From the NCBI GenBank assembly GCA_013115145.1, contig JAAPAO010000092.1:17114-81113 (forward strand): DNA of 64,000 bases, read 5' to 3'. The position numbers and the translations under genes were made by a program. Below, piece after piece: positions 1 through 64,000 of this stretch. Position 1 is the stretch's first letter. Every line of letters starts with the position of its first letter. Source of the stretch: Perkinsus chesapeaki ATCC PRA-425. Taxonomy: Eukaryota > Protista > Perkinsozoa. A model generated the notes under the pieces. The model saw only the letters and a list, made by a program, of their open reading frames with translations. It was not told the DNA's origin and searched no databases.

Positions 1-1940
1 ACCAGGTGCCAACAGCATCGACTAGCTCGTCTTCCTCGTCATCATCGTCATCATCATCCACGGCCTCCAGTCCTGGCCCTGTAGCTTCGCTATCACTCGG
101 TGTTGAGATGTAAAAGTGATCACAATGCGACGATGATGTTGCCTCCTTAAGTGGAGGCGAGGGGCACGCGTCGAGGGCAGTCTCACTCGGACACTCCTCT
201 ATGGGGCCGTCGACGGGCGGTTCCATCTCTATATTGGCTAGAGCAGGGATGTTCTCCTCCGAGCAGTCCTCCTCCACTTCACCATCCTTCCCCTCAGGTG
301 CTCTTGGTGCTTCGGTAATGTATGGCAGTGGCTTCGCCTAGGTAAGCGTTGCCACAGTCCACCAACTGGCCGCCGCCACCGAGCTCACTTTTCTATTCTT
401 CCCTCGCTTGCCTCTTTTACCTTTCTTCTTCTTCTTACTCCCAACGGCTCCGCCACCACCACGCTCACCCTCCATGGGGCCTCCTTGAGACAGCACCAAA
501 TTCTTCAAGCAATCAACCGACAGAACCAGCGCCTATCCACGCAATGCAAGCCCGGGAAAAGTGTCACCTACTTGCAGCCCATGAGGCGCTAAGGCTCTGA
601 CGAGACTCTTCTTATAGCCCTCCGTGAGAGCGCGCCTGGTGATAACAGTAGCATACACAGCTCCGCCATTGGAGCTGCCGTCTCGACCTGAGCGACAGAG
701 AATTATTGAAGCTCCCAGAAGGTGAACTATACCAGGCAGGGCAGAGGTGGTGACAGAGATGACTCCGGAGAGAACACCGAGCAATGCGTGTCGGCAGACT
801 TCCTGGTAGGACTGGTCTGAAATGCTTCCGTAGATGAGTAGGATAAATAACTGAATGCTTACTGCTGTGGGGCTTCCCCATCAGCAATAGGATCGCTGTG
901 TGTACTTCATTCCTGTTTTGCCCTGCCTCATCCTTCCTGAAGGCCGCGGGGACTATAATGGGCTCCGATACGTTCGCCATTGACAAGATGACTCTATGAT
1001 ACCTTCATTGAACATCTGGAACTCAACTACAGTCTATCAAGAAAAGTCGGCATCTAATTTAAGTATATAGCCTTGCACAAGCTCCTCCTCCATCTGCCTT
1101 CTAATCGGTCCTGGCTCGTTCCATTGCTCATCTCGTAGCCTCGGTACTGCTATCTCCCACAGCTTCGACTTACCCGTATATCTCGCCCGAAGCTCGATAC
1201 CTTTCTCGAGCTCCTCAGAGCGTTGCCTGACGTAGACGGTAGATTTCGTGCACATACACGAGTCCCTTGCCCTCCCTGCTTCATTTTAAAACAAGGCAAT
1301 CCCTCTTGAACTCAGATCCATCGATCTTCCCGTGAGGAACATACTTACGACGGCTGCTATAGGAGGGCATGACACTCTCTTTCAGAGACTTCAATCAGAG
1401 TGCTGCCCCATGGCCGTGAGCCGGCATTTTCTCACCTGTTTATCTCCTCCCCCACCTCCTGCTCTATCCGCTGCAAAAGAGCCTTTTTAGCGACAACCTT
1501 CTCATCCGGCTGAGCCTTCTTCGCTCTTCTAATAACCAGATCCGCCTCACTCAGGGACCTCATCGGTAAAGGCTTGGTTATCCTGTTAAACATCGATGAG
1601 GCTCACTTGCCATCGATCCTACTCCACTTTGGCCATCGCCAGCTCCTCAGCTGGTAGCCGAACGCCCAAACTGCGCTCCCTCTCAAGACGGCAGATTTCC
1701 TCCGTCACTTCCTTAATTCGCCTGTCAACAGCAACCAGCGATGGTGGCAGCTCCTTCTCCTCCTCTTCAGTGGAGGACGGCTTTGCCGGTGAGAGAGCCA
1801 GCAGTGGCGGAGGCTAACTCGAAGCAAGTTGTGCAACTGACCGAGGCAGCTGTCCCCCACCTGATCTCGAGGCTGCTCCATACCGTCTACTGAGTCCCTC
1901 ACATCTGCAAAGGGCAGCTGTATACCGTCAGATGACATTC
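1..1940 (-). pseudogene. Degenerate coding remnant, possibly retroelement-derived, with an acidic low-complexity tract running off the window start
   Basis: Protein-like fragments switch between frames with many stops (e.g. WNEPGPIRRQMEEELVQGYILKL; EGKDGEVEEDCSEE...DDDDDDDEEDE). No diagnostic RT or integrase motif was seen. Confidence 0.25.
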
Positions 1941-2237
1941 AATAAAGCTTCCAACTGCGGCGCTAAATTCGAAGAAGGCAGGCTGGCGTCGGGAAAGTCG
2001 AGGAAATTTCACAGAAATTCGGGTCTTTTTTCAGCATGAAAGAATTCATTCCTGTTCAATCCTTTGTGTGGTTCCAGCGATCAGCTGAGAGCGCCCTACA
2101 TACATATTACCGGCATTCGTATATCACCGAACAGCCAAGAATGACCCCATTAACAACACCGAAGCAGGTAACGCATTAGTAAAGTCAGTGAAACTCATTT
2201 GTTTGCTGAACAAAATGTTCCTTTAAATGTCTTCTTC

Positions 2238-5200
2238 TCAGAGAGTCCTCACAGAGTATCTACTCTCCAACTGCGGGGCGTACTTCTTGAATGCCTCTCC
2301 CCCTCGAGTGTAAGAGACCGCCTCGGGGACAGCATTCATAATGTCTGGCGCGGTCAGCCCTGAAAATATTAATGTAATGGCCACGAAACTCATTTCCGAA
2401 AAAAAGCATCTCCGTGTCACTCTTGGTCTCTCTAACAGCAATTTCGCTTGTATGAAAGATTTCGAAAAAATACGGCAACACACTTGCCTCATTGGTGATG
2501 TCAAAGGTTGCAGTTCAGGATAATACGAGCTAGTTCGACACTCACGGCAAGAAGGGTCCGAGCGACTATCTCTAAATGCATCGAGAGAGGCATTCCCAGA
2601 ACCAAGGCGAACAATGAGCAGCTATCATTGCTTACCATCCTCACCACCAAGCCTTATGGCTGCAATATCGCCTGCAACGCCATGAACGAACACAGCAGCC
2701 GCCACGGCGTCGCCAAGGCTGCTAACATCATGGCCATATGCCGAGTACCTGGTGAATGGTAGGGTTCCGTAGCAATAGGCAACTATTAGGGTTACATTGC
2801 CGGTATGATGCCACTGAGGACATCACCGCTGCCTGCTGTGCCCATCCCACTATTGCCGGATAAATTCATACGGACACGACCTGAACAAGAGGTGAGATAG
2901 GAAACAGAGTTTCTTGTCGAGCGAGGTGATAACGGTTATGTTTCCAACGACAAGTTTTTAGAAGTGCTTTCATGGCCTTCAAGAGGAATTAATTCCGTGC
3001 AGAAGTTAACAACCGCAGGTAGAGCAAGGAAGATACCAAGCATTACAGAAATGTGTTCATTAGAGACCAAAACGTCTTACTAACACGAAGGAGATACAAG
3101 AAGGGGAGTTCTGCAGCAAAATAGGTTCCTTGACCAACTGCAATGCTTCTGGAGAAATCTTTCCTGTCCGACTTCCCCACGACAGCGGTGGCTTCGCCGA
3201 ATTAGCTCACCGATTACGGCACTCACCAGACGGCTCGCAAACCATCGACGTCGCTACTTTGACAACCACAACTGAATTGGTATCCTGGGCCAACTGACGA
3301 CCAACCTAGCAATACTATAGCATAACCCCATACACTGGAGAGTATCTTACTTCCAGAAGGCTGTGCGATCCATCTGTGAGCTCCTTCATGGTGATGCCTG
3401 TTAATCGGCTAAGCTCTGCAAGATGTGGAGTCAGGACTACTGGTGGCTGAAAGGAGAACTATCGGTGAATAGATGCCCATAACACACGCAGCAGTATGCG
3501 CGGGACTAACATAGAGCATGCTAATGCTGCATAGGACTTCTGCACACCCACAGCGAGCCAGTCGCGATAAGAGGTAAAGAATTGTGGGATGCCCCTATAT
3601 CCCATCCGCGTTAGCCATACGTTACTCCAGACCTACCAGTCCCTTTCTATGCCTTTCCTGCAGCAGCTGCGTTGCTGAGGTGAAGATGTCTGTCGAATCA
3701 ACTGGAGGGATCGATATAGCAGTAATACCATCACCATCAATAACCAAAGGCTTATCCAATGCTAACAACAACAACAAAAAAGTCACGCGCCACGAAAATA
3801 CACCACAGGCTTACTGAGAACCAGTTGACGGACCAGCCGGGCGGTGTCTCCGTTGGTGGACATTCCCGGACCAAGAACGAGCATATCGGACATCTCCTGT
3901 GCGAGGCTGAATACGCGATTGTAATTCCCACTACAGATGCTACCTGAAAGAGTCATCACATTCACAATAGGGAGCTATATGTTACCGATGTCAGTACTCT
4001 CCAGTTGATGAAAAACAACAGACGGAGCCTCTGCAGCAATCACTGGTATCTAAGGTCGAAGCAGGTGGACAGCTTCATTCACATGAGGCTGTCGAAACTG
4101 CCAGTAGCTGCCTTCGTGACATTCTCTATTTACTAAGGAACGTGCTTTCTACCCGACTGCTTCCTCTAATACTACAACTGGTCATTCCCCTAAACTGGGA
4201 CTTGATCATGCAGCAAGCATATCGGAAAATGTCACCGAGCCACAGCCGAAGAGCTCCCCACTTTATTATTACCACTTCCTTCACAGTAGCAAGTCTGCTA
4301 TACCCTCCACCAGCCTTGAGAAAGCTGTTACTGCTAAGCATAGGAGCTCCATAGTATCCCTCGGCACCAGACAGGAATAACGCCCTGAACACACGCATCT
4401 ATCTTCATCATGCTCAACAGGCGTGTCTGGTAACTTCACACTGGAAACCTCGGTGAATAGAACAACGGTGAAGCTTAGTCGTTCTACCAAGCCATCCACG
4501 GTGCCCTAGATGCCTCGATCAATAGCGGAAATAATAATTTACTCTGAGATAGCATTACAGTGCGACAGGCTAGTAGCCTGAGGCTACTATACCTCGAACA
4601 CCTTTAAGAAATCTGGACACGCTCCCGAGTTAGGTATGCTTTTACTGAATGAACACAATGGATTCAAGTCAGAACAAAGGACAAAAGAGAGACCATCTAC
4701 TTCCCTCACCTTACTTGCCGAATGATCCTTTATGTCCTGCTGGATTCCTCTCCGGCAATGGCGGGAAGTAGTTAACATAGGTATCCAAATCGGCGTACCT
4801 GATTTAGACCATATCAGACCTCCTTGAATGACCATGAGCCTACAGCTCGGGAGGATAACCAATATGAGTAACAGTGAGGTCGCCGCACATCTCTCGACCG
4901 GGGTACACAAGGTTGCCCACCTTCACCAGGCCAAACGTGGCCGTAGATGTAGCATGCACCTGAAAGCCTTCTATGACCGCGCGCCACAAAACTCTTCTTA
5001 CCGCCTGTGGGCCCATGATCCTGCCTGAATCACCATTGATTCCAGAAGGAATATCCAATGACATAACCTGAACTCGATAACACTTCCCTCGGCTCCAGAT
5101 GAATCATACGAGAACGTCAACTGTTACCAGAAGACAATTGATGACACATTTGACGTCTTCTTTCGCTCAGGAACATACGTTCTAACAAGATTTCTCCTAT

Positions 5201-6448
5201 ATCGCCGACTCAAGCACAATTTTTGCCATCCGAGAAATACATACCCACAATGCCAGATGGATCCCTGCATCCTACACCACCTTACCGGCTTTCTTGCTCT
5301 GTTAATCGCGGCGATGGCAATCCCAAAGGGACTACTAGGGTCGACAGGACGCCCCAAGCCAGTGCCAAAGATACCATCAACCAGCACCTCAGCCCAGTCA
5401 ACAGCAGCGGTAATCGCCTCCTCTGTGGTGGCGATCTCCACTGGTATGCCCGGAATACAATCCACTATATTAAGATTGGTATTAGCATCTCCATGGTATC
5501 TGGCATTGAGGAAATGCAAGATTGCAAGATTTAATTATCGACGCTGACCTTTACTATATATTTGACTATCGGTTGCTAGTACTTTGAAAGCCGACGAAAG
5601 ACCGTTATACTAAGCTTGTCGAGAAAGGATATTTATCTCTATATACTTGCATTTAATAAATATCGAACTACAGATGGATAATTAAACCATACAACTTACT
5701 ATTATATAAAGTAATGAACCATTCAAGAGTTGACATTAGCTACAAGCTAGCCAGCAATGATAACGAGCCAACAGACCGTCCCTCCCCACTTCTCTCTGCC
5801 ATTCAGAAGGATCACTCGAGCTTGCCCACCATTGCTATGGACATACCGTGCCACCACGAAACCGTCGCCACCGTTATTGCCTAACATGAAGCAAGAGATG
5901 AATTTGCTGGGCAAGGTCGAAGCTTCAGCGACGTACAGGTATCATTCTTGAGAAGACCCAACTCCACCAAAGCCATATGAGAGGATTACCAATCAAGTGA
6001 CAATTATAACACACTTTTTTCAAACTCTACCCACCTCACCTGGACCACACACCACCAGGACTTTGGTCTGCGGTGTAACCTGATGATCAGGTAGGAGCTC
6101 CGTCAGACATCGATAACTGGTGATACCAGCGTTCTCCATCAGAAGCGCAGAAGGGATGCTGTACCTAACCAATAGCTGCACGGTTAAACCATGGCCTTCA
6201 AATCAAGTTAATAAGTACAGTATTATACTACTAGGCCGTAGATTAGTGAAATAAGATAACCGGCTCCCACAAGAGTCCTACTTGTCCGTAGCGCCCTTAT
6301 CACAGCGACGCATTTGTTCACAAGTGGAAACTTTCATCGGTGGGGCCGCCGCCGCTGATGCCATGGCTGCTCCTCCTTTCACTGCTGCTGTAGTTAATGC
6401 AGATATACTAGATGATACCATACTTGATACTGCTAATAAACGATTCAT
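2238..6448 (-). CDS. nnr: Bifunctional NAD(P)H-hydrate repair enzyme (NnrE epimerase + NnrD dehydratase), multi-exon, with N-terminal extension
   Basis: Spliced exons give [57 protein letters not shown] and SLDIPSG (YjeF-N). These are followed by [58 protein letters not shown] and GLTAPDIM (YjeF-C). Stop at 2238. Confidence 0.92.
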
Positions 6449-6545
6449 TATAACTCATTGAAATGTAATATAACACTCGAATTGTCAACGCCACAGCTAA
6501 CAGGGTAATGCAGAAAGCGTTGGTCATCATATTATCATGGACGAT

Positions 6546-6935
6546 TCACCTCAATATTTCTTGACTGCTAAGCATGCAGATGATAGCTCCTTGAGCCGTC
6601 CTATAAAGATACGCAATACTCTTACAAAGGTCAAGTTTGCTTCTCGACGCTCCCAACTCGCACGGCTCGACCGATCCTTTCCACCTATCGGGCAGATCGA
6701 AGAGGGACGGCAGGAGGGAACAAACCTTCCCGAGGAGCTCACGCAATGTGTCAACGTCACCGCCCTCGAGACCTTCAAAACGTTCAAAGTCTCCTCCTTC
6801 CAACTGATCACGAACTGGTAATGGAGTTGAGTATCTGACACTAGTAGGAAGCGCCGGCTGGTCTCGACACAAAAAATGGGACAGCTCAGCACACAATACT
6901 CAGCCAATTTCCCAAGTACAATCCCCATAGGTAAC
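6546..6935 (-). pseudogene. Internally deleted duplicate of the 3' part of the gene at 9561-11263
   Basis: 6660-6934 is near-identical to 10250-10524. The last exon YRTAQGAIICMLSSQEILR* is homologous to RTARGAVIEPLNSQEILR* at ~9561-9620. The intervening exons are missing. Confidence 0.6.
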
Positions 6936-7141
6936 GGTTGGAAACGCGAGATACAGGAAGGCCTCCTGCTGCTCAAGCTGAATCGAGTCTTCCGTTAAAA
7001 TGTCCGCAGCTACTATGAGATTACTATGCACTATTGTGCAGGAGTTTTCAATGAACGTGTAGGAACGAGGTGATGAACTACTAACACTGTTTATCGTTCA
7101 CTTTTTGCATAGTGCCAACATCAATAACTTATTCATCAAGA

Positions 7142-7250
7142 CCCTCAGTTGGCTCAGAGCTCATCTCCCGATCTGCATCCAATGCATCCATGCCCTCAGT
7201 TGGCTCAGAGCTCATCTCCCGATCTGTTGCAGATCATCTGCATCCAATGT
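7142..7250. repeat. Local direct repeat, 34 nt x2 (7142-7175, 7193-7226), plus a 14-nt repeat
   Basis: ccctcagttggctcagagctcatctcccgatctg occurs twice; atctgcatccaatg occurs twice. Confidence 0.9.
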
Positions 7251-9294
7251 AGTCCAGGATGTACCAACTACCTGGACGCATTAAGTTCCCCTGTACCTTT
7301 CAGGTCAGTCAACGCTTAAGCCATCAACTCAAGAAGCACGGCGGATTGGGTTGGTTGACAGAGAGGGATAGTGCGCTCCTCAGCTCTGTCGCATGCGAAC
7401 TGGCTCCACTGGAGTTAGGACACATGCCCTCCGTGCTACTCACAAAAAAAAATAATCAATCATGGCCCACGTAGGGAGCGCGAGTGACTTTGACGTTCCC
7501 TACGTTTCCAGAAATAGCCACGAGGAGGTCTCTGAGCGCTATTCCCGTAATTCTTGATTCTATACGGCCCTGAACTCGCTCCATGACTGCACCTACACCG
7601 AGAGTGGCTGTCATGTGAAATCGAGCAATGCTCCCGTGGCACAAAGTTTGCGCCACAAACAAAAAGCGTTATTCAGTGAGTTGAACTTATGTCCTCGGAG
7701 CGAGCTGCTAAGAGCAATGCAAACTCGTTGTCTAACCGATTCGGTGAACAGTCGAACCTTTACCAGGCAAGCTTCCATAAACCTTGGGAGGGCACTCCAC
7801 TCAGAACAGGTCATCGCGTATCATTTCATCTACTTCCACGCTGAACGCTCGATCAGTGGCTGCCTGGAAGAGTTGTTGATGTACTGCTGATTGCAATGGA
7901 TACGAGATGGTATAAATATATACCTAATGGCTCCATATTTGATATTACAAATCTATAACACACTCTAATACAGTAATCTGAATAATACAACACGGACTGC
8001 TTTTTACATACCTTTGTACACATTTGTATAAGGATGAGCTCATGCTAACCGTCGCTTTCCGCAGCAATGGTGATAATAAAACCACTGGGAGCACAGAGCT
8101 ACGTTAACCTTATGATTCAAAGTGATTCAGCACGTCAAATAGTGAAGGAAAGACTCCCAAGTTGGGATTGACTCACAGGGGACTATAGTGTGTAACCGTT
8201 TACACCGTTCGGGACATAACAGGTCGTGGGAAAGTCGGCAATATACCAAGAGGGGGATCAATCTGGACCCAAAACACCACTGTTTTACCCTGTGCTTTTG
8301 TTATCCAGCTTACATGCATCAGTTAACGACTATTGACGATAGTACAGCTGACTCGACAAGACTAGTAATACTGCTTTATGCCTGAAGCGGCCTACCAGCA
8401 ACGCCCCAAGGTGACGCGCCGTTTTCCAAGTCAGTGGCTAGTAGCTACTGGCTACAGAGCCGACAGCTGGTGGTCAGGATAACCGATATGACACTACACC
8501 CTGGTGACTCCAGTAGATACCACTGACGATACCCGATACCATTGTAGAGCCTAGTCATCCCTAGTTACTCATGAGAGCTATGAAGCTCGGAGGAAAGGAG
8601 AAATACATAGTTAACGTACTAGTTGTGAACGAGTTATTCTGTCCATGGAAGACGTTGCACTGTGTATACTTATTTCAACCCAAATTGAAGAATGCTTAGT
8701 CTCCAGTGACTAGCGTTCACTTCTCGCTTCTCTGACGAGTGCCGACTTTCTCGTGAACTCCGCTCAGAACCTCAACGAGTCTCGTGCCCCGAGATGGTTG
8801 CTATTGTGTATAGGCGCTCGCAAGGCATTTTGCGAATGTATTTGCACACGTGCTGTGACAGCACTGCTGCTGTCTTCTAGTTAAGATTATCCGAAACTTC
8901 GGACCAACCCATCACCTAAATTTAGCGAGCTCCGGGGCCGTAGGTGTGAATGTTACCCTGGGAAATCGGAGCCTCAAACCCCGATATTTTTTCATTCGAG
9001 CATGACAGCCCCTCCAGCTGGCACCAAAGGGCATGATGGGGGCTCCATACTGGAGCCCTGGAATGCTGTCCCTTCAGGCACAGTCCCTATGGTCATCATC
9101 GATCTTTGCTCGCGCTCTCGATTCTTGAGAACACTGGATTCCGATATATCACACGTCGGAGTCGAAAGTATCCTTGTCGGCGCGAGCAGTCTGCGTCTGA
9201 CTTTCCCGACCTTACCAGGCAAGCCTTCCCCTTATCCATGACTCTACCCAAAGGATCTTCTACCTGACCAGCAGCTGTACAAGAATAGAACCAT

Positions 9295-9489
9295 CAAGAG
9301 TCCTACTTGTCCGTAGCGCCCCCATCACAGCAACGCATTTCTTCACAAGTGGAAACCTTCATCGGTGAGGCCGCCGCCGCCGCTGATGCCATGGCTGCTC
9401 CTCCTTTCACTGCTGCTGTAGTTAATGCAGATATACTAGATGATACCATACTTGATACTGCTAATGAACGATTTATTATAACTCATTGA
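9295..9489 (-). pseudogene. Orphan duplicate of Nnr exon 1
   Basis: Near-identical to 6270-6460, including the splice donor, but the first ATG is ATA here and no Nnr exon 2 follows. Confidence 0.8.
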
Positions 9490-9560
9490 CAGATAATAAC
9501 GGCGACCAACACAGCAATTGGAGGAATACAGAAATCGCTTGGCATGGAGCATGGATGAGA

Positions 9561-11263
9561 TCATCTCAATATCTCTTGACTGTTGAGAGGCTCTATGACA
9601 GCTCCACGAGCAGTCCTCTACAACCACGAAGCCGACTAGTCTCAACACGGAAAGGTCCTCTACCTTCTTAACGCTCCTCCTCAACCCACCACCGATATCC
9701 TCTACAGAGTCCTCCTGTCGAAGGCCCAAGGGTGTCGGTGCTACTCGACTGGGCTTCCTCTGAGCCATCTCTATTACTGTTGTGTCGCCCAATGCTAAGA
9801 GAACAATGAAGCTTCGCGAGCAATTCGGCAACTCACATTGGCCTCGAGTGAACATCTTAGTGATCTTCTTCAGCAACTTTGACCCTGACCTTCGGAACCG
9901 AGTCTCCTCCTCATCCGGACCGTCCTCAGCATAAAGAGTGTCTCCTTCACGCAACTGGTCTTCAACACGAAGCTGATCGGCTATCACTTGATGAGAGAGC
10001 TCATAGGAGTATATAACCAAATGCATCTGATAATAGGCGTGGGTTCAAATCCCAGCGGCGGCAGTTCTACTCCTTGCAATATGGCCTCGATCAAGCACAC
10101 TACAACAAGGAGAACCAAACCTGATACCGGCAGCAGCCCTCTCGTGTCTGGACTGCCTGATCAAACGACACTATTTAGGAAAGTGACCAGAGCCTACTAG
10201 CCACGGCCACAAGGATAACCAGAATCCAGCGAGTTTGCCCACACACCCGCAAGGCTCGACCGATCCTTTCCACCTATCGGGTAGATCGAAGAGGGACGGC
10301 AGAAGGGAACTAACCTTCCCGAGGAGCTCACGCAATGTGTCAACGTCACCTCCCTCGAGACCTTCAAAACGTTCAAAGTCTCCTCCTTCCAACTGATCAC
10401 GAACTGGTAATGGAGTTGAGTATCTGACACTAGTAGGATGCGCCGACTGGTCTTAACACAAAAATGGGACAGCCCAGCACACAATACTCAGCCAATTTCC
10501 CAAGGACAATCCCCATAGGTAACGCTTGCAATGCGAGACTGATGCCTTGTGCGGTAGCATACTGGACCTGCAATGGGCCGACTCGTTTTAAGTGGAGAAC
10601 CCCAGTGGACGTTACCGCCATAGTGGGCTGAGGCGGCTCTTTGAAGAGAGCAAGGTAAACCCGGCTGTAGTACTCCGATCTGCTCGCTATCTGGAATCCT
10701 CGACCATCTACAGTTCTTGTCCATTTACCGATGCAGATCTGATACATATCTTAGGTTAAAGCATGTCAGATACGAAATATGTAATCGGACAACCCTCAGC
10801 ACCGATCCAAAGCATAGCCATCCTTGTATCCTATACTTTATCCTCCACCAATATCCTTGTAGCAGCGCGCCAAAGTCTCTCACACCTGCCAGCGTGCTGC
10901 CCATATCGACGAGCTGTCTTCACCTCGCTGTTTGCTTTCCTCGTATTGGCGGAAATAAAGTGAACCCGCTTCGCTTCGCTCGTCATCAACTTCCTTCTGT
11001 TCCAAAGTGCCCAGGCCATCCATCTTCATTATTTTCTCCAGCTGCTCATCGAGTCCTGATGGTGCTGTATCTTTGCGCACTATAAAGATTCGTCTAGCCC
11101 TCGACCCACCGGCTGTAAAGTGCTGACCGGATAGATTGGCAAGCACGGCGGTGAGCAAAACAGCGACAAGAGAGGACCAAACCAAGCTGCGGCCGAACAA
11201 CCAAGCAAAAAATGGAGCATGTGATGCGATCGGAGGGCCCTTCTGTCGCTCGAGCTGAATCAA
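9561..11263 (-). CDS. Hypothetical multi-exon protein with one N-terminal hydrophobic segment
   Basis: Open exons FAWLFGRSLVWSSLVAVLLTAVLA..., RVYLALFKEPPQP..., LEGGDFERFEGLEGG..., MHLVIYSYELSHQVIADQLRVEDQLREG... joined by GT-AG introns. The start is uncertain. Confidence 0.5.
10027..10070 (-). other. 44-nt GT-AG intron made of an antisense tRNA 3' fragment
   Basis: Minus strand GTAGAAC-TGCCGCCGCTGGGATTTGAACCCACGCC-TATTATCAG. The plus strand reads AGGC GTGGG TTCAAAT CCCAG CGGCGGC A. Removal joins EAILQG to MHLVIY in frame. Confidence 0.7.
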
Positions 11264-11639
11264 ATCTTTCTGACACCTCTAGCTCTCTCGTGAAAACGTT
11301 ACTTCCAGGCATCCAGAGCTCTGATGATACAGTTGCTCATTGGAGTCGAACAGGAACTTAAGCGCTGCCACCGACGCTAAGCACAGGACCTGGCATGCTG
11401 CAGTGAGAGCCTGACACAAGCACATGCCGTACGTCTTCTAGCTCATACGCTCACCCCCTTAGCCATGGACAGACTGCCCCATGTGAACCATTTGCGGTGT
11501 ACTAACGATGCATATCGAGCACACTCAACTAGCGCCAAGACATCGAGGGCGGTGATCGCCTGAGTCGGCATCAATGAGGCTGCTATCATGCCGCGCTACC
11601 CAAAGCATTAGACCAGTAGTAGTGAAAGCTAGAGATGAT

Positions 11640-12470
11640 ATTATGAGTGCAGTGCCAGCACAGTTATAGGAGCTAGCTCGGAATAGAGACAGCAGCCACC
11701 CGCCGAGAGACTGTGGGGTGGTAGAGTAAAGAAAAGCAGGTATCTGATTAAGGGTTCATAAACATTCATCATCGCAGCCCCAAAGATGCGAAAATAATGA
11801 CAGATGATGTACACCGCAGAGCGTTGAACATCGCCTATGATTGGTCGAGGGAAAGGCATGTGCAGATAGTTACACTGTACTGGTAAGGCTGTTGCTGCTG
11901 CTTGCAACATACCCACAGAGCAGCGATTGTTAGACGGTCGAGGTACTCAATCTGATAGTTGAGTAGATGCTCTAAGTTTGACATCTCGCATAGACCACAA
12001 CTGTCATCGGGTCTCAACGAGATCCACTAAAAAGAGCGGTTGAGACCCTTGCTGATTGATACCCTCGTAACGACAAAGCTAGCTAGAACAAGTGATAGTA
12101 GCTTTCAATCACTTCAAGTGCTTCCGACAGAATGCAACCACCTCACCGACCAGAGGAATTGGCTCTCGGCATCCGTCTCGGCCGAACACACAGAGATTAA
12201 AGATGGCAAATACGTATCTAATGCACGCCAGGTCGAATAAAATCGACAATACGTTGATAGCAGCAAACGACATAAACATAACCGTGGAGTTGAACCTGAC
12301 AACACACACCTGTGTAGGTCTCAAATAACTTAGCTGACTCACCAGAAGTCTCGGGACTTGGGCAACGGCGAGCGATAGAGATGGTAGTCCGTAGAAGCCC
12401 AGCGCTCCGTTCTAACCGGATAAATGAAGCCAACGGCAAAAGTAACCGATAGTATCGCTCCAGTGACAAT
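11640..12470 (-). pseudogene. Disrupted coding-like region of unknown family
   Basis: Protein-like stretches (LLSTYCRFYSTWRALDTYLP; LEHLLNYQIEYLDRLTIAALW) are interrupted by stops that I could not resolve as introns. Confidence 0.2.
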
Positions 12471-12787
12471 CGCTGTAATGATAAGCCAGGCTGCGTGAAC
12501 CTAACTCTGAGACTTAGACTCTATATGAGTGTTATTGCTGACAATGCTATAACAAAGGGCGGCCAGGAGGGCTATTGTGACACGAGCTGTCTCCCATCGC
12601 CTCATCTCACTCATCTCTCTTTTATCTTCATCCGGTACCTTGAAAGCATCTATGGTGGGAGTTTCACCGTACCAACATTTTGCCCGTGAAGTTGTAACCA
12701 TTTCGGCCCGAGCTGGTCAGAGATTGCGGGCCTAACTGATGCCAATATGCTATAATATTTAGTAATAGAAAAAGCTTGTTGAATATT

Positions 12788-15700
12788 TTATTTATCGCCA
12801 CACGAAGGAGCAAATAACTTATTCACCAAACCTGAATACTCCTCGTTTTCTTCGGAAAATGAAATCTTGAAGCAATCAAGAATGATATACGAATGTGCTA
12901 AAATCGCCGAAGTTCTAAAGCGCACATCAGTATTATATATTAGAATAACCCTCCCCAGCCCTGCTGCTGCAGCGAGCATTCGAGCTGTAAACACTGGCGA
13001 CGTAGCAAACACACCATTGGACGACACTCACCATCAACATCGTATGGCAGCACGAAAACAGAGCCAACACCGCGGCAATTGGCGACAGGAAGGCAGAGGT
13101 AATCAGTATCTAAGGCACTCTTCAAGGGGAAAGGATACACAGATCTACAAGTGTCTCCACGGGATTAGTCTCTATCTCTGGAATAGGCGTAGTTAGATAC
13201 ACTTCATCCGTTGCACATTCGGGGTCGTTACTATCGGTGATGCCGGGCAGGCAGGTTTTCCTCGTCACATCAACCTGTCCGAAGATACCACACGGTACCG
13301 ACTCAGCCAGGACCCACCGGTCTCCAGCACTCCCGAGCACTCGGGTCTTCACGGCATATATCTCCTATAGGATCGTAAACCTGACCATCGCTGCTAGCAA
13401 TCGACACTCACCACACAAGCTCACCTCGAGGGCCCAAAGAAGCTCATTGACAAGAGCGTTGGCACCGATCGTGACACACTGAACCTTGATGCCTCCCTCC
13501 GGTATCCGGTCGGGATTGAACTGCACCCCTATCCACGCCTCAGCGGTGCCTGTCTCGAACACTTAGGCTCCTTCTATCCGACCGCTTCTTACCACAATAG
13601 TCGCACGGCGCCCACCAGGCTGTCCCTGTGCTGTCGGCATCAAAGGCATTCTGCGGAGGATTGGCGGCGGTATACCTGAGGACTTCTCCAGTGAATTGCC
13701 GCGTCCCCGGCTCCGGACCCGCTCGCAATCGCCGTGACGCCGAAAGCTGAACTAGTGGGTATGCGACTTGCCTCACTACACTCTTCCGAGCTGTAAAGAC
13801 GTATGTCGTAGACCTTCCAAAATCTAATGAGAAGCAGCCTCTCCGCCACATAACCTAGAGATGCTCACAATCGCTTCCCCAGAGGGGCAACATTTACAAT
13901 CCGCCAGCGAGTGTTCGGTGATGGCTCCGATGCGCTCTCTGTGAGGCCGGACCACACTCCACCCGATAGGAAATGGAATACTTGCACCTAAAAGGTGAAC
14001 GAAGTTGCTTCTTCCCGGCCTGTGGATTTGCCAATGTACATCAGAAATCTTTACCTCACTCTTGAGACATCCTGGCGGTCAGGATAGTTTAATTAAAGTG
14101 TTAGTAACTACATCTCTCTAAGCTCTAACCAATGAACATCTTCAAGCATCACGTCTGATGCACAGTCTCTGTCATCTCCCGAAGAATTTCAACGCAAAGA
14201 GCTCCTGTGAAGGCGTAAGCAGTTTAATCAAACGAATTATTAGATACTCCTCAATATCCCTCCGAATGCCGAATTTGGAGTCGCAAAGTTGCGCCCCGAA
14301 GTTGGCTGCTGCTGAGTTGCTCCATCTGCTGCCACCAGTGTTGCCCACCTGTAGCCATGCTTTCTCGTTCGGCTCTGATGTCTCCAAAGCAACCGTCCTC
14401 GCAACATGTCTGATATCGGCCGGCTGCAGAATACGAATGCACTTCACTTCTCGAGAGGAATCTATCAAGAGGCTCTCTCATCGCAGGAACAGTCTGATGA
14501 GGGAGGATTCGTCATAGGGGAAGAAAAATTCTGTCATGTTATGCTTTGAGAAGTTAAGCTGCTCCGCAATCCTACCACTGAGGAGCACATGTACGATGCG
14601 GTGCATACATTCCAGAATAAGATCATTGAGAAAGCGATAATAGATCCTCCAAGCGCCGCCGCCCTACTGCCGCCGCTCAAAGCCGTGAACAATATACCAA
14701 TCCATGGACTATGGTCATCACCATCAGGTTGCCAATATGTCTCGGTGTTCATGTCGAATGCTCGATACCTTAAAGAGGACGCACCATGTCACTAAATCTA
14801 CATCGCACGACTTGTTCTTGGCAAAATGTTATCGACTTTACGATTCCAGTTATCAACTGCAAGGCCAGAAGTGATGATGAAGCGTACTAGCGTAGTAACA
14901 CTTCCATCTCAACTTCTGAGGGCGCCGAAATACTCGTAATTGTATACAATATTATTTTAGTGGAAATTGATAAGTACAACTCAAATCACCTCACCAACCG
15001 CTTGAGTCATCGAGCTCACTCACCTAGCACGCTGAACAGGGTACATAAATTTCAAAAATGGATATCTTGACCAAGAGTATCAAATATTAATTTCAAGTGA
15101 CTTAACCATGTTGCATTAACATTGTGCTTTCTCGAGGTGGAATTCGTGTAGACTTATACGGCAGCGCCTTCTCATCTTTCACCAACTCCAGAGGGACGGA
15201 TAAAACAGCGGGCGTTGTTCCATTCTGCATTCAAGCGCTCAGTTCCTCATATCATCCAAAGGTGTCTACAATATGCCCCTTCAGCTCAGTAGGAATGTTC
15301 TTAAAAAGACTCATCACTCAACGGGTTCGAGTGAGTGACCGCGCACGAGTAATTGCATTTAGAGCACGCCCTGGCACGCATGCTCACTGCTGAAGTGGCT
15401 GGGATGGAACAATGCGCTGCAGGCAACCAGTCAAATAACAGTTAATATAAATCGATAACACTATAAAAGTTTGCTATAAATAAACTGTATGTTATGGACT
15501 CACGCACGCTGACAAAGAAAGAGAACTCCACGAAATTTCGGTCGAATAAAGAATACATTGTCTACAATAAGACTCGTCGACGAACTTGCAGCTGAGCTGA
15601 GACAACTTCTACAGATAGCTTCCCCACCCGAGGAAGGCCAACTCACATCCCAACACTCATTAGTTTGCATTGCAATTCTCCTATTATAGGAGAATTGCAA

Positions 15701-18700
15701 TGCAAACTAATGAGTGTCCTATTATAGGAGTCCTATATCCATTGGTTCGCACGAGCTTACCCTCCGTATCGTCCGCCACTTCTACTCGAACTCACAATAA
15801 CCGCTGGCGCTTGGGGATCTCCTCGGCCAATGAAGGAACCTTCACACTTGGAATCTCTATAAAAGGATATCTCATTAACCTATGGGAAGCAAGGGATGAT
15901 TCAGTCTAGGCAGGACAGATCGCGGACCTGCCAGAGCGCAGCTGAGGGATGGTTTGTTATATCCAACCGCCGAATTCTCCATTTACTCTGCCAACCCCAT
16001 CCTAGCATGACTCGGCCTGGCAAACGATCACAACATGAGAACGCGAAAAAGGAGCGATCGTTCCTCTATCGTAAAAGGAGCGGCCTCACGGAAGTGAGGC
16101 CGCTCCAAGCTTTTGCAAGTAACAGTGTCCATGAAAGAGACGTACTAGACACATAAATATATTTTTATACATGTATTCGATGCATACTTGAAATATGTGA
16201 CCAAATGGGAGCTTAGATGCATTCCTTCTGGGCCTTGGTGGGAGAAACGCAAAAATTTTGGATTCCCTTCGCCGCTGAACTCCGAATTCTGCTGTCCGAT
16301 AATTCCCGTCCAGCTTTTTGAGACCAGAGCTCCCACAAGAGCTCCGCCGACTATTTCAGATAAATCTTATAAGCACACGTAAATGAGGCAAACTCACTAT
16401 TATCCTGCCAGACACACTCTCCTGACGGCGCACACCAACGATGATCGTACCTACGCAAGGGAAAAGTCCTACCACTAAATACGCCTATTGAAACATTCTT
16501 ATAAGATAATGAAAGGGAAACTAGTCAACACATGGAAGTGAATTCTATGACCGAATTTCTATCTATGCAGTTATAAGTGAACTTAACCCGGAGATCGATT
16601 CTTAATCTGCGATAATTTGAGCTCACTCAGAGCGCGCTGAAATCCTCTACGCAAATTGCCAAATTTCAGTTATCTTTAGAGTGCGGGATACAATGAGTTA
16701 GCAGCGCGAACGGTCCTAGGCGCGGTAAGGCCCAAACGCGGAGCGAAGAGAAAATGAGAGGCACTCGTCACCGTGGATGCGGACCTTGCGACTCAAATTG
16801 AGCTCTCAAGCTTAGTATATACCTAGGAGTCGTGGGCTGGGACTTCGGAGCTTCGAATCTGATGCCGTAGGAATCGATAAATGGCCGACGAAAAGCAATA
16901 AAATCGAAGTCCTAGGGAGGGCTGTACTTTAATTTCTTCCCTCCAGTAGCATGGGAATTTTATAAACATTTTCTGATGAGTGCAACACACTCGTACTTGA
17001 GCCTCATTATTGTCTGCCATTGAACAACAGATCTCCACGCTACAAGGCGCTCCAGAGATAGCTCGTTCATAAGGTCCTCCACCTGTGACATGTCTGGGAC
17101 AATTACACCCGCCTTCGTGGACTCGTAGACGCGAACCTAGAAATAAGCGGCTTTAAAAAGCCCTATTAAAAGGCTTACGCATTGCACCGTGCTGTCGGTG
17201 ACCAAACCAATCCATGGAGTTTGACTTTTATCCTACAAGATAGGTGTTGATGGAAGGCGACAAGAGAGCGAGCCTACGTCAGATGGTCTCGAAGTCGGGC
17301 CTGTGCCACGAATACTATCTTCATACCTGTTGGAGGAATAATCCGAAGCTCTTGCTACCAGAGGAGGCTCCGAGGATCATCGTTTAAACCGAGGCGATAC
17401 AGTTCTCGTATTTCTCATCGAAGTTTCTATTATATCTCCTCGCGCCCTACCCCTCGTAGCACACCCCATAAATTTTTCTCTCAGACAGGGGACACTTACG
17501 ATCCAGCGTAATCGTCATAGTAAGGGAGACTTGCCAGCCATCCTGTCTCATCGTTATTATCATATACGTTATAAGGATCCTCTCGCCTCCCTGAGCCACA
17601 AAAGGGTTGTGCTTCAAAAGTGAGATCTGCCTTGAGGACGCGGCGTTCTAGTGCGAGCTAGGTGGAACCTTGTTAAAGTGATTCCCCGAGAAGTTAAGCA
17701 CATCGGTGCTGGCCTCACCAACCAAATTCTGCCAGCGTTGGAGTTCCCACACGCGCGATCTGAGACAAGTATCCGCAAACAAGGCGTTTAATGCCTACAA
17801 GACAATAGAATATCAGCCCCGATGCTGTTCAACTGGGCTAGTTCTGTTTTTTGTTTTAAATAATATCCTTCATTTGTACAATCTTTTCAACCAATCCTTC
17901 TCCTACCTAGAACACCCAGTGACGATACCGGTTCACCGTCTTGTATAGGATCTCCTCGACACTCTGGATGGATGAACCTAAGCCGACCTAAAGTCACATC
18001 CCGGAGACGGGTGAGGCTCCGAGTGAGCGGTTCATATTGAGGAAGGATATTATGCCCCTACGCTGCTACATCTCAACGGTCCATACTGTACAAAGACCCA
18101 GCATGTCAAAGCCGCACGCGTTCAAACCCCAGCCTCGGCTCTTTACACGCCATATAGTGTTATTATATCTAGGATAAACACGCATCACCTACACAGAGGT
18201 ATCAGCAAGTAGTTCTTAATATACTGTACACCTTACACCGGGGTAGGGTAGCTGCCCGCCGTAGGTGAGGCTCAGCCAGGAGCCACCACTGAGAAGATCA
18301 AAAGAGTATCTATACCATACCAACTTAAATAGTGAGCACGCTCGGCAGTGAATGCCCGCAAGTACTACGCGGTCTCCCAGCGAACAGATCCTATATATTG
18401 TACGAGCGCTCGGGAGACAGCAAGTTGAGGCCCGAAGAAGGCCCGGACACATGCGACTGTTGGCGGTGTCTCCGAGATCCAACGGAGACCTATGTACCTG
18501 ATCTCGGGTAACGACGCCTTGGTGGGGGATGGCTACGCTTCCTCCTCGTAGCATTCAGAGCATCTACTCCTCCAAGATTTCGAAGGATCGTTAGTAATGC
18601 CATCGAAGGCGTAAGTCGGTTGTCTCGACCCATCGTGGGTTGATGCAATGATGGCAATGTCCCGAACCTGCCAGCTTAATGCTAACACGCCCCAAACGGC

Positions 18701-20960
18701 TCATGCTCCCCAGGAAATGAAAATGATGTTAGAAGGGTCTTCTTCCCCTCGATTGCTTTAGCGAGTATGCAATTGTACCGGCAATTGCACAAATGCCGCG
18801 TACTGTGTGTCCGAGTTGTCCAAGCTATCTCTAGCCTTACGACAGTTTGGGACACCCAAATGGAATGGTATACGTGTTTAACAATGGGAACTGGACGAGA
18901 TATCGATCAACCGTTTCATTGCTGTATTCGGTTCGGCGCGCGCCCAGTGTGTTTTTTTTCGCATTGCAATACACAGCAATAGCAGTAGCATAGTTACTAT
19001 AATGTGCTATTAGGAATAGTAATCTACCGTACATAACAACTAAAATGCCGCAGTTGACCCTCGAGGAGGAGGAAGAGGGGCGCATCTTCATGGATGAGTA
19101 ACCCGCGATTCTACCAACCACCACCCGCGATTGTATAAAAATCGCCGCTGTACCGTCGGACCGCAGAAAGCACGAATTCCAATTTGGATTGCTAGATTGC
19201 GCACTTGCTGGATTCTGGTGGTCCCGATGCCCGAGCCTCTTACCAGCCCCTGATCTATCCGTGTTGTCAAACTATACCCTCCCTCTCGGAGCAGTGGATG
19301 GAGTGCTTGTGTACATTGTGGATCACCGTAAAGCTCCAACTCTCTGACGTCCCATTGCCGAGATATCGTCTGTAACATTGTTACTCTATAACACCACAGG
19401 TCACTCTCAGCAGCTACCTGAACTGCAGCCACCCTCCAGGAGCTCTGTGGAAGCATAGGTGACAGGACAAGACGAGTACCACCAAAGAGACCATCGTATC
19501 TAAGCTCGAAGCGTGCAGTCGACACAATATCAGCATTTAGCGCGCATCATCATGCATGATTCCCCGATTTACACGCCTCACGACTGGCTCCATGAAAGTG
19601 AAAATTATCGATTTAATCCTTTCTGTCGGTTTGAAAGGTTGCCAACTTCCTTGTACTTCCGTAATGGCCGTTCTTAACGCTTCCGAACATTATCAAGTAA
19701 TTGAAGCCCTACCAGAGCCTTGCGATTTGTAATTCTTGAATATAGTTGGTGATGAATGATATTACCACCAGTGAGATATCGACTGTCGCCCCGCGTTTAC
19801 CACTGACTGTTACCTTGCCATAGTCGACCATTCCGTCTCACCAGAGGAGTACTGCAATACCACAGATGAGGTGTAAGTGTCATCACCAGCCTGTTGTTGC
19901 ATCTTTACACATTCTATCAAAGCTGCGAAGAGTCATCATCTCCAAAAACTGTCAACCAAGATTCACCCACGAATTTCAGCATCAAAATGAAGTCCAATCC
20001 AAGCGTCGCCTCGCCCGCACTCAGCCGTCACACACTCCGCAGTCCACTCGGTCGCTGGATTCCTGCGCGCCACAAAATTATCCAAGAGCCATCGCCGAGA
20101 CTACCAATCAAAGGCTCGTGCGGGGCCATTGACAGCTTTGAAGGGGCTCGACAATGGTGTGCCGTTGACAGATAAAGTGGCTTCGAGCTCACATGAGGAG
20201 TCGAGATAAAATGCCTAATAGAGCGCGCAGTAGCTCGGTAGCTGTGGGCACATCGCACCATATCGATGATGGTCCATGGGCCCTTTACGGCGTCAACATT
20301 GGCAATCCTCCACCTTCGGCGATTTGGTGGAAAGACCCAAACCTCATTCAGTTTCAACCACACATCACCTGCCAACTCGAATTCAGTTAAGTTTCACAAG
20401 GATACCAAAGAGGTGACGAAACAGCTTACCAGTGAGAAAGTCAAAGTCCAAGACTCTCGAATACGACGTCTCGCCTTCAGGCAAGCGCTCCAGTCGCGCC
20501 TGATAGGCCGCCTCCGAAGTGTCACCGGCTTGAAGCAGCCTTATACACCTCACAATCGATGTTGGAGGAAACCTGAGTGCTGAAACCTTCACCGATCGGC
20601 AAAGTCATTCCTACCGGTATCCTATGTAGCAACTGACCATACAGGTGCTCGCTCGCCAACCTGTCGAGACGTCTCCGTCACTCGCCAACGGGGCATCGTC
20701 AAGGTTGTGAGATACCACAACATTGGAACCGGTAGAGGTCTCGTTCGGCAAGAGTGGCACCTAACAATGTGGAGTCGGTCGACCTGGAAGAACTCTTACC
20801 AGTTCCTCTCCCGAGCAATCACTATCTCCATACCAACGAAGCTCCTAATAGTGGATTCTATTCAAGACATGACCAACTGGCCAACTTACTCTAACAAACC
20901 ACTGCAGTTGGGTATCATCTGTTTTCCTAAGACGCCATGCGACCTCTGTTGGTGTGTCTG
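12788..20960 (-). CDS. Large multi-exon protein (possibly two genes) with at least 6 tandem galactose-binding/F5-8C-like modules and a C-terminal TM helix
   Basis: Recurrent motifs W-x-V-x-E/D-L/I-x-L-Y-x(3-4)-C, (P)xxAFD..W, C..C..(W/Y)IG, VxC(V/I)R and LE..W at ~20400-20930, 19800-20330, 19170-19525, 18330-18700, 17030-17250, 14170-14780 and 13400-13850. Hydrophobic ILITSAFLSPIAAVLALFSCC at ~13040-13115. The segment ~14900-16800 is unresolved. Confidence 0.65.
15653..15717. repeat. Perfect inverted repeat (32-bp arms, 1-nt loop)
   Basis: acactcattagtttgcattgcaattctcctat-t-ataggagaattgcaatgcaaactaatgagtgt, followed by a second copy of the centre (cctattataggag, 15718-15730). Confidence 0.97.
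18086..18148 (-). other. Candidate GT-AG intron containing a degenerate antisense tRNA 3' fragment
   Basis: The plus strand reads GCACGCG TTCAAAC CCCAG CCTCGGC TCTTTAC. The minus strand has GTGTAAAG...GTACAG boundaries; the exon join was not verified. Confidence 0.4.
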
Positions 20961-21411
20961 ATCCATCTTGTCCAATACAAGAGGTTATTAATAAATATAA
21001 AGTAATTCCGTGATTGAAAGGCATACCTTCATTATACCAATCACTCAGTCAACAAAGAACAAATTGACAAATCGCTACTAACTCAACCACCATTAATGAC
21101 AAGGTGTTATATATAAGAGCTCCGGTGTGTGGCCGCAATTACCATAAAAGAGGGGACAGACACTGGGTCCGAAGCAGTCTGGACGACTGAGAGAATGGAC
21201 AACAAACAAGTCTCCTATGATGGGAAATAAAACTCTTTACCCCAAAAACTACAGGATATTTCTTACTGAATAGCTCAGAAGATGTTTTAGACTCTTTTTT
21301 AATGACAGCCAGAGCGGTCCAAGGAGGTTCCAAACCATTAGCAAAATTATTGATATTCCAGCCGCTGATGGGAACAGCGCGAAAGGTCGTAAAACTATAT
21401 GATCCGACACC

Positions 21412-21873
21412 TCAGAGCTGACATTGCTTAGAGAGTGCCATGGGGTTTTTTTTAGAAAAAAGAACAACTCTCATTTTGAGCTTCACCACATCCTCGGACG
21501 CATCATACTCCATTTTACGTAAGTCCGCAGCCTTAACGACGTCATATAACCCAGTCAGACTGAAACTCTTGCCATGGTAGTTGGTCCCAATGATACCCGT
21601 ACCGTTATCATAAGCATAAGGAATGATGGGAGTAGCAAACGTTGGCAGTTCTCTAACCTTTTTAGGGAGTTGTAGCTTTTTAGTGACTTTAAATGTTAAG
21701 TGCGTAGAGTTCAGAAAGAGCAGCTCGTGGTGAACTAGTACTTTCACATTCGACCAAAGGTCAGTATTTGACCAATAGTAAGTCTTACAGTAAGCACCTT
21801 GAGGGTAGCTGACAGTCAAGTTATCCGAGATAGCAGCTGACAGTAACAACGGAAGTTTCCAGAGGCGGGACAT
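21412..21873 (-). CDS. Secreted ~150-aa protein, paralog 1 (YPxGxYC / DLRKM family), intronless
   Basis: Signal-like MSRLWKLPLLLSAA, YPQGAYC, ELLFLNSTHLTF, YDVVKAADLRKMEYDA, C-terminal KQC. Confidence 0.8.
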   Translation of the reverse strand: MSRLWKLPLLLSAAISDNLTVSYPQGAYCKTYYWSNTDLWSNVKVLVHHELLFLNSTHLTFKVTKKLQLPKKVRELPTFATPIIPYAYDNGTGIIGTNYHGKSFSLTGLYDVVKAADLRKMEYDASEDVVKLKMRVVLFSKKNPMALSKQCQL

Positions 21874-22092
21874 AATACGGGCCAAACTGTGGGTGAGTCG
21901 TTGTGCGACGCAACTTGCAATGGCGCGTCGCACCGCGCCCGCGGTACGAGCCGTTTGCTTATGAAAAGACAAGATAGTTCAATTCTGATTGCAAGGAGAT
22001 GAAGAGGCAATGGTGAGAGTCACCGCCTATCTTTCAGATAATATCGAGCCCTCCTGAGCCGGCTTGGAGCTCTCGACGTCTTCAATGAACGA

Positions 22093-22413
22093 GTGGGAGC
22101 CACGGAGACAGCAGGTGACGCTGGTTACAACATGGCTCCATATAACGAGTCCATTATGCGCGTCATCGAACATCTTTCCGCTAAAGTGGTAAATACTGAT
22201 GACTCATACACAGACCTACTATCCCGACCAATGGTCGGCGACCAAAATCTTTTTAGTTCTAACGCTTCATGGGTCACCTTGAATGCTCACTTGCGGTTCC
22301 TGGATACTCTCCAAGGCAAAGTCTTTGCCTCGAAAGCAAACTCTTCTGAAACATTCTGGACTACAACCCCAACCCCCCTCAAAGTATACCCAAATGTAAT
22401 ACGAATACCATAA
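22093..22413 (+). CDS. Hypothetical ORF
   Basis: 106-aa open frame with protein-like composition; no recognised motif. Confidence 0.25.
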   Translation: MGATETAGDAGYNMAPYNESIMRVIEHLSAKVVNTDDSYTDLLSRPMVGDQNLFSSNASWVTLNAHLRFLDTLQGKVFASKANSSETFWTTTPTPLKVYPNVIRIP

Positions 22414-22726
22414 AATGAAATAATATAACAAGTTGTTATAGTTGTTATACAAATGTGCCCTTTTCGTAGTTGCACATTCACAAGAAGTAACTTACTCAAC
22501 AAGCTGCACTAACAAGAAATCCTATATACCAAACAGTCGCCTACGATAAGTAGGATCAGGGAGAGTCTGGTAGCAGGTTTAACCTACCTGCTACGGGGTA
22601 CGTTAGAGTGTGCTCGGGGAACGGACATTCTAAAAACAAGGCCCGTGGTTTTTACGTACCCCTTCAAGGGCTCCCCTTGCTGATAGATTGAACTCACCAT
22701 TTACATGGTAAAAGTATGTTGGAAGT

Positions 22727-23200
22727 TCAGACATAACATTGTTTGAAGAATGTCGTTGGGGTCCTTCTTGAAAAAATATACGTTTTAACTCTCAGCTTTA
22801 TCTCATCCTCGACCGCATCATATTCCATTTTGCGCAAATCCGCAGCCTTAACGGTATCGAAAACCCTCGTATGCTTGATATTGTTGCCAAAGTAGTAAGT
22901 CTCGATAATACCCGTATCATTATGATAGGTATATTCAACGTTCGATGTAGAAAATACCATCGGGGCATGCTTTTTCTTACCGCTGATTTCCACCCATTTG
23001 GTGATGTTGAAATGGAAGCGCAAGGAGTCCAAGAAAAATAGCTCATAATGTATAATCTCGCGGGCAACCTTCGAAAAGACGTAATTTGACCAAATGTAAG
23101 TTTTGCAATAAGCGCCTTGAGGGTGCTTGGCTAGGCTACTAGACCTAGCATCCATGAGTAGGTATAACAATATCCAGGGCCGATATATTGTGATGAGCAT
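22727..23200 (-). CDS. Secreted protein, paralog 2
   Basis: Hydrophobic N-terminus, HPQGAYC, YELFFLDS, FDTVKAADLRKMEYDA, KQC. Confidence 0.85.
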   Translation of the reverse strand: MLITIYRPWILLYLLMDARSSSLAKHPQGAYCKTYIWSNYVFSKVAREIIHYELFFLDSLRFHFNITKWVEISGKKKHAPMVFSTSNVEYTYHNDTGIIETYYFGNNIKHTRVFDTVKAADLRKMEYDAVEDEIKLRVKTYIFSRRTPTTFFKQCYV

Positions 23201-24247
23201 GATGACGTCAACGATTCTTCAAATGATGAATGAGAATAGCTCAGGGCTCTGCTGCGCGTACCATGGCGCGTCGCAGCGCGCCTGCGGAATGAATCCTTTG
23301 CTCCGGAAAAGATACAGTTACGCGGGAGCGTTGCCGTGAAGGACGAACTACAGCAATAGGAAGCTCCCGATTGCTCTCTCGGACACGCGGAACTTGCCTG
23401 GAGCGACCCGACAGTTTCGTGGTCTTTGACAATAAGGTGGAATAGAGGGAGACAACAAGGCTTGGGGAGCCAACGGCGACTGGTGACAATCTGGAGCCAA
23501 TATAATGCAGGTCGATTAGGGAAAGTGGGCTTGATGACTGTCCACGGTGGAAAGTCCACCAAAGGACAGCATTCGGATAACTAATGGTCTAGGAAATGGA
23601 AGTCTACTTCATTAGGCCCCGTGGCTCGGAAGTCGGAGACGAACCCCGGCGGAGAATACGGCTATAATGGAACTTAACAACAAAGAAAAAATGTAACCGA
23701 TTTCTTCTGACCAAACTCTCGAGGCTCTTCCTTGAACTCACATTGAATGTGACCCACAATCACCAACCATACGATCCACTAAAATACAAGCCTTGCTTAA
23801 AAAGCTATTTTGGAAAGCACTGCTCTCTGGAACACTCCTACGGTCAGAGCCTGGAATGCAGAATACCCACTTCAGGTCCACTGCGATACAACAAACCTTA
23901 CCAACAAAAAAAACTAATTAAACAGCGAGTTAATAAAGAAGCAAGGAAATTATATTGTTGTTGCTCACTCGGTCTGAACATACACGCTATAGAATCGTTC
24001 ATGTTAGAGGCTGCTTCAACATGGCGTTGTAAAGCACAGATTCAATCTGTCAGATTGACAAATAACTATTGAACCAACAAACAGAAGTAAGAAGAAATCC
24101 AATATGTGGTGAGATCTGAAGCCATCACAGTGACAGCTTGTGAGAATAAAAACAATAGAACCATAACCCATTTGAAGAATGAACTGCAACGCCTTGTCGG
24201 AAAAGTGGATATCGTAGAAACGGAATAACGTAGAACTACACACCTTC

Positions 24248-24712
24248 TCACGACCTGAGGCCGCAGTTTTTCACCAATGATTTGCGGGTTCTTATCAAGG
24301 AAAGGGGTGTTTTCATTCTCAGCCTCACCTCATCTTTAACAGCATCATAGTGCATCTTACGCAGATCTTTCGCTTTCACGATGTCATACGTCCCACCGAT
24401 TCTCCTGAGACTTTTGCCGTCATAGCCGCTCAGTATGATATTCTTCTTGCTATCAAACGTATATGGAATACCCTCCTCGAAGAGCATCGGCGTTACTATG
24501 CTATCTGTTCTTCTGCGCGTCTTCAATATGCTAGTGACGTTAAAAGTGAAGTGTGATGAGTTCACGAAGGACATCTCGTAAAGTACTGTGCTATGGAAAC
24601 GCCCGCCCAGGCAATAACCGTCCATCATACAATAACGACCTTTAGGGTAGTTGGTCAGGCTACCATCAATAGCCCCCAATGACAAGAATAGGAATATCCA
24701 GCGACGAAGCAT
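24248..24712 (-). CDS. Secreted protein, paralog 3
   Basis: MLRRWIFLFLSLGA, YPKGRYC, YEMSFVNSSHFTF, YDIVKAKDLRKMHYDA, KNC. Confidence 0.85.
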   Translation of the reverse strand: MLRRWIFLFLSLGAIDGSLTNYPKGRYCMMDGYCLGGRFHSTVLYEMSFVNSSHFTFNVTSILKTRRRTDSIVTPMLFEEGIPYTFDSKKNIILSGYDGKSLRRIGGTYDIVKAKDLRKMHYDAVKDEVRLRMKTPLSLIRTRKSLVKNCGLRS

Positions 24713-24949
24713 AATGCCAAGTGAAGTGTGGAAAGTCGCCGAACAGTGATGGCAAGAACAAAGGGCTCTCCCGTACGCATGCACAGAAACCATGGGGCTT
24801 CACGGCGAGGCTGTCACGCCGTGGCGGTCACAATGGTGCTGTCGCACGGCCTGTTCGGTTTCGAAGAAATATCATGTTAAGATGCGAGTCCGCATCTCCA
24901 CTGTAGTCGAGAAATCCATTCAAAGAAACTCTCACGGTAGCGCTTTGTA

Positions 24950-25255
24950 TTACTCATGTTTATATTGACATCGATTGACGAAACAACAATTCACTGAAGA
25001 GGGGATGCTCGGTACCGACAACGATTTCAAGATCACCATTTTCTTACCGTGTTCTGTCGAGTGAATGATATTGAAAGTGAAGTGCGTAGAGTTTAAAAAA
25101 GAGATCTCATAATGCACTATATTACGGCAGTACGCAAGATCCGCATACTCGACCCAGTATGTGTCAACCCTGCAATATGATCCATGAGGATATTCGCTCA
25201 GGGTGCCAGCGGTAGCATCCAACATCGCCAATATGCATAACCAGGGAAGATGCAT
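24950..25255 (-). pseudogene. Secreted protein, paralog 4, 3'-truncated
   Basis: MHLPWLCILAMLDA, YPHGSYC and YEISFLNSTHFTF are present; the DLRKM half is absent. Confidence 0.7.
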
Positions 25256-25326
25256 TACGTGAAGCATTGCCAGAAATACCGCACCGGTGGACGAGCGATT
25301 GTAGACGGCTAGTCCGTACGCAAGCA

Positions 25327-25410
25327 CAAGTCCAAGTAGCCGTACGCATGCGCAAGTCCAAGTAGCCGCACGCATACACAGTGCTTGGGGGTCTCAAGAG
25401 ACCCCCAAGC
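25327..25410. repeat. 23-nt direct repeat x2 followed by a perfect 13-bp hairpin
   Basis: caagtccaagtagccgYacgcat at 25327 and 25353; gcttgggggtctc-aa-gagacccccaagc at 25383-25410. Confidence 0.9.
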
Positions 25411-26212
25411 CCGAATTGAACCCGGACAACGTCTATCACTTGCCTAGAGTCCATCATACGCAGCACAATGGGCGAACGGGGAGTAGACGAGAAAAGTGGC
25501 AGCGAAAGTAATAAAGCGGAGAAAAAAGTGGCGCGGCGAGAAGAAAAGTGGCGGGAGAAAAGTAGAAGGGGAGAAATCCCCCAAGTTCTCTATCCGCAGA
25601 GCTCACCGTTCTAGCACGTGTAAAATCGTCAAAACTCTGGAGTACTTCACACAGCTCATAATCGTCAACATGTGTTACGATGATGTAAAGAGCACCCTTT
25701 CCTCCGTCTATGGGAGTATATTGGTCGTTATTGCGGACCATTTCAATTGATAACCCTTTATGACCATTGTCTTACTATGACGAACTACTCTCATTCGAGC
25801 CATTCAGTTAACTGACCATCAATCAGTCCCCATAATTAACACGTTTTTGAGTTATATAATAAATCTATTGAATCTATGAATTGTCGCTTATTTCTCTTGA
25901 AGGAGAATCACACTTCTGCGAAGGGGAAGGAATCTCTTGTTTCCCTTATCACTTCTAACTATCCAAATTCATCATACGTCCGTCTGTGAATCAGTTTGCT
26001 GTGTGATTGAATTACCATTTTTCTATCAGTTTCTCCCATAGATATCTAGGTTAAGCTCTTCGATGCACTGTTCTCCATCGAGCTACCGCAATTGTGCATT
26101 TGTGTTCAAGACGAACTGCTTCATGATACAATTGCCTTCAGATGTTCCCAATTTTATCCTACTGTACAAAAGTCACTAAAATGGCCTTTGTATTCATAGT
26201 TATTTTTCTAAT

Positions 26213-29200
26213 ATGTCATCTCATCGTTTAATCTCCTCGATAGCAGGTCGCCGAGCATTCGCCTCAGCTACCAGGGAAGAGCTTCCTCGCGGAGTTTTCC
26301 GTTCGTTCGAGAGGAACTCCTCACCACCAGATGGAGGAGCCTCGTCCGCACAAGATGGTCAGTTGCCAGCGGGGATAACGAGGGTGACAGGACGCGGTAC
26401 GGGAGCAGGCCAGCTGTGGCCGGGAGAGGGGAACAGATCGAACGTTAGAGAAGATATAGGCGATGTGCCGAAGGAGCTTCCGAAGGGAATGGCCAGAGTT
26501 GGTAGGGATACTCCAAATGTTAAGCTGCGGCGTCCCCCACCCCCGCCACCTGAAGAGCCGGCAGGGATGAGGCTTCCTAAGGGGCTTGTAAGGGTTGGTA
26601 ATGCCGAGAAGAGAGCGGAGAGAGGCCTGCCTAAGGGGGTCACCCCGATTAGCGGAGCAAAAGATGGTATGGAACTCGACGTGGATGAGGGGGAGCTACC
26701 ACGTGGGTTGAAGAGAATGACAGACGTGAACGCCGCCCCGGTGAGGAAGGAGAGTTTGGAAAATATTTCAATTGAGAGGCGGAGCGAAGCTTATAGAGGA
26801 TCTATGAATCAACAGTCTGATGCTCGGTTGGCAAGTGGTACCATTCCGGTGGTTCAGCGACCGACGATGTACGGCGGTGTTATGATCACTCCGGTGGAGA
26901 CTAGTGAGTTGCATTGATAAGCTTATTTTCGACACTCCTTTGACAGGCGAACCATCACCAGCCAGCTTGCCTGTACCGAAGTCATCTAGAGAGATTGCAG
27001 CTGAAGTGACACCAGCTGCGGTCGACATATTGAGGGCGTATTTGTCAGGGAAAAAAGAGGTAGAATGGGGAATGCAGGATGCCGGGATCGAACGGGGGTC
27101 ATTGCTTTCAGCCTGCTAGAATGGTCCTTGCACTGAGGCAACTAGCTGGCCATCATCAGAATGTTGAGAAGATTGAGGGGCTCGAGAATCTTCAGGAGTA
27201 AGTTTGCTTTCCGAGCATCTTGTTGTCAGCTTGCGGTAAGGTATCAGCGCTTGCTTGAGGATATGGGTGCATCTTTCGACTTGGCAAGATTCTCAGGAGC
27301 GGAGGTATCTGAGGTTGCGGAGTATTTGCGAGTAAGATACGAAATAGGTCAGATTGTTGCCATGTCGGTTGCAGATACTAGGCGCTCCGGGTGTTACTGA
27401 TCCCTCTAAGCAGCTGGCCAAACGACTAAGCGTAATATAATCGCCCGTATCTCCAATCTATCATTCGCTCAATTCTCAGTTTCAAATTTGTGAGCGTCTC
27501 CATGAGCTCAGCCCAGTTGAGAGGATACGGACCATATATGTCATCACTACAGTAGGATTGGACAGGTCTCTTAAGGCGGGCGCTGGAATGATCTTCAATG
27601 GGCCATTTAAACGTATTATTCATAACGAAATTGTATAGCAGAAGGTACGAGATGACAGTGGGTATAGTTTAGCAATTTTCCAATGTACCCAATACTAGTA
27701 GTTGCAAGCTGTTAGTAGATCAAGCCAGTATAATGCAGCAGCCTATCCGGCTACGGGGTGGCCCAGGAAATGTGTTTTTTGATCAAGTATAAATTATACC
27801 ACCAAAATACCATTTATTAGGGGCTAATAGATTCCTACCATCGCCCTTGCCATCCATTCTCCCTAGCCACCCCTGAACTTGTGAACATTGCGAGCTCCGT
27901 TTTATAGCAGCATCTTTAGATCTATTTTATGGTTTTTATTACATTTGAGTCATCACAGTTAGTTATTGATGTATTGAATATGCGGGCGGAGCGAAGCGAT
28001 TTTTGTTTTTCATTTTTAGTGGTTGGGATTGCGCCTGGATGATTACACTCATTGGGCTCTACAAGAGTCGATTGATGATTGGATTGATTCACCAGAGGTC
28101 GATGATGCCACAGTGCTGCCGGCATTGTAGGTCGAGAATTGGAGATTTTGTGAATGGGGAAATGTTGGCAGGTATCTCTTGTGCGAACCGGGTATGAGAA
28201 AGCGAAGCTATAAGGTCTTGGCGAAACCCAAAGTGAGTATCTTAAGTCGAAGCGCGGAAGGTGCGTGGGAGGTTGGATCAGGTCTTTACGAGAATGGAGG
28301 GAATGGTTAATCGTTTGGAAATTGACCAGTTAGTGGACATGGTGAGGGCCTTAGGGAAGCACCAAGCACAGGTGGGACTTGCGAGATTCTGCAAAATGCG
28401 CACGGGTTCTTTTTCAGAAGTCTATAGTGGTGAAGGCCCTGGAGCGACTTGAGGCAAATCCCGAGAAGATCTCCGATGGCAGTCTACCTTCTTTGGCGCC
28501 CTTCTTGCAGTACGAAAGGTCGTGGGTTCGAATCCCAGCGACGGCATTTTTAGGTCGACTGAAGCTGGTAGCCCAGATCTTAGTGGCGTTGCCGCACATG
28601 CGAGAAAGAGGCTTTCTAATATCATTGCGGATGAATCATCAGTACTTTTAGAACTATTTAGAGAATAGTTTGCGCATGCGTGCATACCGCTCTTCAGATT
28701 AATCGTAACGCAGTGGCGAGTCTAGTGGTTGAGCTTGCCAAAATGCCGTCGATATCGGAAGGGGTTCTCGATGAGGCTGTCGAAGTAGACTAGAGTCACT
28801 GCGCCACGAAATACTCTTTTTAGATGATTCGTCTGTCGGCAAGTCAGCTTGGCGCTGATGTACTTCCTAAGCTGTTGCTGCTCTATACCGCTGAGGGGGT
28901 GAGAATTTCGTGGCGCGCGGTCGAAGATATCCTGCATATCAGAAACCCTTGCACGAATTAGAAGTTGCTGTGATGGGTTGCCTTCGAGAGATCCAGCCGA
29001 AGGGCATCGCCAAGCTCTGCTTGGCCGCGGCTGCTGGAGGCCGTAAGATGTCTGCTTTCCGCTCTGTGAATAGCTATCCGTTTTAGTTCGAGAGAAGGAG
29101 GCTATGGTGGCCCTTTATGGCGAATGCTTAGACCGTGCTAGAAGATTTGATCCTGAAGAGTAAGGTTGTGGGTTCGATCCCTGGTCGAGGCATTTTTAGT

Positions 29201-31150
29201 TTCATTGATGCCTTTTATTCCATGAGCTTGGCTGGATTAGTTAATGACGATGCTCTTGTCGATAAGGTGGATATCGAAAAGGTCAGCTTGTCACTTGTAC
29301 CTCGTAGGAAGCATTCCTCTGCTGTAGATCATTCGTAACTCCCCAGTGTCGGCTCTGCCGTCTCTCGCTTGGTCGCTGGTAGTTGCCAACTTCAATCGTC
29401 CCATGCCGTGGAGTGTCCTCTGTAAGCCGCCGCCTTGCAAGTCTGTTTAACACCGATGTGAGCAGGCTCGAGAATTATCCAGGATCCTACGAGAGCTATT
29501 GGCGATGTACAATTCGATGCCATGGGCGTCTGTGTTAAGGGGGATCCTCATCAAGCCGCTTTGTTGTAAGTTCCCTCATGCGACCTTTAGTGTATCATGC
29601 ACGGTTTGAGCTTAGATACGAAGCACTGGCTAGCGCAGCAGCTATGAAATGGTTTGTGATAGACGAGCCGTCCGTAGTTGCCGGTATGGAGAGCTGGAAG
29701 GCTGCTTGGACAAGTAAGTTTTGCCGTCCTGGAAATCTGTCGCACTCCCCAGTTCAATTAGACTCTATTGAACAGGGTGAATCTTGCTGGAAATTTTATT
29801 TCGTAAATCTCCGCCATGATCAGGCCTTCAACAGCAGCAAGATCCCTCCAGTCGAATGCCATGGACTGATATCCTTAACAAGGTAAGTTGCCACCCGTCA
29901 TAATCGATTATTCGGGCGAGCGCTACTTCCTCAGCTGGATATCTCTCATCGAATGGACGTCGAGATCGGATATAAGTGGCCGTTGTGGGATGTTCCGATC
30001 CTTATGTCCGAGCTGAGCTGCGTTATCGATCCCAAATTGAAGAAGTCACAGATTGTTCATTATTACAGCGGGCTGACAACAGGGACGGCGAAGTTGAGGC
30101 ATAGGATATGGAATGCTAAGTGAGAGAGAAGTGAGGCAGATCGATGAGGCATCACCTTGTCAGAGGTTACGCGGTGTTTGGCATTGGAGATGACCAGTTC
30201 CCGGATTCAAGTGGAGGAGCGTCGGAAGCCAATTGCGACTTCTTGGCGGGTTTACTCGATATAGTGAGTGCGCGCTTCTAGTTCGTTACCCCCCCGGAGC
30301 TAGGTGGAGCCAACGTACCTTTGTTTGCTGGCGCTTGTTTTTCAAGACAGGAAATTCGAGCACCAATTGAGGCTTACAAGAAGGACGAATTTTCAGCTTC
30401 AATTTGCTCGTCACGGGTCCGTCTAGAGTTCTCTGGAGCACTGATGAAGCTCGGATACCAGGCCGGGATAAGGGCGCATTTGCTCGTATTAGTGAAATTT
30501 ATTGATCTCGAAGCTATCAATTATAATTGTTAATTTGAGAGCTGCATCCTGTTACTCAAATTAGCTCACTCGACTTACCGCAATGCATACTTTTCAACAT
30601 TCTTCTTGATGTAGACGACGCTCGTGAAATTGACAAGAAATCTGATGGCAGTTACGATGAGAATGACTAAGAACTTTTAGGTGGTAAAAAACCAGATGAA
30701 TAGCCAACGGCTGTCTGAGTTTGAGATACAGAAAACAGAGCGTCCCAACAGAAAGAACCCGCGAAAAGGCGGCGGCGGGGGAAAGGGAAAGGTCGTCGAT
30801 TATGCAGCAGACCGAGCAAAGAAGGAGGCAAGATGGTTGAGGAGATAAGGCACATGTTTCCGATAAGTTGTGAACGCGTTTCGACTTGCTCGTCGAATGA
30901 TTTGTGTTATTGCATTCTTTAATACACGACAACGTAACGGTGTAAAAAGCTAATGCGAAAGTTGAGAAGATGTGGGGAAAGCCGAGGCGGTGGCATTCAA
31001 CCGTGGTAATGAGGTCGAAGCCACTGATAAGCAATTACTGGCTACGAGGCTACCAGGCATTAAAGTGGTGGTGTTAGACACTTGCCGTTCTTTCACTCGG
31101 TGGAAGGAATGGAAGCTATCGGGAGGACATATGCTCATATGTACACCCTA
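26213..31150 (+). CDS. RAP-domain helical-repeat RNA-binding protein, probably mitochondrial, with N-terminal LPxG repeats
   Basis: Presequence-like MSSHRLISSIAGRRAFAS; helical-repeat-like exons (RRFDPEDFIDAFYSMSLAGL); RAP-like GLTTGTAKLRHRIWNAK-GYAVFGIGDDQF at ~30070-30200. The 3' end is approximate. Confidence 0.7.
27060..27111 (+). other. 52-nt GT-AG intron containing an antisense tRNA 3' fragment (Gly-like ...TGCA end)
   Basis: GTAGAATGGGGAA-TGCAGGATGCCGGGATCGAACGGGGGTCATTGCTTTCAG. Removal joins KKE to PARMVLALRQ in frame. Confidence 0.65.
28510..28553 (+). other. 44-nt GT-AG intron made of a sense tRNA 3' fragment plus T5
   Basis: GT ACGAA AGGTC GTGGG TTCGAAT CCCAG CGACGGC A TTTTT AG. 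Removal gives APFLQ-STEAGSPDLSGVAAHARKRLS. Confidence 0.75.
29160..29199 (+). other. 40-nt GT-AG intron made of a sense tRNA 3' fragment plus T5
   Basis: GTA AGGTT GTGGG TTCGATC CCTGG TCGAGGC A TTTTT AG, with a canonical GTAAG donor. Removal gives RRFDPE-DFIDAFYS. Confidence 0.85.
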
Positions 31151-31613
31151 ACACTTCATAATGCTAAGCGATGATACACTAGTTGATTATAAACCTATCG
31201 TTTGGAAACGTTAAGACGGATAGGATAATGAACGTTCCTTGAATACAAAGGTATCTTTCAAAATCTGTGTTGGTGGAGTTATCATCTTAGTCCCCGGGGG
31301 CAGTCAGCCGCGCCCGTCTTTGGTTTTCAAGAACTTCTCGTGGTGGCCTCTGAACAGGGGGGTGTGATTCTCAACCGCTAATGGCCAAGATTCGATAAGA
31401 CTTCTACGTTATGTAACCTACTGTAATGTTGTTTCAAGAATTGATGGAATAAAGCAGTTATAAAAGTTTGTCTCGTTTTGTTTGTTTTTTGATGCCATCC
31501 TCGTTACTGGCCTCCTCAGCACTCCGCTTGGCTCCGCCATTACTACCAATATTGCCACCATTGATTAAACTAGGGCAGTTAGTTGCGCCGGTCAGCCTCT
31601 ACCGTGAATACCC

Positions 31614-33352
31614 ATGCCACAGCCGTTGTTGCAGTTCCTTGCCAAGATAGCGGCTAAAGGAGCTCTCGGTAAATACATACTTGCATCGAAGACGAAAATC
31701 CTTATTGGCTCCAAATGGACGGCTAAGGCACTGCCTCTCGCTCGAGTGTAGCTGAGCCCGCAGTGGGCTGTGTGAGCTTGTGGCTGTGTAGATACTCCAT
31801 TAAACGAAAAGCAGACGGCAAGAGTCAAGACGAGTATCATTTCTGGATATTTGACAAGTCAATAGCCGCGGTATCGATTCTCACCGCAACCCTGACGACG
31901 CTGATCGTTCTCGGAAGCCTCGAGAGGAATCCGTTCAACGAAAGGTGCACTGAAGCTCCAGCGAAAAGAAGTGTTGCAGTATTCTCTATAGATGGCGCCT
32001 TTTGCATTTATCAATTGGAGAGGAGAGGGAGCTCGGAGAGGCCGCGGCAAAAGCGATCCTGGACGATTGTTTTTCAAACGGCGTGCGTCGTCTCTGGAAG
32101 GGGAGAGCAAGTCCTACTTAGGCTCATGCTGTGCTCCCCTCCGAGCATCCACTTAGTAGGGAGATTGTAAGAATAGTCGACGCGCTGAATAATGAGTTGC
32201 CGCAACTGCTGGAAGATTACTTCAAGAGGTGAGGCTTGTCAGTCGTAGCGAGAACGCATCTCTCTGTTAGCTCTGGGGTCTCTCATCATGCCTGGGAGGA
32301 GGGGAAGAATCTGATTCCGCAATGGAAGGTGAATGCTGCCAACACCCACCGGCCTGTCTAGCTCGCCAGCTCCAGGTTCACGTACTTCTCTCGGACACTT
32401 GCAACGCCACATGTCTGCCAAGCGGCGATGTTTTCATCTATGCCGGATGCATTGCGAGGTGTGGCAACGATCTCTGCGACTAGGGTTCGAAATTCCCAGC
32501 AGATGCGCAAGTCGAGATCGTCTGGCAGCCATTATAGCCCACGAGATGGCGCATGTAATTAGTCGACACGGTAGTACCCCATATGCGGTCACCGTGCTGC
32601 CTAGTACCCTTTTCAGGTGCAGAGCAAATTAGCGCCGCTGCGATCATGGACGTGCCGCTCGGGTGAGACTCTGTCAGCGGCTATAATGATACAATGACAG
32701 ATACTTCTCGTCTATCTTAACACTATCTATGACGGCATTTGGTATCTTTCGTTACATTTTCATGTGGCATCGGCCACCTACGAGTTGGATCGTTGATTTA
32801 CCGTAATGAGCCTCATAAACACAAAAGGCCATTAGCGTTTAAGGTACTCTCGTCATTGTGAGCATGAAGCTGATGTTCTTGGCATGGAGCTAATGAGCCG
32901 AGCGGGATTCGACCCAAGAGCAGCGGTGAGTTCGATATTACCGAAACATGCCTTACGCTCCTAAACTACTCACTTTGTATTCTGTAGTGGTATGTGGTGT
33001 AAAGTATCGGCGACATCCGGCTACTAGATCTTCTTCTCCAGGACCTGCTCTTTTTTGTGATATTTCAGCAAGCCTTGTTTAGATAGGATCGCAAGCAGTT
33101 TTAGCGCTGGCCATGTCCGAGACAACTCCGTCATGGGCGCGTACACACCCCCCTTCTGAGGATCGAGCGTCAGTCCTTCGAGATAACTTGCCTCACTGCA
33201 TGCAATTTTATTATGCCAACGCCTTCAAGGAAGTCATGTTCGATGCAGCGCTCGCCGTAGATGAAAGGTCTTTTGGCAACCGTCTCAAGGCGATGGTGTT
33301 TCGACAAAGAACGACGAATGAGAGACGTTTGCAAGGTCAAGGCGTCAGCTAG
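31614..33352 (+). CDS. OMA1: OMA1-like zinc metallopeptidase (family M48), multi-exon
   Basis: LERNPFNER, NATCLPSGDVFIYAG, LAAIIAHEMAHV (HExxH), EHEADVLGMELMSRAGFDPRAA, THPPSEDR. The start is approximate. Confidence 0.88.
32459..32502 (+). other. 44-nt intron with a degenerate sense tRNA T-arm
   Basis: Boundaries are fixed by the M48 frame (GCIAR-CASRDRLAA). Contains GCGACTAGGGTTCGAAATTCCCAGCAG. Confidence 0.55.
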
Positions 33353-33944
33353 TTCGTGGTGATGGATGTGTTTCGTTAGATACAATAGAGTATTGGTCGC
33401 GGATACTTCGCGAGGAGACCGTTAGAGAGTACTTGAATGGTGAACTCTCAGAGGAGAACTCGAGTGTGCAGAAGAATATCAGCCGTTTACAAAAAACGCT
33501 TTCGGTTGAGTAGCACGTTTCACACCCACTTGTTTTTGTGTGCCGACTAGTGGCGAACAACTGAACATCCAACCCACGCGATCAGTCATAGATAAATACT
33601 ATTACTAGTAGAAGTGAGAACTGCCCGCAATGGTCTTCCGAAATAGTTTACCACTATACCTCCCGCCGAGCGGAATATACACTAGTTAAGAAGTATGCGG
33701 ACTGCGCCCGGCAGCCTGGGCACGCCTAGCGACTCTTCAGTCATAGAATTACAAACTTCTAGCTGCCACATCACCATGTTTCGAACCTAGAATGTATCGA
33801 TCGGAAATTCCTAGCCCATTAGCCATTTCCCCGAACGAAATTAAGGCACCGGCAATAGACTGGTGCCATTAGCTCTAAGTGGATTACCGTCAAATACGGA
33901 ATGTTTGATGAGATTACAGAAACTACGCTAGCGCTACCTGGAGT

Positions 33945-34304
33945 GTGCTCAAGCTCGGCATAAGCTTTCGTAAGGTGTTTACAGCCATAGCAAAGCCTTC
34001 TCGAGTTTTGAGTAAAGCCGCTTCACCAATCATAGCGGGTGACGCGGCAAACGTCGTACTCCAGCGCTCACAACTCTTATTTGCCATACGAGCGACCCCA
34101 GATCGATCCTTGGTGGAAGCACCCGAGGTTCCAAAGCTCCCTTGTTGAGTTACGCCGTTGATCAGCTGCTACCGCAACATATGTTACTGTGATGCTCGAT
34201 TTGGCATTCAAAATTCTCGAGCAATTTTCCAGTCGAGTGTTGATCCGCGTCACATCATTTAAGCCTCGAACCTCTGTATCGTAGTCCACGACTCGTAGAT
34301 CCAT
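33945..34304 (-). CDS. Hypothetical coding fragments
   Basis: Open protein-like frames (FAASPAMIGEAALLKTREGFAMAVNTLRKL); no family recognised. Confidence 0.2.
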
Positions 34305-35011
34305 TAATAACTGTATAATATATTATCGTTGCTAGTGAGTTGATCTTGGTGGTAATACACTGAGTGCCCGGCACTCCTTGTCGACATTCGATTAGCATTC
34401 GGATAGAATATACAACGAGGTATCTTAGCACCGTACGATGTACGTGTACCTCGGACCAGGATGCACTTGAATTACTCGTAACCTGATTTTGTAGCTTTGG
34501 GAAAACATTATCGAGCCAATGCCGGACTCCGCTGCCCTGAGATCATACCAGTAGGAGTAGACGGCTTATTGCGACGCTTCCGGCGCCATGCCGCCCCAAT
34601 GGGGCATCACGTATCGGCGACGCGGCGACGTGCGTGAAGCTATTGCTAAGCTAGCCTTGGGGGATTTCCGACTCGGGCACTTTCCCATGACCGAATAGAT
34701 TAGACCGGTTAGATAGGTTAGTCGTAGGCAGTGCCTACGGTCGAATATGCCTCACACTGTCATGGTGTCACACCATTGGTGTGTGTAGTTGTGTATTTAT
34801 AGGCCTTTTTCCATATAGGCAGTCGCCTTGTATCCTCCATTTAAAAATGCCTTGGCGAAAAGTTCACTCAGTATAATTGAATGGCCAGGTGATAGCCTCG
34901 TCTCCGCCTTTAGTAAGTGCCCCTCATGAGCTAGCCATCATCTACACATGTTGAGCAGCTACTTCACTCCAAGGAGTATCTTCACTGTAGCCTTTGTGTT
35001 TTTCAATATCA

Positions 35012-37009
35012 ATGTCTGTCCCCTCAAGTGTGGCCTCAACACTAACTCACTCCGATAGTGAATCGCCATCGTCACGGAAGATTCGCGAACATGGCGTAAC
35101 CAGCAAGTAATTTGTCACAGACTCGGTTCGCGGTGGAGACTCCTTCAGGGCATTCTTCTTCACTTGCTGCAACGCTCTCATCTCGCAAGCCCTCTCGACT
35201 CCGTATATGTTCACTACTGCTGGATGGATATCTTTTCTATCACAGGCTTTGACAGTACTATTAACGTTCATTTCGACAGAACTTCTCAGAAAAGTACTTC
35301 AGAGCGAGCAGGTACTGCAACACTATATTGCAGTGAGCTATTATAAACTCTTAGATACGTGCCTATGGGGATGAGAAAGGCGTGCCACATTTCGAGAGAG
35401 AATACACATTTTTAGCTGAGTACTGCGGAGGTCGAATCGGCCGCATCATAGTTCTTCTTGTAAGCCTGTACTTCACACACGAGCATGCTCAGATACCTTA
35501 TGTCCAGAATGTATATTTAGGCCATATTTTTGAACTACTTCGCTGGCGTTGCGACAATCATCGGGGCTATTGGAGTCTGTGGTACCCTTATGGCTCCGGC
35601 AATAAGAGGTGAAAATCAGGACAGTTCACTCACTTTATCACTCGCTATCAGATGATGTTTGGATCATGATTTTTTCACTTGCTCTATTCGTTATTATCGC
35701 AGTCCCTTGGCTTAAAAAAGTTGCGGCTGTTATGGGAGTACTAGCGGTTATTGGAACTATCGGAACTATGGCTTCGTGGGTAAGTCTTCGCTCTTCAACA
35801 CATGATCTGTATCATATTCATACCCTCAGGTCGGCACATCAACTGCAATTTTACCCGAGTCACACGTAGTTGAAAATATGTCTCCACGCCAGCCTCTTAT
35901 GGACAACATCATCGCCGCTATCAGCCTGTCAGTCTGGACTTCTGGTGACCTGCCATCCTTGAACCCATTCCTTGGTTGTGTTGAGGGTAGGCAGCCATAT
36001 GATGACTTCTAGCTTTTACCAGTACGCCTTGTTAGGTTCGAGCAACAGGCGGATCAGACTAATACTGTTTACTTGTCAAGTCATTGCGCTCCTCTACATT
36101 TATATTATGGGTTTGGCAGGAATGCAGCTCTGCGATGGCCCTTGTAACGAATTCTATCCGGCAAGCTTCAATGGTGAGAGCTCATTTGGCATAACTAGAA
36201 ATCGGTTCATTGCGCGTTCCATATGTGTTCGATTAGGTATTGCTCCAGACCGCATTCCGCTGTGGTTGGTATACTTCTTGTATGTTTCCATATTGATGAG
36301 GATGCTATCTATGGCACAAGCCAAGATGGTGACAATAATGGTTGCTACTGAAAAAGCCGTTTGCCATTTCATGGTAAGTATCCATTGGACTTGATAACCA
36401 GCTGACTCGGGTGGGAGTGAGGTGCTCTAGTTTGACGGGAGATAAAGCTCTGAACATGGCGGGCAATCCTAGATTCATTTCTATGACTTACACTGGGTGA
36501 CAGTCATGCCGACTTCCTTTTGTTAACTATCTCAGGCTTCATTTCACTGGACCAGCAGTCTGACGACTACGAATGCTTGGCGGATTTTTCTCCGACTTTT
36601 GCTGGTTACATCTCTTGCACTGGCTGCAGTCGTAGCGAAGAGTGAACTAGCTTATTTCCAAGTGGTGGCTTCTGCCCTCCTAACTACATGTAAGATACAT
36701 CGTATCACTCAATGCTATTCCCCCTCGATAACCAGCTCTCTCTCGGAGCATCTGGTTCATAATCGTAATATTAATAGAAAATGCAAGCGCATCGCTCGCG
36801 CTCAAATACATAGGATTATGGTGATTATTCAGAGTATCTTTTGAGATCTGTTCTCCTCAGGTTTATTATATTTATGCCCGTTATGGTTTTATTATAAAGT
36901 GATTGAGCCACCGGCCATTCAACGCTACTTGATGTATCTGTTTGTTGTATTAATTGTCACATTCATAGCACTGGCTACATATATTTCCTTCATGAGGGTC
37001 TTTGCCTAG
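35012..37009 (+). pseudogene. AAAP/Aa_trans amino-acid transporter, copy 1, with an apparent +1 frameshift
   Basis: CCNALISQALSTPYMFTTAGW and EYTFLAEYCGG motifs. At ~35537 the sequence is AACTACTTTCGCT versus AACTACTTCGCT in copy 2, which breaks the frame. Confidence 0.65.
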
Positions 37010-38078
37010 TGGTGGCTCGAAGTTCTATCACTGATATTGTTAATGCGTGTGTGGTGTAGGGTTCCGCATTAAAGATTATTCACTACAGGCAGATGTATAG
37101 TTGGATTCCTCATCGTGGGTGTCCAAACTATCAATAAATTACCACATGCGTATCAGCGCAGCATTGGCGCATTCTCTCTCCTTCCGTTGCTGAATCGTTG
37201 ATATTTTACGTATTTCAAATAATTTTACTGATTCGCAAATTCTGAACAGGTGAGGAGACCCTTCGAGAAGGGGTCTTTAGTTACCCCGCGATTTCTCATC
37301 CCCAATATGCATTCGTCTGAGGAGTTATAAGTAGCGATTCTCCTCAAACGAGTAGTGGTAACTCATTATTAAATCATGTTCCATGGGGTGAACGTATCAT
37401 ATTGTTCGTGTTTTTACATAGGATAGCGTAGCTGTTGATTTGATGTCGAATGGTATATTGCTATTATTCACTACATAATACTTACACATCGCCAAGCTGT
37501 CTAGCATTGTATCTAGTTACGCAGTGTAGCTGTCTGGCATTCCACTGCTACTTATTCATAGAACAATATATTCTCTTTTTCCGATAAAATCTGTTGTGTC
37601 GAGTTGTATGAAATTCAATCCTGTAAAACAATTAATGCTTCCACAAGAATGACTCCAAGAAGGGAGCAGGCAAGCTACGTCACCTAGGTGGCGAGGTCTA
37701 ATTTGGCCAACAGACTGCCAATTAGGCCATATCACATTGAGGATAGCGGGTTATAAGAATCATGACATTTCGCAGTTAAACTATGATGATAGTTACAGCG
37801 CAAGCTCGCATAGAGAGGTCGGTGGCTCTGGGCTCCCGGGCTCTCAATTGTGGGGAGTGGCTCTGTATACACCCATCGGTATCGTTCCTGTACGTGTAAT
37901 AGGCAATGCAATATTTTTGTTGAACAAGGAGAAAGAAGCTCTTGTAGGCAAGCACTTCCTCAAAAGATGAGTAACATATACTCTATATCCAACAACTCCA
38001 ATCCAGCAAAGATCGGTTAGCCTTTTCAGTTAGTCAGAACTGTACGGCGCGTTTTGACCGTACCTTATGGAGCAGGAC

Positions 38079-38708
38079 TCACAAGACGTTCACGATATCA
38101 CTATGGTTGGCCTCACAGTAGAATAAAACAGCGCACATGGTAACGATATATCCTGCTGATAGTCTAGCCTCGTACAATACTGTTCGTTGAAGAAATATTT
38201 GCCGTAGCCCACTATCCCCTCCGAAGGTGTCTTTGCTCGAAAAAATAGACTTGTAAGCTATATGGCGACGTAGTAACCACCACGCCGTCGCAACGGGTTT
38301 TTTCTCGCTTGCAATGAGTGTTAAAGACCAGCGAAAACTGAGCAAGAGGCTCTCTCCCTGCAGCGTAGTCCTGCTCCAATAGCAATTGGACGTGAGCATG
38401 GACTCCATTCGACGGAATCCGTTGCACATCGGATGGAGGAGCAAGTGGCACTTGATGATCCCGCCCTGATAGAAATGGTAAACTGCCAAGGAGTACAGTA
38501 CATGTAACGTTGCTAACGGGGAGTAAAAAAGATGGCCAGATGGTCGAGCTGCAGTGTACGATACTTCTGAGCAGGTCGGATCGGCGACGACCTGACTCGT
38601 TGGCTGCCCAAATGAAGTAGACAGAGGAAAGGCGCTAGTAGCGCCATCGCTGTCTATGCGCCTTTCCTTCGCGTACTCGGGTTTGGGTTTTACTTCCTCC
38701 GCGTGCAT
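38079..38708 (-). CDS. Hypothetical ORF
   Basis: 209-aa open frame; no recognised motif. Confidence 0.25.
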   Translation of the reverse strand: MHAEEVKPKPEYAKERRIDSDGATSAFPLSTSFGQPTSQVVADPTCSEVSYTAARPSGHLFYSPLATLHVLYSLAVYHFYQGGIIKCHLLLHPMCNGFRRMESMLTSNCYWSRTTLQGESLLLSFRWSLTLIASEKKPVATAWWLLRRHIAYKSIFSSKDTFGGDSGLRQIFLQRTVLYEARLSAGYIVTMCAVLFYCEANHSDIVNVL

Positions 38709-38778
38709 TGCTTTGCTGTGCGTGGATTCAACACGGAAGTGCTAACTTTAGCCATTTCAGCGAATTCTCAGCGTATTA

Positions 38779-39939
38779 TTGTTCCAAACTCCCGATTATA
38801 GTTTAATGACTGGTGTCGCTGCACTGGTAAGCATCAGCGTGATGCTTAATCTGACATACAGCGAATTATCTCTGCCGTTCAGCGATGATAAAGTGACTGA
38901 CATTCTCTTCGATCGACAACCATTAGACTTGTATATGGATTCACGCTCCATTGCTACTTATGTTATCTACAAAGACTGGTATGAGAAGACTTATGGGAGA
39001 TGTCCGCCAAAGACATGTTACACTTGCGCTGGAGGTTGTAACCCTTACCGCGAGGAGAGGTTCATGGTCAAGCTCGATGACGGTAGTCGAATGGAGACGG
39101 TGTTTCATGAAGGTCTTTTGCAATTCGCCGGCCTTAAGCTCAAAGTGAGATTCCGACTCATTATCGAATGGTCTCCAAGCACTGTATACCCACCTAAGAA
39201 GCCTAGGAATCATCTGGGGATTGGATACCGGCGAAATTCGTCTGGTGAGGGGATTTTGTCGCAGCTGTTCCTAAACCACATCATATCCGAGAGAACGGTA
39301 TCGATTTGTACCCCTAGCAGTCCTAGAAAGTTCACTGGTAAGGTTATACTTGGGTCGTTTACGGCAAGCGAGTGTCGGACCACATACCCGCAAAAGCGTT
39401 ATCGAATGAAATCACCCGAGTTGTCCTTCAATACAGCCTTATCCTATGTTGGTGTGGTGAGTGTCGAGGGCAAAACGTTCGTTCACAAAATGCCCAATGG
39501 TTTAGCTCTCTATGATACGGGAGCATATTCCATTATCTTGCCTAAGCCTTACTTCGAGTCCGTATTAAACAAGATGACAGATCTCATCAAGCAAGGTTCA
39601 CATCGGGGTGCTTATGTTAAAACAAAAGACGGTGAATGGTATATTCGACAGGAAGAATATAGATATTTTCCTGATCTGGGATTCGCGCTGGGAGGTTTAT
39701 GGGAGGATACAGCTATACTGATCCCGCCTAAATACTATACGGAACGCTGTAATGGCACTTGGTGTGCACTTCTTCTACAACACCATAGCTCTCCTGAAGT
39801 AATGCTTGGTCGCCCATTTTTTACTTCTCATTTCTCTTCGTTCGGGGAGGGGCCAAGTGGTCTAAGAACAGTCACACTAGCAGATTATGCAAGCAGAGAG
39901 AGATATCAGGGGTCCTTGGAGTCCTTACGAGATAGTTAG
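38779..39939 (+). CDS. Pepsin-like (A1) aspartic protease homologue, intronless, first catalytic motif atypical
   Basis: N-terminal hydrophobic segment, LYMDSRS (first lobe), HLGIG, VILG, LYDTGA (second lobe), MLGRPF. Confidence 0.85.
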   Translation: MFQTPDYSLMTGVAALVSISVMLNLTYSELSLPFSDDKVTDILFDRQPLDLYMDSRSIATYVIYKDWYEKTYGRCPPKTCYTCAGGCNPYREERFMVKLDDGSRMETVFHEGLLQFAGLKLKVRFRLIIEWSPSTVYPPKKPRNHLGIGYRRNSSGEGILSQLFLNHIISERTVSICTPSSPRKFTGKVILGSFTASECRTTYPQKRYRMKSPELSFNTALSYVGVVSVEGKTFVHKMPNGLALYDTGAYSIILPKPYFESVLNKMTDLIKQGSHRGAYVKTKDGEWYIRQEEYRYFPDLGFALGGLWEDTAILIPPKYYTERCNGTWCALLLQHHSSPEVMLGRPFFTSHFSSFGEGPSGLRTVTLADYASRERYQGSLESLRDS

Positions 39940-40084
39940 AACTTGGAGTCTTTAGTTTCGCGTAACTCTGGCAGAGAGTAGTAGGAGTGAAGATAAGATA
40001 ATCTTTACCGATGACCAATGTAGAACATTGTTATTACTCAGGAAGAGTGTTGGGTTAATTATAAGGGTAACCATTGGACCACTG

Positions 40085-40260
40085 GCTGTGGGAGCACTTG
40101 CACATCCACTTGCTTTCCCCATTCAAGCTTTGAAGCTCAAAGGTTTCAAGAAGGCATCCGGGTCATTGTGGCGATCGAATCGCCAGATATGTTCCGGTTT
40201 CGTATCCACTGGCATGAAACACTTCGTTCTCCCAGAACCAGGAAGGAAAGCCAGCAGAGC
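40085..40260 (-). pseudogene. Orphan duplicate of the 3' end of the C2/MCTP-like gene
   Basis: Homologous to ~44310-44440 (ccagatRtgYtccggtttcgtatccactgg shared; FTPVDTKPEHIW-type peptide). Confidence 0.75.
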
Positions 40261-41541
40261 CAAAGCAAGCTCCGGACTGTAGTAGAATCCTCGCTACCTG
40301 AGGTAGCCTACCTCAATAAATGTAAGATATACCCAATTAGTCCGAATCGGGGCATTTTATTAAGAACGTTCATAATAGACAGATGGTCTGGATAAAACTA
40401 AAGTGGACTTCCCAATGACGTAGAGGATAAGATGGATAACTGCTGCTGACTAGTCGTAGGCTACGACTCGTAGCAGAAGGAGCAGCGGCCAAACCGCCAG
40501 GCCTAACGGAGCTGCTGTGAGTGGTCCCCTCCACCTAGCGAGTTGCAATCATTTTTCAACCGAAGACTCCCATTTTTGCCACCAACGGTCGCGATGCTTC
40601 GTCATGAGCATGCATACACAGCACGGACGGAATCGAGGTGGGCGACAAAAGTTTTTTGGGGCCCATCGTGACCGCTGCCATTGAAGATGTCGGCGATGAC
40701 CCCGGCATTCGCCATAAGTACAAGAATTCTAAGAAGACTGAAGGACTACTTCTACTAACTACTATCTCAGTTATAATGAGACATTTTGAAGGCTTCAATA
40801 TTCCGAGTCGAATATTCAATATTCCACTTCGAAATTTTCCGAGTCGAGAGTTGTACGCAGGTTCCGTGGCGCCGCACCACTGGCGCGTGACGTTAAGCAG
40901 GCCTCGACCTGGCGAGCCGTAGATATTCGAATAGAACTTCTAGCGAATATTTCTTACTTAGGTGCCACCAAGCAACTGAGTGCCTCATGCTTCTCCCCAA
41001 CACTCGGTTAGATTATACAGTACGAGCCAGTATGTTAAAAGAGCACCGTCTGATTTACGTGTCCCTTGGCCCAGGATGCACCCACATAACCCATAATCTA
41101 GCCTTGCTGCGAGGGCAAGTAAAGATCGATCGAATGTTAGGCCGCCTTTTGAGTACTACCCTCAAATTAGAGCGGTATGCCACTGCCGGTATTCATGAAC
41201 GGCAAATCGCGATAATTTCGGCATCATGGCGGCTCAGGCGGAGAGCCCGTGGAGCTAGTGAATCACTAGCAGTGATGGGTGATATTCCCTCACGGGGTTT
41301 GTGAGGCAGATTCTGTCTTCTGGCCGGTCAACTTATCCATAGACACACATATCCAACGTTTGTTGTCCATGCATTCTGGCGCAAGGCTCACTCAGTATAA
41401 TTGAACGGCCGGCTGTTAGCCTCGATAGATTCTTGTCTCCGCCTTGAACAAGGGGCCCTCATGGGTTAGCCATCGTCTACACATGATGAGCAACTACCCC
41501 AAGGAGTATCTTCACTGTAGCTATTGTGTCTTTCAATATCA

Positions 41542-43525
41542 ATGTCTGTCCCCTCAAGTGTGGCCTCAACAATAACTCACTCCGATAGTGAATCGCCATC
41601 GTCACGGAAGATTGGTGAACATGGCATAACCAGCAAGTAGTTGGTCACAGACTCGGTTCGCGGTGGAACCTCCTTTAGGGTATTCTTCTTCACTTGCTGC
41701 AACGCTCTCATCTCGCAAGCCCTCTCGACTCCGTATATGTTCACTACTGCTGGATGGATATCTTTTCTATCACAGGCTTTGACAGTACTATTAACTTTTA
41801 TTTCGACAGAACTTCTCAAAAAAGGGCTTCAGAGCGAACAGGTACTGCAACACTATATTGCAGCGAGCTATTATAAACTCTCAGATACTTGCCTATGGGG
41901 ATGAGAAAGGCGTTTCTGAATTCGAGAGAGAGTACACATTTCTAGCTGAGTACTGCGGAGGTCGAGTCGGCCGCGTCTTAGTTCTAATTGTAAGCCTGTA
42001 CTTCATACCGAGTCTGCTCAGACAAGGTATGTCCAGAATGTATATTTAGGTTATATTTTTAAACTACTTCGCTAGTATTGCGACAATCATCGGGGCTATT
42101 GGAGTCTGTGGTGCCCTTATGGCTCCGGCAATAAAAGGTGAAAAACATCGAAATGGCTCACTCACCACCTCTGTTATCAGATGATGTTTGGATCATCATC
42201 TTTTCACTTATTCTATTCGTTATTATCATTGTCCCTTGGCTTAAAAAAGTTGCTGCTGTTATGGGAGTACTAGCGGTTATTGGAACAATTGGAACCACAG
42301 CTTCGTGGGTAAGTCTTTGCCCTTCTGCAAAGGATTCGTATTCTCTTCATTTTTCAGGTCGGTACATCAACTGTAATTTTACCAGATTCACACGTGGTTG
42401 AAAATATGTCTCCACGCCAGCCTCTTATGGACAACATCATCGCCGCTATCAGCCTGTCAGTCTGGGCCTCTGGTGACCTGCCATCCTTGAACCCATTCCT
42501 TGGTTGTGTTAAAGGTAGGCAGCTATATGATGACTTCTACCTTTTACCAGTACGCCTTGTCAGATTCAAGCAACAGGCTACTTGCCAAATAATCTCACTC
42601 CTCTACATTTATATTATGGGTGTGGCAGGTATGCAACTCTGCGATGGCCCTTGTGATGAATTCTATCCGGCAAGCCTCAATGGTGAGAGCCCATCTCTGA
42701 AATCGTGTCACCGCGGGTTTAATATGTGGTGGATTAGGTATTGCTCAAAAACGAGTTCCGCTATGGTTGGTTTATTCCTTGTATATTTTCATATTGCTAA
42801 GGATGCTATCTATGGCACAAGCCAAGATGGTGGCAATAATGCTGGCTACTGAGAAAGCCGTCTGCCATCTTCTAGTAAGCCTGAGTTGACCGCATTAACC
42901 ACCGGCTTGGAGGCAGCCTCCAGGAGGCTCGAATCACAATCGAATCAGATTTCATCGAATCTTCGATGAAATCTCTCTGACTTGCGTGCCTCCGACATGT
43001 ATCTGTATCCATGGCTGGCGACGATCCGTGCTCTCTATGGTTAGCCGTCTCAGGCTTCATTCCAATGGACGAGAAATCTGACGACTGCGAAGGCCTGGCG
43101 ATTGTTCTTCCGACTTTTGGTTGTCGTATCTCTTGCACTAGCTGCAGTGGTAGCGAAAAGTGAACTAGCTTATTTCCAAGTGGTGGCTTCTGCCCTCCTA
43201 ACAACATGTAAGATACGTCCTATTACCCAGTGCAATTCCCTCTGAAGAACCAGCTCTCTCTCGGAGCATCTGGTGGATAATCGTCGCAAATTGATAGAAA
43301 ATGCAGGCGATCGCTCGCATTCAAATACCCCGGATGGTGATTATTCAGAGTATCTTTTGAGATATGTTCTCCTCAGGTTTATTATATTTATGCCCTTTAT
43401 GGTTTTATTATAAAGTGATTGAGCCCCCAGCCATTCAACGCTATTTGATGTATTTGTTTGTTGTATTAATTGTCACATTTATAGCACTGGCTACATATAT
43501 TTCCTTCATGAGGGTCTTTGCCTAG
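41542..43525 (+). CDS. AAAP/Aa_trans amino-acid transporter, copy 2
   Basis: Spliced FFFTCCNALISQALSTPYMFTTAGWISFLSQALTVLLTFISTELL...EYTFLAEYCGG...VIFLNYFASIATIIG..., multiple TM segments, ending ISFMRVFA*. The last splice is not fully resolved. Confidence 0.8.
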
Positions 43526-44290
43526 TGGTGTCTCGACTATCACCGATATTGTTAATGCGTGTGTGGTGTATGTTTGCAGGATTAACTCTTTTCGCATTCG
43601 CCAGCTCGCAACTGGCAGCAATACCTCTCGCGAAAGGGTCTTTCTAAAGACTTCAGTTATCGTGCTTTTTCTAACCACTGACACACTGTCCGGTGGTGGA
43701 TTATTACTTAAAATTTGTCTTAAATAAGTTATAGGTAACGACTCTTTACTAATACTTTACATAAGCGTCGTCCGTTCAAAGAGGCTCGCCTAGAATAACG
43801 CGGGTGCTGACTCGATGCTGATGAGTAATGCTATTTAAATCATGTGAATAAGACTCCGTTTAGCTATCTGGCCATTTGTTACGAAGTACTCACAAAACAG
43901 GCTTTTTAGCGAGTATCGGGTGAAGTTCTCCGATACAGTCCCCCGTGTCGCGTTGTTCAGTCTTGCGGACTGAGTTCTCCAAATTAACTTGGTATATCAC
44001 TTCATTTACACCATTATCTAGCAGCTTGGTGGCTCTGAGCAGATATACCCTCGAATATACTATCCATCTTCCACGGGCTAACATTCACTTCACTATTTCC
44101 CAGTCAAGTTCAAGCTTCTTCCAATCAATTTGAAAACAATGGGATCACCACGTTTTTAAACGATTTTTCATTCACTGTAAATAACTAAAACACGAACGCT
44201 CCCGTCGGGAAGTTACACATTCATTAGTTCGCATGGATTTCACATTAAAGTGCGGATTTAGCTTCATTTCTATGCTTTCAGTTGAATGCT

Positions 44291-47200
44291 TCAAGAGGCC
44301 TCTTCTCTTTGCTTTGCCTTTTTGCTTCTCCACTTCAAAGCTTCCAAGAAGGCATCTGGGTTATTGTGAGGATCGAACTGCCAGATGTGCTCCGGTTTCG
44401 TATCCACTGGTGTGAAGCACTTCATCTTCTCGAGCCCAGGACTGCCGAAGCACGCCCCGACCCCCATAATACCGCGGATGACGCGATTGATGGTTCTCGG
44501 CAAGCGGGTTCCGTTTGTGAGTAGTTCGATGCCAATGAGACCAATGATGGGGCGTGCCAACCACCTCGCTGCAACAACGACCATGGACCATATCAAGCCA
44601 AATGCTTTGGGATATACGAGACCTATAATTGCCAATCCTAGGAAAATGGATGCTAGTCTGGCGGACTTGGCGAAATCTGATTCCCACTTAAGAATTCGGG
44701 TGTACTCAGTGGTGATACGAATCCACTTTGACATTTTCCGTTGAAGGAATCGCACTCCTTCTTGAGCGTCCTTCGGCGCGAACTTCGAACAGAAGAACAC
44801 AAATCCGAGAGATTTAGAACCCTGGAACTCAGGAAGTGGGTCGGCGTTGTCGTCAACTTCCTCTTCGTCAGTGGATTCTTCAGACTCCGTCGCAGACCAG
44901 TCCTCACACTCATCGCCAAGACCAACGACATTAGCTGTTCCCCGACCAAGAGCGATACCGGTGTTAACTGCACCGGCACCTACGGCCGCCACTGCACCAG
45001 CGACACCTCCCACTGTACCAGTGACAAGCCCGGTTAAACCGAGCGCCGTACCTGCTTGGTCGACGAATAGAAGCGAATAGGCTTCGACATGTTTGGTGAC
45101 CTTTGATGAGACCCTTAGCTCCGTCCTGCTGCAAGCCTTTGACGGGATTCGCGAAGACGCCAGCTACACCAGAGGTAATCTTGCCGCCAGCCTAGAGCGA
45201 TACCGTTTCACGGTGCTGGGCGGAAGGGTACGACCTGTGTGAAACCGTGGACGGCTCCGGTTGCGAGGTTTCTATGATTCCTGTTCTGCTTTAAAATATT
45301 TTTTTGTTTTTTCTTGTCTTTCACTGCAGCCGGTTTGGTGAAGCCAGGAAGTCCGTATAGATCGTCCAGAGCGCCTAAGGTTAATAACTAATCACTTAGT
45401 CGCGTAAAATAGACACTCACGACGGCTCGTGCCGATCTTCTTTTTCTCGGGAACAATCGTAGAAATATTCTGACATGAATGGCTCGAACAGCATGAGGTA
45501 CAGAAGTTACATACTTCTATAAGAGCTTGAGCAACTGCAGCTTGATCTCTATCGCCTTTGTCCCCAGCAAGGCACTGAAGTCTACCCTTCGCTTTTGTTC
45601 TGTAATAGCTCCTAAGGCGACCAACGTGGAAGGTAGTTAAGAGACATGAAGGCCCTCATGGGTATTCACAACGAACCTTGCCATGATCCCCACTAGTAAC
45701 AGATTGATCATCCCAAATAGCCTGTTTCCCGGTAGCCACCTGCACATCGCCAACCAAGACACCATCGGGATAACGGAGACCCTGGCGGAGATAATGAAGT
45801 GGCTTAATCATCGATCGCTCACTTGAGATATTCTGGATCCCATCGACCAACTCTTTTGAATTCGAAGAAGGCACTGAGGAGGATGCATGGCTTACCGTTG
45901 GCGAGGTAAGAGGCGGGGTTTGAATCGAGATACCGGCATCAACTCGAGGACGGCGATTCAGTTTAAAATGCTCAGCACTTTTAACATAATTTTGGTATTT
46001 AATGTTAATCTTCCACTTTGGGGTTGGAAGATCCGAGCGAAACGAGATCGTCAATGATAATTTATCATCACCCTGAATGGTTACTCTCGGAAGCTCTTGT
46101 CCCATAGGAGTTCTTTGATTCGCATGGCTGAGGTATACACACTCGACGGGCTGTATCTAATATGAGCGATGATGATAATCTCTGTCATTCCGGACAGGCT
46201 TACGTACTTCGGCAAGTGTCGCAATTTCTCCGGAGGTAGGGCAAAGTTGGCGCATATCTGGTCAATCTTAGAGAGGTAATCGACTCGGATGGAAAGCTTT
46301 ATCCTTCCACAGTAGAGACCATCTACGGTGATTAAGTCATACCGAGCCACATGAAGGTGACGCACCGTAAGCTTCGCTGGGCTCGAGATGAAACCAACCC
46401 TCAACCGTCTTTCCAGGTACAGCTTTCCGTATTGGGAAAAGTACCTGTCGTGTCCAAGTGGCGTATGAACAATGTGAGGGCGCGTTCAACACCCCAAACC
46501 ACGCATTCCGGATCAATAGTCTCGCTGTTGTTTAACCCTCTGGTTTGCCCTCTTACCTCACCAAGGACTTCGTCCTCGCCAAGCATGTTCAAAGCGGAAC
46601 GTCTAAGCATCACTCTTAGTCGTAGAACAGTTACTGGGTGATAAACATGTAGCACGAAGGATTCATTGCAAAGGTACTCTTCTCTCGTCTTCTTGTAACG
46701 CATCAAACGGGCAGTACGTCCAGCCCTGATGACAAGGTGACGACTAAATACTTCTAGGCTAACACCACCTTCGTTTCTTTCCTCCCGAACAAGCCATGTG
46801 CAACATGAGGTAAGGTCTCACACCCCCCAAGATGCCCCGAGGAACTCCCTTCAACGAGAACGCCTGAGCCTCCCCCATGCCGGTCGTCTAGAACAACCGC
46901 CTTACATTTAGCGTTATGGCACCGCAAGGGCCATTTTCTTCAAAGACGGTTTTTGGTTTCTTGGGGCCCAGAATGGCCGTGACTCTATGAAAATCTCTGT
47001 CACCAGGTTCAAGACCATCAAAGGTAGTGTTGTAATGATGCATATGCGTCAACCACACACGCTTGTCTTCGGGCACCGCTATTGGGGCAGCAGCAGTGGC
47101 TGGAAAGTAGGGAATGGTCGAGTGTTGTGACGTGACGCGGCTTACATAATCTCATCTTGAAGTTCTCTCTGGAGTCAGGTTCCCAGGTTTTGGCGATCCC

Positions 47201-47362
47201 GTCTGCCGGAGGCGCTTCCCCGGGTGAATCGAGTTTCGGTTCATCCTCGGGGATTGGCGTGATCTCGCCCTTCTGCGCCTTTTTCTTGCCGAAGAAATGT
47301 CTCTTTTCAGGTTTCTCTTCATCAGACGTTTTATCCTTCTTTCCCGCTAACCAGTTTTTCAA
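44291..47362 (-). CDS. C2-domain membrane protein (MCTP-like), multi-exon
   Basis: C2-like ESFVLHVYHPVTVLRLRV...EDEVLGEVR; C-terminal ILKWES followed by a hydrophobic hairpin, similar to the MCTP PRT_C region. Confidence 0.65.
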
Positions 47363-47424
47363 CTTGTGTCCTGTTCTAATCTCCCCTACAACAGCATCGT
47401 CAAACAGAAGGTCGTCCGAAGACG

Positions 47425-47497
47425 TAAAGCTAATAGAAAGCTTTTATTGAAAGGTAAAAGAAATAAGCTATTATAAAGCTAATAGAAAGCTTTTATT
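47425..47497. repeat. 24-nt AT-rich direct repeat x2 upstream of the C2 gene
   Basis: taaagctaatagaaagcttttatt at 47425 and 47474. Confidence 0.85.
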
Positions 47498-47815
47498 AAA
47501 ATGATGATTGAAAATTATTATCGCTGACAACTCGATGACACATAGAAGCGTAGAAGCGAAAGTGGAAATTATACTTCATTTGGAACTGCATAAATTTATT
47601 TTAGGGCGGAAAAACCGCCCCCGTCCATTCTCACCTTTAGCTAGTGCTGCATCCACGTTAACCTCCACAACCTCTGGCAGCCTCGGGGACTGTGGCGGGG
47701 TAGGCGAGGAGGCCATGAGCTCGAGGGTGGACTGGCGGCGCTCCTATGAAATCGAAAATTGACAAACCGAACAAAGATTAGGGATCAGAAATCTATCAAA
47801 GAAAATCACGGAGAT

Positions 47816-48341
47816 CTACTGGATGTTGAGGACTTCAATCTCGAAGTTGAGGGTGCCGTTCGGTGGGATGCCCCAAGCTGAGATTGGATGGCATGGCGGC
47901 GCTCGTAGGAGGCAGTGGCTTACCAGGAAAACCGCCGGCGCCGTATCCTTCATCAGCGGGAATGATCAGCTCTCTAACCTCACCAAGATGCATTCCGAGG
48001 ACCTGTGAGGATCTTTATGAAAGGTGTTATTAGCTCTGGACTTACTCCTTGGTCCCAGCCTGTGATGACCTGGCCAACGCCACTCTGATAAGTGAAGGGC
48101 TTCTGACCTGCATGAAGGGTAAACAAGGACTGAAGGCTGCTATCGTACCGGCATCTTTGGTTGACCAAAACTTTGATCCAGTTTCCTTGACCTTGCCAGT
48201 AGCGTGCACAGTGACCTGAATAATAAGATGTACTTGGTGTAGGGTATCCTAGTAAGGTACAGTGTTGCCCTTGACGACGGCGGGGCCATTGCCAGCCTTG
48301 AGGATCCGATAGGTGGTTCTATAGCCGGGAAGAGCCTGCAT
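47816..48341 (-). CDS. FKBP: FKBP-type peptidyl-prolyl isomerase (FKBP12-like), 5 exons
   Basis: The spliced product MQALPGYRTTYRILKAGNG...VTVHATG...[56 protein letters not shown] is complete. Confidence 0.95.
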
Positions 48342-48660
48342 GTTAAATACCAAACTGTTCAGCAAACCGTCTGTTCAATTTAGGCGTAATCACCGAGATT
48401 TGAGGCACTGGTGATGAGTTTTGTAACTGAAAACCGACGCTGAGGCGGCCACATGCGAGTTGCCAAGATGACGTTTTGGGCAGCCCATGGCGATTTCAGC
48501 TCTGGACCAGATTGGCAGAGTAGCCGGTTCAACAATCGCCAGATCATTTATCGACCAATCGGGGGCAGCAGCAGGGCACAGCCGTCTCGAGACTGCCACA
48601 TGCGCTGCAGTGAAAGGTGCATTTTTATAATCGATCATCCGGGCGAGCGCTATTTACAAA

Positions 48661-50390
48661 GTGATGTGTTATGACAGTCTTGGTGACTATTTTGGTTACC
48701 TATGGGTGGTAACTGTGATGTTAGCTTTACCATCACCTCCTACCAGAGGCACTAGTCTATTTCCTTGCATTGAAGAAGAGGAGGAGGAGGCAGATTATGG
48801 GTGTAGGACTGCTCTCGAGGGCTGGCCGAAAGTCGCTGGGTTAGGTCATGATGCGAGGGACATGGTGGCATCTTTGGTGGACTGTTTGGGGCAGCTTGAC
48901 CTCTGTCCAGAAGATTCTCCCAAGGTTGATTCAGTGCCCTTACTTTCTAAGTGAAAAGCTGTCTTTAGGTCCCTTGTGGTGGCGGTTTGTCCAGATCTGC
49001 CTCGACCTCAGCTATGTTGACTGTGGCTGGCGGGCGTGGTGATGCTTCGGTGGGCGAGCAGAGGGTGGGGGAGGTCCTACCGACAGTACAGGATGTTAAG
49101 AGCTTGCATAAATCAGTAATAAAGGGGTCGGGTGGGATCGAACCTGAGTCGTACGATGGTTGGCCTAGTACACTATCCACAGGTCCAAATAGCCTCTGTT
49201 TCGCACAGGCTTTGGCCAGTCCCAGTGGACCAGCAGCCCCCATACTCATCCGTCACCATGACGCCCTCTCCCGATAGCCTTTCCCGTCATCCCTGTGGTC
49301 CTGAGGGGGGTGCTGTGACTCTTGGATGCCCTCTATGCGACCTACAGATCACCAAGGCCGATGGTGACACCAGTGCCTCCGCTGTCTGGGGTCATGCTTA
49401 CTCCATTTGCTATTCCAAGTGGGTTATCAGGTCACCTGTATGAGCACATCTATCAGCAGCATCACAGAGACGGGATACTCCGAGTTGAGATGCCTGATAG
49501 ACCGGCCTACCTCCTCCATGCGTGCCACCGAAAGCAATGTAACTGAATCAGGACCAACCATTCGGAGGCTCTCCTGCCGTAGGTTGGTCTTTACCTAGCA
49601 GGCCAGTAAGGGCACGCCGAGACAGCCGGGCGTCTGCTTCCAAGACGCCAGAGGGCGGCGGCGGCGGCCCAACTGAGTCACCTTCCTCGACAGCGTGTAG
49701 TGTGGTGGTGAGGGAGAGCCTTTCCGGTGGGCACTACCACTGTCCCCTTTGTGGGATGCTATGTGTTGGTGATGCCCTCGGTGGTGGAGTGAGGATGCAT
49801 ATCATCGGTTGTAAGAGCTCCGGCCGCCGAAGGCTTGGCCCGAGCATGATAAGGGTCAGCAGTGGGGGGGGGCACGGGGTACCGACAGCGAGCGCGCGAC
49901 AGATACAGAAGGTGGACCGTCTATGTGAAGGAGCTGACCACAGTCAGTCGGTTGATACAGTAGTGAGATTGAATGCCGTCGCCGAGGATCGAACTCGGGA
50001 TCTAAGGTTCCACAGTAATAATAAACTGTGTTGTTCTCGTTGTTGGTGTCCTCCAGATGAGGTCCAGACTCGCGAGTTCCCTCGGGTTTTATCCTACCTC
50101 GAGCAGCTTGATTCGCCCGGTATTGCCCACCGCCCGGCCCGGAAGAAGTGGAGTTCTACCAGTGTCGAGCAGCTTGTTATTTTGGGTTAGGTATCGAAGG
50201 CTATATGACATTCCGGAGCTGGAGGAGGCTCGAGTGGAGGACTATGTTGACGCGTTGTGTCTGAACGCTTTGGAGGGTCGAGGGATGGATTTCATCGGGG
50301 CGAGGATGACATTAATAGGTAAGGAGGCGGAGGAGACAGAATTTGTGTCGGAGCCGGTGCAGGCTCTGGAGTTCCACCGGTGATCTTCCG
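48661..50390 (+). CDS. Hypothetical multi-exon protein with two CPLC..H..C (C2HC) zinc-finger-like motifs
   Basis: GCPLCDLQIT...WGHAYSIC (~49325-49410) and HCPLCGMLC...MHIIGC (~49737-49812). Splicing is not fully resolved. Confidence 0.4.
49116..49168 (+). other. Candidate intron containing an antisense tRNA 3' fragment
   Basis: GTAATAAAGGGGTCGGGTGGGATCGAACCTGAGTCGTACG...CCTAG. The minus strand shares CGACTCAGGTTCGAT with the IMPDH intron. Confidence 0.5.
49974..50015 (-). other. Complete tRNA 3' half (His-like, GTG), antisense within a probable intron
   Basis: CTGTGGA ACCTT AGATC CCGAG TTCGATC CTCGG CGACGGC A: canonical spacing and a perfect T-stem; no 5' half upstream. Confidence 0.75.
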
Positions 50391-50959
50391 AGTGGTTCGA
50401 GGGACGGGTGGTGAGGTGTGGGGAGTGAACTACATGGAGGCATCCCAGTGGAAGGAGATGACACATGTGTTGGTCGGGCCGATGGTCCATGTAGGCTGGG
50501 TAGATGGCTGGTAGATTGTATGGTATGATTTTACGGTAGGTAGGGAGTCTGAGGAACTTCTGTCATACTGTAAGGCAGCTGGGAATGGCAGTGGATAAAC
50601 TGGTATGGGTGGACTGTAGGGATCTAATAACACCCTCCGCTGCTGGTAAGGTGTGATGCCATGATGGATTATTGGATGGGTTGTGAGAAGGAACTGTTTG
50701 GTGTCTCCTCCTCCTCCTCTTGCGGGCAACCTATCTCCATATGGCCGACTAGTGTTCAAGTTCATAGAGTCTAGGATAGGAGTATCTGCTCTGGAGAAGG
50801 GTTACCACTAACCCGGTATCATACTGTTGGCGTCGTCGTGGAGGGTCTAATAGTAAATGAAACGGGTATCGTTAATTGTATGTACCGTTATATTTAAGGC
50901 TTTGGGTTGTCAGGTCCTATAGCTGGCTGGAGCCCATCGTCACTGATAGCGGCGGTGAC

Positions 50960-51594
50960 ATGCGCCAAGAGAACAATTGGTACGTACCGAGCCAAGACGT
51001 GGTCTGTAAGGTTTTCCTTCAGGCTCGACGGGTAAAACAAGAAAGAAGCTTAAGGGCTCAGGGACGCCTTCACCGGCTACCTCGCCCGACACAAAAACTG
51101 TCCCCTCAGTGAAGCTTACTCTTCCTCGTCTTACGGAAGAGCCGCCCCGGTCATCGCCATTGCAGCTGGTCAGCATTAACTCCTATATACCGGCGCCCCA
51201 GTTGGCGGGGTCGGGCAGTTTTGTGGCGAGTCCAGTGACGCCGGTGGCGGCGGCGGAGAGGAACGGTTTAGCGCAGTCATCGGGGGGAAGGTATTCAACA
51301 TGTGAGTTCTCGCCGTACAGTCCAGCGACAAGGGACGCTTCGCCGCCTGATTGTGACGCGCCGTTGATTCCCGGTGTCACAATTACGCCTGGGAAGCATC
51401 GTCAGAGACGAAGGGCTGTAGGGGGTGTTAGGGGCCGGCAGAAGATAGCAGAAGAAACTGATGGAAAAAGCGTAAAATTGATGGAGGCTGATGCGGCGGT
51501 ACCGAGAAGGTCCATGAGGCTGTCTAGAAGTGCTCCACCTAAGAGGCCAACGGGATATCGTTTTGGACCGCCGTCTGGTGGAGTATCAACTTAA
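50960..51594 (+). CDS. Hypothetical low-complexity Ser/Pro/Arg-rich protein
   Basis: 161-aa open last exon (51109-51594), plus a probable short first exon from ATG 50960. Confidence 0.4.
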
Positions 51595-51738
51595 TTGCTG
51601 GGAAGTTGCCTAATTAACTGCCATGACATTCAGAAATGAAGGTTTCACAAACAGTGTGTTGGTTATTCCATGTGAGATGATTTTACGATTTTTCTATCAG
51701 TTTCTTCTTCAAACCTTTCACGTCTTTCCTCTTAAACT

Positions 51739-55281
<3,543 letters not shown>

Positions 55282-55519
55282 GCTGGGAGGAGGGCTGAAG
55301 TGATCATCGCCAAAACGTAAAGTTGAAGAGGTTCCGAAAGGACCTTTAAAAACAAGTCTCTCGAATGTCTAAGTTGGCTTTGGTTTAGTTGTTTCAATAC
55401 CGGGTGTTGAAGGATTGACCGTCCTGTCGAATGCCACGAGGGACGACAACAGCAGCAGCTCAAGCCTTGTCCAGACACAACAGCGGGGTGGTTGTCCAGG
55501 GGGCCACACGACGAAATAA

Positions 55520-57330
55520 CGATGGTGGTAGGCGGAGCGAAGCGATTTTTGTATTGGTGGTATTAGGGTGACCTAATATAATTTGGTTCATTATAGGCTT
55601 TCTATTTTTCGTTTTGAAGGTACACCGCCTCCTCCTCCTGACGCGGCGTGGGAGAGCGCGCTGGTGCCTTTATATGAGGAATATATCGACGTTTGTTGTA
55701 GTATGTACTTTGATGGATCATCTCAAGGGGTTACAGTGGACGGGCTGCGGAATTATTTCAGGTGGGCGGCGGCGGGGTAGTGTTGGCTGCAGAGGGGGGA
55801 TCGGCTGTTTTGTGATAGGAGGGTGCAGAATGGGGGGGTAGGGAAATAATGATAGCATATCAATGATAGTAATAACAACAATGATCATTGTAACTCGGTA
55901 CTAAATTGAAATATAGGATACTCTATAGTAAATGGCAGATTTCCTGTGACGCTTTGTGGATGGGACTCGGTCTCTGAGTTCACTGACTGGTGCTTCGATG
56001 ACTAGTAAGGTATGCTTGCCTTAGAAGGAACAGTTGAATTGCGTGTGAGGGTCTCAACTAGATAATCTTAGGAAATTAATAGAGAAGGAGCGAACGCGGC
56101 AGCCCAAGCCGGAGCCGTTGCAGCCACTTCCAGAGGAGTCTATGGCGGCCGAGGGTGCTAGTGGGATTAGGGATGGTGATGAGAGGAAGAGAGCCTTATT
56201 GGAGGAGATAGGCTCGTGTACTGGCGGACTGTTGACGTCGAGGCTGAGGAAGAGGCAAGCTATTGATTTGTAATAGGGGGAGGGGGTCCGAGTGGTGTGG
56301 TAGCCTTGCGGCACCGTGTTGTCTAGATCTAGATAGATCAGAACTACGGAGAAAAGGTTGAGGAAAGGTTAAAAGTTTTGGTGGCCGGATCCCCAATGTG
56401 ACAATTGTAGGCATTAATCTTAGGATTAATAATCTTGTTTATTTACTAAGATCCACGCGTTGGTGGTGATGGGCAAGAGTGTCGCTTGTCGGATGATTTG
56501 ATTTTTAGGTGGGGCCCATTGGACGCCGCCCTTTTCTTGGCCGGGCTGTCCCGATACGGTAGGAACTGGCATAGAATAGGCAAGCTCACAGGAGGACGGA
56601 AAGATGCTAAAGACGTTGCTGATATGTAATAGCATCCTACATTTAATTTACGCGCCACGAAATTATTAGGTACTATGGGGCGTTGAAGTCGGCAAAAAGG
56701 ACCAAGGCTTTGTGGAAGCGATACGCCTGCATCCGAGACACCACGGCGGGAGCTCCACCTAACCGGTCAACGTCATCGTAACATTTATCAATACTATTGT
56801 GCACGTATGGAGGATGTTGGGTTTTGGAAAGGCAATTGATGGGCTCGGCAATAGCTCTTTAATGTGATTCAAGAATCGTACTATCGCCGAGTGGTGAACT
56901 GAGACCGATACCACAGTCTTACCGAAGCTCTTGATGATCGGCACAAGTAGGAGGGATGCCTTCATTGCCTATTGTGGGCACAAGTATGAGGGATGCCTTC
57001 ATTGCCTATTGTGGGCACAAGTAGGANNNNNNNNNNNNNNNNNNNNNNNNNNNNNNNNNNNNNNNNNNNNNNNNNNNNNNNNNNNNNNNNNNNNNNNNNN
57101 NNNNNNNNNNNNNNNNNNNNNNTCACAAGTATGAGGGATGCCTTCATTGCCTATTGTGGGCACAAGTAGGAGGGATGCCTTCATTGCCTATTGTGGTGTT
57201 GTATTTACAACGACAGTCGCTCAACTCCTCTCCAGTTTTGTTTCATCCTCATGGACTATACTCCAGGCCGACATCACCACCAGCATCAGCATCAGCAGCA
57301 GCCAGATCTCTCCTCATTGGTAATGCTATA
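55520..57330 (+). CDS. Hypothetical multi-exon gene (fragments), interrupted by the minisatellite and assembly gap
   Basis: Exon-like pieces (EGTPPPPPDAAWESALVPLYEEYID; EESMAAEG...ALLEEIG; TETDTTVLPKLLMIGT) with GT-AG flanks. Confidence 0.3.
56940..57196. repeat. 37-nt tandem minisatellite in two variants, broken by a 96-N gap (57027-57122)
   Basis: ggcacaagtaKgagggatgccttcattgcctattgtg repeated head-to-tail with no spacers. Confidence 0.95.
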
Positions 57331-57797
57331 TTACCGAACTTTATTGATTGGTATCTTAGGTTGACCGAAGTCCATTGGATTCAATTGCCTATGAGCCGGG
57401 CAAGGGCTTTCGGAGCTCGGTACAGCTGTGGTGACTCGGCGCTGGTCTTTTAGTTGTTTTTAGCATTCTGGTGGAGTCAAGAGTGTATCTTTAACGCCTC
57501 ATGAGAGTTCATCACCTGACGGTTGGATAAGAAGGAGCAATAGTCCGCGGTTGGAGGGGTCACCAGAGAGCCCAATGGGAATGTCGATAGTGGTGAAGTG
57601 TCGTATGATGATGGAGGAGATGTCTATTGAATTGCAGCAAATGAAGGATGATAAGTCGGTGGTGGTGGAAGGGGGAAGGGAGAGTTGCCAGCAATAATCG
57701 GTGGTCATCGGGTCATGGAGGGACTATAGTGGATTAGGCTTTGCTTGTAGCACTCTTCGATTCTTCACCTTACAGCTCAAAACGTCAGCGATATAGA

Positions 57798-60030
57798 ATG
57801 TCTGAATACAGTAGTGAGGGTTCCTCAGTACGAAAGGTTAAGGTCATTCCCTGGCAGACGAACAGGGAGGGACCTTTCTACGGACTAAGTTTCGATTGTG
57901 AGTTATTTGTCGTAGATGTGATCTAGAGAGGAAAGTCCGAGGGATGGAGATTGAGGGCGCCAATCTTCGGGAGGATTATGAAAAGGAGCTGAAGCGTCGA
58001 AGGGATACACAGAATGAGTTGCAAGAAGTTGAGATAGCCAAAGGGGATCTCGAGGTCATAATGGGTTAGCTGATCAGCGCAGGTTCGATCCCCGGGAGCT
58101 CCTTTTCTCATTTCGGCTCAAATTGAGGAAGTAATATGTTTCCCAGTTTTTGAAATTGTCAGTATGGGAACGTGTGGCAGCAGCCGGAGCTAGGAAATCT
58201 GGTTGACTTTGGATTCGATGGGTGGGGCAAATTCAATGGAAAATGGGTATCATACTTGATTGTCGGTTAAGTCGCCGCTAAGTCCACGGCGCATTGACGG
58301 GAGATACTAGACGAGATAGAATCGAGTTGGACACATGAGGGAGGACGGCGGCATGTCAGGCGCAACAGGCGTCGCTAAAGCGCAAACTGCAGCTGGCGGA
58401 ATCTCGATCGTTGGAGAACGAGAGACAATGTGATGAGCTTCGAAATGAGATTGACCAGGTCAATGCCAGGTGAGCTGAGGCTTGCCCGCAGCAGCCGCTG
58501 CAGATGTTCTTGAAGGCTTTCGGAGGCGCAGACGGCGAGGGCGCGGGTGGAGGTCGAACTGGCTGATGCGGAGAACGAAATACAAACGTTGAAAACTGAG
58601 CTTTGTGAAACTGGCAGCAGACTGGTGGAGATGGAGGAGGTCCGATGCAAGGATATGGTGGGATGCTGTAGCGTTGAGGAAATGCAAGATTGCAAGATCA
58701 GGAGGACTTTCAAGGGCAGTTGGTGGAGGCGGAAAGGCATTGGAGGGAGGAACTGGATGCTAAGTACGAGGAGATCGCTCAACTTACTGACACCTTAAGC
58801 GAGACGACAGATGCTCTGGAAGCTCAACGAGCGGAAAATGGTAGTGGTGAGAAGTGGGGTGCACGCATGCGCGATGTACGCGCCGCGTGCTTGGGCTAGG
58901 CACTTGTCGGAGCGAAATTTGTCTTGGATGATAATTGACTGTGAGCTGCATGTTGTTGAAGAATTCATTAGTAATGTTAACTTTACTGAGGTCATCTTCC
59001 TGAGCTGTTTTGTATCATTTGAGGTGGTTATTGAGTATCTTGGTCATTTGAGGGATCCCCGATAGTTGAGAGGTGGTAGGCAATTTTGTTTTTAGAGGTG
59101 ATGACGGAGAGGCATGCTAGAGCGGAGGATGATCATGTACGGTACACGAAGGAGCTGCAGCATCACATACATATGGTGGAAGGCGAGGTGTTAAGGGTCA
59201 TGTGGTCTGGTGAATGGGGAGGGAGGAGGAGGAAATACGTTAATACTGTAGTTATACGGAGGAAAATAATATAATAGAAAGGAGTTTGATAGGAAATATG
59301 ATACTAGTGATACGGAGGAGATATGGAAAAGACATGATGACAATAATTAACAATTCAAGTTTGATCGCCCAGTGTGAGACCATGTCTGCCAAACCACTCG
59401 GCTCCGTTAGATGAAAAATGTGCACGAAGTTCCCCTCTGTTTATTACTTCGATGACCCTCTATGCCTGCCTGTTAGTTGAAGTCGTCATCTCGGTCGGCA
59501 AGACTGGTTGCCGAGAATGAGAGGGACAACGCTGCCTTTGCTCGGAGTCAGGTGGGAAGTGCGCACCCGGAAGGATACGCTTGTAAGCTTGGCAGGCCCT
59601 CGAGGCTGAGGCGAGCCTGCGAAGGGAATTCGCGGAGAAGCTTGAGCATCAGAGAGAGAAATATAAGAGAAGGGTAAAGAGGCTTTGAGAGGCAGGAGAG
59701 GTGAACTTGAGGTGAAGATACGCGATCTTGAAGAGGAGCTCCAGAAGAGGAAGGAGTATGAATCTCGGATTAAGGAGTTATTAAAAACCGAGGTGAGACA
59801 AGGGACGATATATGATATATGGTAGACATATATATATGTAGATATATATGGTAGATATCTGTAGACAAGGGTATGATATATGAATAATTTCTAATTGTCA
59901 ATAAATATAATGTATATAATGTCGGAGGGAGTGGGGGGGGGAATTTTAGGAGAAAGTTTTCGTGGATCTTGGCGTTGATCTTTACGCTTCAATTCCTTCT
60001 GAGGAGTAGCAGATTCTCTACCACAGGCCT
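57798..60030 (+). CDS. Coiled-coil protein, multi-exon, unknown family
   Basis: E/K/R/L-rich heptad exons (NLREDYEKELKRRRDTQNELQEVE; VELADAENEIQTLKTEL; LEVKIRDLEEELQKRKEYESRIKELL). The ends are approximate. Confidence 0.7.
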
Positions 60031-60969
60031 GTCAACTAGGCGCTCTGGGCATGATTATTTTCGAGGAAATTGTTGGTAGTGCATTTCAGATGTATAAATC
60101 GGTACTGTGGATGTGTTGTTGTAAGCCTATTATCACATTGAGGGATAATTTTAAGTAAATGTGGTCCATGTATAACTGAGAATTTCGTAAGTTTTATCAT
60201 GTACAATATTTCAATGGGGGTAGATATCAGACCTACAGTGCACGCTTGAATGCCGGAAATCCTAGATGGGGATAATCGGCTCGTCAAATTATGGATAATG
60301 TCCATTTGATGTCCACTGAATCATCTTTCCGGGCAGCTCGTACTTCCCATAATGCCAGCACACCTTACTATCGCATATAGTAGTAATTCCGCCCACCAAC
60401 AGGATTTTATATCTCACAGTGTACGTCATTGGGGTGCACTGTCAGACAAGTCTTCTCCGTCGCATGAATGACGCCAACTCCACGGTTGAGCCGGTACTTG
60501 CTGTGAGCCCTCGATGCCATCATGGTCATCGTTTTCGTGACTGTTGCATCCACCATCATCATGGCCATAAGAAAAGCCTGGAAGTTGTGGAGGTGTACGT
60601 AGCGCTCGCCGTGGTGATCGATAAGGGAGTCTAGGTCTTCGCGGCCGTGCTCTCCTGCGAGCCTGGCATCGGATGAATGCCCAAATGCTGCGGCGGCTCG
60701 ATACCTGGATGAGCAGATGAAACGAGTTGAGCGAAGGATCCTGCTAGGTGAGGTTTGGCGGGGGGTGTTGCTGTTGGAGTGGATCAGGTTTGAAGCACAG
60801 AAGGGCGAGGAGTTGCAGTCGGTCGCGGTATGATCACACAGGAGCTAGGAGTCATAGACAAGGCAGTTGAGTATAATTCAGTGTGATGTCCAGTGTCATG
60901 AGAATATCCGGATATTGTGTTCATTTCAATGTGTGGTTTTCTGACACCTCTAGCTGTTAATCTCTCAAC

Positions 60970-63560
60970 ATGTCCTCGGGAGACGCTAAGCCATCACCCT
61001 CAACCGCTGCTAACAGTCCTCCGCCTTCACCGGTCGGAGTTGCCTATATGGCTTCGTATGCTGTGCTGGCGGCACTTTTTGTGATAACCAACTTTGTCAT
61101 CATACCAGTTAATTTACAGATGATATTGTAAGGAATATCTTAGGTTGAAGCGTGATTGATACAGAATAGGTTGAGTGTATATTTTTCTTGTTGTGATAGG
61201 TATACAACTCCTATCATGTGCATCGCCTGCCATCAAAGCCTGAAACTGAACAATACCAGTAAATTAGTATCTCCCGCGTTTCAGCAAATTCATCTTTCAG
61301 ATGCCGATGGTAAGAAGGAAGGTATAGACTCCGTGTCACAGAAGGATGCGATGATGTTCCCTGTGTTTGGAAGTATAGCCCTACTCAGTCTGTAAGTCTA
61401 TATACGGCAGCAGCAGCAGCAGCTCTATATATTAATATATATTACTACAATATGTAACATAGCTTAAAGACTAAACTGGCGAATTCAATAAACTGGTTAT
61501 ACTGAAAAATAATCAAAAATATCGGTAGGTCGTATAATTTTGTAAGGGCGTGTACATTATTAAGGTATGTAGTCATGACCAATCACCACAGTTGATACAT
61601 ATGAACTGAGCTACTCCTTATCTTCATACTGTTCATATTGTCTACCCCCTTTCTATTAGGTACTTAGCGTACAAGCTGGTTTCACCTTACCTTATGAACT
61701 TGCTCCTTACAGGCTATCTAGGCTTATTAGGTGAGCCTGAATCTTCGACATCTGATTCAGACTACTTCGGTTCTGTGCTCAGGTGTGGGTGCTCTAGCCG
61801 AAACTGTGAAGCCCGTGGTTGACAACTTTTTGCCAGAGGAGATCACTAAGAACAGGTAGGCATGCGCGGAGCTCTAGACTCGGTGTCGCGCTAACTTTGT
61901 CGTAAACTGTTTGTTCCGGTTCTTCGTGAGTCGATTTCTCGAAACGAGAACGGCTGTTTGTAAATGCTTCGACGCTTCTCATGCCAATATGCTGCAGTCA
62001 TTGATGAGAGTCCCTGATGCATATCTAATAATACTTACTTCTTGTACCAGTACTACCTGGCAGAATGCTTATAGGAGATTCTTCTAAGCGAAATCCAAAG
62101 GAACTTTCCCGGCTTGCTCTCCCTTTCACTCATATCCTTGGCCCACTTGCCGTCCCATGCTTTTCCTATCAAACACCGAGTATTGTTAATTCTCGTTTAA
62201 CTTGCTTTCACGAGTTGTGTCCCAGATTTCACATCCACTTCACCATGCCAGCTATTCTGATGAAGATATTCGCAGAGAAGCCCGACGAGGATCCGAATGT
62301 GGATCTCAAGTTCAGCTACTCGCACGTAGCCTTCAACTGCCAGCCTTGTATTCTCATTATATGCCTTCTCGGCTCAGATTCTCGTTTATGGCGTGTCGGC
62401 TGTCCTCGGAGTTATCTTTGCTTGGACCAAGCAGTTCACCATTCATAACATGTTTGGTACCACATCTGAATAATCTTGCGCGCCATGAAATTGATTCTCA
62501 GGCGTGTCATTCTGCATCCAAGCTATCCGTCTGGTGTCTCTGCATAAGTTTTCCGTGGCCTTCATCCTCTTGGCTGGTCTCTTCGTCTATGACATTTTCT
62601 GGGTAAGTCTGTATATTTCATGGAAAAAGCCGCTATCGTGAATTCTCTTGCCAAGTGCATAGGTGTTGTGAACTTTGACCTCTTGTCCATTTCCATGTTT
62701 ATGAGTTATGTGATTTCATGACCATATGTGTTTCTATTATGCATGCTATCATGGGTGTGATCAGGCCATTAATCGTTGAAATATTCGCTATTCTGCTCAG
62801 TCAGCTCGGATTTGACTATTGGCCTCCGAGGGGGTTGTCCCTTCTTCGCCGTTCTCTCTCAGCGCTGGCCGGAGAGCAGATGGTTCTTCTCAGGTGTTTG
62901 GTACTGAGGTGATGGTATTCGTAGCAAAGTCATTCGATGCCCCAGCCAAGATAATCTTCCCGATATCATTTGACCCATGGAAGCAGGGTATCCTTGGACT
63001 TGGCGACATTGTTGTGCCTGGTATATTCGTGGGCCTCTGCATAAGGTATGCCCCGTGGCTTTCCGTACTACACCTTGTCTTGAACAGGTTCGACTACCAT
63101 CAGGATCAGGTTAAGAACAACCGTCAGCCTGAGAGGGACGTAGATATCCACCGTGCATTCCCCAAGCCGTAAGCTCAGGCCCGATCGACCCGCTCTATTA
63201 GCGCCTGTTAGTTACTATCATAACGTACTCATCGCCTACACACTAGGGCTTATCACTACGGGAATCGTCATGCAGGTTTGTCCTCAAGATGGAGCACGTG
63301 GCGAGGAAAAGCGTGCTCTGTCAGGTTTTCAATGCGGCCCAGCCAGCACTACTTTACCTTGTGCCATTTACCGTTTTTGCTGCTTTATTAACTGCATATA
63401 GCAGAGGTGAGGCACTTCCGACCTTGAGAGTTTCTGGAAAGCCGTATTGGGTAATTTAGGGGAGTTGAGTGATATGATGGCCTACACGGAGGGTGAGGAA
63501 GAGGATAAGAAGGATGGCGAAGAGAAGGAGAGTAAAGAAGAGGGCAAAAAGGAGAAGTGA
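60970..63560 (+). CDS. SPP: Signal peptide peptidase (A22B intramembrane aspartic protease)
   Basis: DAMMFPVFGS, LFVYDIFW-VFGT, GLGDIVVPG, QPALLYLVP; acidic/basic tail ending in the KKEK ER-retrieval motif. Confidence 0.97.
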
Positions 63561-64000
63561 ACGACTACTGTTGGCGTTCAGTTTTTATTATGATAACTTG
63601 TCCTCATTTTTTGAGACCATATCCCAGAGAATCGGTGTGGCGTTATAAATTGAACGTTCCGAGTTTTTGGACGAATATTCGGTCACGTGGTCGGGACCTT
63701 GATGCTTGGAGCTCGAAAAGCGTAACCGCCGTGCCCAATCCTCTCTCAACACGTGTATAACAAGTGCTTTGATGTTTCCGATTCTTATTTTTTGGGGGGC
63801 CTATGTCTTCTTATGACCAAGTCAATCAACCTCTCCTCCTGTTGAATATCATTTGAATCAATCGCCACCCGAATCGCTGCTAATATACATTACCTTTCCT
63901 CTTGAGGTAACTCTATCCCTTGCTAATATTGATGCGTCGCACTGCGCATAAATTGTGCAATATCTTTGGGCGAGCGATACTTGAAGAGATATCTAATGCA

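What the first reader, a model, noticed from the sequence alone, without database searches (positions are those of the whole stretch)
10027..58115. Recurrent spliceosomal introns built from tRNA 3' fragments: candidate new intron-gain route
Seen: ten tRNA-like 3' fragments (T-arm, 7-nt acceptor strand, discriminator, no CCA, no 5' half), at 10035, 18112, 27073, 28517, 29163, 32476, 49125, 49974, 54612 and 58076. They fall in or at inferred short GT-AG introns of eight unrelated genes, in both orientations. At least six match GGTTCRANNCC by eye, against about 1 expected in 128 kb of both strands at uniform composition. In four cases (10027, 28510, 29160, 54609) the fragment is essentially the whole 40-47 nt intron. 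In two sense copies the Pol III-terminator-like T5 directly provides the pyrimidine tract before AG. The acceptor ends differ (CGACGGCA, CGGCGGCA, TCGAGGCA, GGCGGGCA, ATCCTGCA), implying several donor tRNAs rather than one SINE. Inference: tRNA halves, pre-tRNAs or tRNA-gene DNA are captured into exons (e.g. templated or RT-mediated break repair) and tolerated because they arrive as spliceable introns. Most junctions have AG on both sides, compatible with target duplication but also with the generic proto-splice site.
Basis: partly seen in the sequence, partly recalled or inferred. Interest (0 to 1): 0.92.

Follow-up and report, generated by a model that had tools for sequence, protein, structure and literature searches.

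The report
Conserved tRNA-gene tails inside introns
In this Perkinsus parasite, nine or ten introns in 64 kb are built around the tail end of an old transfer-RNA gene, and the 11-letter spot that normally docks the factor TFIIIC is unchanged across three species, so these are ancient, selected elements rather than freshly captured fragments.

Summary
All ten fragments are at the stated places. GGTTCRANNCC occurs 8 times against 0.7 expected. A profile built from the copies picks out nine window copies cleanly; 32476 is weak. One fragment intron (54609-54655) is spliced out in an RNA contig. Six more are supported by orthology or reading frame. Two (49125, 49974) are unresolved.

The "ongoing intron gain by tRNA-half capture" reading is not supported. 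All five fragments I could compare sit in the same introns of one or two other Perkinsus-type species. Synonymous sites between these species are saturated (37-45% identity at fourfold sites). The B box is 93% identical between orthologues, while the rest of the fragment is about 50%. The T stem is not maintained. Both orientations keep the same DNA profile, which spans tRNA positions 43-77. That span matches the 35 bp held by the human TFIIIC tauB module.

Best reading: these are ancient relics of tRNA-gene 3' ends, kept in mini-introns as B-box (probably TFIIIC-binding, ETC-like) DNA elements. Whether they created the introns remains open.

The scan found the same thing earlier in other windows of this genome. 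I found no paper describing it.

The assembly gap lies in a 37-nt tandem repeat and does not affect the finding.

The parts
10027..10070 (-). 44-nt GT..AG intron of the giant receptor-like gene. It holds an antisense tRNA-3'-end module (plus-strand 10035-10063, B box 10042-10052).
   Evidence: Removing it joins a transmembrane-like exon to the 196-aa last exon in phase 0. Exact B box. Profile score 16.5 bits. No RNA or orthologue available (one search found no homologues).
18086..18146 (-). Inferred 61-nt intron with an antisense module (plus-strand 18112-18140). The B box has one mismatch (CGTTCAAACCC).
   Evidence: GT..AG and frame only. Profile score 13.5 bits, the weakest accepted copy.
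27060..27111 (+). 52-nt intron of the RAP-type gene with an antisense module (27072-27102 on the minus strand). The B box has one mismatch here.
   Evidence: The orthologous intron in L001 carries a perfect GGATCGAACC. 28 of 34 module positions are identical, and L001 has an in-frame stop, so this is an intron.
28510..28553 (+). 44-nt intron that is almost entirely a sense module (28517-28546) ending GCATTTTTAG.
   Evidence: The orthologous intron at L001 5874-5920 keeps AGGTC, the B box, GCA and the T run. Profile score 21.7 bits.
29160..29199 (+). 40-nt intron that is a sense module (29163-29192) ending GCATTTTTAG.
   Evidence: The intron position is shared with L001, where the intron is 116 nt and the B box has decayed to AGTTCGATGTT at the same distance from the 3' splice site.
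32459..32499 (+). 41-nt intron of an M48-type metallopeptidase gene with a doubtful B-box-like piece (GGTTCGAAATTCC, one extra base). Its CCCAG supplies the 3' splice site.
   Evidence: The frame shift across the intron fits. The exon after it hits Peptidase_M48 (E=3.6e-5). Profile score only 4.6 bits.
49122..49152 (-). Module antisense to the plus-strand zinc-finger-like gene. It lies upstream of a possible start codon at 49258, so in an intron or a leader.
   Evidence: Exact B box. Profile score 17.1 bits. Context unresolved.
49973..50003 (-). Module with the only intact 5-bp T stem, antisense to the host gene. It lies in a candidate 60-nt in-frame intron (49947-50006) or in coding sequence.
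   Evidence: T-arm scan found 0 mismatches. Profile score 18.3 bits. The frame is open through it.
54609..54655 (+). 47-nt intron of the IMPDH-like gene holding a sense module (54612-54641, B box 54620-54630).
   Evidence: An RNA contig of run X1 skips exactly these 47 nt. Splicing restores AQG|[10 protein letters not shown]. The orthologous introns in L003 and in P. olseni L004 keep the B box while the rest diverges.
58055..58359 (+). 305-nt intron of a coiled-coil-type gene with a sense module near its 5' end (58074-58103).
   Evidence: The flanking exons are conserved in L003 and L004, where the intron is about 90-110 nt. The module is kept in both: intact B box in P. olseni, one mismatch in L003.
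57027..57122 (.). Assembly gap inside a 37-nt tandem repeat array. It is not part of the finding.
   Evidence: TRF arrays at 56940-57026 and 57124-57196. Contigs end at 56969 and restart at 57133. The flanks are colinear in L003 and L004.

Best explanation
These are ancient relics of the 3' part of tRNA genes: about 35 bp, tRNA positions 43-77. That covers the variable loop, the B box, the 3' acceptor strand, the discriminator and the first T's of the Pol III terminator. They lie inside spliceosomal introns of Pol II genes, in either orientation, and often make up nearly the whole 40-50-nt mini-intron.

Shown: they predate the split of at least three Perkinsus-type species. The B box has been held by purifying selection while the tRNA fold decayed. 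At least one of these introns is spliced normally.

Inferred: the selected property is double-stranded DNA recognition of the B box by the tauB module of TFIIIC. That would make them intragenic 'extra TFIIIC'-like sites. What such sites would do downstream (chromatin or SMC organisation, or an effect on Pol II passage and splicing) is unknown.

Inferred: the relics look like '3' halves' because only the TFIIIC-held span is kept, while mini-introns are squeezed to their minimal length. In sense copies the T run now serves as the polypyrimidine tract.
For: Real and discrete class:
- 8 exact B boxes against 0.7 expected.
- Profile scores leave a gap between 13.5 and 6.9 bits.

In introns:
- RNA junction at 54609-54655.
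- Orthology or frame support for six more.

Ancient: 5 of 5 testable copies lie in the orthologous intron of L001/L003 (Logan assembly of SRR12548988) and, for two of them, also of P. olseni L004. Fourfold sites are 37% (n=141) and 45% (n=55) identical. Ordinary introns of the same gene are 48% identical in a forced alignment, against 76% for exons.

Selected on the B box: the specified B-box positions are 93% identical between orthologues (75/81). Flanking module positions are 48-54%, and the trailer 39% falling to 20%.

DNA level rather than RNA fold:
- T-stem pairs 49:65, 50:64 and 51:63 are formed in 21 of 54 cases, against 24 in shuffles.
- Sense and antisense copies keep the same tRNA-sense profile, including the non-palindromic T59.

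Span: information content rises at position 43-44 and ends near 77. The cryo-EM structure of human tauB resolves 35 bp, from 10 bp before the B box to 14 bp after it. Its base-specific contacts are G53, T55, C56, G57, C61 and C62 in tRNA numbering (PMC11811891, read). Those six are the consensus base in 18, 18, 18, 15, 18 and 17 of the 18 copies here.

No tRNA gene is present: ARAGORN finds none in the four Perkinsus-type loci L001-L004 and Rfam finds none in the window. ARAGORN's single call in the window is not credible.
Against: - TFIIIC binding is not shown; nothing here measures occupancy.
- C72, A73 and T75 are also strongly kept. Known TFIIIC contacts downstream of the B box are not base-specific, so a second constraint or another factor may act.
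- One copy has lost its B box in one species (29160 orthologue in L001) and two carry one mismatch, so the constraint is not absolute.
- The orthologue sample is small: five loci, two to three species.
- The window copies were chosen because they match the motif. Only the other species' copies are an unbiased test; they match 59 of 63 specified positions, counted by hand from the sequences printed.
- Classical ETC sites are intergenic, not intronic.
- The B-box core is nearly palindromic, which weakens the orientation argument somewhat.
Confidence: 0.6

Rival explanations
1. tRNA halves, pre-tRNAs or tRNA-gene DNA are repeatedly captured into exons during break repair and survive because they arrive as spliceable introns. 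In the strong form this is an ongoing route of intron gain. In the weak form it was an old burst that created these introns, and the B box was co-opted later.
For: - The module carries tRNA-gene features beyond the B box: AGGTC, C72-A73, T run, no CCA.
- Four introns have no room for anything else.
- Metagenomic eukaryotic IMPDH genes (L006-L009) and the intronless Chrysophaeum gene have no intron at the position of 54609. That intron is therefore not universally old.
- P. olseni has modules (L002 1763, 3173) with no counterpart found in the window's RAP gene.
Against: - 5 of 5 testable copies are shared across species with saturated synonymous sites, so no recent gain is seen.
- The module starts at position 43-44, not at the anticodon loop.
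- Acceptor differences are explained by decay.
- No target duplication beyond the generic AG|GT.
- Insertion into existing mini-introns followed by shrinkage explains the same anatomy.
Confidence: 0.2
2. The modules are live Pol III units or promoters: an A-box-like motif in the neighbouring exon, the B box and a T-run terminator. They would produce short tRNA-like RNAs from within Pol II genes.
For: A match of at least 9/11 to TRGCNNAGTGG lies 40-50 nt upstream of the B box in 4 of 12 independent loci, against 2.6% of control places (binomial P=2e-4). One example is TAGCCGACTGG starting at 54577. Sense copies end in T4-T5.
Against: - The test was made after seeing the data.
- Three of the four motifs lie in coding exons, where conservation is confounded. 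The fourth (49144-) is in unresolved sequence.
- The L001 orthologue of 27073 lacks the motif.
- By hand count from the sequences printed, only 1 of 6 antisense copies has four or more T's, so a terminator is not generally kept.
- No small-RNA data could be examined.
Confidence: 0.1
3. The motif acts in the pre-mRNA. It would be a T-arm-like hairpin or a bound RNA motif that helps define or splice very short introns, or that yields a tRNA-half-like RNA after splicing.
For: The module sits centrally in mini-introns. In sense copies the T run is the pyrimidine tract, and CCCAG is the 3' splice site at 32499.
Against: - T-stem pairing is no better than in shuffles.
- Half the copies are antisense and present a different RNA, yet they keep the same DNA profile.
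- The acceptor strand is not conserved between orthologues, and there is no 5' half to pair with.
- Other RNA-supported mini-introns of the same gene splice without it.
Confidence: 0.07
4. Decayed copies of a tRNA-derived SINE, MITE or introner family, with no present function. The apparent conservation would come from gene conversion with tRNA genes or from low local mutation.
For: Three window copies (10035, 28517, 49974) are unusually alike: 16-17 of 22 non-B-box positions.
Against: - No similarity between copies beyond 11-26 nt of the module, and no element body. Terminal repeats and target duplications were not specifically searched for.
- Conversion from tRNA genes would also keep the T stem, which is lost.
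- Within-species copies are not significantly more alike than between-species copies (P=0.13).
- Conservation is focused on the B box rather than spread over the module.
Confidence: 0.03

Closest known systems
Extra-TFIIIC (ETC) sites of yeasts and mammals, and chromosome-organising clamps of fission yeast
   Same: An isolated B box with no functional tRNA gene, conserved between species. ETC sites are known to bind TFIIIC without Pol III and to act in genome organisation (background as summarised in PMC11811891).
   Different: ETC sites are mostly intergenic or promoter-proximal, and budding yeast has only a handful. Here the sites lie inside mini-introns of Pol II genes at about one per 7 kb. 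They keep a wider tRNA-gene footprint (positions 43-77). Occupancy is untested.
tRNA-derived SINEs and MIR elements exapted as TFIIIC-bound insulators
   Same: tRNA-derived sequence with a B box, scattered through Pol II genes and often intronic. Some are retained for TFIIIC binding.
   Different: No A-box head as part of the insert, no tRNA-unrelated body or tail, no detectable family-wide similarity, and only about 35 bp long.
Introners and introner-like elements (Micromonas, fungi, Amoebophrya and others; PMC9860276, PMC7789003, seen only as search hits)
   Same: Sequence families that occupy many introns, proposed to create introns on insertion.
   Different: Introners are recent, near-identical, often carry target duplications or terminal repeats, and vary in presence between relatives. 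These copies are old, dissimilar outside a 35-bp profile, and shared between species.
Split or permuted tRNA genes (Nanoarchaeum, Cyanidioschyzon; PMC3728597, PMC3978253, seen only as search hits)
   Same: A tRNA 3' half encoded apart from a 5' half.
   Different: Functional halves keep an intact T arm and acceptor strand plus processing motifs. Here the stem and the acceptor are decayed.

Membership tests
tRNA-gene-derived relic (3' end) | B box / T-loop consensus GGTTCRANNCC | tested here: met
   6 of 10 sites match exactly and 3 have one mismatch. T54, T55, C56, A58 and C61 are invariant in 18 copies.
tRNA-gene-derived relic (3' end) | Seven-base acceptor strand, then the discriminator at a fixed distance, then a T-run terminator, with no CCA | tested here: met
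   C72 in 17/18 and A73 in 13/18, exactly 11 nt after the B box, followed by T's at 74-76.
tRNA-gene-derived relic (3' end) | T-stem complementarity | tested here: not met
   21 of 54 outer stem pairs formed, against a shuffle mean of 24. Only 49974 is intact. This is expected for a decayed relic.
tRNA-gene-derived relic (3' end) | Match to a full-length host tRNA gene | not testable with these tools
   No credible tRNA gene in the window or in L001-L004. No Perkinsus genome collection can be searched by DNA.
ETC-like TFIIIC site | B box without an associated Pol III gene | tested here: met
   No A box or 5' half within the insert. No tRNA detected.
ETC-like TFIIIC site | Conservation of the B box between species beyond the neutral level | tested here: met
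   93% against 37-45% at fourfold sites.
ETC-like TFIIIC site | TFIIIC occupancy without Pol III | not testable with these tools
   Needs ChIP or binding assays.
ETC-like TFIIIC site | Intergenic or promoter-proximal location | tested here: not met
   Seven or eight copies are intronic.
Introner / intron-generating transposon | Many near-identical copies with shared ends or target duplications | tested here: not met
   Similarity is limited to 11-26 nt of the module. Junctions show only the generic AG|GT.
Introner / intron-generating transposon | Presence/absence differences between related species | tested here: not met
   5 of 5 testable copies are shared. This is a small sample, and P. olseni has extra copies elsewhere.
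tRNA-derived SINE | tRNA-related head with A and B boxes, plus an unrelated body and tail | tested here: not met
   No information upstream of position 43. No shared body. The A-box-like motifs lie in host exons.
Split tRNA gene (functional 3' half) | Intact T arm and a conserved acceptor strand | tested here: not met

The most novel reading that the evidence does not exclude
Perkinsus carries thousands of intronic, TFIIIC-footprint-sized relics of tRNA-gene ends. They work as a genome-wide layer of intragenic TFIIIC (and perhaps Pol III) sites inside Pol II genes. They also record an old episode in which tRNA-gene ends seeded a sizeable share of the organism's mini-introns. This would be a source of introns, and a use of TFIIIC, not described in any eukaryote.
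Probability: 0.3. Interest if true: 0.88.

Novelty: new variant of a known kind. Interest (0 to 1): 0.72.

Why it matters
Isolated B boxes that bind TFIIIC are known as rare organisers of chromosomes. Here they would be dense (about one per 7 kb in this window), intronic, and conserved beyond synonymous saturation. That makes Perkinsus a natural system for asking what TFIIIC does inside Pol II genes.

The finding also gives the intron-origin question a datable, recognisable class of intron cores. With outgroup genomes one could test directly whether a piece of a tRNA gene can found an intron.

Practically, gene annotators and tRNA scanners should expect these pieces in Perkinsus.

Tried and rejected
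- Rfam on the whole window and on two sites gave no tRNA hit. The only matches were an 18-nt tmRNA T-arm match (E=0.19) and two weak plastid UTR-family matches over the same T-arm-like bases. The pieces are too short for family models.
- ARAGORN's tRNA-Arg at 22290-22372 has no T loop and no Rfam support, so I rejected it.
- A naive 'longest open frame across GT..AG' test did not discriminate, because exons are short.
- The homologue search with the last exon of the giant gene found nothing, so 10035 and 18112 have no orthologue test.
- Synteny with L001 ends at the RAP gene borders, so 32476 could not be compared. The P. olseni contig L002 ends just before intron 27060.
- RNA runs X1 and X2 hold no words of the RAP gene and laid no reads on the 58076 intron. 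Only 54609 has RNA support, and that contig differs at 13 positions in the upstream exon; the nine listed are spaced in multiples of three. It may therefore come from an allele or a close paralogue.
- I tested whether the IMPDH intron position is shared with distant eukaryotes. Apparent exon boundaries in short database proteins turned out to be continuous coding sequence (L006-L009), and the Chrysophaeum gene is intronless. This was uninformative about age beyond the genus.
- Species-level homogenisation of copies was not significant (P=0.13).

Full report
**What the window is.** The 64-kb window has about 48% G+C and few long open frames. It is intron-rich, with mini-introns of 40-52 nt. The nearest named proteins are Perkinsus olseni proteins, at 68% and 86% identity to exon-level queries (the second query was the SRR12548988 orthologue P0003). 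The organism is therefore a Perkinsus species other than P. olseni. Earlier scan notes name P. chesapeaki; I did not verify that.

**The assembly gap (57027-57122), tested.**
- Contigs of two DNA runs of the same organism end at 56969 and restart at 57133, so the gap is not bridged.
- It sits within a 37-nt tandem repeat seen on both sides (56940-57026 and 57124-57196).
- The array lies between conserved coding blocks (56725-56787 and 57251-57271). These are colinear, in the same order and orientation, in two other species. In P. olseni the corresponding interval is only about 109 nt.
- The flanks therefore belong together. The unknown is repeat copy number in what is probably an intron.
- No fragment of the finding is within 950 nt of the gap.

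- GGTTCRANNCC has 8 exact matches on both strands, against 0.70 expected; no shuffle of 100 reached 8. One-mismatch matches are at chance level overall (29 against 22.5).
- I aligned 18 copies (nine from the window, nine from fetched loci of two other species) in register with the B box, built a sequence-only model, and searched all 98.5 kb without filters. The 18 copies score 13.5-24.3 bits and the next best place scores 6.9 bits. The 18 match by construction. What counts is the empty range below them, and that the two extra exact B boxes (12286-, 47006) do not score. Those two are the chance matches expected.
- Site 32476 has a one-base insertion in the loop and scores 4.6 bits, so I treat it as doubtful.

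**Are they in introns?**
- 54609-54655: an RNA contig of run X1 joins 54608 to 54656, skipping 47 nt with GT..AG. The same runs show nine further junctions of this IMPDH-like gene, eight of them listed with GT..AG ends. Splicing gives ...AAQ|[11 protein letters not shown], the conserved IMPDH motif. Caveat: the contig differs from the window at 13 positions in the upstream exon (the nine listed are spaced in multiples of three) and at none downstream. It may come from another allele or a close paralogue.
- 27060-27111, 28510-28553 and 29160-29199 (RAP-type gene): the flanking exons are conserved in locus L001, and the boundaries are GT..AG in both species.
- 58055-58359: the flanking exons are conserved in L003 and L004. 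This intron is 305 nt in the window, not a mini-intron.
- 10027-10070 (minus strand): removal joins a hydrophobic exon to the 196-aa last exon in phase 0.
- 32459-32499: removal joins two exons of an M48-type peptidase around its HEXXH motif.
- 18086-18146: inferred from GT..AG and frame only.
- 49125: lies upstream of a possible start codon.
- 49974: lies in a stretch open in frame, so a 60-nt in-frame intron (49947-50006) and coding sequence are both possible.
- Relative to the host genes, orientation is about five sense and five antisense.
- From the RNA-supported and orthology-supported models, roughly 1 in 10 introns of the IMPDH-like gene and about 3 of about 22 in the RAP-type gene carry a module.

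**Age.** I obtained three orthologous loci.
- L001 covers the RAP-type gene and L003 covers the IMPDH-like gene and its neighbour. Both come from a Logan assembly of run SRR12548988.
- L004 is a P. olseni contig.
- Exon nucleotide identity to the window is 65-80% in BLAST.
- Fourfold-degenerate sites are 37% (n=141, L003) and 45% (n=55, L004) identical, which is essentially saturated.
- Ordinary introns of the IMPDH-like gene are 48% identical in a forced alignment, against 76% for exons.

Against this background, every one of the five fragments that could be compared sits in the orthologous intron:
- 27073: the antisense module is 28/34 identical, and L001 has a perfect B box where the window has one mismatch.
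- 28517: the whole module is kept.
- 29163: the intron is 116 nt in L001, with a decayed AGTTCGATGTT at the same distance from the 3' splice site.
- 54612: CTCAGGTTCGATYCCCA is kept in three species while the rest of the intron is unalignable.
- 58076: the B box is intact in P. olseni and has one mismatch in L003.

Within window 54.5-63.5 kb, the B-box modules of the window and of P. olseni correspond one to one.

**What is conserved.** In ungapped register with the B box, identity between orthologues is as follows:

| Region (tRNA numbering) | Identity |
|---|---|
| Nine specified B-box positions | 93% (75/81) |
| Two free B-box positions | 67% |
| 44-51 | 54% |
| 63-65 | 52% |
| Acceptor strand 66-72 | 48% |
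| Trailer | 39%, falling to 20% |

Counting only the other species' copies, which were not chosen for matching, 59 of 63 specified positions fit the consensus (hand count from the sequences printed).

The outer T-stem pairs (49:65, 50:64, 51:63) are formed in 21 of 54 cases, against a shuffle mean of 24. No hairpin is being maintained, so 'T-arm' overstates what is left.

Across all 18 copies, information content is confined to positions 43-77. The consensus is A44 G45 G46. C48. C50. GGTTCGATCCC, then C63, then C69 G70 G71 C72 A73 T T T. C72 is present in 17 of 18 and A73 in 13 of 18. Nothing is seen upstream: no anticodon arm and no D arm. The sense and antisense subsets give the same tRNA-sense profile.

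Orthologues are only slightly more alike than unrelated copies (11.9 against about 10 of 22 non-B-box positions). There is no significant within-species homogenisation (P=0.13). The differing acceptor strands therefore say nothing about the number of donor tRNAs. Copies share no sequence beyond the module.

**Mechanism.** The C72-A73-T-run at a fixed distance and the AGGTC variable loop make an origin from tRNA genes (DNA, or primary transcripts with trailer) very likely. The start at position 43-44 argues against tRNA halves.

What has been selected since is an 11-bp DNA motif with moderate constraint over about 35 bp, in both orientations and without RNA pairing. The cryo-EM study of human TFIIIC resolves 35 bp of tDNA on the tauB module, from 10 bp before the B box to 14 bp after it. 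Its base-specific contacts correspond to G53, T55, C56, G57, C61 and C62 (PMC11811891, read). The span equals positions 42-76, almost exactly the module seen here. Those six bases are the consensus in 18, 18, 18, 15, 18 and 17 of the 18 copies.

I therefore read the modules as intragenic TFIIIC-binding, ETC-like sites. Binding itself is inferred. So is any downstream role, such as SMC loading, boundary function, or an effect on Pol II passage through the mini-intron.

The module (35 nt) plus the splice signals equals the minimal intron length of this genome (40-47 nt). This explains why the fragment looks like the whole intron. It also means that shrinkage of a larger intron around a selected core gives the same anatomy as intron creation by insertion.

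**A tentative extra.** A match of at least 9/11 to the A-box consensus TRGCNNAGTGG lies 40-50 nt upstream of the B box, the canonical spacing, at 4 of 12 independent loci. Control places show this 2.6% of the time (P=2e-4). Three of the four motifs lie in host exons; the fourth (49144-) is in unresolved sequence. At 54577 the motif TAGCCGACTGG encodes part of the IMPDH flap, whose length matches my recollection of human IMPDH2, so it was probably not inserted with the fragment. The test was post hoc, and exon conservation confounds it. By hand count, only one of six antisense copies keeps a run of four T's. I give the 'live Pol III unit' rival 0.1.

**Comparison with what is known, and novelty.** The closest known things are ETC sites and B-box-bearing SINE/MIR relics exapted for TFIIIC.
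- Membership as a tRNA-gene relic is met on B box, acceptor length, discriminator and T run. It fails on stem pairing, as expected for a relic.
- Membership as an ETC site is met on sequence and conservation, unmet on location, and untestable on occupancy.
- Introner, SINE and split-tRNA memberships fail on defining features.
- Six literature searches found nothing describing tRNA-end introns or intronic B boxes in Perkinsus or elsewhere. The Perkinsus intron survey I read says nothing on this.
- The scan itself noted and followed up the same phenomenon in several other windows of this genome. My results agree with those follow-ups. They add an RNA-verified junction, a three-species comparison for this window, the lack of stem maintenance, the 43-77 span and its match to the tauB footprint, and the A-box observation.

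**Verdict.** The finding is a new variant of a known kind. Interest is 0.72.

Noticed in passing
window 15652-15718: A 67-nt near-perfect palindrome (hairpin). It gives equal sub-threshold Rfam microRNA-precursor hits on both strands (mir-19 36.7 and 36.5 bits, mir-33 28.7). It is probably just an inverted repeat.
   Followed up: no
window 5503-5532 and 58669-58698; L003 4228-4254; L004 2647-2676: A roughly 27-nt motif (CGTTGAGGAAATGCAAGATTGCAAGAT, ending in a tandem 8-mer TGCAAGAT) occurs twice in the window. At the second place it is 93-100% conserved in two other species despite saturated neutral sites. DNA contig depth there is about 12 times the baseline and many contigs break at it, so it is a dispersed conserved element.
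   Followed up: partly
window 53173-53213 (RNA-supported 41-nt intron); L003 orthologue: An ATGGCGCGCGGT block is identical in the orthologous intron of another species while the rest of the intron has diverged. It is another conserved intronic motif, unrelated to the B box.
   Followed up: no
window 56940-57196: A 37-nt tandem repeat array surrounds the assembly gap. It is absent from the corresponding, much shorter interval in P. olseni.
   Followed up: yes
window 59269-59320: A short purine-rich stretch (GGAGGAG-type ends) has summed contig depth near 125,000, against about 85 nearby, with dozens of alternative joints. It is an extremely abundant simple or satellite-like repeat.
   Followed up: no
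window 53618-53740: The IMPDH-like protein reads [10 protein letters not shown] where IMPDH normally carries the catalytic cysteine loop. The gene is transcribed and spliced (RNA contigs), and the substitution is shared by L003 in the alignment.
   Followed up: partly
window 22290-22372 (minus strand): ARAGORN calls a tRNA-Arg(TCG) of 83 nt here. It has no T-loop consensus and no Rfam hit at E<=10, so it is probably a false positive.
   Followed up: yes
window 54475-54606, compared with an RNA contig of run X1: The spliced RNA contig differs from the window at 13 positions in the exon upstream of the junction (the nine listed are spaced in multiples of three) and at none downstream. This suggests a second allele or a close paralogue that uses the same junction.
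   Followed up: no
module position 71, all copies: The window's copies mostly end GGCA (G71 in 7 of 9). The two other species mostly end GTCA (T71 in 5 of 9, against 0 of 9 in the window), even at orthologous introns. This may be lineage-specific drift of the preferred flank. The sample is small.
   Followed up: partly
L002 1763 and 3173; L001 10387: Further module-bearing introns occur in other genes and species: the 5' part of the P. olseni RAP gene and its upstream neighbour, and a mitochondrial-carrier gene in the SRR12548988 species. The class is therefore general in the genus.
   Followed up: partly
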